A DNA stretch of 64,000 nucleotides from Psammoneis japonica (taxonomy: Eukaryota), in the NCBI GenBank assembly GCA_008632985.1, contig QPGO01000053.1, positions 62,001-126,000 of the forward strand, in the 5' to 3' direction. This document shows positions 1 through 64,000 of this stretch, one piece after another. The notes under the pieces were generated by a model. That model did no database searches and was not told the DNA's origin. It saw only the letters and a program-made list of their open reading frames with translations. Position 1 is the stretch's first letter, and every line of letters begins with the position of its first letter. The translations under genes were made by a program, and so were the position numbers.

Positions 1-233
1 TGAGCACAGTTGAGAGAACCAACGAGAGACTACAGTTTCGTAAGGTATGTACCCGAAGTTTCTGTCTATAACGTGCTATAATGACCGATACCATATCACA
101 CACTTCAATAAACTATTGAAGGCATAAGAGTCGTCTAAAAAACTCGTTTCGTTATTTCACCATGGTGACACTGAAGTATGCATCCGTGTAGAAAGTCATA
201 CAACAATCATTTCGAGGTCCAGCATGACTACCT

Positions 234-998
234 TTACCTCCTCTTAGGAGGACCTCCACGCGTGACACCACCCGATTTCTTCTGGGACCCTGCAGCGGTC
301 TTGCTCTTTGTGGGAGCAGATGACTTCTTACCGGGTCGCGGGAGTTTGCATCCCAACTTTCGTTCCATTTTAGAAATAATCTGAGGGTTCGGAACAGCTT
401 TGCCAGATTCATACTCGGCGATAACCTGGGGCTTTTCGTTAATGGCCGTGGCCAATTCTTTCTGTGTCATTTTCTTGGCTGTACGGGCTTGCATTAATGC
501 TTTGGAAAGGGATTTGTCTACCTTTGCAATCTTTCCCACGTCATCCGCCTCTTCCAACTTTCTTGCAGACATGACGGTGGCCGTGTGGGCAGATGAGTTT
601 GTGGCAGCTCCATACCTACAGAAAAATTCGAAATGAAACAGAAGGACGCGTTAGTCATTCCGTTTCGTCAGTGGTAGTCCCAACGGCACAGTAGGTATTT
701 TGGTAGCTGGGAGATAAACGGGTTATCTGCCGACCATGCGGGTCGAAACAACGCCTCCAGTATTGTGCTTCTCGCCGTAATCCCCATGCCGACTTGATCA
801 ATACAATAATACATCTGATGCGATCAAACAGCACAGACGGTGATGCACAACTTACTTTCGTTCAGTGCTTAGCTTCCCCGCCGCTTTGGCGGCCGTGATC
901 TCTCGAGCCGTTTTTGGCGCAGACGTTCTTCCACCGGAAGCTCTTCCGACGTTCACCGTACCCCAGTCCTGACCCGTTTGAATGTTGGTATTCGGCAT
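234..998 (-). CDS. MBF1: Multiprotein bridging factor 1 (HTH transcriptional co-activator); exons 998-856 and 615-234
   Basis: Spliced product MPNTNIQTGQDWGTVNVGR...KYGAATNS...QARTAKKMTQKELATAINEKPQVIAEYESGKAVPNPQIISKMERKLG. The 240-nt intron has a GTAAGT donor, a GACTAAC branch site and a TAG acceptor. Confidence 0.93.
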
Positions 999-1560
999 TG
1001 TTCAGAGCGTATCGTTCACAAGATTATGAGAGGCAGAGGTGCGATTGAACTCAAGAAGTATCGCTATGTCTCGTCATCGAAGAAGCTCGGAGAAGACGTG
1101 CGAGGTGCGAGGTTGGAGGCGAGACGACGAGCGAAGCACGAAGCACGGTAGTACGTGAAACGAAAGACGACCGACGGACCGACACTGAACACGAATTTTT
1201 TGTTTTTCGCTTTTCTCTGCGCGCTTTTTTAGTTTTTTTACTTTTCCCTCCGACGCAATACGCAATGCCACCCAGTATGCCACCATGATACTTCAGTCTA
1301 ATGCGATGCTCCAACAGTGATACTGACAAATTTCACTCGGCATGCAACGGATGTAACCCAACGACATGCTTTCAATGTGGCTTATCCAGGGAACAGAACG
1401 GTCGATAGTATGTGTTTCTGCCGGCTTGCAAATATATGTGTAAAGGAAGCCGTTGAGCATTCAGGTTTTTCTTGAATGCCGTTGAACTCAGACAAGGCTC
1501 TCAAAATGCCTCACAAGTTGACTTAGTCACACTTCGTTTCTCAGGCTTCTCTGCGGCAAC

Positions 1561-2658
1561 ATGTACTCTCCATCGCTGCGGCGTCGATCGCAGCGACTTG
1601 CTCAAAAGCGCATCGACTCCAACGCTGCTGATCTGCCGCTAAGAGTGATTGTCGAGAGTCCAAGCAATGCTCCAGAACGCGCTCCTCGCTTCTCTAGTGG
1701 TTTTCCGGGAACTCGTCAAGAGCTTCTCAAGTATGTGGAAGAAAATGCTCAAATACTAAGCTCTGCAACAGGCTGTGATGCGCTTCGTCGAGCAATGATG
1801 GACTGGTTTCCAATGTTGGGCAACGATGATGGCCTAGACTACACGTGCCCAATATGCTCTGGTACGTTTGACTTTAACATGCGTCTTTCAAGCATTTGCC
1901 ATTACCAATCGCCTACTCATTGGTGTTATCACGCTTTAGGCCGACTAGAAGACCCAGCTGGCTGCGGACACTGCTCCTTCCGATCTTGTCACAGTTGCCT
2001 TGTACACTGGTGTAAGAAGCAAATGGAGGAACGCGGTCAGTCGAATTGTCCTCAGTGTCGCGCCAACATTGTGCCCCTTGATTCGATAGCTTTGGACTTG
2101 GACCTTCATAGGCGGTTGATCGCTGAGCCTACCTTTTCACAGCTCGTCAACCAAGTCAAGGACTTGAGGCGGGATAACGAGAGGCTGTGGGAACTCGTCA
2201 AGAAGCAAGGCGAAGAAATCAGTTCACTCAAGCAGCCTTTCAACAGAAGTTCGGCTGTCACAGATAACCATGGCTTCAACACCTCGTTATATCTCCCTGC
2301 TACGCTTCCTCGGCCAGATGCAGCTGCTGGACAACAACAACAACAACAAGTTCCTCTTGGTCCTTACTCGAACATGGTTGCAAGCAATCTAACGGCTACG
2401 GCTGCGAATGCACTTGGACCTAGCTTCCCGCGCCTTCGATTCTCTATAGGAGACCGGGTGCTGTGTCGGATTGGACCAGAAGTAGCCTTTCCCGTCGGCC
2501 GATGGGTCCCAGGCCGCATTGTTCAGCAGTGGTATCGTGAGTCCCCAAACTCTTGTGTTCCATACTTGGTGCGACTGGATGATGGGAGGTATACGACCAC
2601 TCCTTTTGACAACAACTTTGTCATTCTTAGAGACGTTCAAAGTAGGGGTAGTGCGTAA
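1561..2658 (+). CDS. Protein with RING-like zinc finger, coiled coil and C-terminal LRFxxGDRVxCRIG...PYxVRLDDGR module common in diatoms
   Basis: 365-aa ATG ORF with normal composition. Cys pattern CPIC...CGHCSFRSCHSC...CPQCR, then a heptad-like stretch and a poly-Q run. Confidence 0.7.
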   Translation: MYSPSLRRRSQRLAQKRIDSNAADLPLRVIVESPSNAPERAPRFSSGFPGTRQELLKYVEENAQILSSATGCDALRRAMMDWFPMLGNDDGLDYTCPICSGTFDFNMRLSSICHYQSPTHWCYHALGRLEDPAGCGHCSFRSCHSCLVHWCKKQMEERGQSNCPQCRANIVPLDSIALDLDLHRRLIAEPTFSQLVNQVKDLRRDNERLWELVKKQGEEISSLKQPFNRSSAVTDNHGFNTSLYLPATLPRPDAAAGQQQQQQVPLGPYSNMVASNLTATAANALGPSFPRLRFSIGDRVLCRIGPEVAFPVGRWVPGRIVQQWYRESPNSCVPYLVRLDDGRYTTTPFDNNFVILRDVQSRGSA

Positions 2659-2899
2659 CCATTTCCTCTTATCCGATCTAGTAGTAGGCAATTCAAGTAA
2701 ACTTACACTTGCTTCTCTAAGTAGGCTTAAAGCTAACAGTATGACAGAAAGAACCACCAACAAAGGCGCGACAGTAGATTTGACTTGAACGGAAAAACCA
2801 CTTACGCAGCTATATGAGGTTCGAATACGGTACTCGCTCTCATGCACCCGAACGGGGCATGACAGGGTGATTTTTCTTGTCGTGGCGGAGAAGAGTGCG

Positions 2900-5800
2900 T
2901 CTCTGCGACTGGGCTCTAAAGTCACCTGACGAAACTGATGTGGAGATTCGCAAGTGTGGCAAAAACCCCATGAGGACGAGGTGCATTTGCCGCACACGAG
3001 ATAAAGCAGCCAGGGGAAATCACCATAGCCAACAGACACTTTTCCACCGGTGTCCGCAATGTGAAAGCCACAAACAGGGCAATCTTCAAAATGAAGGCAC
3101 GCATTGTGACTGCCCATGCCCAGCAAAGTGCAGGATGAACAGTTGGAACGCGTCACCGTCTGGAAGGACCGCGAGGAGCAAACGCCATCGGCCGCCATTG
3201 TGTGTGTTGCATTCGAGTGGGGTGTGGACATGTTGTGCAAACAGGGTTGCGGGTTGCAAAACCAGCACTTGCGTTGCAGGAAAAGGGTTTTTGCACTTGT
3301 TTTGGGTGGTGGGGGGTTTCGCAACGGCGTTGCGCGTCACGCTTTTGTTGACATAGCGTTGCACATTTATTCCAGGTGAGGGGGGAATGTGGCGCAACGG
3401 CACCACGCATTGATTGCAGGTTGTGGGGAAATGCAAGTTCAAATGGCGTGCATGCCAAGGAGAAATTGCTGGTTGGGGGGGAATGCACACACAAAATTGC
3501 TGGTGCAACAGAAACAGCTTTTCTGGTGCTGTCCATTGCAGGTGAAAACCAGCAGTGCACAATGCCAGAAATGTCCCAAGAGGAGTTTGCTGGTGCAAAC
3601 CCAGCAATGACTACATTGAAGGCAATCTTGTGAGCTGTGTGAGCACTGCCTTTTTTCTCACCAGCTTTGCCCAAATCCTGAGACAAAAAATGCCAACATC
3701 TGTCATTTTGTGCCTTTTGGTGGCTTGTTGTTGTGATGGAATCTTTTTCCTTTGCTGTGACAGCAGGAGCTGCATTGCTCCATGGAGCAGAAATCTCCAC
3801 CTTGACAGGACCCATCCTCTGGCTTTTTTGTTGCTGCCAGGCCTCAAGAAAAAGCAGGTTTTCAGCTCCAACATTTTCTCTGTGCTGGGCTCTTGCAATC
3901 AAATTGACATTGACAGTTGCTTGGCTTTGCCCTCCACCCAAGCACCTTTTGTGTTGCTCAGCACTTCTTCTGCTGCAACGCTTCTGCTCTGGTTGACATT
4001 GGTGCAATCCACCCTCACCTGCTGCATGGCATGACAGTGAGAGTGTGTTGAACAAAGACCAAAACCTTTGCATCACAGAAAAAGGCCAGCCTCAAATTGC
4101 TTGATGAACAAACAATGGCAGCACTGGCTTGAATGAAAAGACATGGCTGTTTGCCACAGCTGAAAGGGAACGGCAGTCTTGACAGTGGGGGGGGGGGGGG
4201 GGGGCTTCAAGAAAAACGGCACTTGCTGTGAGCGAGAGGAGCCCAAAGAGAGTCTCATGTGGCACAAGAACTCAACTTGAGAGTGCCAGCCACAACTTTG
4301 AGAAAATGTGTGGTCTTGAAACTCTGCGATGTGGGCATGAAGCACTGGCCCAAAAACAAACAGCTGTGTGAGCACAGCACAGGGAACTCAGTTTGTTTGT
4401 TTCCTTTTTTGAAGCTGGGGCCTGCAAGAACTCTTTCTTGTGCATTTTTGCAACAAGAAGCCACAAGAAAAAACAGCCATCTTCCTTTTCAGCAAGAAAG
4501 GAGGACTGTTGCACAGGGAGACCCACTCAGCCACTCCTTGCACCAACTGCCCATCCCCACCCTGTCACCCTGTAGTTTTGTTCTGCCTTTGATTGCCCCG
4601 GCAGTGGCTCTCTCTCCTTTTCTCTTGGCGGCATTGCTTCAACATGTTTGCACCAAAGGCATGTGATGGTGCAACAAGCATGGCATGCAGCTCTTGTGCA
4701 ATGGGCAACATGTGAACTCTGACTTGCATTTTCCAAGTGCAGGAGATTGCCCCCATCACTGCTGCAGCATGCCCCATTTCATCCACTGCCCCTCTCTGTC
4801 AGCATGGCAGCAGGGCACTGACAGATGACAACAGGGGTGATCTGGAAAGACTCCTCAAACAAGCACCCCATCACCCAGCACACATGGCAGGCACACAATG
4901 TCCAACCAAAGGCCTTGGTGAGAGGTCAGCACTGGGGCTCCCAATGCCAGAGGAAGATGTCATGTGACAACATGAATGGCACCCTTCTAGCCTTGGACAG
5001 CAAAGTGCTTTGGAGTGTGGTCCTTGTTGACATGATGATCTTAATTGTGAGCTCACCCATCAATGAAAAAATGTCAGCTGGGCCATTTTCAGGGAAGCCA
5101 AGTTCTTGAAGAACATGATGAAGATGCAAAACATGTTTGGCAGCAGCCACAGCACCAGCAGAGAGTGAAACTCCACTCTGGCTTGGGTCTTGCAATGATG
5201 CAAAAAGAGTGCCACCAGCCAATGAGCAACCACACCCAGCATTTGGTTGGTGGCCATGAAGAGCATTGCCGTGTTTGCAAAATTCTGAGCAAACCAAAAG
5301 TTGAGACAAACAGCCAGTGGTCAGAAACACAGAGAAAGTGCTGGACTGATGACATGATGTTTGAATGGGTGAGGGGGCAAGGTCAGGTGCCAGGTTGTTT
5401 CTTGCAGCTGGCATCCCAGTGCTTGGTGCAACAGCAGAAATGGCTGCATGGTGCAACTCTTTTCAAAGTGGAGCAATGGACAGGACCAGGGCCAAAGAAC
5501 GTGGGGAATGCTGTGACAGCAGTGCACTCAATGCAAGTTGATGCATGGTGCTGCACGCGCAACAACAATTGACCAAGAAGGCTCCAGATGAGGCAAAGCC
5601 AAAGGACTTGGAACTTGGACAACTCATTGCAACATTCCAGCAAACTTGAGTCCACAGGAAGTGGTGCAACCTTGTGGTCTTGCATGGGTTTGTCAGTGAA
5701 GCAGGAGTTTTCCACATCCATGTGAAAAAAGTGTGCAACCAGCTCAGCTGCAGGAGCATGCTGCTCAATGAAGCTGCTGCATTGACAAGCATTGTTGCCA

Positions 5801-8260
5801 TTGAATTTGAAGCACAAACAAACTCCCTTGAAAGACAGAACATCTTCAGACAACATGTGAAGTGATTTGCCAAGAAGATTGAAAATGCCAATGGTGGTGG
5901 GGCCTGCTCCCCGCCTGTGCAACCCACTGAAAAATTGTCTCAACCTGTCAGAGAAGCAAAGAGTCACTTGCCCTCAAAAGTCAAAAAGCAGGTGAGCTTG
6001 TCATGAGCGGTGCTCTGAGAAACAACAACATTGTTGCTCCCAACAAGTTGCTGTTAAAATGTTTCTGTCACAAGGCACTGGGTGCAAGACAACCTTGTGG
6101 CAAGCACACCAGCATTGGCAAAACCATGGAGTGGTCAAATCCAGTGACAAAATGGGCCATGCACTGTGCAGCAGACCAGCAGCAGGTGTGTGTGCTTTCT
6201 TTTCAAAATGGTGCACACAAGAAAACCACCATCTTCTGTGCTGTCACACAGGGAGATGTGCTCACATTGTGACACACAGCAAAGAGCCCATGTGGCTGCC
6301 TGCAACCTTCCTCATCCTGCAGCTCCTTTCATCAACTGCCAGTCACAGCCCATGCCAGCTGATGTGTTCACACCAAAGGTGTTCATTTTAAGGTGACATT
6401 CTTGCCCACAATTGTCTGGCATTTGAGTGCCCCGGTGCCCTCCCTTTTTTGGTCCTCAAATTGTCTCACATTTTGTGTGAGTTCAGCTCATTTGCATTGA
6501 GTGCATGTGACACAACAAGCATGACATGTTGTCAACTCTGACTTCCAATTTTCCAAGTGTGGGTCACTTTCATTGCTGCTGCAAAATGGTGTGCCTTGTG
6601 TCATGCACAGCCCCTGTCAGCACAAGGCACAGCACATGCTGGTGGGACACCAATGGACTGCAGAGCAGGAAAATTGGCATGCTGGCAGTCAAAATGTGAG
6701 CAACAAGAAGGCATCCAAAAGATGTCAAGAATGCATTGAGTGCAAGAGTAGAGAGACACTTGGTGAGTGGCACCTCCATGGCTGTGTTTTTGCTGAGATC
6801 AGCTGTGCAGCATCATTTTCAGTCAGTCACCCATGTGCAGTCACCTCCTGAATTCAGTGCAAGCAACATCACACAACAAATTTGCCAGTGCCAGCATTGC
6901 AGTGCTTCAGACAGAGTGCAGACCATTGAGTTGTCCTTGGGGTGCACCACACTGTTGGCACAGAGCAAGGCACATTGAGCAGTCAAGGCAGCTTGAAAAG
7001 CAGAAAATTGCAGTGCTCCCAAATGGGGGCACAGCCAAAGGATTTCTCAGAAGGAGTGTGCAAATGTCCAGCATGCCAACAAGAGGTGTGGCATCAGATT
7101 TTTCTGCGTGCAACTGGCTGGCTTCAAGCCAGCTGAGTGGGGGGGCTGTCTCAGCAAATTCCTGGCAGTGGCCCTGCTCAACGCCATGAGAGACAGAGCA
7201 GCCAGCACCAAGTGAGCAAAACTTTTGTGAGCATCAAAGTGAACAGAGCTGACCTGTGTGCTTGGGGGAATCATGGTGTGTGTCTGGCTGATGACAGTGA
7301 GAAGTGCAGCCCAAGAACACATTTGAAGACATGCAAACAGAGTGTGCCAGCATGCACACCCATTGTGAGCAGCACAAAAATGAGCCCTCACCTGGTTGGA
7401 GCACAATGTGAAGTGGGCTCCTTGTCGGGCAGAGTTGCAACACACCAGGGGATGTCAAATGATGACAGGCAGATGAAGACATGGCAAAACAGTGGTGGGC
7501 AGCAAGACAATGTTGCCCTCTTTGGCAACTGCCCTGCTGGCAGACATCATGTCTTGGTGAAAAGAGAGTGGGGGCAGGCTGCACTGCAGACATTTTGTGA
7601 AACTGACCACAGCACAGTGGCCTGGCGGCACAAAGAACAGACTTGACATTCACCATCAGAAGTGTGAGACCATCTTGCCCAGCAAGTGGATGTTGTCCTT
7701 GGGAGCCTGTGAAGGCAGAAGTGTGTTGGGTTGCTTTTGCACTTCAACAGCAGACAAAAACAATTGTGAGTGCTTGGGCTGTTGGGTGCAATGAAAGGTG
7801 CCCAGATGCCTGTGATGGGAGAGTGGCTTGGGCAGAAGAGGGCGCCACTCTCCTGAAAAATGAAGCGTGGTCTTGGCAAAAACAGCAGTGGGGGCACTCT
7901 CAGTCATGATCTTTGGCACAAGCTTCTTTCAAGAAAAGTCAGTTGCAGCCACCATGGAAGGCCAGCCCAGTGCTGCGCTGCGGCGACAAAGATGAGAGAG
8001 TCAAAGTGCAGTGGAGGCTGGATGAGAGCAAGGCAAGGCCACGGCACGGCACCCTGTTGTTCCACTGCCAGAGACAAATCCTTCCCAAAAAACTGCCAAC
8101 AAGTGAAACTCACTCCTCTCTCCAAACAAACCATTCCTCGGCGAAAGCCCTCCCACACCATCGCATCGGATGGCACAAAAGTGCAGCAACGAGTCTGACA
8201 CAGGCCCAGCCAGATGAACAGACGGAACTGCCCCCAGTGACCGAGACATCGGAGCAAATT
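2900..8260. mobile_element. TpA-depleted block A; unclassified degenerate repeat/TE-derived DNA
   Basis: Near absence of TA, and of CG in the core. Only overlapping Cys/His-rich ORFs are present. A diverged direct repeat lies at ~4670-4810 vs ~6510-6630. I could not recognise a family motif; boundaries are approximate. Confidence 0.5.
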
Positions 8261-8505
8261 CTGTAGTGTCTCTTTACATGCATCACACTGTACTTACTGT
8301 ACTGTACATTCACTCATGACCGACCTGTGAACTGTGACCCACACCCTAATTAAAAATCGAACATTTATGTTGTGTAACAATAATTGTTGTGTACCGGTAC
8401 ATAAATGTAGTAACTGAACCCGAACCGACCCGGGAGAAGAGATCAGATTGGTCGTGTATTGCACCAAAAATGAACACAGCCCTGACCATGCAGATCTCGA
8501 GTAAA

Positions 8506-10668
8506 ATGATGAAACAGGTATTTGCTCTATGCGCCGGATTGGCACTGCTTGTTCGAAACTCCTTTGCCATTACCACGAACTTCTCTGCGGCTGATGGTTA
8601 TGCACGTGGGTCGCCAACACAGCATCCCATCTGGGCCGGGGACGGTAACAGTTTCGATGTGGATCCCGTTGCTGGCGAAATGAGAATTGATGACAATGCC
8701 AGCCGGAGGTACATATTCTACAAGAGCGGTCTAGCACCCGGCAAAAACATGTACACTGTCGGTGTGGGTTTTCGGTTCAAGCGTGAAACCCTCTATTCAT
8801 TTGGCCGGGAGGATCGTAACTGCATCCTGATTCGGCTCAAGAATCATGAAAGTGTTAACTTGAGTCTGAAACGACAAGCAAGTAACCCAAGTCTCTACAA
8901 ACTTCAGTTCTGGGAAAATACGAAGGTAACTTTCATGTCCTCAGATCCAATTGACGAAAAGGAACTGGGCTTCAGCAATATTAGCGACTTGAGCTCAGAC
9001 GAAATATGGATGGAGCTAGATCTAAAACGTAACTTCGATGGAACTTCAACGGCAACGTGCACAATCCGAAATGTCAATAAAGATTCTGTTGTAGAATCGA
9101 TGAAGGCCAATTTCAACGTCAATACCACGTTCTACTCCAACAGACTCTACCCCTTGATTAGTGCAGCTGAGAGTAAGGCTACCACCCAAGTATTCGAGAA
9201 AACTGTGCTTTCCTTCACGGCATCAGCAAAGCGAACGGTACACAAATCCACCAGACCTAACCTGATTGTTATTTTAATGGATGACATTAGTTCACAAGAA
9301 CTTGGGTGTTATGGAAACAAAAGAGGTAACACTCCTAATATCGACAAATTGGTGAAAGACGGACTGAAGTTTCAGAATGCGTGGGCAACCACAACGTGCA
9401 CTTCAACACGGGCATTACTGATGAGCGGGACATATGCTGACAAAAGTGGTATCTACGACAACAGCGTAAAGGTCTACAAACCCACCATACCAGAGAAGCG
9501 CAAGGCTTTGCCCAAAAGCTTACAGGAAATTGGTTACTCTACCTTCTACGTAGGCAAATGGCACTTGCCCGGTGAACCGCAAGACCCAGAGTGGGGCTTT
9601 GACAAATACGTTGCGTATGGTTCATTGGGACCCAGGTACCCACCTGAGTGGAACGACTTGTACAAGGGGTGGTGGTGGTATTGGTGGACACCGAGTCAAA
9701 TATCCGAGACGTACAAACTATTTCACTCACCATCGGCGACATGGCACCCTTTTATTATTGAAAATGGAGAATTCCGCCCGACTACGGAGGAAGACTTCGG
9801 CCCAACACTGATATGTGATGAAGTAATCAATTTTGCTGATAAAAACAAACCTACTGGCAAGCCCTTTTTTGTTCACTACTTGATGCATCTCCCACATGAA
9901 CCGTGGACCGAAATGAGGGACGACGACGGCAAAAAGACAAAGCCTGGATTCGAAGAAAACATCAAGATGTTGGACCGCATAATCGGGCGGTTGGTTGATG
10001 GATTGACTGATGCTGGTCTTTACAATGATACCTTGATCTTTCTTGCAGGAGACAACCCTTCTTCAGATATTGGTAAGGTAGCTTCCGGAGCTTTGGGAGT
10101 CCACGTCCCATACATGATTCTTGGTGGAAGCAACCATATTTCGCAGAAAGGAACAACAGCCATTTTGACAGACATATCAGATATCTACCCAACTTTTCTT
10201 GACTTTGCAGGAGTTAGCCCAAACTATGTCGGCGGCCTTGATGGCATGAGTCTCAAGCCTTATCTGACGGGCGAGTCGGAAGAGACGCGCGAGTACATTT
10301 TCGCATATGTTGGGCCACACCGTGTTATACGCGACTTGCACTATTGCTATGATGGACGTTGGTTCTGGCGCTGCGACGAGTCAGGAGATGTGTTCAAGTT
10401 TGAAAGGCTCGACATGAAAATGCTCAATTGGACTGAGACAGACGCGTTTCAACGACTCATGATGAAAATGTCAGAGCACCCTCCTGCTCCGGATGAGGCC
10501 ATTGCAGGAAGCAAAAAAGGTGAAAATTGGTTAAGGGTTCGGGATAAAGGAGGTCTATCTTCATGGGAGAAAAAAACTGAGGACCGCCTTGAGAAAGGTC
10601 TCGACTACTGGCTGAATAATCCGGGACGGCGGTCATACTCATGGATCCATTATCATACTCGTAAGTAG
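8506..10668 (+). CDS. Secreted formylglycine-type (S1) sulfatase with an extra N-terminal beta-rich domain; intronless
   Basis: Signal peptide MMKQVFALCAGLALLVRNSFA. Sulfatase motifs RPNLIVILMDD, TPNIDKL, CTSTRALLMSG, GYSTFYVGKWHL, PFFVHYLMHLPHEP and TLIFLAGDN. Confidence 0.9.
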   Translation: MMKQVFALCAGLALLVRNSFAITTNFSAADGYARGSPTQHPIWAGDGNSFDVDPVAGEMRIDDNASRRYIFYKSGLAPGKNMYTVGVGFRFKRETLYSFGREDRNCILIRLKNHESVNLSLKRQASNPSLYKLQFWENTKVTFMSSDPIDEKELGFSNISDLSSDEIWMELDLKRNFDGTSTATCTIRNVNKDSVVESMKANFNVNTTFYSNRLYPLISAAESKATTQVFEKTVLSFTASAKRTVHKSTRPNLIVILMDDISSQELGCYGNKRGNTPNIDKLVKDGLKFQNAWATTTCTSTRALLMSGTYADKSGIYDNSVKVYKPTIPEKRKALPKSLQEIGYSTFYVGKWHLPGEPQDPEWGFDKYVAYGSLGPRYPPEWNDLYKGWWWYWWTPSQISETYKLFHSPSATWHPFIIENGEFRPTTEEDFGPTLICDEVINFADKNKPTGKPFFVHYLMHLPHEPWTEMRDDDGKKTKPGFEENIKMLDRIIGRLVDGLTDAGLYNDTLIFLAGDNPSSDIGKVASGALGVHVPYMILGGSNHISQKGTTAILTDISDIYPTFLDFAGVSPNYVGGLDGMSLKPYLTGESEETREYIFAYVGPHRVIRDLHYCYDGRWFWRCDESGDVFKFERLDMKMLNWTETDAFQRLMMKMSEHPPAPDEAIAGSKKGENWLRVRDKGGLSSWEKKTEDRLEKGLDYWLNNPGRRSYSWIHYHTRK

Positions 10669-11799
10669 CAGCATGGTCAGCTGTGGGCATCTCCTCCCCT
10701 CTCTCCTTATTTCTTGCCTAGTTGCACCCATCTGTTATCTGTTGCACATAAATAGAATAAGATTACGCAAGAAGTCTCTATAATCAGACGTTACGCGTCC
10801 CGCATGTGCGTTTCGGCAAAATCGAAGCATCATGATGAATGACAGGCCGACTCACCATCAACAACAGAAACCGAATCAACAGCAACGGGGAGGGTGTCAG
10901 CGATCCATGGATTGCATTAGCCATCGTGAGAGACGCATTGTTGTCCTCACATGTGAGGTTTGCTTGAGTCTATGGCACTGACTGTTAGCTCATCAAGGAT
11001 CATCTGAGATGGAAGCACATTGCAGATGTGTGAGTGGGCAGTGGGCAACAGATAAAAGCCATTTTTGCCCCAGTTCACACATGACACAAACACATCACAC
11101 ACAATGACATGCGTGCATTAAAACACATCATGCTGCCTTGATTGTGCAAGGATCCACAAGCACGGTCAGCCAACGAGCAGCCCAGCCCCTTCATTGTGTG
11201 CAATGCTTCATCCTGCCACAACACGAGTCATTGCATGTGGCTCCCTTCCAATGCCAACCAGCGTGTTGTTGGAGCAACAACTGTCTCTGCTTCTTGGGAT
11301 TGGATGTTTAGAGTTGCAACTCTCCTGCAAAAAAATGCGGCATGCTCTGGCAAGCATCAGAGTCAACAACTGTTTTGGAGGAGTGAGCTGCTGCTCCCAC
11401 TCATCTTCTCCACTTCTTCCGCCCACCAATCTCATCATTTTTCCCAGCACAAAGAACACCCTTGTTGCCACTGTTCTTGTTTTCATTCCCACAACCATGG
11501 CTCTGTTTGTGGCATTGTCTCTGGTGCCATTTCCTTCTGCCAGCAAAAAACTGAATTGAGCCCTCATGACTGAGCCAGTCATCCCCTCAAAGTGGAGGCA
11601 ATGCATGGACTTTCCACACAGGTGAGATTTCACAGCTTTCAACAAATGATCATTCAACTGTCGCTGCATGAGTGCGCTGCACAAATTCAACCTGGATTGA
11701 ATTGAGTCCTTGTTTTAAACAAATGTGTTGAAATGTGCACAAATTTTGACAGTTTTTTGTTGGCACCAGCAAATCCATCTTACACTGGATTTCTGGGCC

Positions 11800-12280
11800 A
11801 TGGGTTCCTGACTGCATCTGCCACCTGCTGTTGCTGCTTTTGTGACTTCCAGGTGTGTGTGCTTTTTGTGCTCCAACACACTCCTGCAATGGCTCACATC
11901 ATCAACTGGGACATTGTTGTCCACACTTGTTGTCTGGCTCCAAATTTTGATGAACAGCAGCCCGCAAAGTGCCCTTGTAAAATGGCCAGCAACTGCAATC
12001 TCCTCATTGTCATTGTTTCAGTTTTCATCCCCAGCTGCAGCTCCATTTGCAGCACCATCTTCAGTGCCTTTTCCTTCTAAATCTGTCTCATCAATTTTCT
12101 GGGACACGGGCTCCTGACTGGATCTGCCACATGCAACATTGCAGCTTTTGCAACGTCCAGGCATGTGCACTCTCTTTGTGCTCCAACACACTCCTCTGCT
12201 GCAATGAATGGCTCATTGTGGGCTGGGGCAGTGTCATTTGCACTCATTGTCTGGCTCCAAATTTAATGAGCAGCAGCTCA
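11800..12280. repeat. Diverged tandem duplication (~306-bp period) at the 3' end of the Copia remnant
   Basis: tcctgactg.atctgccac at ~11805 and ~12112; tgtgctccaacacactcct...tgtctggctccaaattt at ~11867-11947 and ~12177-12264. Confidence 0.7.
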
Positions 12281-15200
12281 TGAAGTGCTGCCTCCATGAA
12301 AGAGCCAGCAAGCACGGTTTCTGTCAGGCAGCACTTTGCAGCAAAGTCACCCTTCAGAGTGCAGTTGGTTGTAAAAATGTGTTGCAAGTTAATGTGCTTG
12401 GCCTGCTTCATGCTGAACATCTGCCTGCTCTTTTTCAATGAGACAGTGCTGTCATTTTCCTGATGGAGACTTGTTTCTTTGATCTTGCCCTTTGCTCTCC
12501 ATGAAGTTCTTCTTGGTCCATGGCAGAGTCAGCATGCCATCATGCACTCCAACTGGTTCACTTTCACATTGAGCTCTCTGCTCTCCACGAAGTTCTTCTC
12601 AGTCCATGGCAGAATTGGCACTCTGTCATGCACTCCAACTGGCTGGCTTTCTGTTAAACTGCTGTGTGCTTGGCTTCTGCTTGGAGAAGCTGCTGATTGT
12701 GATGCCCCCTCTAAAAGTCATCGCTGCTCTCTGGTGGTGTGTCCTCTCATGTTGGGATGCACCACATGTGTGGCACATTAAACTGCCATTTGATTGCATC
12801 CAGCCCACCCACATTGAGCATGAGGGACAGACCCTTTGTGACTTTGACACCTCCTCTTGATTCAAGTGAGTTTCTTCCAGTTGTTGGCCCCAGGTTGCAG
12901 ATCCAGATGTGCAAGAATGATGTCTGGCCATGGTCCATCACAGGTCAGGCAGGTCAGGTTCAGCCATCTGTGAACAAAGGAAGAGCATCTTTTCCATGAT
13001 CAAGTGGAAGATTTCTTGCTTGGTGGCCATGTCCAATGTGCTCAGGGCTCTTTTTTTGTCCATGTCAAGCAAATGGCTCTCTGCTGAAGCAGGGCTTTTC
13101 CCATCCACTCCTGTCAGCGATGAGCAGATGTGCTCATTGACCAGCTGAAACATGCTTCAATGCAGGACAGTGGAGCCAACCAAATGTGCATGACAGGGGC
13201 AGATGTGTCCTCCTTGGATGCACATGATGTCCACTGTGGGCGGCCATCTGCACATCCTTGTCCCATGATGCAGCCACATCACTTCTGTTTCAGGAACACA
13301 AGGTGTCACAGTGCCCTCGTGTTGGCACTCATGGGGGCATCAGTGTGCCTCCATCACCTCTGCTTGCTCCATCCCCTCTCTTTACAATTGCTGCCTCCTT
13401 GCCCCTTTTTTCCAAGTGTCTTGAGCCCTTTTTTCATGGGATGTTGCTGTCTGCAGTTGTTGTTGAGCACAGGTTGAGGTGCAGGTGGTGTCATGATTCT
13501 GGGTTTCCACTGGTGCAAGCTGTGTGTCCTGGTGTGCTCACGCCATTTCTTGTCCATGTCCTTTTTAATGTTGGCCTTGTTGGCTTGGCTTTCTTTTTGT
13601 CTAACCTGCACCGTCTTGGCTCATCTCAGCACTGGCTGTGTTGCCCAGCAGTTCCTGGCTTCTTCCATGAGTTGGTCCTGTGCCCTGCCCCACCCATGAG
13701 CCAGTGGTTTTTGGTCCACTCCTGTGATTTGAGGGTTGCCATTGGATGCAATGTGATCGCTCACTCCTGCATTGATGCTGTTTTGTGAGGTGTCAGTCAG
13801 GTTGTCCAGGGTCTTGGCATCCAGTTGAAATGGCTTTGTGGTGGTCTCATTGTCAATGTCTGATCTGCAAATGATGGAAGCATCATGTCCTCAACATTGG
13901 GGTTTTCATCAGGGTCACAGTCGCCATCATTGCTGTTGTCATCAAGAGCAAGGTTTGTGGCTCAAGTCCTCCTGCTCATTTTTTTCAAAGAATTTTCAGA
14001 AATTGTGTCATTGATGGGATCACCATTGCAGCCCTGAAAGCTGCTCCCCTGTTGTGCCTTCTTGCTGCACCTTGCAATGTGATGGCAAACCTGATTGATC
14101 ATGACATCAGGAGTTGGCAGTGCCATCCAAAGAGCTTGGGCTTTTGGCCAGTGCATCTCCCCCCATCTCCACCTGCCTTGGGCATTGCCAGTTGGCTGCA
14201 GAGCAATTGCACCAATTGCATGGATGACCACGCTGTTGTCATGGTCTTCATGTTGTGACAGTGCAGTTGTGGTGTGCAATTTCTGCTGTGTGCAGCCAGC
14301 ACTCAAGTTAACTCAAACCTCCGCTGGCCCTGCTCAAATGGTCATTGGAGTCCATGCATGATCTTGCATGCCTTTTTCTGCACTTGGTTGGTGCTTTCAA
14401 GCAGTGTTTTTGTCTGCTGGTCAGACATGCACTCAACCATGGCTGAATGTGTGACCTCATCCAGCACGACAACACTTCCACCCTTGACCTGGGGGGGGGG
14501 GGGCTTTTTGTCAACTGTCTTGCCCTCAGTCAACCCAATGTTGGGGCCAAAGATGTGCTTTGAGGTGGTCATGTCTTGTGCTGTCACCAAGCAGTTTGTG
14601 ATCTCCTTGTTTTGAACAACACCATGAACTGGCCCTGTCTCATGCTGGGTCTGCCCATGGTCTTCTGGATCATTCTTGCAAGCTGCTCTTGCCAGACGGC
14701 CCATGCTGAGCACTGGGCCTTGTTTCTAGTGACCATCTTTGTGCCAGCATGACTGCTGGTCCCCATTGGCAGTGCACCATGGTGTCACAGAATTGCCAGC
14801 CTGTTGGCAACAGCTTGGGCTCTTGGGCCCTGCCTTTGTCTGTGTGCATGACTAAAGGCATTCAAGTCCTGTCCCCATGAGTCATGCGGTGCTTTTCTTT
14901 GACCTTGACCAGAGATGGCATGTTTGCAATTTAAACAGAGCAGTGTCACACTTTTCCACATCCAGGTGGAGTGCCCCAAGGGTTGGCACTGGTGATGCTG
15001 GCTGGTGACAGCAGTGCGGGGATGTCCAGCCAGCATCAATTTAACTTGCAAACATTGCTGAGCAAGCTGGCATTGACAAATGCATTGCATGTAGACTGCC
15101 TGTCCAGCAGCTTCCAGTTTGGGTCAACAGCACCATTGGATTGTCAGTGCTGGATGTGCAGACAGTCAGCTGACCCTCTTTTCTTGGCCTCCTTGGCAAC

Positions 15201-15900
15201 CACACAGAGTTGGAAGTTGCTGTTCTCTGATTTGCCACCATTGTTTGCAGCTTCCATGAAATTTGCTGTTTCTTGCTCATGTGCTGAACCAGCTGTTGTG
15301 TTGACATGCTTCTGTTCAGACAACTCCCCATTGTGTCATTCTCCAGACTGTCTGAGGCATGGCAGCCTTTCTTGCCACATTTGAGCACACAGTGTTTTTT
15401 GTGGATCAAACCCCCCCCGCCCCCCCCACCTTTCATTGTTGGAATTGTCACTGATGCTGGTGAGTGCTGCGCCATTGTCTCTTGTTGGCACAGAGTGCAG
15501 CATCTTGGGATGGTCTCACCACCAGTTGGACAACAACCATGCTGCGCAGGCTTGTGCCATGGCATTTGGGCATTTGCTGTTGTTCCCAGTTGAGCAACTG
15601 TTTTTGTTGGGAGCTCAATGCATCACACCACTGGGGCTCCCAGATGTCCTTCTCTGGCTTCCACCCAAGCAATCTTGTGCTCAGCTGCAGTTGTGAGCTC
15701 TCTGGCACAATTCCCTGTTGCAGAGTCCATGAAGAAGCCAATGGTTCACCTGGAGTTCATCTGTTGCAATGAAGCAAACAGAAAGGACAGCTCCCATCTT
15801 GGGCACAATGGGTTCCTTTGTAACCCCACAAAATGGAAAGATCATGTTTTCTGCCTGCAAACAGCCACAACTTTGCAACAGCATGGAACAAGTCTGGGAA
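11800..15900 (-). mobile_element. Degenerate, internally deleted Ty1/Copia (CoDi-like) LTR retrotransposon inside TpA-depleted block B (~10.8-16.6 kb)
   Basis: Motif remnants in Copia order on the minus strand: gag knuckle KCGKKGCHASD (~15350-15385); protease PNWKLLDRQSTCNAF (~15080-15125); ITNCLVTAQDMTTSKHIFGPNIGLTEGKTV; HEDHDNS..GAIALQPTGNAQG; VFLKQK..GQGCADGR; EIFHLIMEKMLFL; RNase H AKHINLQHIFTT; terminal QECVG. The RT core appears deleted. LTRs were not resolved. Confidence 0.85.
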
Positions 15901-17184
15901 ACTTGAAATTTGTCAAGCACCACACACACCACACAAAATGGTGTTGCTCAACTCAGTGACCACTGACATTGTCATCCCCCCCACACTGCGTGGGAGAAGA
16001 AGACCTGGCACACTCTGAGACACCACAATGACGCCATGGGGTCCAATTGATTTGACCTCCTGTTGTCAACAAAAGCACAAAGCACTGCCCGTCAAGTGTT
16101 TGGTGTGGATGCCATGAAGAGTGGATGGCACCATCTAAATGACACCCTCTGAGAGAGAAAACTGCAAAGACTCATTCCACAGGTTGCGCCGTTTAATGTT
16201 GTGGCCAACAACTTTTCAAGCAACAAGGGTTTGAAGATTGGAACAGTGGTGCATGCCCCCCTCCAGACATTGACAGAGAAGAGGCCTTTTCAGAGGTGTG
16301 GGTGGGCTTGCGGACATCTGTGCCAAAGGCAGCTCGGCAAATTGGGCCAGGCACAATGAAGCAAACTTGTTCTTGGAGAGCAGGATTGGGTGATGATCTG
16401 TGCGGGGCACCTCACCTTCAATGGTGATGTGCACATTGAGTGCAATGTCAACACATTCAAGGCATGTTCCGGTGCTCTCGTAATTGTGATGGATCAGACC
16501 CACCCTGACTTTGGAAAGGCTTTGGCAATTCGTGCACGCTGCAGCCGCGACGAATTGGGAATGAACATTGGATTCAAATTTGACGGTTCCTTCGAACGGG
16601 AAGAAGAATGGTAAAGTTTGGTTCATAGAGAGAACAGCAACCGGGAATAGCTTGCATATCCTACTATTTTATGATGCCGCACCTCTTTTTTGAATTGCTG
16701 TTAGTCTTAGACAAGAGTGCCTCAGATTCGTTCAGCGTTATCCTCGATTTCATAATTAGATGTACACGATAGTCATTGCAGTACCAACTCATGGCTAAAC
16801 TGTACCGTAGGAGCCGACGATGGTTCTACTATGACATTAGTTTCCCTGCTCTGAATCTAACAAAACAGAAAGAGCGAATCTGGGCCTTCCCTCACGCATG
16901 CAGGCAGATTCTTCTACTGTGCAGTATCGAAGAAGAGTCACCCGCCATGCCGACATACCTCTGCGATTGAGAAGCTTGAAGTGCGGAGGTCACGTGAATT
17001 TCAATGAAACCATGGCTAGTAGCCATAGGTATGCCTCTATGGTTTAGACGAACCTAGTGCACCACGTATTAAACAGAAGCAACATCTCGACTTCATCAAG
17101 CAGCATGTGCTGGTGCGTGACGGTGTTGGGAGCCTGCAACACACTTGCGGCGGTATCCCGTTGCTTTATCGATTTTTTGGGGTT

Positions 17185-18051
17185 TTACGAAGGTCTTTTC
17201 ATTTGAATTTGTGATTTCGTTGTGGATGTTGGCATTTCGATGCCAGCGACGCCATCCAGAACACGATATGTTTTTAGTATTTCCAAGCCTTCAATGACGC
17301 GATTACCATCTCCATCAAAAGCTCGGCGATATCGTCGTTTCACACGAGCCGCTCTCTGAATTCCGCCAAAAGAAATTCTAACAAGCTCGTCAAAACCAAA
17401 TCCTTGATCCGTCACAGGCTCTGCTCGTCTTTCTACAACTGCAAGCTCGACCATTTGTCCAGTTTTCATGTCCTTGTACCGTAATATGTTTGGCGATTCG
17501 CTTTCAGTAACTTCGACTGCTGCGTTTGCGCCTCGAGAAACAATTTCAAAGGCACGGTCCAACGTCGTCGCAGACTTGTTCTTGTTGAGGTTGAACTTTG
17601 TCAGGAATGTTTCAACTTGGTGTTCCTTGAAGAACGCCTTGTCGTCTGGAAATCCACCAAGTGCACTCCATGCTTGCTGGGCTTGAAACGTGTCCCCTTC
17701 GCATTTAGTAATGACGCGTTGACACTGCCAGACTCCTGCAATCGATGGTGGATAAAGAACATCTGGTTCTCTGGTTATGATTTGAATGTCGAGAGCGCCA
17801 CCAATCCCCTCGATTCTTCTCGTCATGGACCCTCCCATTCCTTCTATTGGAGAAGAAGAAGAAGGCGACGGTGCTGCTAGAGCAGCAGTTGGTACGATGA
17901 AGGCATTGATAGCAAGACCAAAACAGGTTCGTCGACCAATTACTTCAGGCAGGTCTTTGGAGGGACCCGCCGCATGCGTTGAATACGCTTGTGCAGCGCA
18001 ACACAAGCGCAGCATCATCAGGAGATAAATTGTTATTTTCAACAAAGCCAT
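17185..18051 (-). CDS. Conserved algal/cyanobacterial-type hypothetical protein (DUF6816-like), probably plastid-targeted
   Basis: 288-aa ORF with an N-terminal signal peptide, an RR-hydrophobic-AxA transit-like segment and a DVLYPPSIAGVWQC motif. Confidence 0.6.
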   Translation of the reverse strand: MALLKITIYLLMMLRLCCAAQAYSTHAAGPSKDLPEVIGRRTCFGLAINAFIVPTAALAAPSPSSSSPIEGMGGSMTRRIEGIGGALDIQIITREPDVLYPPSIAGVWQCQRVITKCEGDTFQAQQAWSALGGFPDDKAFFKEHQVETFLTKFNLNKNKSATTLDRAFEIVSRGANAAVEVTESESPNILRYKDMKTGQMVELAVVERRAEPVTDQGFGFDELVRISFGGIQRAARVKRRYRRAFDGDGNRVIEGLEILKTYRVLDGVAGIEMPTSTTKSQIQMKRPS

Positions 18052-18409
18052 TCTATCTAGAGAGTTGTCTGGTAGAAGGGCTCGGATTCTATACTGCTAT
18101 CGCCCACAGCAACGAGACAACCTACTTTACTAGACTAGAGAACTGTGACATTGAACATGAACGGGTGTCGTCAGGGCGGGGCACCAAAAAAAGATCTGTG
18201 AGCTAAAAAAATAGCGCGGGAAAGATCGCGGCCACACAGAAAAGGAGCCGAACGCCGATGCGGAACCCATGCATGCCGCCACGGACAACGCATCATTGCA
18301 TCCGAACCTTTGTTCTCCTTCATCTACCTCACCCTGACCTCACCTCGAAATCTGTTGAATTCTTCAGACGCATCATCCATCTGAAAACTATTACTATTGA
18401 TAAGAAATA

Positions 18410-19400
18410 ATGTCGTCTTTGGAAGAACTAGCGACAGAAATACCAGCCAGTCAACAACGCGAAGTCTCGTTTCTCACGTCTCTCGTGGCGGGCGGCATGG
18501 CAGGGACAAGCGTCGACGTGGCGCTCTTTCCCATTGATACAATTAAAACCCGTTTGCAAAGCCCTCAAGGGTTTGTTGCTGCCGGTGGTTTTCGAGGGAT
18601 TTATCGTGGCTTGGGAGCGGCTGCAGCAGGATCTGCTCCGGGTGCTGCACTGTTTTTCAGCACGTACGAGGTACGGTCCCATCATGTTGCAATTCGCAAA
18701 GACTGCAAACAAGAAGATTGAACAACAACTCACCTCATCATTGATACATTTATTGCAGACATTGAAACCAAAAATACTATCCATACAAAAAACCCACTTT
18801 GCAAATGACAACGAATCCATCTCGCACATGTTGGCCGCGTCGTGTGGAGAAGCCATGGCTTGCTTGGTGCGTGTTCCTACCGAGGTGGTCAAAGCAAAGA
18901 TGCAAACCCAGGCAAAAGGTGCCAACAATTTGACTTCCACGATACGACTAGTGCTGCAGGAGACCCATGGTAGTGCGCTTTCCAACGTGACGGGTGGTTT
19001 GTATCGCGGATATGGTATTACTTTAATGAGAGAAGTCCCCTTTGCGATGTTACAATTTCCGCTCTATGAACAGCTGAAAAAGAGTATAAGTGACCACTAT
19101 AAGCAAACAGAGGCAACACCATTGCAGGCGGCAGCATGTGGGTCGTTTTCAGGGGGCATTGCTGCCGCAGCGACAACGCCGTTGGATGTGATCAAGACTC
19201 GGCTGATGTTGGGGGCTGACAAAAACGGAAAGCAGTATCTAAATGCAGCCGATGTAATGAGACGTGTCGTATCAGAAGAGGGGGCTGCTACACTATTGAG
19301 TGGTATACAACCCCGTGTCATGTGGATATCCATTGGAGGATTTGTATTCTTTGGCGCCTACGAAGGGTTTCGCAGCGTCCTTACACCAATATTAGGATGA
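18410..19400 (+). CDS. SAMC: Mitochondrial carrier, S-adenosylmethionine carrier-like (SLC25A26/PET8); exons 18410-18670 and 18759-19400
   Basis: Three carrier repeats [20 protein letters not shown] and [10 protein letters not shown], plus [10 protein letters not shown] and [14 protein letters not shown]. The GT-AG intron is phase 0. Confidence 0.9.
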
Positions 19401-19660
19401 GTTGTCCAGTGTTCCACATTCTAGACTGCCAATATCCGAGCAAGTGTTATGCCTAACCTACCCACAGTTCTATAGAATAGAATAACGAAGTAAAACCGAA
19501 AGAAATGACAAACGATCATCATCGAAGATTATCTTTCGTACAAACGATTCTGTCCGTCGCCAGAATTTGGTCATTTTGGAATTTTTTTGCTCTTTTTGAA
19601 TACCGTAATCTCTTCAATCTTCGCAGAAACAACGCAGTCAGTGAAGATTGATTGACGGCA

Positions 19661-21302
19661 ATGGCGTCAGCAGAACAATCCTCGTCGGGAGATTGCGCTT
19701 TCTCCAGCCCTCAGCAGCACTATGGATCCCATTTTGATGTAAATCGCATTATGCAACATGACGAAGAGGGCACCCCGCTTTTATCAAACTCTAGACGACA
19801 AACAACGACACCTGCGGCTCTCTTTCTGGATGATGGAATCCAACAAAGTGAATCTACAAACTCCTTTGGTCACTTGGTTCCCATGACTCAAAGATGGTTC
19901 CCCAACCCGAGAGAAAATGAAGAAGAGGAGTGCTCTCTTCGAAGACGTATCTTCTTGCTCATGACGGAGCCGACGACATCCCTTGGCTCTGCAGTTTTCT
20001 TCACAATATTGATTCTCGCAATTTTCATGTCTAACATTCTCATGATTATGCAGACCATGGACGCCTTTCAGTTTACGCCCAGTGATTGCCGGAGTTGCGG
20101 TGGCTCTACTGTGTATGCTTTTGAAGATGATGAATATATGGCACCAACAAACCCGTCAATTCCTTGCGTTTGTCCGCCGACACCGATTCGCAACATTGTT
20201 ATCTGGGAAGACCGAATTGTTTACTTTTTTACAGTAGAATGGACACTACGGGTTCTCATGTTTGAGCCTCCACATTCCGAGCGTTCTCATACGCCTGGGG
20301 CGAGATTTTGTCAGTGAGTACTTCATGAATGTATCCTTTCCGACAATCAATGTTCTGTTGCAAGATCTAAGTATCACCCTTGGTTGTGAAAACAGGTGGT
20401 GGTCCTTCTTGAGTGAAACGACCACAATCATGGATGCCCTTGCAATCTTTCCATACTATGCGGAACGATTTGAAAAGACCAATGGTCTCATGTCGCTTCG
20501 TCTGATTCGACTCTTTCGTGTCTTTCAACTCGTGCGACTCGGACAGTACAATGCAACCTTCATGTCTCTTCGAGCCGTTCTATTCAAGGCAACGACCTAC
20601 TTTAAACTTTTAATTATTGTTCTATTGTTTGGGGCTGCGTTCTTTGGGAGTATGGTGTATTGGCTTGAAAAGGGTAAGTCGTGCTGGAGAGCCTACAAGA
20701 CACACTAGTTTCGTTTTTGCTCACAACGCACTGGGTGGCTGTAACGCGAGCAGGAGACTGGGAATACAATGAGGAAGCGGGCACCTACATGTTTATGCGA
20801 TCAGGAGCAGACGGAGTTTCCCGAGAGCCTTCTCCATTTACAAGTATCCCGGCAGCGTTCTGGTGGTTCTTGGTAACAGCAACCACAGTGGGATACGGCG
20901 GTGCGTTTATTGCTCTGCCTTTGCTGTGATCTTTCTCGTTTTGCAACATCGAAATCTTACAACGTCTGTTCTCCAGATACGTATCCAACATCCACTGGTG
21001 GCAAGTTGGTGGCTACGCTTACAATGCTGGCTGGCGTGTTGGTGATTGCCTTTCCCGTTTCTGTGTTTAGCGATTTGTGGTCCAAGGAATTGAAGGACCA
21101 CCAGGTGCTTCCCGACGGGACACCAAAAAGAGCATCCTCCATGACAAGCCCAGGCATTGACCAGCTTAGGAACCATGCAAAAGGACAACATCAGAGATTG
21201 AGTAGCGACGAGATTGCGGCCATTCAGTTTCATCTAAAGACTATTGACGAGAGTCAAAGACGGATACGAGGCATATTGAAGAAATGCCAGATTGACGCAT
21301 AG
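19661..21302 (+). CDS. Voltage-gated K+ channel (Kv-like, 6TM); exons 19661-20313, 20396-20673, 20754-20900, 20977-21302
   Basis: S4-like SLRLIRLFRVFQLVRLG, pore [22 protein letters not shown] (D formed across the splice) and S6 GVLVIAFPVSV. Three GT-AG introns preserve the frame. Confidence 0.92.
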
Positions 21303-21415
21303 ATCTCATCAAACGCAGATGTTACCACTAGGGATATACAAAATAGATTTCTAGCTAAGTGCCATGGGCAGCTGCCTGCATACATGATAAACAGAGCTGT
21401 CGACTGCACGTAGTA

Positions 21416-22480
21416 CTACGCATTCATCATTTCTCGTTCAAAGTTGCTCTCCTCCGATTCGGTGGACGGCACAATGGTAATTTGTTTCTCCGTCACAACT
21501 CGTTCCAGTTTCTGAACACGAGCGTGAAGAGAGGAATTCTTGGACTCGAGTTCAGACATGGCAGCCTTGATGGAATTGACGTTCATTGGCTTTCTTGTCG
21601 CATCCAGCAATCCCCTTGCCAGCTCCTCCAGTTCGTCGTCATCAAAAGCCTCACCTGTGCTACGTTTGATGACATAAAAGATATCATCAATCCTGCTCTC
21701 TTCTTTTGTCTCGCTGGCATTGTCGTCGTTGAGAATACTGCCAATGGACTTGCGCTTGGCATGCAGCTCCACCAGACTGCAATCCCTCACGGAAAGTGCC
21801 GCCGTCATGGACGCCAATAAACCATCCACGTCCGGACCCTGCACACGAAGCGCCGTTACACCATGCTTATCCGCATTAGACGCTTCAATAGTAAACTCAA
21901 ACTCGGACTCCTCGTTGAAGGCATCCAACTTAAGATTCGCCGAACGGGAGGTATCGATAAAGAAGAGATTCAAGAGTCCTAGCGTACACCCCAACATGAC
22001 GCCAACCAAGTTTCCCATCCACCTTGTGCGTTTCACGACAGGCAGAGTTCGCTGAGCGGCGGATAATCCTGACTTTGGCAATCCCAACGACGTGGCGAGA
22101 CGTTCCAGCGTTCCTCCAAAAATCACTCCAGACGCATCGCTACAAACCTGACCAAAGGCTGCCGCTGTGAGCGTGCTAAGTCCAAACGCAACGCCAAGTG
22201 TGCAGTCGATAGCGTTACCAGCCTGAAGCATAATTGTCTGATCCATGAAACCAAAGCCCAACATTGGAATTGCAGAATTCAGAAAGACTAAACGAAGCTG
22301 TTCTTTTGTGGGGGCATCGATTGCGCTGAAACTCGACGTGTCTTCCAGAATCGCTGTGGACTTGTTTCGTTTTGCAGTTGACAAATTTCGCTTCCTATGA
22401 GGAAATCTATGAAAGCTGCGACATAATCTGCGGCTCTGATTCAGGCCAAGGTGCCTGACGACAACGTGAGACGACGCCAT
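21416..22480 (-). CDS. TMEM65-family protein with C-terminal ACT-like segment and coiled coil; mitochondrial-type presequence
   Basis: Motifs AIPMLGFGFMDQTIMLQAGNAID, STLTAAAFGQ and GVMLGCTLG; Arg-rich N-terminus. Confidence 0.8.
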   Translation of the reverse strand: MASSHVVVRHLGLNQSRRLCRSFHRFPHRKRNLSTAKRNKSTAILEDTSSFSAIDAPTKEQLRLVFLNSAIPMLGFGFMDQTIMLQAGNAIDCTLGVAFGLSTLTAAAFGQVCSDASGVIFGGTLERLATSLGLPKSGLSAAQRTLPVVKRTRWMGNLVGVMLGCTLGLLNLFFIDTSRSANLKLDAFNEESEFEFTIEASNADKHGVTALRVQGPDVDGLLASMTAALSVRDCSLVELHAKRKSIGSILNDDNASETKEESRIDDIFYVIKRSTGEAFDDDELEELARGLLDATRKPMNVNSIKAAMSELESKNSSLHARVQKLERVVTEKQITIVPSTESEESNFEREMMNA

Positions 22481-22863
22481 GGTCGTTTCTCTTCTTTCTC
22501 ACAAGAACTGCTGAAAAATTCTGACGAACTTTACTTTGTGAGCGACGCAAGCGCAGGAGTATCTTTCGTGATGTGGCATCAGGAAACTGAATTTGGAATC
22601 TTCTAGATTCCGGATTCCATTAATTTGCCCGTTAAAATTTCAAAAAACAAAACGGCCAAAGATACCGTTGTGCGAACACCAAAAATAAATTATATTCAGC
22701 ATCGAATAAAAGCAAACCCAAGATCACTCCGCAAACGGCATGTTGCTGATGTTTCGTCACAAAGGAGCCAAAGACACACACTCATCGGCCGGTAGGTCCT
22801 TTTGGTTCTGGTTTCAACGCTAATGCCCTGAACTCTTATCTGTCTACAATATAAGCACTTAGC

Positions 22864-23757
22864 ATGAAATCCATCAGTTCTCAGCTATTGTTCTGTGTGT
22901 TACACGCCAACGTGTTTGTCGTCAATGGCTTTGTTGTTCCGACGTCTAAGCTTTTCACGGGAAATGGCGGCATCACCAACAATCACGTATATCGCATGGC
23001 TTCTCCTCAAAACGAACAAGATGAAGATGAAGTTGTCGACTTGGTACCGCAACCATATTTCAAAGAGCTCTGGGAAAAGTTAAGACCAGTTACTGTGCAA
23101 GGAGGAGGTGCCCTCCGAACATGGTCTCTGCCCAATGATGATTGCGAATTTGTGGAAGTGCTCATGAAGACTGATGATCGTAGTCTCAACACAAATATTC
23201 AAGTATGGCAGGGTCCAAACAATACTCCCCAGACAATGAAGATTTATGATAGTTGGGGAGACAAGCGTCCCATTCGTACCATCATTCCGACTCCTGCCAA
23301 AGAGTCTCATGCGATTGCTATTCGCAACATTGGACCCTTGGAATATCCTGTGCGAGCCTGTGTTGAACCAGATGTTGACGGATCCATGGGTCTTGCGGAT
23401 CTTGTTGACTTTTTGTGGCAGGACCAAAAGGCTCTCAAAATATTACAAGGCGGCTCTACTATGCTTTACCCGTTTGATCGAAGTGTTTCCAGTGTGCAAA
23501 TTTTGATAAAGACAGATGGCCGACCTTGTGAGGCAAGAATTGAGTTGTTGCAGGGTCCGAACGAAATTAAAATTTCAGTCCAGTACTACGCACAGGATGG
23601 ATTCTCTCGCCCATGCTATTTGGTATTTCAGACTCCGGGCGATGGAAACGTTGTTCGAATCGTCAACACGGCACCAAACACTGAGTTTCCCTTTTATGCG
23701 GCAGTGGAACCATACAGGATAGGTGACGATGAATACACGCTTTTTGAGCCTTTTTAA
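22864..23757 (+). CDS. PyShell/Shell-like pyrenoid shell protein homolog (two internal repeats), bipartite plastid presequence
   Basis: Repeat 1 VQGGGALRTWS...KTDDRSLNTNIQVWQGPNN...AIRNIGPLEYP; repeat 2 LQGGSTMLYPF...KTDGRPCEARIELLQGPNE...GNVVRIVNTAPNTEFP. The signal peptide ends NG|FVVP (ASAFAP-like). Family recognised from memory. Confidence 0.75.
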   Translation: MKSISSQLLFCVLHANVFVVNGFVVPTSKLFTGNGGITNNHVYRMASPQNEQDEDEVVDLVPQPYFKELWEKLRPVTVQGGGALRTWSLPNDDCEFVEVLMKTDDRSLNTNIQVWQGPNNTPQTMKIYDSWGDKRPIRTIIPTPAKESHAIAIRNIGPLEYPVRACVEPDVDGSMGLADLVDFLWQDQKALKILQGGSTMLYPFDRSVSSVQILIKTDGRPCEARIELLQGPNEIKISVQYYAQDGFSRPCYLVFQTPGDGNVVRIVNTAPNTEFPFYAAVEPYRIGDDEYTLFEPF

Positions 23758-24491
23758 CTGTCGAGACATCCATATGTCCTGGGGTAATTTAGGGCAGCTG
23801 CTGGCTAGCTAGACTACGGCGCTTCTGTATATGGGTTTCATAAATTTAAGTCTACAACAATAATGTGTCGTCGTTTTCATTTCTCCGAGCTGAAACTGTC
23901 TTTGCCAAGTGCTATGGTTCCCTTTGAATTGCGATAGGCAGCAAGTAGGATGGCTAACATGATCAAACAATGCAGAATGATAGAAGACAGCTTAGGGTGG
24001 TATGATAGTCAATTTCACAGCGAACGCTCCCCGCCATGCAAGAAGTTAGGACCCTACCGGTGAACGATGGGCCTGCTCCTAGCTAGCTCCCACTTGCACC
24101 TCTAGGACAGAAGGTACACTTTGAATTTGCACAGAGTGTGATGGCTCGTCAAAACTTATAGTTTTGGAGGATCCTGGCCTGTACCGGTACTGCATGCCTG
24201 TGCGTGCCGAACTAACAGTTCACTCAGCTAAATTGCGCCGACGAGCGCACAGAAACCGCGCGGATGGGCCGTCGGAGGGAAGTTTTGACACAGAAACTCC
24301 GCAAGAGGCCGTTTTTTCAAGTTGTCAACGAACACTAACACGAGAACAACAAAGAAAGCACCGCAGCGTCAAGATGAGAATGCCAAGAGACAGGGTTCTC
24401 TTTCTGTTGATGGCTGTTATGTAAGAAGATTCTCATGTTTCGACATTTTCATAAATACAAATTTGATGTCTCACCGTTGTTCCCGTCGACC

Positions 24492-25844
24492 ATGACTCAA
24501 ACTTCAGGTCGAAAAATCGATACAGTCACGTTGCACTTCTTAATTGTGGCAGCAGCGTGCTCATGGCCAGCTCTGGTTCATGGGGTATCCATGGCAGAAG
24601 TTGCCCAACATGATTCGCCAGACGACTGTTGGTCCGCAATGTATGGTAAAGTTTTTGATTTGACACGATATGCCCCATCTCATCCTCGACGAGGTGGAGG
24701 TGCGTCAAATGTGTATCGGCTCTGTGGTATTGATGGTACAGATTTGTACGACCGGTATCATGGCAATCATCGAGAATGGTTGCAGAATTTCAGAAGCATT
24801 GTTGAAGTTGGCCCTGTAACAGAAGACGAGCCACCTCAACCACCGCAAACGGATCCACCATCGACAAGTCCACCTACACCTCCTGCCACTGACCCCCCGT
24901 CTACCATCCCACCGACAACTCCGTCTCCTCCAACCACTGATCCACCGGTCGAAGGTTTTGTTACCTTAGATGACTTAGCTATGCACAACACGGATGATGA
25001 TTGTTGGGTGCTGTACTATGATACAGTCTACGACTTGACTGTGTACGCCTGGAGTCATCCCGGTGGAGAAGCAATCATTTTCAAAGACTGCGGCAGCAAC
25101 GGCACTGCTGCTTACGACGCCTATCATCCCAAACGTTATCTGTCTGGAATACGAGACAATGTGGTGGGGGTTCTGGATTCCACTAGTACTGGTCCGCCCA
25201 GCAGAACCGAATCGCCCATTGCTACCGAGGTTCCAACTACTCTTGAGCCAACGCCTCTTCTCACAGAAGAACCGGTGATTGGCTTAGATGAGGCAGCAGA
25301 ACATGCGACACCTGGTGACTGCTGGGTAGCGTTTTATGACCTTGTCTACGATATGACAGAATATGCCGAACTCCATCCCGTCGGACCACAGTCCATCTGG
25401 CCAACATGCGGAACAGATGGTACGAAAGCATACGAGGTGTTCCACGACAAGCCATTGCTTGCGGCTGTTCAACATTACGTTATGGGACCTTATCAGGCAG
25501 AAACCCAGCCGACACCGCCTCCGGGGGAAGCGAACAAAGTCATTACATCGGTAGATCTGAGTTTACACAATGTCACAGACGATTGCTGGATCGTGTACTA
25601 CGGAGATGTTTACGAAATGTCGAATTATATTCATCCTGAGCCATTCGAAGTCCAGAGCTTGATCAAGACATCTTGTGGGTGTGACGGAACGAGAGATTTT
25701 GCAAAGATCCATCCACAGGCTGTCATCAAATCGATCAAAAAGCTCAAGATTGGAAAATATTCGGATTCATCGGCCTGCAAAATAACACTGCTACTCTCTG
25801 TTGTCACTGTCGTTGGAACTACTTTCCTATTGATTGGGACTTAG
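24492..25844 (+). CDS. Secreted, C-terminally anchored protein with four cytochrome b5 heme-binding domains separated by Pro/Thr linkers
   Basis: Four H..DCW...V(F/Y)(D/E)...HP...CG.(D/N)GT...H units, signal peptide ..LHFLIVAAACSWPALVHG and hydrophobic tail ITLLLSVVTVVGTTFLLIGT. The start could be 24435 or 24492. Confidence 0.88.
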   Translation: MTQTSGRKIDTVTLHFLIVAAACSWPALVHGVSMAEVAQHDSPDDCWSAMYGKVFDLTRYAPSHPRRGGGASNVYRLCGIDGTDLYDRYHGNHREWLQNFRSIVEVGPVTEDEPPQPPQTDPPSTSPPTPPATDPPSTIPPTTPSPPTTDPPVEGFVTLDDLAMHNTDDDCWVLYYDTVYDLTVYAWSHPGGEAIIFKDCGSNGTAAYDAYHPKRYLSGIRDNVVGVLDSTSTGPPSRTESPIATEVPTTLEPTPLLTEEPVIGLDEAAEHATPGDCWVAFYDLVYDMTEYAELHPVGPQSIWPTCGTDGTKAYEVFHDKPLLAAVQHYVMGPYQAETQPTPPPGEANKVITSVDLSLHNVTDDCWIVYYGDVYEMSNYIHPEPFEVQSLIKTSCGCDGTRDFAKIHPQAVIKSIKKLKIGKYSDSSACKITLLLSVVTVVGTTFLLIGT

Positions 25845-25944
25845 TTGTTGTATAATGCTTGTATGAATAATACATTTCTAAATGTACCTAATTCATCATT
25901 GTGAATGTGCTACATCATTTAGCGACGACTCATCTGTGCGTGTC

Positions 25945-28311
25945 TCACCATTCGAAGGTCTCATCATCTACAACAAAACACAAGCCGGAGCTTGAAGCTT
26001 CCATACATTTCGCAGTTACAGTCTCAACGAGCCGCTCCGGCCCGCAAACTGAAACACCGACAGATGAGATTCCACCCTTGTCACAGAAGCTCTTCATGCT
26101 ATCAACAATGCCTTCTACATCTGGACGGCAGCCCAAGACAACGTCCAACTCCGTTGATTCTTCCGTCGAAACCAATGAATCTCCCAATGCAGACTCTTGG
26201 GCTTCACCGCCGACATGGACTGTCCGATGTTCTTTCAATCTAGGAAGCACAAAGAGAACAGAAACGCCCAATGCAATAGCGATCAGAGAAGTCGTGAGAA
26301 GTAGAGCCATGCATAGCTGCAGAAGGCTCTGATACTCTAGACGCCATTCCTTGCCGTAGCCAATCACGTTGGCAACGAAGATACCCAGTATATAGCCGCC
26401 TCCAGCAATTGCTGTGAGCGCTAGACTGTGTCCATAGCCCATTAAAAACTGCTTGAAGGGCACTTGCTTGGAATTTGTCAATTCGACTTGATCTAGATTT
26501 GAGTCCCTCTGAGCGACAACCAACTGCTCTCCATCCTCTTCTTTTTCTGAAAGCGTAGCATGGACAATGACCTCCACCTCGCAACCAGAGTGTGTCAATC
26601 CGAGTGACTGGAACTTAGCCAACTCGCTTCGGTAGAGATCGACTACGGACTCCTTCTTGACGCACCAAACCATTACAACCTTTCGAACGTTTGGGTATGC
26701 CTTGCTGTCTTGAATCAGCGTTCGAAGAGCCGACATCATGGGGGTGATACCGATACCTCCAGCAAACATAAGGACAGCATCGTGGTTTAGATATCCCTGC
26801 ATTATTGAGTGAGAGCTGCCATGATATCGATCGAGGTAGGCGGCTGTATGTTCTGGATTCGTAGCTTCGAAACCTGCAGCCAACTTGGCAAGTGCTTTGG
26901 TCCAGTCACCAAGAACCTTGATATCAATGGACATGGTAGAATGGCCGGGCGCCGAGGCGACACTCATGGGATGCCATTCCCACTTGGACACGGCGGGCAC
27001 TCGGATTTGAATCCACTGACCCGGCTGAAACGTGTGGCCTCTCTCCACAGCAATAATCATTCGCACAAAGCCTGGTGCTGACTGTGTGAGATCAACGATT
27101 CTAGCTGGACGTCTAGAACAAACATACCAGAGCACTTTGTCGAGTGCGTATGCGGCCAATCCTTGCCAGAGAAAGAGGCGGAGCTTGAGAAATAATTCAT
27201 AAGGAAGAGGAAATCCATTGGATTTGGAGCAACTGGTCAACGTACCTGGTGCTACGAAGTAGATCATGTCGAAATAGTGCATGTGGATCAAGACGAGGAA
27301 GGGAACAAACAAAAAGTGCGTGTAGTAGAACCACTCGAACTTGTGGCGACGAAACCAGGGTAAAGACGTAATGACAATCGGGGTCAGAATCAAGACAGCA
27401 ACCCAACCATAAGTGTAGATGCGAGAAGTTTCTTCGCCTTTCCAGTTCTCCCATCCACCAGGCTTTTCACAGTTTGATGATGGCCACATGCAGTTTTTGA
27501 ATTGTCCAGCAATGATTAGAGCGACGATAGCTGTAAGTCCATGAAGAAAAACAACCACCACAAGAAACCACGCCAGCCAGCGATGCCACTTGACCACGCG
27601 TTCAAAGTGAAAGTTCATCAAATCCCACCAAAAGCAGCTCTTGGCAATTGGCAAAAGCAAGACCAGCATGGTCAAGGCAGCGGTCTTGCCGAGGGTTTTG
27701 CTCACTTCGTACCAAACGCGTTCGGTCGGCCAGTATTCGACTTCAAAACGTTTTGCTACACGCGTCCAAAAGGCGGCTACTTGTACAAAGACAAACAGAG
27801 ACGCAATCAGTCCCTCCAAGATGGTAGCGTTGAGAATGATGTGTCTCCGGACAAAAGGAATGAATAGTCGAATGTGTCGAACTAGCCAAGGACTCGGACG
27901 AGGAAGGCGAGAGCCCCACCAAAGGAACGACAACGAGATCGTTCCAGCAATACAGTAGAAGACGCCCATGTAGGTGAAGACTCGGGACCCTTCTTTATTT
28001 GGAAAGTACTTGGACTCAAACGCCGGGTATATTTTCTCTCGTGCTACATCTGTGTGCGTCGACATCATTGAAAAGAGGCAAACCCACGCGATACAGGAGG
28101 ATGTCAGTATCGCTAACAACCAATTGGAAGCTGTGTTGAGTTTTGTTTGCGTTTTCATAGCGGGAGAGGAAGTAACTCCACTGATTTTTGGGTTGTTGTC
28201 TGACGGAGCAGAGAGAGTTGAGGTATTGACCTCTGTAAATTCATCAGGCTGGGTGGATGGTAACGAGATCTGGGCTGATTCTGTCATGTTAGGTTTTTCT
28301 CTGTTTGTCAT
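25945..28311 (-). CDS. Ferric reductase / NOX-family transmembrane flavocytochrome (FRE-like); probable in-frame 84-nt intron 27245-27162
   Basis: Heme His pairs WHRWLA..FLHG and YTHFLF..IHMH, FAD motif FQPGQW..WHPMSVAS, NADPH motif AGGIGITP, and C-terminal VCGP...ETFEW. The insert runs GTACGT...AAG. Confidence 0.9.
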   Translation of the reverse strand: MTNREKPNMTESAQISLPSTQPDEFTEVNTSTLSAPSDNNPKISGVTSSPAMKTQTKLNTASNWLLAILTSSCIAWVCLFSMMSTHTDVAREKIYPAFESKYFPNKEGSRVFTYMGVFYCIAGTISLSFLWWGSRLPRPSPWLVRHIRLFIPFVRRHIILNATILEGLIASLFVFVQVAAFWTRVAKRFEVEYWPTERVWYEVSKTLGKTAALTMLVLLLPIAKSCFWWDLMNFHFERVVKWHRWLAWFLVVVVFLHGLTAIVALIIAGQFKNCMWPSSNCEKPGGWENWKGEETSRIYTYGWVAVLILTPIVITSLPWFRRHKFEWFYYTHFLFVPFLVLIHMHYFDMIYFVAPGTLTSCSKSNGFPLPYELFLKLRLFLWQGLAAYALDKVLWYVCSRRPARIVDLTQSAPGFVRMIIAVERGHTFQPGQWIQIRVPAVSKWEWHPMSVASAPGHSTMSIDIKVLGDWTKALAKLAAGFEATNPEHTAAYLDRYHGSSHSIMQGYLNHDAVLMFAGGIGITPMMSALRTLIQDSKAYPNVRKVVMVWCVKKESVVDLYRSELAKFQSLGLTHSGCEVEVIVHATLSEKEEDGEQLVVAQRDSNLDQVELTNSKQVPFKQFLMGYGHSLALTAIAGGGYILGIFVANVIGYGKEWRLEYQSLLQLCMALLLTTSLIAIALGVSVLFVLPRLKEHRTVHVGGEAQESALGDSLVSTEESTELDVVLGCRPDVEGIVDSMKSFCDKGGISSVGVSVCGPERLVETVTAKCMEASSSGLCFVVDDETFEW

Positions 28312-28777
28312 GAGTCTTCATTTTTTGAAGTTTCTATCGACTTCATCCTCGTGTCACATGCTTCTGGAGTTCGCATCAGAAATTGATGTGACCTAACCAA
28401 AAAGGCCTGTTCGGAAAAACTCTAACCAAGACCAACATCATCTCATTCCAATAAATGCGAACCCCCCGCCAACCACACCCGAACCCCACCAACCCAACAA
28501 CTTGCAAAACAGCTCATCAGTGCAGTGTGATGAGTGGACCTCGTGCTATCATTTATTTTCAGCGAATTCGAGCTATTCGTACGTTTAAAATTGGAATTCA
28601 GAAATTCCCTCCGACATGTAGACTCAACATGGTATCCGATGCGATATCCGACATCCGATTCACAGACCGTCATCGTGACACCGGTATACGGTACCTGTTC
28701 GCTACAGTAGCTAGCTTTCATCTTTCACAGCCTCGCATACATCCGACTCTGTTTCTTGGTGTGATGCTGATGGCGTG

Positions 28778-29587
28778 ATGTGTTGGTCTTTTGAGGTCTC
28801 TGTGGCGTTTGCTGTGCTTGAAGCCGCTCAAATCGGATTGATCTGGTGGCGCTCTCGACGTCACGAAACTTCTACTTGTGTTCATCAACAGTGGCGTATC
28901 TTGCCAGCATTGGTGTCAACGTGTGCAATGGAACTTGTGGAAGCAGCTCTGTGGTCTCGACCGGACCAGCTCGTGTCTGTGATGGAGTCCACTTCCCACG
29001 CGTGCGCAGCTCGCAATCAACGCTTGACCGTCTTCTTGTGGCTGTTTGTACTGCCGTGGCAACCCTTTTGGGTGCTTTACCCCTGTCGTCGAGTAGGAAG
29101 TCCCCGCAACCGTGATTTATTGAAGGTTCCAGAAATTATGGCACTGGTGTATGCTGTTTCACACTGTGCACTGTATCTGTACACTTGGCTTGTGGCAGAG
29201 GCTCCCGTTTTGCGTTCCTTGGAAGCCTCCCATTATCAGAGCAATCTTCATACAGAAACATGCACATTTGTGGGAACACATGGACACTTGTTTTGGGCCT
29301 TTGGAACGACGGATACCATGCTGACCCCCAACATCTTTACCTACTTGCTTGTTTGGTTGACAGTTGTAGTAGCTCGGCCGTTGCGATTCGCGGCTGGACC
29401 CTTGTTTCTCGGTCCTTTTGGGTTCTTTTCGTTTCTCTGGTTGTATGGAGGGAGTTTTGAAGCGGGTAGTGTTTGGTGTTGGTCTGTCTCATCCTTTAAC
29501 ACTTATGTCCTCCTACAACCCTACATCTATCCGTGCACATCTACTACTGTGCAAGGGAATAATGGCGACAAGACCAAGATCGAATGA
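28778..29587 (+). CDS. Multi-pass membrane protein of the MCWS...GSxWCW type (DUF5765-like)
   Basis: Starts MCWSFEVS; contains MELVEAALW, CTFVGTHGHLFWAF and EAGSVWCW, with several hydrophobic helices. Confidence 0.65.
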   Translation: MCWSFEVSVAFAVLEAAQIGLIWWRSRRHETSTCVHQQWRILPALVSTCAMELVEAALWSRPDQLVSVMESTSHACAARNQRLTVFLWLFVLPWQPFWVLYPCRRVGSPRNRDLLKVPEIMALVYAVSHCALYLYTWLVAEAPVLRSLEASHYQSNLHTETCTFVGTHGHLFWAFGTTDTMLTPNIFTYLLVWLTVVVARPLRFAAGPLFLGPFGFFSFLWLYGGSFEAGSVWCWSVSSFNTYVLLQPYIYPCTSTTVQGNNGDKTKIE

Positions 29588-30170
29588 GCGAGCGAGGTAC
29601 GTTTTACCTTTCACATCAGCTTTGAGTATAAGCGAAAGTTTTCTGCCAAGACGTCAACAACGACATCAATTCTTTATGGCTTTGGCGTGTGTGAAGGATG
29701 TCCTCTCTCTAGAGAGAGTCGTCTTTGAGAATTGTGTTGTCAACCATAATGAAGCAAGGTTTGAATGCGCGTCGGTAATACTCCTATTGTGTCTGCCGGT
29801 TACGATTACCTCTCTAGAGATTTTCTGTGATAATCATAAGAACTTGACGATCGGGCGTACTGATAGATTGTCCCTTTGTGACGACGTAGATACCCAGTTA
29901 CGCGTGAAGCGGAACTGATGTGGGTAGCAGTCAAGTTCAACAATTTTCGGGTCCGAACATTGAGCACTGGAACAGCATCTCGATTTGTCATCTTTTTTCC
30001 TTGTGCCTGCGCACTGGCAAACAGTTCTTACATGTATGGAACACTCAGATGGATGCCAGCGGCCTTGAATACACGAACATGCGAGAACGCTCATTAGGAA
30101 AGATTTTATGAGTGACTCATCATCCAAGTGTGTCCGTAATCCAGTTGGTGTAACTTGCGTAGGTCGTCGG

Positions 30171-31765
30171 CTATGTCATTTCAATATCTACCGTTTGGCT
30201 GACCTGAGCGTAAGGTGTGCCTGACGATTGCTTTGTCCTTTTGCGATAGATGAAACGCGCGACTCCAAAAAGTAGTGCCGCAAGAGAGAGACCAATAACT
30301 ATGCCCACCATCAGTGCCTCAACGGGGTATTTGACGTTGTCGCCAGTGCTCTCTTGCTTTTGCTTCTTGTCGTGGGGCTCTGCGTGATGCGCCGGGCCGA
30401 AGAAGTCGGCATGGTAGCAGGAAAGCGCATCAGAGTAGTTTCTATCAAGGATGGAAACTACCCTCTCTTGCAGTAAATGAATGATCGAAGTGTCGCTTTG
30501 TGATGACAAGATAGTTTTACCCGTCGTCGGATCGAGAACCGATTCTATTCCATTGTCAATCTCTTTTATCGAACGTACGGCCACTGGGACGGATTTCAAT
30601 ATACAAGTCGTACTTGGGTTCATTGAATCATTTTCCTCGCCATGGGAAGTATGGGGAAAAGGTAGTCCACGCCGATTGTATTGTCATGATTATCGTACGC
30701 CAGATGGATTGCTGAGCCCGGTGGGGTCGGGCAAGCCCCTTCAGTTATTCGATAAGGTGAAGGCAACTGCCAATCCAGGTCCAACAAGGTCGCAAGGCTA
30801 TTCAGATTATCGTTGTGCCCAATGAAGAGCACTATCCGAATCTCATCTTTATGGACTTCGTCATTGGTGGAGTGGTATCGTCCCTCATCTAGCGCTTCAA
30901 GAATCGCTTTTGTTAGAGGCACGCCAGAAGCCGCCATCTTGCTATTGCGAAGATAGCGAATACTTCGTATCCAATACACCCATTCCAAGAGAGCATAGAC
31001 TTGCGAAACGGTAGCATTTGGGAGAAAGTCTGGTGTGATCTCAGAAGCTCTTGAATAGAAAAGATCTTGTGCTACATACTTGATGATGTTCACAGCCCCT
31101 AAAAGACAAGGATTATCATCAACAACTGAATGAAGGGTTGTAGGGTTTGAAGGGGAAATAGACTTGATCGGGATGTTGCCCACTCCCCCGAGGGATTGTA
31201 TCTGGTCTAGGGTTTCTGAAAAATTGGGGTTTTGTGGCGGAGGAAACTCATTCAAGCGACGTTGCACTTGTTGCCGGATCAACTTGATGTCCAATGTTTC
31301 GCTGTTGCACATCTTCTTGCCATCAACTTTCTCGAGAGGTCGAAACATTTGTGGGTCATAAGACTGATAACTATCCAATCCGTAAAGCCTGATATTCTCC
31401 ATCTTTGTGTCGGCCATGCCCTGCGCAAGAGCAAAAGCCGTATCCGCGTTTCGTGAAAGTGCGTCCGATACGATTTCGACTCGGACATCAACATGCTTCT
31501 TGAGGTCTTTGTTGTTTCGAGCCATTTCAGTTTTGTACTCCTCAACAGTTTTGTTCAATAGCCATTCCCCTGTTTCTCGCATTATCTCCAGTCCACGAGG
31601 GGTGCACCACTTTTCAGCTACGCCCCAGTTAGGAAGCGGCGCATCAATGAAATCTGACATGTCAACTTCCGTTTCTTTCGGAGTCTCGAATACATGTTTC
31701 ACTTCAGATGCTGTCGATCGAACGCAGTGGCGGAATAGAAACACGTGATGCTGCCGATGCTTCAT
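30171..31765 (-). pseudogene. Histidine acid phosphatase/phytase-like gene with C-terminal TM; frameshifted near 30650 and lacking a signal peptide
   Basis: RHCVRS (RHGxR-like), GHND at the HD position and TPPGSAI. The frame continues in a second ORF (30623-30171) ending in a TM helix. The 5' end abuts block C. Confidence 0.6.
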
Positions 31766-31789
31766 TAATATGGTGTGTGTATGGTGAAG

Positions 31790-34670
31790 TTTGTAGCATG
31801 CGGCGGCCTCATCATCTTGTGCGCCACGTTGCGTGTTGCGTCTTGCGTCTGCGTGCTTGCTGTTTGCGTGGCGGCAGACTGTTCATACCCCGTGCGTGTG
31901 GTCTGACAATGCCACAGCTTGGCAAGAGCTTGGGCACATGTGGTGCTTTTCTGGTTGACCAACTGGGACCCCCAGAGGAGCTGAGAGGAAAATGTTGCTT
32001 GCACATTTTTGTTTTTGCTGCTCTTTTTCACCACAAAATATTTCCTCAAAACCTGATGCTGCTTTGGACCTTCTGGTGCCAACACTCAAAAGCCCAGCGA
32101 TGAAAGGCCGAGTCATTTCTGGGTGGGAGGTGGATTGCAAGTGCTGCCAAAACAGAAAGTGATGGTTTCTGATGCCAGAACGGAGAGCTTGCAGACCATG
32201 AATGAGTTGCCACATGTGCACAAAGAGTGCACTCTTTGTGGTCGTGTCAGCATGCCACCAGTGCCGGCTGTGCAGTTTTTGCAAACTCAGCCAATCCCTC
32301 TGGAGAGGGCTCAAATTTGTTTCACCTGGCAAAATGCTTGAGTTTGCATCACAGGAAATTTGGTCAGGGCTGCAGGGCCAAACACTGCAGACATCTCCCC
32401 CCCCACACACACACACACCAGCCACACAGTGCATCACCCCCACAAACTGAGGTTGCTGAGATTGTCGCGCCACACCAGCCACAACAGCCCAAACCGACTG
32501 CCCTGCTGCTTGACACAACAGGCAGGTTGAAGGCAAGTCTGACTGAATTGAGCAGGTTGAATGTGAAGCAGGTTGGCCATGTTGACACACTGCTGTGACT
32601 CCACCCAGCTGTCAAACCAACAAATCTCCAACTTCCATCATCACATGCATTGCATCAAGGTTGAGAGCAGCTGCATGACAGCAGGATGCAGCACCACTCT
32701 CAAGCCACCATCACAAATTGAGAGCCAGAAAAATTGCAAATGTCAAGATGTGGGAAGCAGTGCTGTGGAGCACATCATCATCACCATGTTGCCTTGAAAG
32801 TGGCCAGCGACACATGCCTGTTGTGGAGCAGCACTGCCAGCACCAGGCTCACAGCTGCATTTGAACATTTTGGGAAAGACTGTTGCAACTGCCACAGAAA
32901 GCAAGATGAAGCACACATGAGACACAAGGCATGGGAGTGGAGTGCAAAAAACACATTTAACCCACACCTGTGTCACCTGGAAAGGCCTGTCATTGGCTGC
33001 AAGTGGAGCAGTTTTTGATTTTTCAGGCAAGCAGAATGATGGGAAAATTGTGTTGTTGACAGCCCAAAAGGTTGTTGCTCCACTGAGGCCGGGTGCATGT
33101 GGACATTGCACTGGCAAGAACAAAGTGTGCCAAACCTTTGGGTGTGGTGGTGGCTCACACACACAGACAGAAAAGTCAGCATCAAAGCAAAGGTGCAAAA
33201 TCAAAAGTGCTTTTCAAGCTTGCTGACAGCAGCAACAAACCTCACAGTGGAGAAGCTGGGTGTGCACCAATCTTCAGCCTTTTAGATTTGAAGCACACGG
33301 CCCTTTTGCCTGCTGGCTGAGAAAAGATTGTCGACAGATCATTGACTGTGTGCAATCAAATGCAGTCTTTTCACACTGTGTTTTTTTTCTGTTTTTCCTT
33401 TCTTGCAATGACTGCAGCACTGCCACCACATGATGAGATGACAGTGCAACAAGGCACACACATTTCCATGCTGTTGAGTGAAATGACACATGCCAGCAAC
33501 AGCCAAAAAAGCAGTGCTTTGGAGTTTGTTTGGTCTTGGGCAAAATTGAGTGAAGCGGCAACTGACCTGCTTTGTTCCAAAAGGAGCAGAGGCTGCTGAC
33601 AAGAGAGATGACAAATGCTGATGCTGTGCTGAACAACCTCTGTTGGCAGAAAAAAAAATGGCAGAAAGAGAAAGCAAAAGACACTGTCACCAGTCTTGCC
33701 ATGAGTTGACCCAACCTTTGAGAAAACTGCAACAATTGTGAGAGTGTGGCACTCCAGTTTGCCCAGCTGTTTGACAGCTTCTAGCTGCTGCCTGAGTTTC
33801 AAATTTCTGCTGGGGTGGGAGGGGGGGCGCTTGCTCTGCTGGTTGATGCAGCACTCAAGACATGCCAACAGCCGTTGGTGCCTTCCATCAACACACAGGC
33901 TGCATCATGAAGCAGCTTCCATTTTGTTTTGAAAGACTCTTGTGCAGCATGTTCTGCAAGGGTCAATGCAAAAAGCACCACACACACAAGCCACACAGCT
34001 GGCTTCAAGCAAGCACCACAAATGCGCTGTTGGGATTTGCCCTTGTTGTTGTTTGCAGTCAATGATGACTTTGCCATTTGCAATCCAGAGAGCTCCAAAA
34101 TCAGCTGTCCACTGCAAACATGAGCCAAAGCAAAAGCTTGGGAGTGACGGCAATTGCAGCAGCAGCATTTCTGACGAGCAAGCTGAGATCATTTGACTGT
34201 CCCCAGTTGGATCTTTGCTGAGCAGTCGTGCATCTGAAAAGCAATGCAACAATCACAAGTGTTGATCTTCCAACACAAAACATTGTTCCTTTTCCAATCC
34301 TGGAAATTTGCGAGCATGCATTGAGGCCCCTCTGTTTCCAGCAAGACAAACCAAATGTGAGCATTTCTTCTTGCAGCGCATTGGAAAAAAGCCAACAGCT
34401 GTTGAAGAAGTGTGCCAATGACAGTGTGCAGACCCCACCCGACCAAACTTTGCAACTGCTCTGTCTTGTGCATAAAATTTGCGGGAGATGCCCTCACTTG
34501 TGCTGATGAAACACATGAGTTTTGCCTGGTCCCATGATGGGAAGCAGTCGGCATCACACACGGATGATGCACGCAGCATCACACATGGACACATGAAAAT
34601 TGTTTCCGTTGACAGCACAAGCAGGAGACACGGCCTGCCAGCAACATGCGGTAGAAAAATGTAAACATCC
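31790..34670. mobile_element. TpA-depleted block C; unclassified degenerate insertion
   Basis: TA nearly absent; CG kept only at the margins; no recognisable intact ORF. Confidence 0.5.
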
Positions 34671-34974
34671 ATGCATTTTGATATACATAAAATTCAAATT
34701 TCAATTAACATTTATGTACACTAAGGTTATAATAATATAACTGACTATGTAGAAGTTTTCGCACGAATGAGTCGTGATACACAAAGCACATCACTATTAC
34801 GTTTATGTATGAATTATGCGTTTACAGGACGCTAGAGAGTGTACTATATGAACAATTAGGTATTATGATATTTTGGTCGTTCGGTACGTTACAAAAATGT
34901 TTTAAAACATCTAGATTTGAAAATTGGTGGATGCGTGGCCAAAACTTGAAACTACATAAGAAGAAACTGGGGGC

Positions 34975-35180
34975 GGGGGAAGACTCCAGCCAGCTGCTGG
35001 CTGAAAAAAGTCTGCTCGTCAGTGCGTTTGGGGGTTTTGCCAGTACAATTTTTATGTACGCAAAAGATGTCGAGTCTGTCCAGCGCTCGCCAAAACCCCC
35101 TAACGCACTGACTGACAGACTTTATCAGTACAAATTCTACACAAGATTCTTCAGCCAGCAGCTGGCTGGAGACTTCCCCC
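34975..35180. repeat. Imperfect ~206-bp foldback (MITE-like inverted repeat)
   Basis: 34975-35005 gggggaagactccagccagctgctggctgaa pairs with 35150-35180 (1 mismatch). 35018-35039 pairs with 35091-35112 (1 mismatch). Confidence 0.8.
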
Positions 35181-35293
35181 AAAACGTTGTGCACAAAGCA
35201 CCTCATTCTGGACGGTCCGGTCCGGTATCAGTAGTTTATACCTACTACTAGAGAAGATACATGTTTCCTCATTTCTCTGTATAGCTCTTCATT

Positions 35294-36624
35294 ATGTCAA
35301 AGTTGTACCAGGATCCCTTTGGCCCACCGTGGCGATTGAACTGGCTTCGCATGATTCTTACGTGGGAAGCGAGCATCTTTCAGTTTTTCTGGGTCGAGTG
35401 GTTCCTCGCTCTCGTTGTCTGTACTATAGTTATTTTGACTATTTACTATGCTCGAGAAGACGCCAACCAAGATGAATTAGACACAGATTTTCTGGCGCTT
35501 GTGGATACGGTCAATTTTATCAACACACGCTTTCAAGCTGCTATTGGTTTGATGCTTGGTTTTTACACTTCCACTATTTACGGGCGCTGGTGGAGCGTTC
35601 GCTCTACAGAAGGAAGCTGTATGGGCGGAGTCTACACCCTCTCTGTGAAGGTTGCAACGTTGATTCGAGATAGTGGTACATCGCAGCAGGTCCTTGGTCA
35701 AAACGGAGTAGATGGAGACGATTCCACAACTGAGTATAGTTCCGATGCCGAAGAGATCGTACCCGCAGTGCAAGATGTACGCATGCAGCTCGTTCGTTGG
35801 CTTAACTTGGCACATGCTATACGCGTGGGAGAAGTGTTTGAGAAGGTGCCAAACGAGTTCTCTTCGTTGGAAACGCTGATGGACTGCGGACTCTGCACAA
35901 AATCAGAGTATGAGTATCTGAATGAAACGAGCCGCTCGCGCTTTGTTGTTCCTCTATTGTGGTTCCAAGATCTTTTGATGCAGCTCACCGAGAAGGAGCT
36001 TTTCGGTTGCAACGAGTCGAGGATCAGACTTTTTATTGAGCCAATCTGCGCAATGCGTGGATCGTTGGGCGGACTCGGAACTCCAAAAAGTGTGCCGGTA
36101 CCTCTCTCTTATCGCCAGTTGGTGAATGTGACGGTGCGCTCTTACATGGCCATTTCCCTCATCGCTTCAGCCCTCATAGATATCCGCAAAGAAGAGAATT
36201 TAGGAGGGTTGACTAAAGGAGGTGCGTTTCCTCATGGCGAGATCCCCTCCAGTGCTGTTTGTGTGTCACGCCGACTAAAATACGCTCTTCCCTTGATACA
36301 GCGTTTTGGTCAATTCTCTCCTTTGCCTTCGAGTATTTTTTGTTTGTTGGATGGTTGACAAGCGCGGATGCCTTGGCCAATCCCTACAGGTACTGGGCGG
36401 ACGCATTCGAATGGGAGTCTTATGTCAGTTCGACTCTTCTAAACACGATGGACATATCAACTGGGTATAGAAATGGTTCCAGTTCCCTCTCCGTGGTTAA
36501 CGCAAGCTGCAAAGCTGTGCGCACGAAAATGATGAAACGATCTTACTCATCGCTGGATACTGCGCTGAAGCATAAGAAGCATACAAGAAAATCTATAATT
36601 GTTGGCCATTATGCTAATGAGTGA
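35294..36624 (+). CDS. Bestrophin (RFP-TM type) anion channel-like protein; exons 35294-36221 and 36302-36624
   Basis: Motifs MLGFYTSTIYGRWW, VPVPLSYRQLV and FVGWLTSADALANPY. The phase-1 GT-AG intron restores the frame. Confidence 0.85.
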
Positions 36625-36769
36625 CTTGGCAGCAACAGACAAGAGAAATTAGCTGAGAACATATCGTAAGGGTATGGTGTACCGTAGATATCTTTTAATT
36701 TAGAATAGTTGCAACATCTCACGCATGTATAGTAGTGTCAATGACAAGCTACATTTCTTATCATCCTAA

Positions 36770-39540
36770 AGGCGGCACCCGTGACCAAGGACTGAACAAG
36801 ACTGCCAATTTGATGGCTTGCTCATTTCCAGGAGGTGTTGAGGCAAGCTAGCCCTAGGTCACAATGACTTGTTGTTCGTGCAGAGCTCCTTGTGCAATGT
36901 GGTGCACTTGCAGACAGCGCTTGTTCAAGGTGTTGGCAGATTGCAGCCAGAAGCTACATTTTGTGGGAAAGCTCCTGGCACTTTGTCAGTGCATTCTTAG
37001 AGCCAGCCTTCAAATTTCTTGGAGTGCACAGTGTGCTTCAATGTTGGTTAGCATGCCCACTGTGTTGAATGCAAATGCAGTTGTGCCTCAGGCAGCAGCT
37101 CTTTCATGGCTTGCAGGCAGGCAGGCAAGGGAGGACTTGGCATGAGTCTCTGTGATGAATGGGTGGGAGAGCACAAGCAGCTTTTTTCATTTGCTTGTCT
37201 TGCCAGATCAAGAACATTCTGCTGAAACTGCCAATGCAGCTGACAAGGGGTCTTGAATTTCAGGGGCAACCAAGAACTTTTGCAGTGATGCAGAGTTGTG
37301 GGATGTGGCAGGACAGGCTGCAATCTTCTGTCACAAGGCAGACGTGTGTGCTCTGCAGCAGACAAGAAATCTTTTGCTTTCTTCAATGCTTTCACAAGCT
37401 GTCTTTTTGTGTCCTCAAGAAGTTGGTCTCTTTTGCCAGCTCTGGAGTCAGATGTTGGCAGCTCCACTCATTTGGCAGGTGGTCTCTGTCAAGGCCAATG
37501 TCTGCCTTTGAGGCTCATGGGAAGTGGCGCTGTGCTGGCACAAGAAGTTCCAGCATCTTGAGCCAGCCACTGCTTGGCAGCTCACTTGTTCAGTGCAGTT
37601 TGCAAAGTCCACCATGTGGAGTCGAGGTTGCCTCATTTGATTAAACCCCAGCTTTTGGAGGCATGAAGACTTGGCAAGGCATGCTGGAACATGCACAAGG
37701 AGAGAACTTGCCCACTGCCCACTGCCCGTTGGTGGTGGGCAAGATTCTGGAGCAAGGCTGGCAGCAAGCTCTTGGCCTCAATGAGCCATTGTTGTTGCTG
37801 ACATTCATTGTTGCAATGCTGACAGCTTGGCCAGAGCTGCAGACAGCCCAATTGTCTTGATGCACCCCCTCCTGTGCTTCCAGCTCTTGGCTCAAGTCCA
37901 AACATTGGGAGCTCAGCAAGGGTTTCAGAGTTGTTGGGCAGGTGCCCCCCCAACACTTCCGGCTTCTTCAAACTCCCAATGCACAATGACAAATGCACCA
38001 GCTGTGGTGACGGTTGCAGCAGCATGGCTTTGAAGCATCTTTGCAACTTTGCGCACAATGTGGGGATGTGTCCACCATTGAAGCATGGGTTGTCTCCACT
38101 TGGGGGGAAACATTCAAGGCAGATTGATTGGCAAAATTGTGTGCAGAGCTTTTCTCAATTTTTTTGGCATGGTTTTGGTCTCTCTCTCTGAGTGCAGATT
38201 TTGCATTTGCGCACTTGGCCATTGCAACAATGGCTCTTGACAGCAGCTGCACAAAGCTGGCGCCATTGTTGCAACATCCTGTCTCTGGGCAACTTTCAAG
38301 GACAATCAAACTCACATTTTGGAATGTGCACCTCTGGTTGGGACAGGGCTGCAGGTGGCAGTGACAGACAAAAATGCAAAATCCCTGCATGTGGAAATCA
38401 TTGCACAGACAGACCACCACAGCAATTTTCGATGCAGCCAAGTGGTGTGGTGACACCCCAGAATCATGAATCATCACCATCATCACCACCTCAGCTGCAG
38501 CCTGCAACTTGCAACACAACACAATGATGTGGAGGAATGAGCATGTCGCCAAATTGTTCAAACCACCGACTTTGTTGTCAGTCATCTGGCTGCTGCAATT
38601 GAACATCGCAGTGGTGCAATGGGATGACGCGAGCAATGGGATTGCTTTCACACCAGCTGCTGTGGTTGCTCATTCTAAGAAGGAGCAGATTGTTGTCATG
38701 TTTTGCAACCTGTTTGTTCATCCTGATGCAGTGGAAACAACAACTGCAGCAGACATTGTCAAGGAACAATGAGCAACCTCAATGACCAGATGTCTTTGGC
38801 TGGCATGGCCAATGTTTTGGTCTGGTGCTGTGTCACCATTGGCACTGAAACAGACATTTCTCAGCACTGCAGAGATCATTTGGTGTGTCAACATGTGGCA
38901 CATTGTGACAGGAGATGTGAAGAGGTGACCTTGTCAGCCATGCATGGCCGCTGTGAGCAGAATTCACAAGACTCAGCTTTGCACATGCACCCCACCAAGC
39001 GATCACACCATGCACAGCCTGGCCAGAGTGTGTGGAGAAGACACATGCTCAATGCCATGGCAGACTCCAAATGCACTCAAGCCATGCAAAATGATCACCG
39101 CAACACCTGTGGATTGCTCTTTTTGGCCATGTTGACTCCCGTGCTTCCTGGAAATTTCTTCATTGCTCATTGTGGTCATGTCCAAAAATTGCAGAATCCA
39201 ATCAACTTTCAAGAGCATCTGTGGTGGACTGTCCAAAATGTGGTGATGCATCATGGCATCCACACTGGCTTCTGCTCCAAGGAGGAAGCCCATGGGACAT
39301 TTGTCAGAGTGCCGCAAGATGTGCTTCCGAGCATTGGATTGGGAACCACCCATCCCTGCGACATTGTGACATGGCCACGACTCCTGTCATTCAACAGTGC
39401 ACTCAACCGAGTGTGAAGGCAGAGCTTCACTTTGGCATTGCTCCCACATTTCCTTTTGATGCCAATTGGTTCTTCTTGCGTCGCATGAAAATTCGTCGTG
39501 TTCTCGAACAACAAGAAGGTCGCCAAGGCAATCGTGAATG
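36770..39540 (-). mobile_element. TpA-depleted block D; possible non-LTR retrotransposon remnant
   Basis: The compositional signature is clear. Resemblance of minus-strand fragments (QKLGFNQMR / GNLDSTWWTLQ / KQWLA / RCWNFL, ~37540-37660) to the C-terminus of diatom LINE-like ORFs is weak. Confidence 0.4.
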
Positions 39541-39968
39541 CTTTTTATTACCTGGAGTTTCGCACAAGTACTTTTTGCTTTACCGTGAATACCCCAACGT
39601 CAACACTTCCTAGGTTTATGACTTTTACCCCAAGGGGGACTTTCGGAGACAAATCACTCTGGACAATGTGGGGAGTTTCATCAATTACACTGCATTTTAA
39701 TGATTGCCGGGGCAATTTCTGAGTGGGTCTGCAACCTTATTGAACGCAGTGATGCTACAGACACAGCGTGTGAAAGTTTCATAATTTACAAGCTTACACA
39801 CTCGGAGTATTACGTTGACCGACAGCAACTACATGCTGAGACGCGTTGCCGCTTATACCGGAGGTAGAAACAAAGCCCTGTACAACGGCATTGATTCGTT
39901 CGCGTCTCTTCCTTGCATTCCTAGCCCTACACGTTTTCTCTTTCCACTCCACACCGCTACTTTTATAT

Positions 39969-41330
39969 TCAAAGCCTCATTTCTGTGTAATTGAAATTGT
40001 GCAAAAAATCGAAATCCATCTTTTGTGTACACTTGTGTAAACGTTCATCTGTCACGTCACCAATGGCACCGGGACGATTCACCTTGGATACTGGAAAATC
40101 GTGTTGCTTTACCAGTGTCTTCCAATACGCGTCATTGCCCACCCACATTTTTTCCCCAACGGAGGGTTCCGACGGATACAAACCAACTACTTTTGATTTT
40201 TCGTATAAACCAGCAATGGCAATTTCGGATGCTTCTACAATGCATCGTTTGCGTTTGGCTACGACGCGTTTGTTCATCATGCAATGCTCGATTCGACCCT
40301 CCAAGCATGCATGTTTGATATATTTGGAAATGGATGCAGCCGTAAAGCCGCGATAGACACTTGCAAAGAGTAAAGTAGTAGTAGAGAAGTGAACTGTGAG
40401 CCTTGAGTATTGTCGGCGAGAAACAAATTCAGAAACACAACATACAAAAAACAACCATGCATACCTTTCCAACCATATTCGATCGCCCCAACGCGTTTTC
40501 TTGGAATACGACAGTCCCACCATGTCCAATGTATTGCTGTTGTTTGATAATTTATCAGAAATGCCGGTAAAGTTTCGTAGCACAAAGACAGAATCATTCA
40601 CAAGAAGAATGGATTTCAATATGGAAAAATCGTCAATGTCTTGTAACGCATCACACCAGAGTCCCACGTCATAACGATCATTTGGATAGTAGCGTGTCAC
40701 GACTTGGAGATTTAGTATGTTTCGAGCTCGATCTGCAATCGCTTCCATGAAAGTGCGACTCGGCTCGGGCGCCGACACAATTACAAGATCCACTGTCGTC
40801 GTTAAACACTCGAGTTCGGTCCAGAGTGCCACTGCGTGCTTTTCGTCTTTTGGAACGGTTGCAATTATCAGTATGGATTGAACATTGTTTGGTAGACTTA
40901 TTTTTTCTTGTAGTTTTTGTTTCACTGAAGTATTGAAAAGACATTTTTCTGGATGACAGAGCGTTGCATCACATGCCTTGTTGTTACTGCTGGCACTGAC
41001 GCACGCAGTGTATTGAGAACTCCCATAGGTTCTCATCAAGTACTGAATTCGTTCACGACACGAATAGCTTAATCCATTCATTCGTTGAGCCAGAGCCATG
41101 CCTGTACAAGTCGATGGGCAGCCGCAATTGATTGTAGTTGTTTGATTATGATTTGCAGCAAAACTTGTTGTGGTCGATGATTCTGCCGTTATCGGTGGCG
41201 CATCAAACAGTCCATCGTTTTGTTGTTGCATTACTGCAATGGACGTCATGACCCAACCAATAAGGATGATGGACAAAAAGGCCACGCAATAAAAACATGC
41301 GGCAATCCGTCTTCGTGTAATCGCCGCCAT
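39969..41330 (-). CDS. Type II membrane protein with Cys-rich module and glycosyltransferase-like (rhamnan synthesis F-like) domain; probable in-frame 105-nt intron 40464-40360
   Basis: N-terminal TM, CGCPSTCT..SCRERI..AC module and NDRYDVGLWCDAL...LLVNDSVF. Removing GTATGC...AAG yields WLESVYRGF. Function is tentative. Confidence 0.65.
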   Translation of the reverse strand: MAAITRRRIAACFYCVAFLSIILIGWVMTSIAVMQQQNDGLFDAPPITAESSTTTSFAANHNQTTTINCGCPSTCTGMALAQRMNGLSYSCRERIQYLMRTYGSSQYTACVSASSNNKACDATLCHPEKCLFNTSVKQKLQEKISLPNNVQSILIIATVPKDEKHAVALWTELECLTTTVDLVIVSAPEPSRTFMEAIADRARNILNLQVVTRYYPNDRYDVGLWCDALQDIDDFSILKSILLVNDSVFVLRNFTGISDKLSNNSNTLDMVGLSYSKKTRWGDRIWLERYAWLFFVCCVSEFVSRRQYSRLTVHFSTTTLLFASVYRGFTAASISKYIKHACLEGRIEHCMMNKRVVAKRKRCIVEASEIAIAGLYEKSKVVGLYPSEPSVGEKMWVGNDAYWKTLVKQHDFPVSKVNRPGAIGDVTDERLHKCTQKMDFDFLHNFNYTEMRL

Positions 41331-41699
41331 GGTACGAGTACAAGAGAGTGTTGATGATGGACGACAATTATTGTTGTCCGCCGGTCATGCATTTCGAGTC
41401 GAGTGTGTGGGAAAATTTTTGCTCACGACCACAACGGACAGTGAACGAACACCTCCCTATGTAATATTTAACGGTCATATTTACCCGGAGTCATCACAAG
41501 AACACAAAAAATGCCAGCTGCTGCCGCTGGTGTGATGACTGCGCGTGACTGGTGACAACGCAGTTGTGTGTCAGGTTCTCCACGACAACAAGCTCGTCGC
41601 AACCTCATCATGTGCAGTGAGAGAGCATTTCTAATCAGATGTGAAGGCAACTTGAGCGGAGACACATCATTTTTCACACCATCTTGAAGAGCAGCTCAT

Positions 41700-42100
41700 T
41701 GCTGAGCATTCCATCTTTTGTGCTCACAAGGATTTGAGTTTGGTGGAAAGCAGAGCCACTGGAAACAAGATGCTCCACAAGGAGCTGCAAAGTTCACATG
41801 ACCCAAAGTTCATGTTGTGATGGCAAGCGCAGCATGTTGTCATCCTGAAGTGGCTTGTGTCAACTCTGCTTGCAGAAGCAACCTTGCGGAAAATGTGGAC
41901 AAATTCCTTGGCAACTCCACCTGGCTGAAATGGAGCAAAGGATGTGATCATCTTGTCGCAGTCACACGACTTTTCTTCAGCCACTTGCGCGCCCTCCAAG
42001 GAGGGCACCAGTGCAGAAACCTCATGAAATGCCGCTTGACTTGGTTTGGAGAAGATGCAAAACTCAGCAAGGTGAGGAGCCTGGCTTTCACCCAAGAACA
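41700..42100 (+). pseudogene. Possible mutated exostosin-like glycosyltransferase fragment
   Basis: VDKFLGNSTWLKWSKGCDHLVAV resembles the W.RxxGxDH motif of GT47 proteins; the match is short and degraded. Confidence 0.25.
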
Positions 42101-42169
42101 CAAAACTCCAGATCTGGCCATTGTCGCAAGAAGTTTTTGCCAGCCATGGCAACAACAAGCTCAGCCCCA

Positions 42170-43219
42170 AAATTTGGCAACTCCATTGCTTTGTCTGCAG
42201 CCAGCAATGTTCTGGCCATGGGAGCAACTGAGTCAGACTCAGCTGGCCATGGATCCACTCGTCTTTGTGCCCGCCAAAGCAAGCCACACGGCAACCCGCC
42301 ATGGCAAGCAATGGGGCAGATGCTTTTCGGAGAAGAGCTGGGGAGTCGGTTTGGAGCTTCAGTTTTTCCAAGCAAAGCTGGTGCCATTGTTGGCATTGGA
42401 GCTTGTGGTCATGGGGAAGACTCCAGAGGAAAGGCTTCTGTGCTTCAGCTCCAACAGGCCTGCTCCAGCTCCAGGTGCTCTGCTTTTCATCACGCGAGAG
42501 GCCGATTTTCTGTGCAGTTCAGCACAATTGACTCCTTCAATTTTGATCGTTTCGAAAATCAAAAGGTGAGTGTACACCCGAAAACACATGCAAAGTGTGC
42601 AATCACCCTTTGATTTGGCAAAAAACGGGTTTGGAAAAAGCCAATTGCGCCAAATGCACAAATTTTCCAAACGACGGGAATCGAACCCGCGCGGAGCACC
42701 TGGAGCTGGAACAGGCCAACATGACACAAACACATGGGTTCCCATGGGTGCTCCACTGTTTGGTGATGCAGGTGGAGAGTGCTTTGGGTTCTCTGTCGAC
42801 CTTGATGACAGAGGCTCATCCATGGCTGTTGGTGCGAGATGGGGCAAATCTGGTCAAAGAGGCAGTGTTCCTGTCTTTGATTGCAGCGCATCTCCACCAA
42901 AGTGGACCAGGCGCAGTCCAATTCTCCACGGCAAGGCTGTGCACAACTTGTTCAGTTGGTCTGTGTCAACCAGCCCTGATGGCAGCATGGCCCGGTTCAA
43001 TGACGACAACGGAAACAACACCGGCCAGGTCCGGATCTTTGTTGCGACTCAAGCAGTGACTCTTGGGATCAGGTGGGATCAGATCTGAATGGCGATGATC
43101 CTCACGAAGAGTGTGGCAAGTCGGTTTCACTGGCTGGAACCTCTGTTCCAGTGGTTGCGTGTGGTGGTCCATGCCACGGCAATCAAAGAGGACATGTCAA
43201 AGTGTTCTCTCTAAACTGA
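42170..43219 (+). pseudogene. Dead paralog of the C-terminal propeller of the 45495-47621 gene; MITE-interrupted, frameshifted, Tyr codons converted to Cys/His
   Basis: Collinear with ~46830-47621 down to the stop codon (VFSLN* vs VFAFN*). Confidence 0.92.
42457..42717. mobile_element. 261-bp MITE with 27-bp TIRs and 4-bp target duplication AACA
   Basis: Left end ggcctgctccagctccaggtgctctgc; right end reverse-complement ggcctgttccagctccaggtgctccgc. aaca at 42453-42456 and 42718-42721; the live paralog has a single aata at this site. Confidence 0.92.
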
Positions 43220-43578
43220 ACTTGGTGTGGATGCATGATGAACACACCACACATCAAAGCATGATGCTTCTGTGAACATGACTTCATTCTTTCGTCACAA
43301 GGCTCTGCTCGAGGTGTCGTTCATTTTAACAATGCGCAAAAGAAAGTTCGACACCGAGAGGCGTCCTTCTCTTGAGAACCGCACACACTGTAGACTAGAA
43401 CTTTCACGGGTCGAGGCGGAACGATAGCTGTTTGGCTCCTCTATCCTCAGCAACGGATTGTCTCTAATCCTACCTTCTACCTAGAGAGCGGTTCGAAAAT
43501 GGCAATGAGTGCACTGAAAGCGATTTTCCAAAGCCTCCAACAAGCCTTGCCGCTAATTCTACACCTGCATATTCATTT

Positions 43579-44863
43579 CTAAACTTGTTGACATCTAAAG
43601 AGCACAACGGATCTTGTAAGGAAAGGCACAATGACCATTAAGAATGCAGCATAAACAATCCATGGCAGCTGAATCCCACTGTCGATACTCCATCTTGCGC
43701 ACGAAACAGCTAAACAAATCCAAAGGATTGCCTTCCACATTGGCATACCCTCGACACGAGACTCCTTGGCGAGTGCTAAATCCTTACTTTGCCTCCTTGC
43801 CACATCCTTTTGCATCGCCAGCACCTCTTCTTGAACGCGCTTCTCGAGTTCTTCATAAAAATCTCGTCTCGTTTGTAGCCTCTTATTCCATTCGGATTCC
43901 TCATAGTTAGCTAGGCATTGCTTCAAGGACGCTGTTTGTTCAAACGGAAAAACTCCCTGAGATATGTAATTCATGATAAAGGCGGGCACAAACTTGAGTT
44001 TCAAGTCATCGGTCCGGATGCAAGAGAATCCGGCTCGATTTCCAGGCAGCAATTGCACCAAAAAGAGAGACTGAGACTTCATGCGGACAACGCCCTTTGT
44101 GGGCGGAGGCAATTCACAGAATGGACTCGACTGAATTGCCTTTGAGTGGATTAGAAATGCATTGTGCTCTTGAATGTGATAGCCACAGCCTTCTGCCACA
44201 ACGTCTCGATTAGCAATGGGGACAAAGCGAGGAAACTTGATAACCAAACGAAACACTTTGCGGTATTTCGATGGCTCCGCCAGAATTTCCACCAGGTTCT
44301 TAACAACAGAGACAAACATATATATTTAAAGCAAAGAGTGATTATAAAAAGTTAGCACATTCTGTCAATCATAAAGAGATACGTGGAATGTTGACACCTC
44401 TCACCAACATGTTCTGTGGGAACCACAAGGGCAACAGATCTACTTCTGCAAAGAAAGAGCACAATCGAACAAAGTCTGACGGAGGACAACCTTCAAAAAT
44501 AGTCTGGCTTTTGACGGCAAAAAGTGGCGTCCCTTCTACCTTTCGGCTATGAACAATGATTCCATCACGTGAATAGTTCGACTTGGTCCACCCGTCATCT
44601 GTCAACAGGTCTTGTAGCGATTCCTGAATGCTATCCGATTCTCTTATAATACGGTTGATCTCTGTGCGCTTCTTTTTCTCTATGAGTGAAGATTCCAACA
44701 AACCTTCCTTTTGCATCTTGTCCAGCGTTTTGCGAGCCTCAAGGATACGATCCAGCTTCATGTGAGCTTCCATTTCCGCGAGCAGCTGCTGAAGCCGTTC
44801 TTCCTCGCACACCACGGTGCTATTTTCTTCGGTCTCTTGTCGAAGTCTCCGCTTTCTCTTCAT
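43579..44863 (-). CDS. START/SRPBCC-like lipid-binding protein with C-terminal TM helices; exons 44863-44405 and 44298-43579
   Basis: DDGW...GIIVHSRK, EVDLLPLWFP, NRDVVAEGCG, GVVRM and DLKLKFVPAFIMNYI. The phase-0 GT-AG intron joins the two ORFs. Confidence 0.7.
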
Positions 44864-45494
44864 TTTCTCTGCAATTTCACACGCCAGAATTGGTTCGACC
44901 TACGATCTAGGGAAATTGGAGATTAGAGCGCACCGTTCTCGTGATCGATTACAGATCATAAAAATGTTCAACGAGTGTATCAATTGACTCCCGAAAAGTT
45001 GGTGGCATTATTGCAAAGATAAGCAAGCATCGACAAGAGAGTGGCCTTTACTCTCAAGCCGTTTTGACTGTCGTGGAGTGATATCACTCTCTTTGCGTTT
45101 TGATCCTTTCTTTCGCTGATGATGATTCTGCGTTCGCTGATTCCGCTCGAGCTGGCGCCTCATTTTTGGTATTGAAAATGTCCATTCCACGTCCGCCAAA
45201 TTCTGCGAAGAGGAATGAGGTGTGCAAAGCGGCGGAAACGATCAAGAGAAGCAAGACTCGCCGAACGCGGATAAACGATGCGAAGCCCTTGCGCTGACAA
45301 GCGTTGATGACACTTGAGCAATCGATACAGTAATTGTAAATAGTGATACCCGACTAGTCTATTTCAGAGTCTTTTATGAGACTCGAAGACGCAGGATAAG
45401 CAAATTCAGTACCGCACGTTTACTACCTTTTCAAAGTCGCGAGGGACGCGGTATGTAAGAAAAAATTCCTGAAGTGAAAGCAAGAGAGAACACC

Positions 45495-47621
45495 ATGAGA
45501 TCCACCTCGAAACCGGGCGTCGAAGGACATCCGTCACGTAGTTCGTACCGTCGGCAAAGTGCAGCCACAGACGACGACGATGATGAAACCTCAAAGCCTC
45601 CTACACCACGGGTTGGAGGGCCTCCTCCTTCCCCTCCTCCACCACGGGTTGGAGGGCCTCCTCCTTCCCCTCCTCGTACAAACTTTTCTGAAACACCCAC
45701 GACTTCAAAGGCCCGCCCCCGGCCCTTGCATCAGGATCAGATGACGCCGAATGATGCTGGTCCTCCGATTGGTGCTTACGCCGTCTCCACCCAGGGACAG
45801 CAACCAGTGCGCCGAGCTCGTGATGTATATCCCGACGAACAATCCATGTATGCGCCTTACACCGTGGTTACGGATCAAGATGAACCAGAGCCACCCGCAG
45901 AAGAAACGGAAGAGCAACCTCTAGCGCTAGATGTGCCGATTGCGGCCGAGGTGACTCAAACAGATGAAGAGTTACAAGCTCAAGTCGATGCTCTTCAAGC
46001 ACGCCTGAATGAAATAGAACAGCCAGAGCAGGTACCATCTGTGGTCAAGCCGCCAGCGACCACTGGATCGGAATCACGAGATGCACCAGAGCGTAATGAC
46101 CAGGAACGGAAACGGAAGCGCCTATGTCTCGCTCTGGTGTATCTGTTTGTGTTTTTGCTTTCCATCTTGGTCGCGGTGGTTGTAGTTCTTGTCACTCGAA
46201 ACAAAAAAGATTCGAATCCGAGTACGGCAGCTTCAAAAGGTCCTTCGGTTCAAAATAAGACAACGACACCTCCTTCATCATCCCCTCCATCCACAGGTCC
46301 TCCAGTAACAAGCTTACCTGTAACTCCTCCTGTAGCAAGCCCCCCGGTTACAACTCCTCCCGTAACAAGCCCACCGGCTACAACTCCTCCCGTCACAAGC
46401 CCTCCGGTAACACAGCCTCCTACGCCAGTGGGACCGGCATCATGGAAACCACTTGGGCAAGAGTTGATTGGAGCAGGTGTGGCCGACTTTGTTGGTCATG
46501 CTGTCTCCTTGTCACGAGATGGGCGTGTTCTTGTAGTTGGCGCTCCAGAGCCCGCTGAATCAGCTGGCCGTGTTAACGTTTATCGATTGGACGAGGCTAC
46601 TCAAACTTGGGTTGGCATAGGTGAAGCCATCAGGGGTAAGAGCATTAGCTACCGCTTTGGTTGGTCCGTGGCGTCCAATGGTGACGGCACTATAGTCGCA
46701 GTTGGTGCGCCTCCTCGTTTTTCGTTTTTGGAGGAGCTCGCTGGCTACGTTAGTGTGTACGAGTTTGACGACTCTACTTCACGCTGGACCCAAATTGGAT
46801 CTGATATTTTTGGGCTCAACGATGGAGAAGGCTTTGGAGAATCTGTTTCCTTGTCTGACGTTGGTGATATTCTCGCAGTTGGAGCAGTGTTGGTTGATGT
46901 CGTCACTACTCAAGGACTGGTGCGACTGTACAACCGCGATACCATCCCACCGTGGCAGCAAATGGGACAGACGCTCTTTGGCGACGACATTGAGGATAAG
47001 TTTGGCCATTCGGTGACTCTGAGTAAAGCTGGTACGATTGTCGCTATTGGTGCCTATGATTATGGAGATGACTTTGAAGGAAAGGTTTCGGCATTTCAGT
47101 ACCAATATGACACCACCTCGTGGGTCCCACTTGGCGACCCGTTACGCGGAAATGCAAACGGTGAACGATTTGGATTCTCTCTCGATCTTGACGACAGCGG
47201 CTCTGCCATGGTTGTAGGAGCTAGGTGGGGCAAGGCAGATCGTAAGGGCAGCGTTTCTGTCTTCGACTATGACTCCCTACAGTTCGAGTGGAATAGGCGC
47301 GGTCAAATTCTCCACGGTAAGGCTGATTATGACTTGTTTGGTTGGTCTGTTTCCATTAGCTCTGATGGCAACCTGGTTGCCGGAGGCGCCCGGTTCAACG
47401 ACGACAACGGAAACAACACCGGCCAGGTCCGAATCTTTGAGTACGAATCAAGCAGTGACTCTTGGGATCAGGTGGGATCAGATCTGAACGGCGATGATCC
47501 TCACGAAGAGTACGGCAAATCTGTTTCTTTGGGTGGCACCTCGACAAAGCCAGTGATTGCATGCGGTGGCCCATACTACAACAATCGCAGAGGACACGCT
47601 GAAGTCTTTGCCTTTAACTGA
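45495..47621 (+). CDS. Type II membrane protein: Pro-rich cytoplasmic tail, TM, Pro/Thr stalk, extracellular FG-GAP-like beta-propeller
   Basis: Seven FGxSVSLS.DG..VAVGA-like repeats, TM LCLALVYLFVFLLSILVAVVVVLV, a GAYAV motif and (PPVTS/T)n repeats at ~46300-46420. Confidence 0.88.
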   Translation: MRSTSKPGVEGHPSRSSYRRQSAATDDDDDETSKPPTPRVGGPPPSPPPPRVGGPPPSPPRTNFSETPTTSKARPRPLHQDQMTPNDAGPPIGAYAVSTQGQQPVRRARDVYPDEQSMYAPYTVVTDQDEPEPPAEETEEQPLALDVPIAAEVTQTDEELQAQVDALQARLNEIEQPEQVPSVVKPPATTGSESRDAPERNDQERKRKRLCLALVYLFVFLLSILVAVVVVLVTRNKKDSNPSTAASKGPSVQNKTTTPPSSSPPSTGPPVTSLPVTPPVASPPVTTPPVTSPPATTPPVTSPPVTQPPTPVGPASWKPLGQELIGAGVADFVGHAVSLSRDGRVLVVGAPEPAESAGRVNVYRLDEATQTWVGIGEAIRGKSISYRFGWSVASNGDGTIVAVGAPPRFSFLEELAGYVSVYEFDDSTSRWTQIGSDIFGLNDGEGFGESVSLSDVGDILAVGAVLVDVVTTQGLVRLYNRDTIPPWQQMGQTLFGDDIEDKFGHSVTLSKAGTIVAIGAYDYGDDFEGKVSAFQYQYDTTSWVPLGDPLRGNANGERFGFSLDLDDSGSAMVVGARWGKADRKGSVSVFDYDSLQFEWNRRGQILHGKADYDLFGWSVSISSDGNLVAGGARFNDDNGNNTGQVRIFEYESSSDSWDQVGSDLNGDDPHEEYGKSVSLGGTSTKPVIACGGPYYNNRRGHAEVFAFN
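45604..45675 (+). repeat. Two 36-bp coding tandem repeats (PRVGGPPPSPPP)
   Basis: accacgggttggagggcctcctccttcccctcctc at 45605 and 45641. Confidence 0.9.
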
Positions 47622-47889
47622 CGTACAACATTGTTGTACGGTACATGCTTCATATGCGGTGCTTCTGAGGAGCAGCACGGCACACAATAAGGATCCTACA
47701 TGAAACTTTCTCGATGAATGCACAGATTGCAGTTTTTGGAAATCCAGGTCTGTTGCTATTCAATTCATTTTTTGTACATTAAGAATCTTCTTTTCATGGT
47801 AACATCTTTTCTCTCAAATTTGCCTTGATCAATCTACGGGCTTCGTGCTCCATCTACTGCATCTCTCGGTTATTGGCTTCTCGTGCCTC

Positions 47890-50570
47890 TCTCCACATGG
47901 CTCAACGAGCATGAGTGTTGGCTCGAACTTGATGTTTATTAGGAGTGCTTCTTGATTCTCGCTCTGCAGTGCAGTGGACCTCTACTCTCTACAGCAGAGA
48001 TAGATTTCCTTTGCCTGCCACCCAGAAGACAAAGTGGCCACAGCATCAGCAAAATGACTGCTCTGGGCCCCTGCTGTCTCAAATCTTTGTGCCTGTGATG
48101 TCCAGAACCCACTGAAGTGGCTTGGCCCATCTTGCTGGAACCAGGCTCATCTTTCCCTGTGCCCTTGAAGCCATGGATGAGTGCTTGGGCAGCCACATTT
48201 ATCTCACATGAAGGCTGCCACAGCTGGCATTGCACCCAGATCTCCCTTTTTTGTCATGGATTGGTTGTTGTTTTGCATCTTTGGGGTGTGCCTTGATGTT
48301 TGCCATTGAGCCCATGGCATTTTCCAAAAATCCAAAGAAGTCAACCCTTTTGCACCTGAGCTAAGATCTGCTCACTTCTTTGGATGTCCAACACACTGTT
48401 GCTGCACATGTCTTGGGTTCTGTCAGGTTTGAGATCCCTCTCAAGTCATGCACCTCTTTTGTCTCTGTGCATGAACTCATCTCTGAGATGTTGTGTTCTC
48501 AAAGAGCAGCAGCTGCAAAAACCATCAGCACTGCACCAGCAATGAGGCCTTTTTGATGTTGAACAAACCCGCAGCTTGGGGTGTGGTGGGGTGAGAAGAC
48601 TCATCACCCCCTCTGGTGTGAGCGCCAGCAACAGTGCACTCACATGACAAGACCACAGCATCATCTTTTGTCAGCTTGGTTTTTCCTGATGCAATTTTTT
48701 GTGTTACTTGGTTGCACTGACTGACAACAAGAGATTGAAAAACATGCAACATTTTACAAAATTGTCAGGGGATCAGCCAGAATCACAAACAGGGTGACTT
48801 TTGGAGACATGCAGCAGTGTCAAACGGCTTTTGGTGGCAACATTCATGTGAGATCCAAGGGTGAGATCAAGCAGAAAATGTTTTCTGCAAGCCCGATGGC
48901 GACCCAAATGGCACATTTGAGATCAGGCATTTTTGGATGGATCACCACACCATCAATGAAAGAGCCAAACATGCTTTTTTGAGCAGCTCAGCTTGCTTTT
49001 GTTTTCCATGTGCATGGACAAACTCAAGCACAAACCACACTCAAGATTTTCTGCAAGCAGCAGTGCTTGTGGAACTCATTTTTGGCACGCAAGTGCAAAC
49101 TTGTGTGAGGCTCTTTGTGCACAACCTCTCATGTGAGACAGTGCCAAAATGATGGCACAGTTGTGTCAGTCAGCTTGCTCAAGTTTGCAATGAGGTCAAT
49201 GGCATTTTCTCACAATGATGCAACACAGTGGTGGCAGCAGCACTTTTCTGCAGCCATGCCACAGGTGTGTGTCTTTCTTGGTGTGGCAATGTGGGTGGGC
49301 ATTTTTTGTGGCTGACTCAGGAGAATGACCCGCTGTGATGCTTCAGGCAGCTGCTGCAGGAGTTTTGTTGATGTGTGCATGGCAAACAGCTGGCACCACA
49401 AAACAGCAGCAACATCAGCATTGAAAAGTTTGAAAGAGAGCAGCCACATTGGTGGCATCTCTGATGGCGCTGCTTTCAACAGCAGACAAGCTGAGTGTGG
49501 TGGTGTGATGGCAGCATTGGCGAAGCTGCTCAGTCTGACAACTTGTTTTGATGGCTTTGTTGCTGCAGATGCATGAGTGGCCTGCCCCAGCAATCATGTT
49601 GGTTGGAGCTTTTGCACTGCTGGCACCAGCCATGGTGGCCAGAGCCTTGTCTGTGCTGTTCATGCTTGTGGCAGTTGGAGCCACAGTGTTGCTGGTGCAC
49701 TGGCAGGGGTTGGAGCCTTTGCGCTGCAGGCGCTGATGGCATTTGGAGCATTTGCAGTTGGGCCCTTGACACCACTGGGGGGCTCACGGCAGTTGGAGCC
49801 TTTCTTGCAATTGCAAGCGCTCACGGCAGTTGAAGGAACCCTCTGCACTGCTGGCACTTGTGGCGGTTGGAGCCTTGGCACTGCTTGAACTTCTTCTTGT
49901 GGTTGTTGGGGGGCTCTGCCTTGCTGCTGGACCATGGAGCAGAAAAACATGACAAAAACCAAAAAGAGCGGCAGTGCACCAGCTGCAAATGACAAAGACA
50001 AGTTCACACCACCTTGCGCGAGAGAGCTGCGCGGGCTTGTCAAAAGAGTCTCCTGGCAAGAAGTCTGTGTGACAACCACAGTGCTGCTCTTGGCACTTGC
50101 TTTGAGCCAGCCAGCCAGCCAGCCAGCCAGCCAAATGACACAACAGTCTTCTTGTCACAAAATGACGAAGATGAAAATGTCGAGCAAGTCGGCAGTGTTG
50201 CAAGAAAAACAAGCCAGAATCTTGGGACATTGTCACATGTGGAAATGACACTGCAGTCAACATTGAATTGGAAGAAGCTTCAAACAGTGGCCTGCTGTTG
50301 AGCCATCATTTCTCATGTGGCTCTGTGCGCACTGTTGCTCTCCTTTGGTCACAGGCTCAGATGTTTGATGGAATCTCAGGCGAGATCATGATGCCGTGTG
50401 GCACCAGCACACACACACAGAATTGCACATGTGGAATGTGGAACCCCACATGGGTTTGTGCTGGCATGCCAGAAATGAAACTCGAAAAGCTTTCCATTTT
50501 TGAAATGCCGGCATCGTTTGGAGAAGAATCGTGTTGCCGCTTCCAGTCCTGCTGTCGCCGAGTTGCGGCA
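47890..50570. mobile_element. TpA-depleted block F; unclassified degenerate repeat DNA
   Basis: TA nearly absent; internal gcagttggagcc-type short repeats at ~49670-49875; (agcc)n at ~50105-50132. Confidence 0.5.
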
Positions 50571-50915
50571 GCGGTAGGGCCCTACAGTGCTGTAAGTTGT
50601 GTTGGTCGATCGCGCGTCGTCTTTCTTTCCATCCTCCCCGTTGGCGGCATTTCTTATAATCAAGTCTTCATCCTTGGATAAATCATCAATTTTTTTAAAT
50701 TTATTAAGGTATTCGTGAATTTTACATTCAACTGACAGTCAGTGTGCGTGTTGGCGAGGACGTACATGGAGCATAACGATAACCATAAACGATTTTTGTT
50801 TACATGTGTTTCGCGTTTCTAACGGCTGAAAAGCGTTTCACCACCACATCAAAAAATATTCACTCATAAACAGATAGATCACAACCTGTCACTTTTCGCC
50901 GCGTTGCTAACCACC

Positions 50916-52370
50916 ATGATTTGGGTGAAAACCATCTTATTTGTTCTTGCCGTTGGTGTGGTCGAGACAGCTGCCTCCATTAGGGCTATCCATGGTATTG
51001 GTGTGCAGGGAAATCGCCAGCTCAACACTTTTTGGGTTCCCGTCCCTGATTTCCGTTACACGCTTTGGCTTGATTTGACGGATGCTCAAGTCGACCACGC
51101 AGAAACGTTGACGTACAGCGAAGAAGATTGGAATTTTCCTGGATCCAATGGTATTGAGCAGCTGTCTTTCTCGACTATTGTCGCAGGCTCGACGGAGCAA
51201 GGAGCCGCTCTTGTCGGGCTTGGCTTTGACGAAGAACAGTACGATTGTTTCGTCAACCATTACGAAGGTAAGGAATGTCGTCAGTTGTAGCTATTCATTA
51301 TTTGTCTCGACTATCAAATTTATCATTTGTTTTTGCCCGCAAAAGACTATTTCTGGCTTGAGCTAGTAGAAGAAGGTGTGGACGGATACTTTGCTGCTTT
51401 GGGATGGAATGCAAACAGTTGGGATGGGGACGGCGATGAACCAGCCTCAAACGATGAGTATTGGGCCGATTTGACTGATGCGCAGCAGGCGGCTGCAACC
51501 AACCTTTGCTTTTTTCCGGAAATCTGGGATGGAGAAGCAAGCATGGATTTATGGGATGAGCTCCCGCGCCAGCCTTCAAATTCTTCGGTGCTACCCGTCG
51601 CGAAGCTCAACACTTTTTGGGTTCCCGTCCCTGATTTCCGTTACACGCTTTGGGTCGATTTGACGGATGTTCAAGTCGACCACGCAGAAACGTTGACGTA
51701 TAGCGAAGAAGATTGGAATTTTCCTGGATCAAACGGTATTGAGCAGCTGTCTTTCTCCACTATTGTCGCAGGCTCGACGGAGCAAGGAGCCGCTCTTGTC
51801 GGGCTTGGCTTTGACGAAGAACAGTACGATTGTTTCGTCAATCACTATGAAGGTAAGGAATGTTGTCAGTTGTAGCAATTCATTATTTGTCTCGGCAATC
51901 GAATTAATCATTTGTCTTTGCCCGCAAAAGATTATTCCTGGTCTGAGCTAGTAGAAGAAGGTGTGGACGGATACTTTGCTGCTTTGGGATGGAATGCAAA
52001 CAGTTGGGATGGGGACGGCGATGAACCAGCCTCAAACGATGAGTATTGGGCCGATTTGACTGATGCGCAGCAGGCGGCTGCAACCAACCTTTGCTTTTTT
52101 CCGGAAATCTGGGATGGAGAAGCAAGCATGGATTTATGGGATGAGCTCCCGCGCCAGCCTTCAAAGTCTTCGATGCCATCGGTCGCGCCGACACAATGGC
52201 CGTCCGATCAACCTTCAAAGTCTTCGGTGCCATCGGTCGCACCGTCAGAATGGCCGACCGCTCAACCTTCACAGTCTCCAGGTCCATCTCAATCTGCCTC
52301 ACCTTCAACTAGTACGGAACCCACTGCATTGGCTAGTGATTACCCCAGTGACTCGCCGTCAGCTGTCTAG
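50916..52370 (+). CDS. Secreted acidic protein with duplicated WxDLTxxQxxAAxxL...W(D/N) domain and Ser/Pro tail; exons 50916-51267, 51346-51852, 51931-52370
   Basis: Signal peptide MIWVKTILFVLAVGVVETAA. Two 78-nt GTAAGG...AAAG introns in identical positions. Function unknown. Confidence 0.85.
51019..52180 (+). repeat. Near-identical intragenic tandem duplication, 585-bp period, including the intron
   Basis: agctcaacactttttgggttcccgtccctg at 51019 and 51604; the copies stay collinear to ccagccttcaaa (51580 / 52165). Confidence 0.95.
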
Positions 52371-52809
52371 TAGCTAGCAGCAAACATAGACACATAGGAT
52401 ATGCCAAGAAAGCTTTAGAATTACAGGAGTGAACTGATACTCCAACCACTCTGCATCCTTTTGTACTCGTAGATGACAAGTCCTTCTCAATCGTCCTGAT
52501 GTGTTTACAACTTGATGCCTGTGGGAGCGCAAAACGAGCTCGGTCGGGCACCTCATCTGTGGCTTGTTTTGGTTTACTGACGCACAGCATGTTGTTGTGT
52601 CATAAGCACTGCTAAGGGGTTTTCTGACGTGCAATGCACCTGCAGCACTAACAAAACTCTAATGGCCTGGCCTTACCTTACCTGAAGAGGCTCGACCATC
52701 GCTTTTCGCTTCTTCATCTTTTGGCTTGTTTCTCGTGTGAGCTAAAAAAAAATGAGATAGACTCTATAGAGAGGCATTTCCAACGGTCTGATATTTAGTT
52801 CGTTGTGGT

Positions 52810-53520
52810 GGCGGCAGCACTTCTTGGCCATTGATGTCATCGCACCAGCAGCTCCCGCGCTTCCTCACCTGGTTCACCTGTCCCTGAAAACCCATTAAAT
52901 AAGGTTCACCTCAGCAGCATGCGGGACAAGCTTCTTGGTCGCTCTGCACAATCCGCCCCCAGCTCCAATGTCATTGACGCCATCAACCAAGCTGGCCTCT
53001 TCCTTCTCCCATTCACATTCAACCACCTGGGCAGCATTGGATGCCATTTTCACATTTTCTTCTCCAGCTCCTCCTCTTCACCATCTGCCTCCGTCCCACC
53101 CCTTCCTCCCAAGCCACCCTGGACACACCCATCTTCCTTCTCCAACTCTCAAGCATCCTTCTCTGCCTCAACTGTCTCACCACTTGCCCCTTCCGACCTC
53201 CTCACCCACTCCAACATGGCCTGGAAACTGCTCTCCCCAGACCGTTTTGGCTCATCCTGCCATGCTGCCACACCCCAACTCTGGGCCTCCCAAATCCTCA
53301 GCCTCAACTTTGGCTGTGCTCTCTCCAACCATCTCTCTTTGCACCAAGATCAGCTGCTTCACCACCCCACCGGTGCTCTTGCTGACAGCTCTTCACCTCA
53401 GCCGTCTGTCTGCACCTTGGGCCCACACCCTTTTTCTCTCCATCCCCTTGCACGCTTCAAGCACCTCTCCCACCACACATTTCACCACACCAACCTCTTC
53501 CAACACCACAGTCACTGATT
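52810..53520 (+). mobile_element. 3' fragment of a non-LTR retrotransposon with restriction-like endonuclease (CRE-like), mutated
   Basis: FLAIDV, MRDKLLGR, LFLLPFTFNHLGSIG and TPQLWASQILSLN resemble the RLE C-terminus of CRE-type elements. Confidence 0.5.
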
Positions 53521-55019
53521 GTTCTAAAACTGGCACACGTGCAACACAACGCACAACTCTGGTGACAAAAGTGGGCGAGCATCATTTTCTCTCTGTGGGA
53601 CAGCCTGAGACCATGTCCTGATGCTGTGAGACTAGAAAGATGAACTGAAAAAAAGGAGAATGATTGGGGTTTGGCACAACCCCCCCAACAAAAAAAGAAC
53701 TCAAACGCACTGGAAAGTCACTGTGGGTTGAGTTTTTGCCTTGTGCACACATTGCCACAATGGAGCTGGGGAGTGACTTTTGTCTCTGGCGCCACACAAA
53801 AGAGCATGTTCTCTCACACAGGGGCGGTGTTGAGGTGGAGAGCAAGCACAACACATGCAGCTGCTGTGTGTGCCAGTCTGATCAAAGAAGAAAAAGAAGA
53901 AGAAGAAGCACTGTGTGAGCTGAGCTGTGGAGGAACAACGTCAGTTTTTTTATCTGGCAGAGCAGTGGAGAGAGGCAGATGCGGGATGCTGCTTTTTTGT
54001 TTTTTGCCACTTCCACCAACAACCTGTCAAGTGGTCTGTCATCATTTAGCTGAGCATGTTCTCTCTGTGCTGGTTACAAGGCAAACACCAGACACACAGG
54101 GGTTGCACACAAAGGTCTTGCCCATGAGGTGTGTGTGTGAGGGCCAAGGTGTGCACAAAAAGAGCAACAGCTTGAGCCACCAATTTCTGCACTGCACCAC
54201 TTGCAGCAGGCATGGGAAGCAGGACACCAGCACATGCTGCTTTTTTTGTGGGTGCCACCAAGAGAAAGCACGCACATTGTTTGCACCCCCTCTCCAAAGA
54301 GTGGCACCCATTTGCACCTCAAAGCACCGGCCTCTCTCTCTTCTTCTGCACCCCCCACATCTGCAGTTGCACAAGTTCTCATTTCTTTGGGTGCACAAAA
54401 TGCCAATCCAATCAGTCTGTCTGCATTGCTGATGAGGGGGCAGTGTCTGCCGTGATGCACAATTTCTGTGGTGCCATGCTGCACTCTGCAGAGAGCACCA
54501 AAGACACACATTCACTGGGCAGATCAAGTGGCCTCAGCATCAATGAAAAGCCTTACATGCTTGTCTCTCTGTGGTGCACTCCCTGCAGAGTTGGCGCCCC
54601 TCCAGACTGCAGACAACAAGCACTGAAGGCAGCCTTGCAGAGTTTTTCCTGCTCCATCAGAGCACGCAATGTGGTGATCATCACACATCTTTTCATTGTG
54701 ATTTTCACTCCTTTCACAGACAAATTTTTTACAGTTTCAAACCTTGTCAGTTGTGCAGCTGGTGACAACATGTCGACTGTGACAGATTGACATTTTCATG
54801 CCACAGGATCAGAACCCCCCCTTCCCATGAGGAAAATTGTTTCACTGTGAAACAGGGGCACGTTTTCCCCATGAGAGTGCCCGCCCTCTGTCCCTGCAAA
54901 ACCTGCAAATTAAAATCATTTGCATTGTGCCATGAACATTCCATTTTGTTTTCACATTTAAACCAAATGATGCTGATGGAGACAACACCCCAGAGTCTGC
55001 AGCAGCAGCTGCAGCTCAC

Positions 55020-55500
55020 TTTCTTCAAGTGCCGCTGCTGGCAGCCACCTTGTTCATTGCCAAAAAAGTGCAGAACCAACATTGTGAGAGCACAATGTGG
55101 ATGAACTGACACCACCAACAGGAACGACAACATGGGCTCACCGGTGCATCTGGTGCAGCTGATTCTGGAACAGGCGTGTTTGCAGCAGGAGCTGCTGCTT
55201 TGTCATTTGAAGTGCCGCTGCTCCATTCCACCTCATTGTGAGAGCATCACATGGATGAACCAACATGACCCACAGGAGCGGCAACATGGACATGCCAGTG
55301 CATCCGACACCACTGATTCTGGAGCAGGCAAGTTTGCAGCAGAAGTGCTGTTGCTCCTCTGATCCACCTTGTTCATTGCCAAAAAGTGTGGAGCATGTTG
55401 TGAGAGCACAATGTGGATGAACTAACATGAACTGCAGCACACACTTGCCAGTGTGTCAGTGCATCTGGCGCCGCTGATTCCGGAGCAATGTGGATGCCGG
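55020..55500. repeat. Three diverged ~140-180-bp tandem units
   Basis: Recurring ccacct...ttgtgagagca...tggatgaac...gtgcatc...ctgattc.gga at ~55046, ~55228 and ~55363. Confidence 0.75.
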
Positions 55501-55599
55501 TGTGCGGTGCAAGACATCAAGCACCCAGCTCCACCCCTCTGCAACTGAAAACACAGAAAGAAAGCATGTGAGCAAGCAAAACACATCTTAAGTGCCACA

Positions 55600-55925
55600 G
55601 AACACACTTGCTGGGACAGCCATGGGAACAAGCACTGCCTGCATGTGCGCCACACTGTGCAAGGTGCTGCGTGAACAACAAAGTCATGCAGCAATGGCTG
55701 AGTTCGCCCCGCACCTCCTGTGCTGTGGACGGTTCGTCGATGACATGTTTGGAGCATGGACCACAAACAGCAGAGAGACTTGGGAAGCCTTTAAAAATGA
55801 GCCCAACAACTCAGGCAACCTCCAATGGGTTGCCTCCCCACTCTCTGCCTCTGCAGTCTTTCTAGATCTGGACACAGAAATTGGAGAAGACGGATGCAAC
55901 GCAAGCAAACATGTCAAAAACAAGT
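55600..55925 (+). mobile_element. Penelope-like reverse transcriptase fragment, Tyr-to-Cys mutated
   Basis: GTAMGTSTACMCATLC...LLCCGRFVDDMFGAW...GNLQW...SAVFLDL matches the PLE RT pattern GTAMG...Y.R(Y/F)IDD...FLDL. Confidence 0.8.
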
Positions 55926-58361
55926 GAAGCTCTTTTTGTGCACACTTTTTTGAAGAGTGTCACATGTGGCAAAGAACTTTTCATGCATGTGATTCTGAGA
56001 GCTGCAGGAACAAGCACTGCCTGCAGCATTTCTGGATCTGGATGTAGAAATTGGAGAAGACGGGTGTGTTGTTGTTGTCAGCATTGGGAGATTTCGGGGT
56101 CCAAGTGATTGAAGGAGTGGGATGCACAGAAATGTCCAAATGTCCCAATCTTTGCCTCAAGGGTGAAGACAAAGACTGGCCAAATCTTCAGTCACAAGCC
56201 TACAACCCAATGGAGAAACGCAAATGGGATCTGTTGCATTGGGACAAACGACATGTGTCATGGAGAAGGCATGCTTGTTTCATCATGGCGAATTGTCAAG
56301 TGCATGCATTTCACCTCAGATCTGTGTGTGAGACCACACTCATGTAGATGCAAAGTTCATGTTTTGGCAAAGTGTGGCCAGTGACTGCAACTGTGCTGGG
56401 GTGTCCTTTGAACAGACCATTCATCGCACCCATCGACACGATGTTGCTGTTCTTTGCATTTCTTTCCCAGCTGCTGGTTGGCGAATGTGTCAAAAACCAA
56501 TGAACCTCTTTGTGCACATGCCTTGTTTGAACAGTGTCATTCATGGCAACTTGTGATGATTTTGGATGCAAAACTCTGACATGCATGATCACACCAATGC
56601 TGCAGAAAAGCAAGTCTGTGATGTGCGTGCACACAACACACAACAACACGCCAGCAGCTCAGCACTCTGGATGCAGCAGATTCGTGACAGCACACTCGCG
56701 ATCACGAAATTCAAGCTGCACCCAAATAAAACCCCATCTTGACCAACCAGAAGGATGGCAGGTTTCACCACATGTTGAGCTGCTGTTGTCGTCCAATGGG
56801 GCAAAGTCTTTCACCACCATGGCTGGTTGTCAATTTGCAGATTTGCGACCACACGCAGGATCCGCGTGAATCACAACAGCACACACTCTCATTTTTCAAA
56901 CTTTGGGGAGAGGGTGCACTGTCATGAAGTGTGCAGAAAATTGCACATGTAAAACATGTGCTGAAAATGCTGTAGACCAATGGGCTGCACAAATCTGGGA
57001 AACATTGTGAAGAAAAATGAAGGTGGGTCACGTGCGTGCGTGAAGTTGCTGCAGACTGCACATGTGCAAAGACACATGCACGTGAGTGAGGAGGACCAAG
57101 TTAAAACCAAGTTAAAATTGATTGCTGTCAAAAGGAAACCAAACCATGCACCACAAAAAACAGATTTTGACCCCAATTAAATCAAACATTGTGCGTGCAT
57201 TTGATTGAAGCTTGTGCAAAAAAAGTCAATGAGAAATCAGATGAAATGCAAAAAACAGCTTCATTTTGTTGAGCACTTTTGCTGGCATTTTTAAATTCTG
57301 CTTGTTGACAATTTTGACGGCGCACATTAAAAATTTTACAAAGGAAAGTGGAAACCACTGCATTGTGGCCTCTGATGTCTTTCCCCATCTGTCGTCCATG
57401 TGTCCATGCCCGTGCTTTCTGGGCAGCCAAAAAACAGTGTTGATGTCATCTGCAGAATGAGTGCTTTCTAATGGCAGCATTTTTGTTGTCACACCTCAAG
57501 CCCATCCAAATCGGCATTGATGTTGTGCTGACAGTGCACCTGACGGCCTGTTCCAGCTCCAGGTGCTCCGCTTTTCATCACGCTAGATTTTCTACGCAGT
57601 TTTCAGTGCCAGACATTTTTGTCTCCACCCAGCAGAGCTCGCACTTTTTGGCTTTGTGCAAACATTGATTGTTTTGATGATGTGACATGTTTGTGATGTT
57701 GGTGCTCATGTGCAACAACTGAGGTGCATTGTGCGTGACAGGAAGAATCATGTCAGTTGGCATTAAATGTTTTTCTGGCAATGCGTGGAACAATGCTGAC
57801 TTCTACGAACACGTGCCGTCCACCCAACACACACCAGCCATGACGCAGCACACCGCTGTCACCACTCCACAACCCCCTCTTCACCCTTGCGGTTGTGTGG
57901 AACCGCCTGTTCCTTTCATTTCAAAGTTGCGTCATTGTTGTTGCAGTGCGATTGCGGCTCTAAAGAGTTGCTGTTGTTGTGGGTGACACCATCTCTTTGC
58001 ACTCTCTCGTTTCGAATTCGGCAAGTCGTTCTGTCGCATTTTTTTTTACGCTTCACCGTGCGCCTGCATTTTTCTGGTTGCTTCTCACGCATCGTTTTAT
58101 GGTTGTTTTGCACCAGGGCCTTTGGAACTTCTACAAAACTCAAGTGCTCGCCCGAGTGTTCTCTGAGTGACAGTTTCCACTGGAACAAACTTGTCTTGGT
58201 TTGTTTTCACTGTGACACTTGCTGTTTGTGCTTTTCAGCATCTGGAACTGCCTCAGAGGCTGCCTCTGTTCATCCGCATCACTTTCGCGGTAACTGATGT
58301 TGGCCCCCTCTCTGGAGTGCATTTGTCACACAAACAGGAGTGCAAAAGCAGTGCATTCGCC

Positions 58362-61300
58362 ATGGACACGTTGGCCAAAGTGGCCTCCCAACAGCGTCCC
58401 GTTGGTGGCAGTTCTCCTCAAGCTGACGATGACTCTTCCAGCACGTTGAAGGTTTCCTTTTGCGTCCAGCATTGCGCAGAGGCACTCGCGGAACATTGCC
58501 CACCGCAGGGCAAAGCCAAAACTTGGCACACTGTGCCTCTCCAAGATGCAGTTGATCCCCTTGAGTGCCCTCAAGGTCTTGTAGATTTGAGCATCTTGAC
58601 CACAGAAGATCGTGGAAAAAAGAAGACGAGCCCTCTCTTTCATGTTCATCACAAGAATGGTTTGGATGGTTTCAACAGTGCCAAAACATGGAACATGTTC
58701 CGCAACACTGTTGTCGATTGGTTTTGTGAAAAATTTAACTCCGAGAATCGACCGCAACCAAACCAATGCATCAAGGACAAGAACCAGCACCTCTTGATGT
58801 TGGTTGTGGTGCCATCAGGAATGTTGATGAGGGACGCCGTGAAGGACAAGCAAAACATTGCTGCTGTTTTGATGTGCCGTGTCAAGACAAACATTGGCCT
58901 GCTTGTTGATTACGTCCGTGTGACAGAGTCTCCGGTTGTGTCAGTTGGGGCGGGTGATGAGAGTCAATCGATCGCACCATCGAGTCGAGGTGCATGTCCT
59001 TTTTTGATTGGACTTGCCCAAGCCATTTGCTGTGGTGTTGTCAAGAAGATGGATGCATGTCTTCACATTGTCAGAAGACTTTGAAGTCTTGTCACATGGG
59101 AGTGATGGGTTTTGAGGACATCACGGACACCATGAGTGATCGTTCCGATCTGGCGGATGTCCGCAAGCACTGGGACTGGGATGATCTCATGATCATGATC
59201 AAGGCAACACTGTTGCCCTGTGTGCAAAGGAGAGGATTGCTCCAATGAGCTCTGCAATTGTTTTGGCATTGCCTCATTCCAGCGCCGAGTGTCAGAACAT
59301 TGCAACAGAAATCCACAAGGACGAATGCCATTGGGAGGAACCGCTTGTTGAAGGAGGATGCATTGCTGATCATTCATGCATTGCCAAGCGCCAATTCCAC
59401 TTGGCATCTTTGGTCAACATTCAAAACCTGGAATCATGCGATGATGAAAAGTCGACCCAAGATTTAAAGACGCATGCGTGGCTGCCTTTTGGCGAGGTCG
59501 TGTTTCAAAGTTGGTGGCGAATTAAGTCTCCAAAGGGGGTGAAGAACAATTTTGAAATGTTGGCTTTGAAGGGGTTGGACGTCAAGTTCAAATGTGAAAC
59601 AAGATCTCCCGTTCTGTCTGCAAAACGGCACTGGGGTTCAATCTGCAACCATCACTCTGTTCCAAACAAAATCGCTCAGAGGAAGCAGGTGGATGAAAAG
59701 CCATGTCGAAAACCACGCATCAGCTGCAAGAAGTTGAAGAAGCCCATTGTGGATCACAGCGACGATTGTGTTTTTCATGACGAGTGTCACAAAAGGGAGA
59801 AGCTTGAACAGTCAGATGATGACATGCAGGAAGATCCCTGCATTCCCGAACTTCCCACCAACGCACCATGCAAAGTGCTCATGAGTTGCACGAGTGGCTG
59901 CCGGAGGATTTTCTCATTTGGGCCATTTGAACCCGATGACAGACTGCCATCCGAGGCCTTGTTTGACATCATTGCAGGTTGGTGGTGCAACCATGCATTG
60001 CGGATTGCCTCTGGTGGTGAATGCAGAGGCAGCACTTGTCCACCAGACGAGTGGTGCAGGCCTTTCAAGCCGCAATGACACTCCAAGTTAGTGGAGGCCA
60101 TCACCGAAGACAAACAAATGATTGAAGTCCACTTCCCTGCTGGACCAAGCAGGAAGGATTGTTTCAGAGAGCCGCTTGCTCACCTTGCTGATTGATGCAA
60201 GGCAGCTCCTGGACTTGCATGGCACAAGTTTTGCAGAAGGATTCGTTGCCATCGTTGCATGCATCACGCCAGTGCCCGTGATGCAGTGTTGAAGGAAGAG
60301 GTGGAGGAGGAGGAAGAGGAAGAGGGGAAGGAGGGCACAGAAGAGACGGATGACCTGCAAAAGGCCGAGGCTGGCACTGCAAGGTTGCAACTGCGAGACA
60401 AAAACCAGGAGGAGGAAGATGGGGCCATGGATCAATTGGCTGAGGAAGAGGAGGAAGATGGGGCCATGGATCAATCGGCTGAGGAAGAGGAGGAAGATGG
60501 GGCCATGGATCAATCAGCTGAAGAAGAGGAGGAAGATGGGGCCATGGATCAATCAGCTGAGGAAGAGGAGGAAGATGGGGCAACGGATCAATCGACTGAG
60601 GAAGAGGAGGAAGAGGAGGAAGATGATGGTGTGCAAGACGAAATCCAGGAGGAGCAAGATCCAGAGGCAACAGAGGAGGAGGAAGATTCAGAGGCAACTG
60701 AGGATGAGGAGGAAGATGAAGTCAAGGATGATGTTTGGATGTTGAATCCAAACTTCAAGAGGGGGAAAGCCAAGTCTGCAAAAGAGAAGAGGGAGAAATC
60801 CAAGACTGCCAAAGAGAAGAGGGAGAAAGGCAAGTCTCCAAAAGAGAAGAGGGGAGAAAGCCAAGGCTGCAAAAGAGAAGAGGAAGAAAGCCCCGGCTGC
60901 AGAAGAGAAGCAGGAGACAGTGGGAGACGCTGGATGCAGACATGAGCATGAGACCTTGAAATTAACAACTGGAGTGCACAAGGATGAGGATCTCATTGGC
61001 CTTTGTAGCTCTGTCCCGAAACCAAGGGCAAAAGGAGACACTTCATGGTGTCGGTTGACCAAAGCACAGCGACACCAAGAAGAAAGGGATCGACTTGAGC
61101 ATGAGCACGAAGATGCTCAAGTGATGTTGCAGGTTAAAAAACTCATTTGGATTGATCCAAGTAAATGGAACAGCCGGCGTCAGCATCCTGGCGATTCCGA
61201 AGGAGACGTTCCTCACTTGTTTGGTTGCTTTGAAGGGAAAAACAAGGGCGTCATGTTGTGCAAACCATGGTTTGACGCACGATGCAATGAAATGAACGGC

Positions 61301-62133
61301 CATCCCATGAACACGTGCACGAGCCTCATTGTGCGTGCCAAACACAAACCAAACGTTCCCCAGCAACTCAATCGAAAATGCAGGGACGAGATTAAGAACA
61401 AGGTGGAATCGATTTGCAACCCACCACAGATTGCCAAACTGAAGAGATTGACTGAAGCAGAGATTCAAAAACTTCCACCTGTTGGGCGTGGAGCTGATTT
61501 CATTGGTTGCAGCTTGGAGGGGAACCATCCTGTGTGTGCAACCCTGGATTGGGCTGAGTGCAATTTTGAGTTTCGGTTTCCAGATGAGTGGAAAGATTTG
61601 AAAGAATTGAAGCCATCGGATGGTCACCACTCCTTGCGGAAGGAAACGTGTTGATGCCATCGAACAGCAACTTGCCGACGAGCAGTCCACCCGTGAAATT
61701 CCTGCAAGGACAAAACGACACTTGCATTTTTTCCTCCCTGGCCAGTGTTCTTGATCATGCTGGCGACGTGGAAATGAGAGACTGCATTGCTTCTCACATT
61801 CAAACATCTGCCAACTGTGCTGACACTGACAACAAGCGCATGTTGTTTGCAAAGAACATGTTGAACGGTCGTTTGAAGGGAAAATTCCCGCCTGAGAACT
61901 CAAACATGAAGTTTTGCGGCAGTGTGGATCGAACGATTTCCCTTGCAGCAGGTGGTGAATTTGACGTGACGACCTGCAATGATGACTTCATGACTTTGTG
62001 CCATCCTGTGAACAACCACTGCATTGCCTTGCACCATGGATGGATCTTTGATTCCAACCACCCTTTTGCATTGCCAGCAAAGGACATCAAGTGTTTCAAT
62101 TGTGGTGTCTTGGGAACGAGGAACATGAGGTGA
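58362..62133 (+). pseudogene. Disrupted long cargo ORF of the element: unknown N-terminus, acidic and basic repeats, C-terminal putative Cys-protease-like module
   Basis: Consecutive same-strand ORF pieces 58362-59084, 59245-60078, 60259-60945, 60920-61654 and 61588-62133. The last contains QGQNDTCIFSSLAS...NHCIA...WIFDSN. Confidence 0.5.
60407..60625 (+). repeat. Five 39-bp coding tandem repeats (EEEEEDGAMDQSA); ~30-bp Lys/Glu repeats follow at ~60770-60910
   Basis: gatgggg at 60418, 60457, 60496, 60535 and 60574. Units differ by CG/TG/CA at one site (caatcggct, caattggct, caatcagct). Confidence 0.92.
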
Positions 62134-62272
62134 AATGCGTGGTGAAAAAGCATCTGCAACAAGTGTTCATGGTGCACCAGTTCGAACTTCCCAGGGCGGT
62201 GCAGCAGAAGTTGCGTGCAAAAAGGAAAGCTTTTGTGTTGGATGGTCAATCTAGTTGCACAACATTGCCATG

Positions 62273-63937
62273 TCATTTGTCAGAATTGTTGCTGTCACTG
62301 TCCCCTGCTGTGCTCTCATCATCCTCCACAGTGTCTTCCATGTCGTCATTCTCTCCCCCCCACTCACCAGTTTCGATGTCTTGTTCCTCCACCTCGTCTG
62401 AACAGTCCTCAAAACAATCCATTGCCTCCCGCTGTTGGATGGCATCCAGAATTCCTTCATGCTCATCATCACTCAAATGACGTGGATGAAGAAGTGAAGC
62501 CTCATTCCTGTTGCACGTGCTTGGCAGTTCCAGATTGGCTGATGGTTCGTTGAGCTCAATGTTGGCAATTGCAATTTGCTTGAGCAACACTCTTGTCTTA
62601 CATTCCTCAGCATCACCGGGAGTGCACCATCCTCTGGCCCATGGAACAGGGTTAAGATGCATTCCCTTGCAAACCCATTCACCGGCCTTGACAGTTGTGG
62701 GTGGGTCAAACTCTTTCCAAACCTCGTCCTCCTGTGCTTTGTGGGGGAGTTCATCCCATTGCAGCAGATAGAATCCCTCCTCAGATTCACAAGACAAAGT
62801 GGCATGGCTGTTTGGAACAATTTCCTTGGCCATTTCCTCAGCAAGGAAGTCCAACACAGATTTGTGAACCAACTGCACCTCGTTGGCATCACTCTCATCT
62901 GTTTGAATCACCTGACACACTTGCCAATCGTTCAGTCCCTCAAAGATGGGCCACAGTTTGCAAGCTCGGTTGCCACCTGCACATCGTGGCTGCTCTGTTG
63001 GCTCAACATTTTTAACCCAAGGCCATTTCAGCTGATCCAGGCAGGCTTCACAAGCACAAGGAATTCTTCGCATCGCAACCCAACCAATGGGGAAAAGAAG
63101 TTCAAATCGGAAATGGTGCAAGGCTCCAATGCCACAATGGCGCATGCACACTTGCGCCAATCCAATCAACTTGACTTTGATTGAAGAGCCAAGAACTTCA
63201 TCAGCTTCCTGCAGACAATGCACCCTTTGCATTGACTTTCGAAGGGATTCCCTCTTGGCATGTTTTCTGTCACCAACTGCGCCGAAAGCATTCTTGTTCT
63301 TTGTGAGCATTTTGCAACATTCCTTTGCATGACTGTGTGCGGCTACAACACTGTTGTCATCCATGACCAAAGCTTCAGGTCTAATTTTCTTGTCCTTGTC
63401 ATTGACTCCTGCAACAGTTGTGGACTGCATTTCTCGATGTGCGAGTGATTTGATGCAGGCTCCAATGCCATCAACCTCTCCTTTGCCATGTCCAGTTGCT
63501 CCAATGGCACGGTCAAACACAATGTTGCATTTGTGCACAAAGACAGACAACAAGCACAGTGCCAAAGCACATCGGCATTGTTTGGCACAACCATCAGTGT
63601 GATCCCAAATCACAAGCCACACCTTGTGCAGGTTGCAGTTTTTTAACCAGGTGACAAACTTTTCCAAGTGAGCATTGGTGGTGGTGGCATCTTGCTTGGA
63701 AGAGTCAGAGAGATGCGCATGATGTGTTTTCTGAAGCTTGTTGTCAACCATTGCATCACAAACTCTTCCTTTGATTGACAATGTTTGGTTGTTGCCACAA
63801 TGGTTGCCCTGAACTTGTTTGTTGAACTCTGCCTTCTGATGCTCGGAGCAGTCATGAGACGTGAACAGGCTGTTGGGTGTTGACTCAAATGCTTTGCGAT
63901 GCATTTCCATGCAATGATTTTTCCCAAGAATGACCAC
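62273..63937 (-). pseudogene. Sola-like (Sola2-type) DDD transposase C-terminal part; frame open but Tyr-stripped
   Basis: HDCSEH (DY/FxE-like), LSDSSKQDA, WDHTDGCAKQCRC (DGxxxQY-like), GHGKGEVDGIG and RRIPCACEAC. One Tyr in 554 aa. Confidence 0.7.
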
Positions 63938-64000
63938 GTGGGGAAGGTGGTGGCAGAGCTTCCCTAAACTTGGAATGCAGTGCTCTTTTGTAAAGACACC

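Follow-up and report, generated by a model that had tools for sequence, protein, structure and literature searches.

Transitions at TpA have altered transposon remnants and the dead copy of a gene within 64 kb of the genome of the diatom Psammoneis japonica

Why is the dinucleotide TpA almost absent from half of a 64,000-nucleotide stretch of contig QPGO01000053.1 of Psammoneis japonica (the window), while the genes in between have ordinary TpA content? A first-pass annotation had described seven sharply bounded TpA-poor blocks covering about half of the window and had counted 7 TA in 62273-63937 (1,665 nt) and 3 in 12601-13200; a recount returned exactly these numbers. Segmentation on TA alone gave eight segments, which become the seven blocks when 52942-57141 and 57487-64000 are merged and which cover 30,282 nt (47.3%). 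Segmentation on TA and CG together gave nine blocks (29,272 nt) and left 34,728 nt outside. The observed/expected ratio (o/e) of TpA was 0.02 to 0.08 across the blocks of the first segmentation and 0.02 to 0.09 across those of the second. The genes themselves belong to a diatom. In the nine-block set, TA occurred 95 times (o/e 0.05), with TG at 1.80 and CA at 1.82, compared to 1,385 TA (o/e 0.58) and values of 1.22 for both TG and CA outside. The longest TA-free runs in blocks were 1,820, 1,515, and 1,034 nt, against a maximum of 328 nt in the concatenated nonblock DNA. G+C content was about 0.49 both inside and outside, and pyrimidine-purine steps, summed from dinucleotide counts, made up 24.3% of block and 24.5% of nonblock DNA, which is the pattern expected from transitions at CG and TA alone.

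Block edges are sharp, with a transition within about 10 to 50 nt, and lie about 130 to 300 nt from neighboring start codons. The right edge of block 1 (2981-8144; TA o/e 0.03, CG 0.17, with CpG kept in the left 0.5 kb) is about 130 nt ahead of the start of a sulfatase ORF (8389). Block 2 (11121-16497; TA 0.07, CG 0.12) is followed by block 3 (31930-34531; TA 0.03, CG 0.15), which starts about 130 nt upstream of a minus-strand His_Phos_2 gene (start codon at 31765), and by block 4 (37005-39430; TA 0.02, CG 0.16). Block 5 (41619-43245; TA 0.03, CG 0.43) contains a high-copy repeat (42004-42670) and then a dead FG-GAP paralog, and block 6 spans 48133-50504 (TA 0.03, CG 0.19). Block 7 (52942-64000) runs past the end of the window, and its TA o/e is 0.07 to 0.08 throughout, with CpG from 0.09 to 0.79. 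It carries a reverse transcriptase (RT)-fold ORF fragment (55592-55924, plus strand), which lies within a repeat whose word depth is some 50 times that of unique sequence, and a copy of a two-gene transposon. This copy consists of a transposase-like ORF (62276-64000, minus strand), a 575-codon open frame that matched no Pfam family and has an RNase H-like core by fold, and a convergent second ORF (61588-62130, plus strand), an arrangement repeated at five environmental loci. The peptide motifs quoted in the first-pass annotation were located at 55637-55744 (plus strand) and 63569-63595 (minus strand).

The direction of change was read first from the dead FG-GAP fragment (42783-43194, plus strand; PF14312, 24.7 bits), which is 77% identical to 47169-47596 of an intact FG-GAP repeat gene (45474-47621, plus strand) that lies 4.4 kb away, has ordinary TA content, and served as the reference copy for polarizing changes. 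The dead copy retains none of the 15 TA of the intact gene: 5 became TG, 5 became CA, and the remaining 5 are not single transitions (AA twice; TT, GA, and CT once each). Other dinucleotides, CG excluded, were kept at 45 to 85%, while 16 of 31 CG became TG or CA. In a near-identical 144-column tract of the pair, both TA and 3 of 11 CG became TG, alongside 8 differences among 118 other sites. This supports the earlier proposal that TpA was changed in place to TpG or CpA in transposon and dead-gene DNA only, with genes spared.

Beyond this one paralog pair, the polarity references are distant relatives (28 to 51% identity), and they gave the same direction for two protein families. At 13 conserved Tyr columns, the transposase-like ORF has 6 Cys (TGY), 4 His (CAY), and 1 Tyr, and its Tyr content is 0.2%, compared to a mean of 3.6% in homologs. 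All four conserved Tyr columns of the RT-fold fragment have changed (Cys, Cys, Cys, and His). Cys or His had been noted where Tyr was expected, and this is what 10 of 13 and 4 of 4 columns contain, whereas the relatives carry Tyr. Equal TA poverty in relatives of the transposon would have counted against the earlier proposal, but 62 of 63 environmental loci have ordinary TA content (o/e at least 0.44) and Tyr is kept. Independent events are seen in two homologs, P0019 and P0020, and in 4 of 145 RT relatives, which also have the Tyr-to-Cys/His pattern, but with different choices of Cys and His.

Both strands are equally affected, as the TG:CA ratio was 0.90 to 1.13 in every one of the nine blocks. 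Sequence context matters as well: RTAY sites have been erased, and TTAA sites have nearly escaped. TTAA accounted for 32 of 94 surviving TA in blocks versus 48 of 1,384 outside (Fisher P = 5e−20), and the ratio of block to outside density was 0.79 for TTAA, 0.19 for CTAA/TTAG, 0.012 for GTAC, and 0 for ATAC/GTAT. This rule is derived from survivors and assumes an ancestral tetranucleotide content similar to that of the baselines; the order of contexts was unchanged when 19 unmutated relatives (55 kb) served as an independent baseline. The excess of products fits the 3′ neighbor of the target A as the decider in 5 of 6 asymmetric contexts (T, C > G > A), a comparison that is confounded because CpG decay feeds the same products.

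CpG is also depleted, with o/e of 0.09 to 0.49 across blocks versus 0.93 outside; the nine blocks contain 402 CG (o/e 0.22), and the other 34,728 nt contain 1,820. The first-pass annotation makes no mention of this depletion. The loss of CpG from TpA-poor blocks indicates that a C-to-T process was also active in the same DNA, and the earlier interpretation needs amending on this point. CpG loss has gone less far than that of TpA, and the two are partly uncoupled. TA-free stretches with near-normal CpG are found at 3001-3500 (TA 0.15, CG 0.74), 58001-58500 (TA 0.14, CG 0.79), and 61001-62000, and homolog P0019 has lost Tyr yet keeps Arg at 8.0%. Conversely, six environmental relatives of the transposon (L017, L026, L033, L034, L036, and L054) have lost CpG (o/e at most 0.30) without losing TpA (o/e at least 0.44). 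In the diatom Phaeodactylum, loss of DNMT5a is reported to abolish DNA methylation and de-repress young transposons (PMC9998398). Decay of such DNMT5a-dependent 5-methylcytosine (5mC) accounts for the conversion of CpG to TpG and CpA, but it is unable to remove TpA, and the six relatives are depleted in CpG and not in TpA.

A 584-bp tandem duplication in ordinary DNA (51019-52187, plus strand) served as a control for repeat sensing. Its copies are 95.5% identical and keep 19 and 17 TA and 36 CG each, so the process is not repeat sensing of the kind seen in repeat-induced point mutation (RIP), and several blocks are at single-copy word depth. RIP, found in Neurospora and other Ascomycota, resembles the process described here in being an irreversible, regional transition hypermutation with dinucleotide context; it, too, kills transposons, and it can make open frames unrecognizable to similarity searches. 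In contrast, RIP is triggered by duplication and changes C to T mainly at CpA, which creates TpA, whereas TpA is destroyed in the diatom and G+C is unchanged.

These comparisons show in which direction the change runs, that it is specific to a dinucleotide, symmetric between strands, and confined to certain regions, and that it follows a context rule. Their best reading is probably adenine deamination that is specific to TpA and targeted to silent chromatin, together with ordinary decay of methylated CpG. A host-driven TpA transition would act on silenced DNA, which includes remnants of transposons and, lying among these, the dead copy of a gene, and would change the A of 5′-TA-3′ to G on either strand, giving TG or CA. 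Conversion would go near to completion and halt within tens of bases of a block edge, with a preference for RTAY, most simply for a pyrimidine as the 3′ neighbor of the target A, that would leave TTAA nearly spared. In the most likely chemistry, adenine would be deaminated to hypoxanthine and copied as G. A TadA/ADAT2-like deaminase recruited to silent chromatin is a candidate; that the enzyme is an adenine deaminase is a tentative assignment, and chromatin state is rather likely to be the targeting signal. Methylated CpG in the same DNA would pass to TpG/CpA more slowly by the ordinary 5mC route, and the two processes together would leave TG and CA as the sole pyrimidine-purine steps.

The first-pass annotation knew of no description of such a process, a statement now superseded by a preprint on the alga Bigelowiella natans that measured this spectrum. 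In mutation accumulation lines of B. natans, A-to-G/T-to-C changes, all at TpA, made up 230 of the 231 mutations found in two integrated viral regions, at about 6e−7 per site per generation, and the authors suggest an adenine deaminase with a defense role (Mettrop et al., bioRxiv 10.64898/2026.01.13.699255). So far, a TpA-targeted process has been reported solely in this 2026 preprint, and our literature searches found no report of TpA hypermutation in diatoms. As far as the preprint text available to us goes, the likeness is close: TpA becomes TpG or CpA by A:T-to-G:C transitions only, in defined foreign or mobile regions with the rest of the nucleus ordinary, and TpA-poor, CpA+TpG-rich clusters and coding sequences show an enrichment of DDE and RT domains. 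The two processes are, on balance, likely to be the same. There are also differences. B. natans is a chlorarachniophyte (Rhizaria), unrelated to diatoms (Stramenopiles), and TpA is partially depleted in its NCLDV region (Rho 0.45), whereas conversion in the diatom is near saturation (0.02 to 0.08 over 47% of the 64-kb window) and, unlike in B. natans, affects a dead host paralog. The diatom shows a tetranucleotide rule, whereas the available main text of the preprint gives no flanking context. CpG is lost in the diatom, while that text mentions CpG zero times and the G:C-to-A:T rate in B. natans was not raised, so the two cases may differ.

Since A-to-G at TpA is T-to-C on the other strand, adenine and thymine chemistry cannot be told apart from sequence alone. 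A TET/JBP-type dioxygenase or another enzyme could modify the T of TpA in silent DNA, and the modified base, for example, 5-hydroxymethyluracil (5hmU), could mispair with G or be repaired erroneously to give T-to-C, which fits every compositional result equally well. 5hmU favors TpA in dinoflagellates, and we know of no report of it in diatoms. In addition, because 5hmU pairs with A, an extra step would be required to convert nearly all such sites to C. Dinoflagellates, another SAR lineage, use a TET/JBP homolog to make 5hmU, which marks A:T pairs, is enriched in repeats, and is tied by the authors to transposon silencing; it is an epigenetic mark there, and the available portion of that study reports no mutational consequence such as T-to-C conversion (PMC11572971). 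We consider thymine modification unlikely.

A single dual-specificity deaminase acting on A in TpA and C in CpG, in place of two independent processes, would explain why both losses fall in the same blocks and both give TG on the deaminated strand, and ADAT2 of amphioxus and Trypanosoma is said to accept A as well as C in DNA (bioRxiv 10.64898/2026.01.13.699255). However, the losses are uncoupled in both directions, CpG o/e in the nine-block set ranges from 0.09 to 0.48 while that of TA remains at 0.02 to 0.09, and CpG methylation of transposons in diatoms is already a sufficient explanation for the loss of CpG (PMC9998398). We regard this reading as somewhat more doubtful still.

Error-prone patch repair, which we think improbable, would join CpG and TpA loss as one syndrome: frequent T:G or U:G mismatches from 5mC deamination in methylated DNA would draw noncanonical mismatch repair and a Pol eta-like polymerase that misinserts opposite T at WA motifs. 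The losses do share blocks, and a WA-to-WG signature of Pol eta is established for somatic hypermutation. However, AA is not depleted in blocks (o/e 1.19 versus 1.11 outside) while TA is down more than 10-fold, which is evidence against such a signature. TA loss with near-normal CpG at 3001-3500, 58001-58500, and 61001-62000, the retained Arg of P0019, and the six relatives with normal TpA further separate the two losses, as does the TpA process of B. natans, during which the G:C-to-A:T rate was not raised (bioRxiv 10.64898/2026.01.13.699255).

That no mutation took place in situ, because element lineages avoid TpA and CpG through RNA selection or underwent ADAR-like RNA editing before reverse transcription, is very improbable and already largely refuted, although ADAR does prefer a 5′ U (bioRxiv 10.64898/2026.01.13.699255, Discussion). 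Many RNA viruses and cytoplasmic RNAs also suppress UpA together with CpG. However, a dead host-gene copy is affected beside its intact paralog, two unrelated protein families have lost conserved Tyr residues that presumably had a function, and 62 of the 63 relatives have TA in ordinary amounts. UAG, the ADAR optimum, is not the preferred context here. APOBEC3 (on cDNA) and ADAR (on double-stranded RNA) likewise make dense transitions in dinucleotide context as innate defense against mobile or viral nucleic acid, but their targets are replication intermediates and their signature is strand-asymmetric, whereas in the diatom the strands are equal, the affected DNA includes a DNA-transposon-like element and a dead gene, and edges track chromosomal position. 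Least likely of all is a sequencing or assembly artefact such as modified bases that were systematically miscalled: long-read base calls can be biased where modifications are dense, but independently mutated relatives occur in other public contigs, and k-mer contigs of run X1, which comes with the other runs containing the window from one sample of one study and may be the assembly's own source, match the blocks with 0 to 2 differing letters over 1.4 to 3.2 kb (block 4 exactly, at single-copy depth) at a word depth of about 60 to 67, as in neighboring genes.

Under targeted TpA deamination with 5mCpG decay, open reading frames stay open, because the change of TA to TG or CA makes no new stop codon, and the elements would nonetheless be permanently inactivated, with Tyr replaced by Cys or His and Arg by His or Gln.

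Sharply bounded TpA-poor blocks covering about half of the window, as described by the first-pass annotation, were borne out by a 500-nt profile and by two segmentations. Segmentation on TpA alone gave eight segments, or seven blocks once the last two were joined (2981 to 8144, 11121 to 16497, 31930 to 34531, 37005 to 39430, 41619 to 43245, 48133 to 50504, and 52942 to 64000; blocks 1 to 7), with a total of 30,282 nt (47.3%) and TpA observed/expected (o/e) ratios of 0.02 to 0.08. Segmentation on TpA and CpG together gave nine blocks of 29,272 nt that contain 95 TpA sites (o/e 0.05), versus 1,385 sites in the other 34,728 nt, where the genes have the ordinary TpA content claimed for them (o/e 0.58). 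The earlier hand counts of seven TpA in 62273 to 63937 and three in 12601 to 13200 were exact. The longest run free of TpA is 1,820 nt in blocks, compared to a maximum of 328 nt in nonblock DNA. The TpG and CpA o/e ratios are 1.8 in blocks versus 1.22 outside. CpG, on which the first-pass annotation was silent, is depleted as well, with 402 sites in blocks (o/e 0.22, 0.09 to 0.48 per block) versus 1,820 outside (0.93). The G+C content is the same in blocks as outside, and pyrimidine-purine steps make up 24.3% of blocks and 24.5% of other DNA, which is the arithmetic expected if only CpG and TpA underwent transitions, both ending as TpG or CpA. Such transitions turn GTA into GCA and TAC into TGC, for instance, and thereby account for the raised GpC (o/e 1.26) and lowered ApT (o/e 0.83) of blocks.

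Block edges are 10 to 50 nt wide and fall ∼130 nt from the start of the sulfatase gene, ∼130 nt from the start of the His_Phos_2 gene, and ∼300 nt from the start of the minus-strand open reading frame (ORF) at 39969 to 41330. TpA was lost with CpG retained at 3001 to 3500, 57.7 to 58.2 kb, and 61 to 62 kb. Both strands are equally affected, with TG:CA ratios of 0.90 to 1.13 in all nine blocks. Since conversion of TA to TG or CA creates no stop codon and strips TAA and TAG from every frame, blocks contain an intact 575-codon frame and many overlapping ORFs; the long spurious ORFs arise because TGA is the sole remaining stop. One plus-strand run of ORFs (58167 to 61651) is almost Tyr free, with one Tyr in total, and encloses a Glu-rich region (60196 to 60942, plus strand) that encodes a EEEEEDGAMDQSAE-type repeat, has a direct-repeat pair at 60409 to 60625, and lies in a TpA-free stretch with mixed CpG retention.

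The direction of change was read from a dead FG-GAP gene fragment in block 5 (42783 to 43194, plus strand) that is 77% identical to the intact gene 4.4 kb away (45474 to 47621, plus strand). None of the 15 TpA sites of the intact gene are kept; five read TG, five read CA, and five carry other changes. CpG is kept at 11 of 31 sites and reads TG or CA at 16, and every other dinucleotide is 45 to 85% conserved. A 144-column tract with just 13 differences is probably a recent conversion tract. In this tract, both TpA sites have become TpG, 3 of 11 CpG sites have become TpG, and there are 8 differences among the remaining 118 sites, which indicates that TpA is the fastest-changing class.

Proteins tell the same direction. 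The first-pass annotation had noted Cys or His where mobile-element motifs should have Tyr, and this holds in the transposase-like ORF at 62276 to 64000 (minus strand), a 575-codon frame with 21 homologs (E values down to 1e-94). The 13 columns with Tyr in at least 60% of homologs read Cys (six), His (four), Leu, Phe, and Tyr (one each), with the Cys and His codons being TGY and CAY, and Tyr content is 0.2% versus 3.6% in homologs. Among 18 conserved Arg residues, 9 are kept, 3 have become His, and 2 have become Gln. In a reverse transcriptase (RT)-fold fragment at 55592 to 55924 (plus strand; 286 relatives at E values of ≤0.001), all four conserved Tyr columns are changed (Cys, Cys, Cys, and His). 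The changes are A-to-G or T-to-C transitions at TpA that yield TpG and CpA. A second ORF next to the transposase-like one (61588 to 62130, plus strand) has Cys at one of five Tyr columns and no clear Cys/His pattern in what are low-identity alignments.

TpA poverty is not intrinsic to the transposase-like family, as 62 of 63 metagenome loci encoding relatives have TpA o/e ratios of at least 0.44. The exception, L047, is a 1,182-nt sediment metagenome contig with o/e ratios of 0.19 for TpA and 0.03 for CpG, the sole double loss among the 63 relatives, and it seems that one or more further organisms or populations undergo the same process. Across these loci, 5 of 745 windows of 600 nt have TpA o/e ratios below 0.2, three in L047 and two in a 70% G+C stretch of a second locus (L056). 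CpG is lost (o/e ≤ 0.30) with TpA at ≥0.44 in 6 of the 63 loci. The Tyr-to-Cys/His pattern recurs in two protein relatives, P0019 and P0020, and in 4 of 145 RT relatives. Their choices between Cys and His differ, which indicates independent events, and P0019 still contains 8.0% Arg, which indicates TpA loss without CpG loss. A cluster look-up gave no name for any of the five Tyr-poor relatives.

Sequencing runs that contain window sequence, X1 and X2 among them, come from one study and one sample, and none is recorded as RNA. X1 contigs match the blocks with zero to two other letters at gene depth, although X1 may be the assembly's own source. X1 word depth is ∼60 to 67 in blocks 4 and 6, as it is in genes, in contrast to 1,200 to 9,000 over 42004 to 43337, 52676 to 53342, and 54677 to 56000, which indicates that the blocks comprise both high-copy families and relics that are now single copy. 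Beside the dead FG-GAP copy in block 5, 42004 to 42670 is a very high-copy short repeat (summed X1 depth of ∼9,150 versus ∼60 for unique sequence). At position 48756, the sole X1 contig there has, at full depth, TG in place of a rare surviving TpA (TTTACAA); this single case may reflect either a recent TA-to-TG mutation or variation between strains. X2 contigs skip 40360 to 40464 and 44299 to 44404, inside the minus-strand ORFs at 39969 to 41330 and 43579 to 44319. Introns are the probable reason, with X2 itself probably derived from RNA, though not recorded as an RNA library. Within 36001 to 56000, X2 covers the genes and has zero depth at 37335 to 39335, 48007 to 50674, and 52009 to 56000, and this absent cover is not evidence of silence.

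Interblock genes are ordinary, with few introns, and their products include a sulfatase, a mitochondrial carrier, TMEM65, a cytochrome b5 protein, a ferric reductase, a bestrophin, an FG-GAP protein, and a diatom pyrenoid-shell protein (PF25192, E value of 8e-67). The best public relatives of the last are 55% identical, and the named ones examined are from the centric diatoms Coscinodiscus wailesii and Stephanopyxis turris, so the protein collection contains nothing from a close relative of the window's diatom. Block ORFs were scanned against Pfam in two sets, 15 ORFs and then 150 of the 161 ORFs of at least 90 aa. The 165 ORFs scanned contained no transposon family or domain, and the sole match above the cutoff was FG-GAP_2 of the dead paralog. 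A self-BLAST of the window gave 11 internal matches altogether, with no long terminal repeat or terminal inverted repeat pairs, and no viral genes were recognized in the window.

Fold comparison was more informative. The model of the RT-fold family (pLDDT of 85.3) matches telomerase, group II intron, retron, and LINE-1 reverse transcriptases, the best match being TERT 3du5_A (E value of 1.2e-10). The RT named in the first-pass annotation therefore stands by fold and not by Pfam, which matched none of eight long RT-family homologs. The transposase-like family model (pLDDT of 78.8) has an RNase H-like core resembling those of retroviral integrases and DDE transposases (Z of 8.0 to 8.7 over 137 to 171 residues, a range deemed common). 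Foldseek returned no match for this model at E values of ≤0.001, and PDB sequence searches with profiles of both families returned none at E values of ≤1. The C terminus of the P0002 model from this family (residues 507 to 627) aligns weakly to the BAH chromatin-reader domain of EBS (Z of 7.0, 84 residues), which, if true, would be notable in a transposase. Conserved Cys, His, and WIFDSN-like motifs mark the second ORF. It is convergent with the transposase-like ORF, and this arrangement is repeated in five environmental loci (L013, L014, L023, L039, and L049), indicating a two-gene mobile element without a Pfam family. The targets of the process are mobile DNA, recognized by the RT fold and a weaker transposase-like core, and a dead host paralog is hit as well.

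Surviving TpA sites follow a context rule: RTAY is erased and TTAA is spared. With both flanks known, TTAA accounts for 32 of 94 survivors in blocks versus 48 of 1,384 sites outside (P = 5e-20). The ratio of TpA density in blocks to that outside is 0.79 for TTAA, 0.19 for CTAA/TTAG, 0.13 for CTAG, 0.11 for GTAA/TTAC, 0.07 for CTAC/GTAG, 0.03 for ATAA/TTAT, ∼0.01 for ATAT, GTAC, and ATAG/CTAT, and 0 for ATAC/GTAT. This ranking was unchanged against a second baseline, 55 kb of unmutated relatives. The flanks are roughly independent in effect, with 5′-flank protection in the order T > C > G > A. Product excess in five of six asymmetric contexts, which is confounded by CpG decay, fits a decisive role of the base 3′ of the target A (T, C > G > A). 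Across all blocks, surviving CpG is also context dependent, with densities relative to outside ranging from 0.64 for GCGC down to 0.16 for TCGA, indicating that CpG decay is slowest with G+C-rich flanks.

We consider it fairly probable that TpA-specific adenine deamination is aimed at silent chromatin and that decay of 5-methylated CpG is superimposed on it independently. These data support the overall interpretation of the first-pass annotation. An adenine deaminase is the candidate enzyme class, an assignment that we regard as plausible but short of probable. Thymine modification at TpA, which could not be told from the adenine route by sequence, has a described precedent in 5hmU on repeats in dinoflagellates (PMC11572971) and appears improbable. 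Two further explanations are disfavored. A single deaminase acting on both A and C would remove both dinucleotides together, but TpA and CpG losses are uncoupled in both directions. Error-prone repair of the Pol eta type, the other candidate of the first-pass annotation, mutates WA to WG and targets AA as well as TA. AA is untouched in blocks (o/e of 1.19 versus 1.11 outside), compared to 0.05 versus 0.58 for TA.

ADAR-type hyperediting fixed by reverse transcription changes A to G on one strand only and in elements with an RNA intermediate only. It was rejected on the TG:CA ratios of the nine blocks (0.90 to 1.13), on the occurrence of both Tyr-to-Cys (six) and Tyr-to-His (four) changes in one ORF, and on the fact that the affected DNA includes a transposase-like element and a dead gene. 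Fungal RIP responds to sequence duplication; it changes C to T at CpA, makes TpA, and lowers G+C. The first-pass annotation was right to set it aside, as TpA here is destroyed, CpA/TpG is enriched 1.8-fold, and G+C is unchanged. Unlike for RIP, duplication is not the trigger, since blocks 4 and 6 have approximately single-copy depth and a 584-bp tandem duplication in ordinary DNA (51019 to 52187) is untouched. Its copies, 95.5% identical, have 19 and 17 TpA sites, normal CpG, and 26 differences that are not TpA centered; this is a single case that may be coding, with open frames of 194 and 164 aa in the two copies. The untouched duplication suggests that the process does not sense repeats. Lineage-intrinsic composition, RNA editing, or an artefact is close to excluded by the ordinary TpA of relatives, the dead paralog, the X1 contigs, and strand symmetry.

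The first-pass annotation knew of no description of such a process, but TpA hypermutation is already in print for Bigelowiella natans (Mettrop et al. 2026, bioRxiv 10.64898/2026.01.13.699255), the sole description found; full-text literature searches found no report in diatoms. According to the preprint, two regions, one an integrated giant virus and the other a virophage, together account for 231 of 302 nuclear mutations in mutation-accumulation lines, and 230 of these 231 were A to G or T to C, all at TpA. The de novo rate there was ∼6e-7 per site per generation, about 1,000-fold over background, and was seen in some lines only. TpA-poor coding sequences were enriched in DDE and RT domains, and the enzyme suggested by its authors is a DNA adenine deaminase resembling ADAT2. 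What the preprint describes is shared with the window in its TpA transitions, its discrete regions within an ordinary remainder, and its mobile or foreign targets. In contrast, G:C-to-A:T changes are reported as not raised in B. natans, whereas the blocks have CpG o/e ratios of 0.09 to 0.49 and 16 of 31 CpG sites of the dead paralog read TG or CA. CpG loss in the blocks is probably a second process, decay of 5-methylcytosine. The CpG depletion comes with a matching TpG/CpA excess, and diatom transposons are methylated, dependent on DNMT5a in Phaeodactylum, with RID-related DNMT4 enzymes described in many diatoms (PMC9998398). The main text of the B. natans preprint makes no mention of CpG, diatoms, or flanking context. 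The window is a second SAR lineage for the process, at saturation, and is not categorically new; it adds the accompanying loss of CpG, an attack on a host pseudogene, a tandem duplication that was ignored, and the context rule.

The window represents an end state whose elements are invisible to Pfam, and diatom repeat annotation and transposable element dating probably undercount such relics. The survivor rule is a biochemical fingerprint that can be compared with B. natans de novo mutations and with candidate deaminases. More tentatively still than the enzyme class, diatoms and chlorarachniophytes may share an ancient, widespread, chromatin-guided DNA adenine-editing defense with 5′-T-A-Y specificity and near immunity of TTAA, which together with 5-methylcytosine would leave silenced DNA free of TpA and CpG. 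Its guide would be the silent chromatin state and not repetition or foreignness, so that dead host genes would be consumed too. If true, fungal RIP would have its mirror image in this defense, which would amount to a DNA adenine base editor of natural origin. Base-editing work would have an interest in a natural enzyme able to edit A within chromosomal double-stranded DNA. If the diatom process is that of Bigelowiella, it would be not one alga's oddity but a mode of genome defense across two or more SAR lineages, the ecologically dominant diatoms among them.
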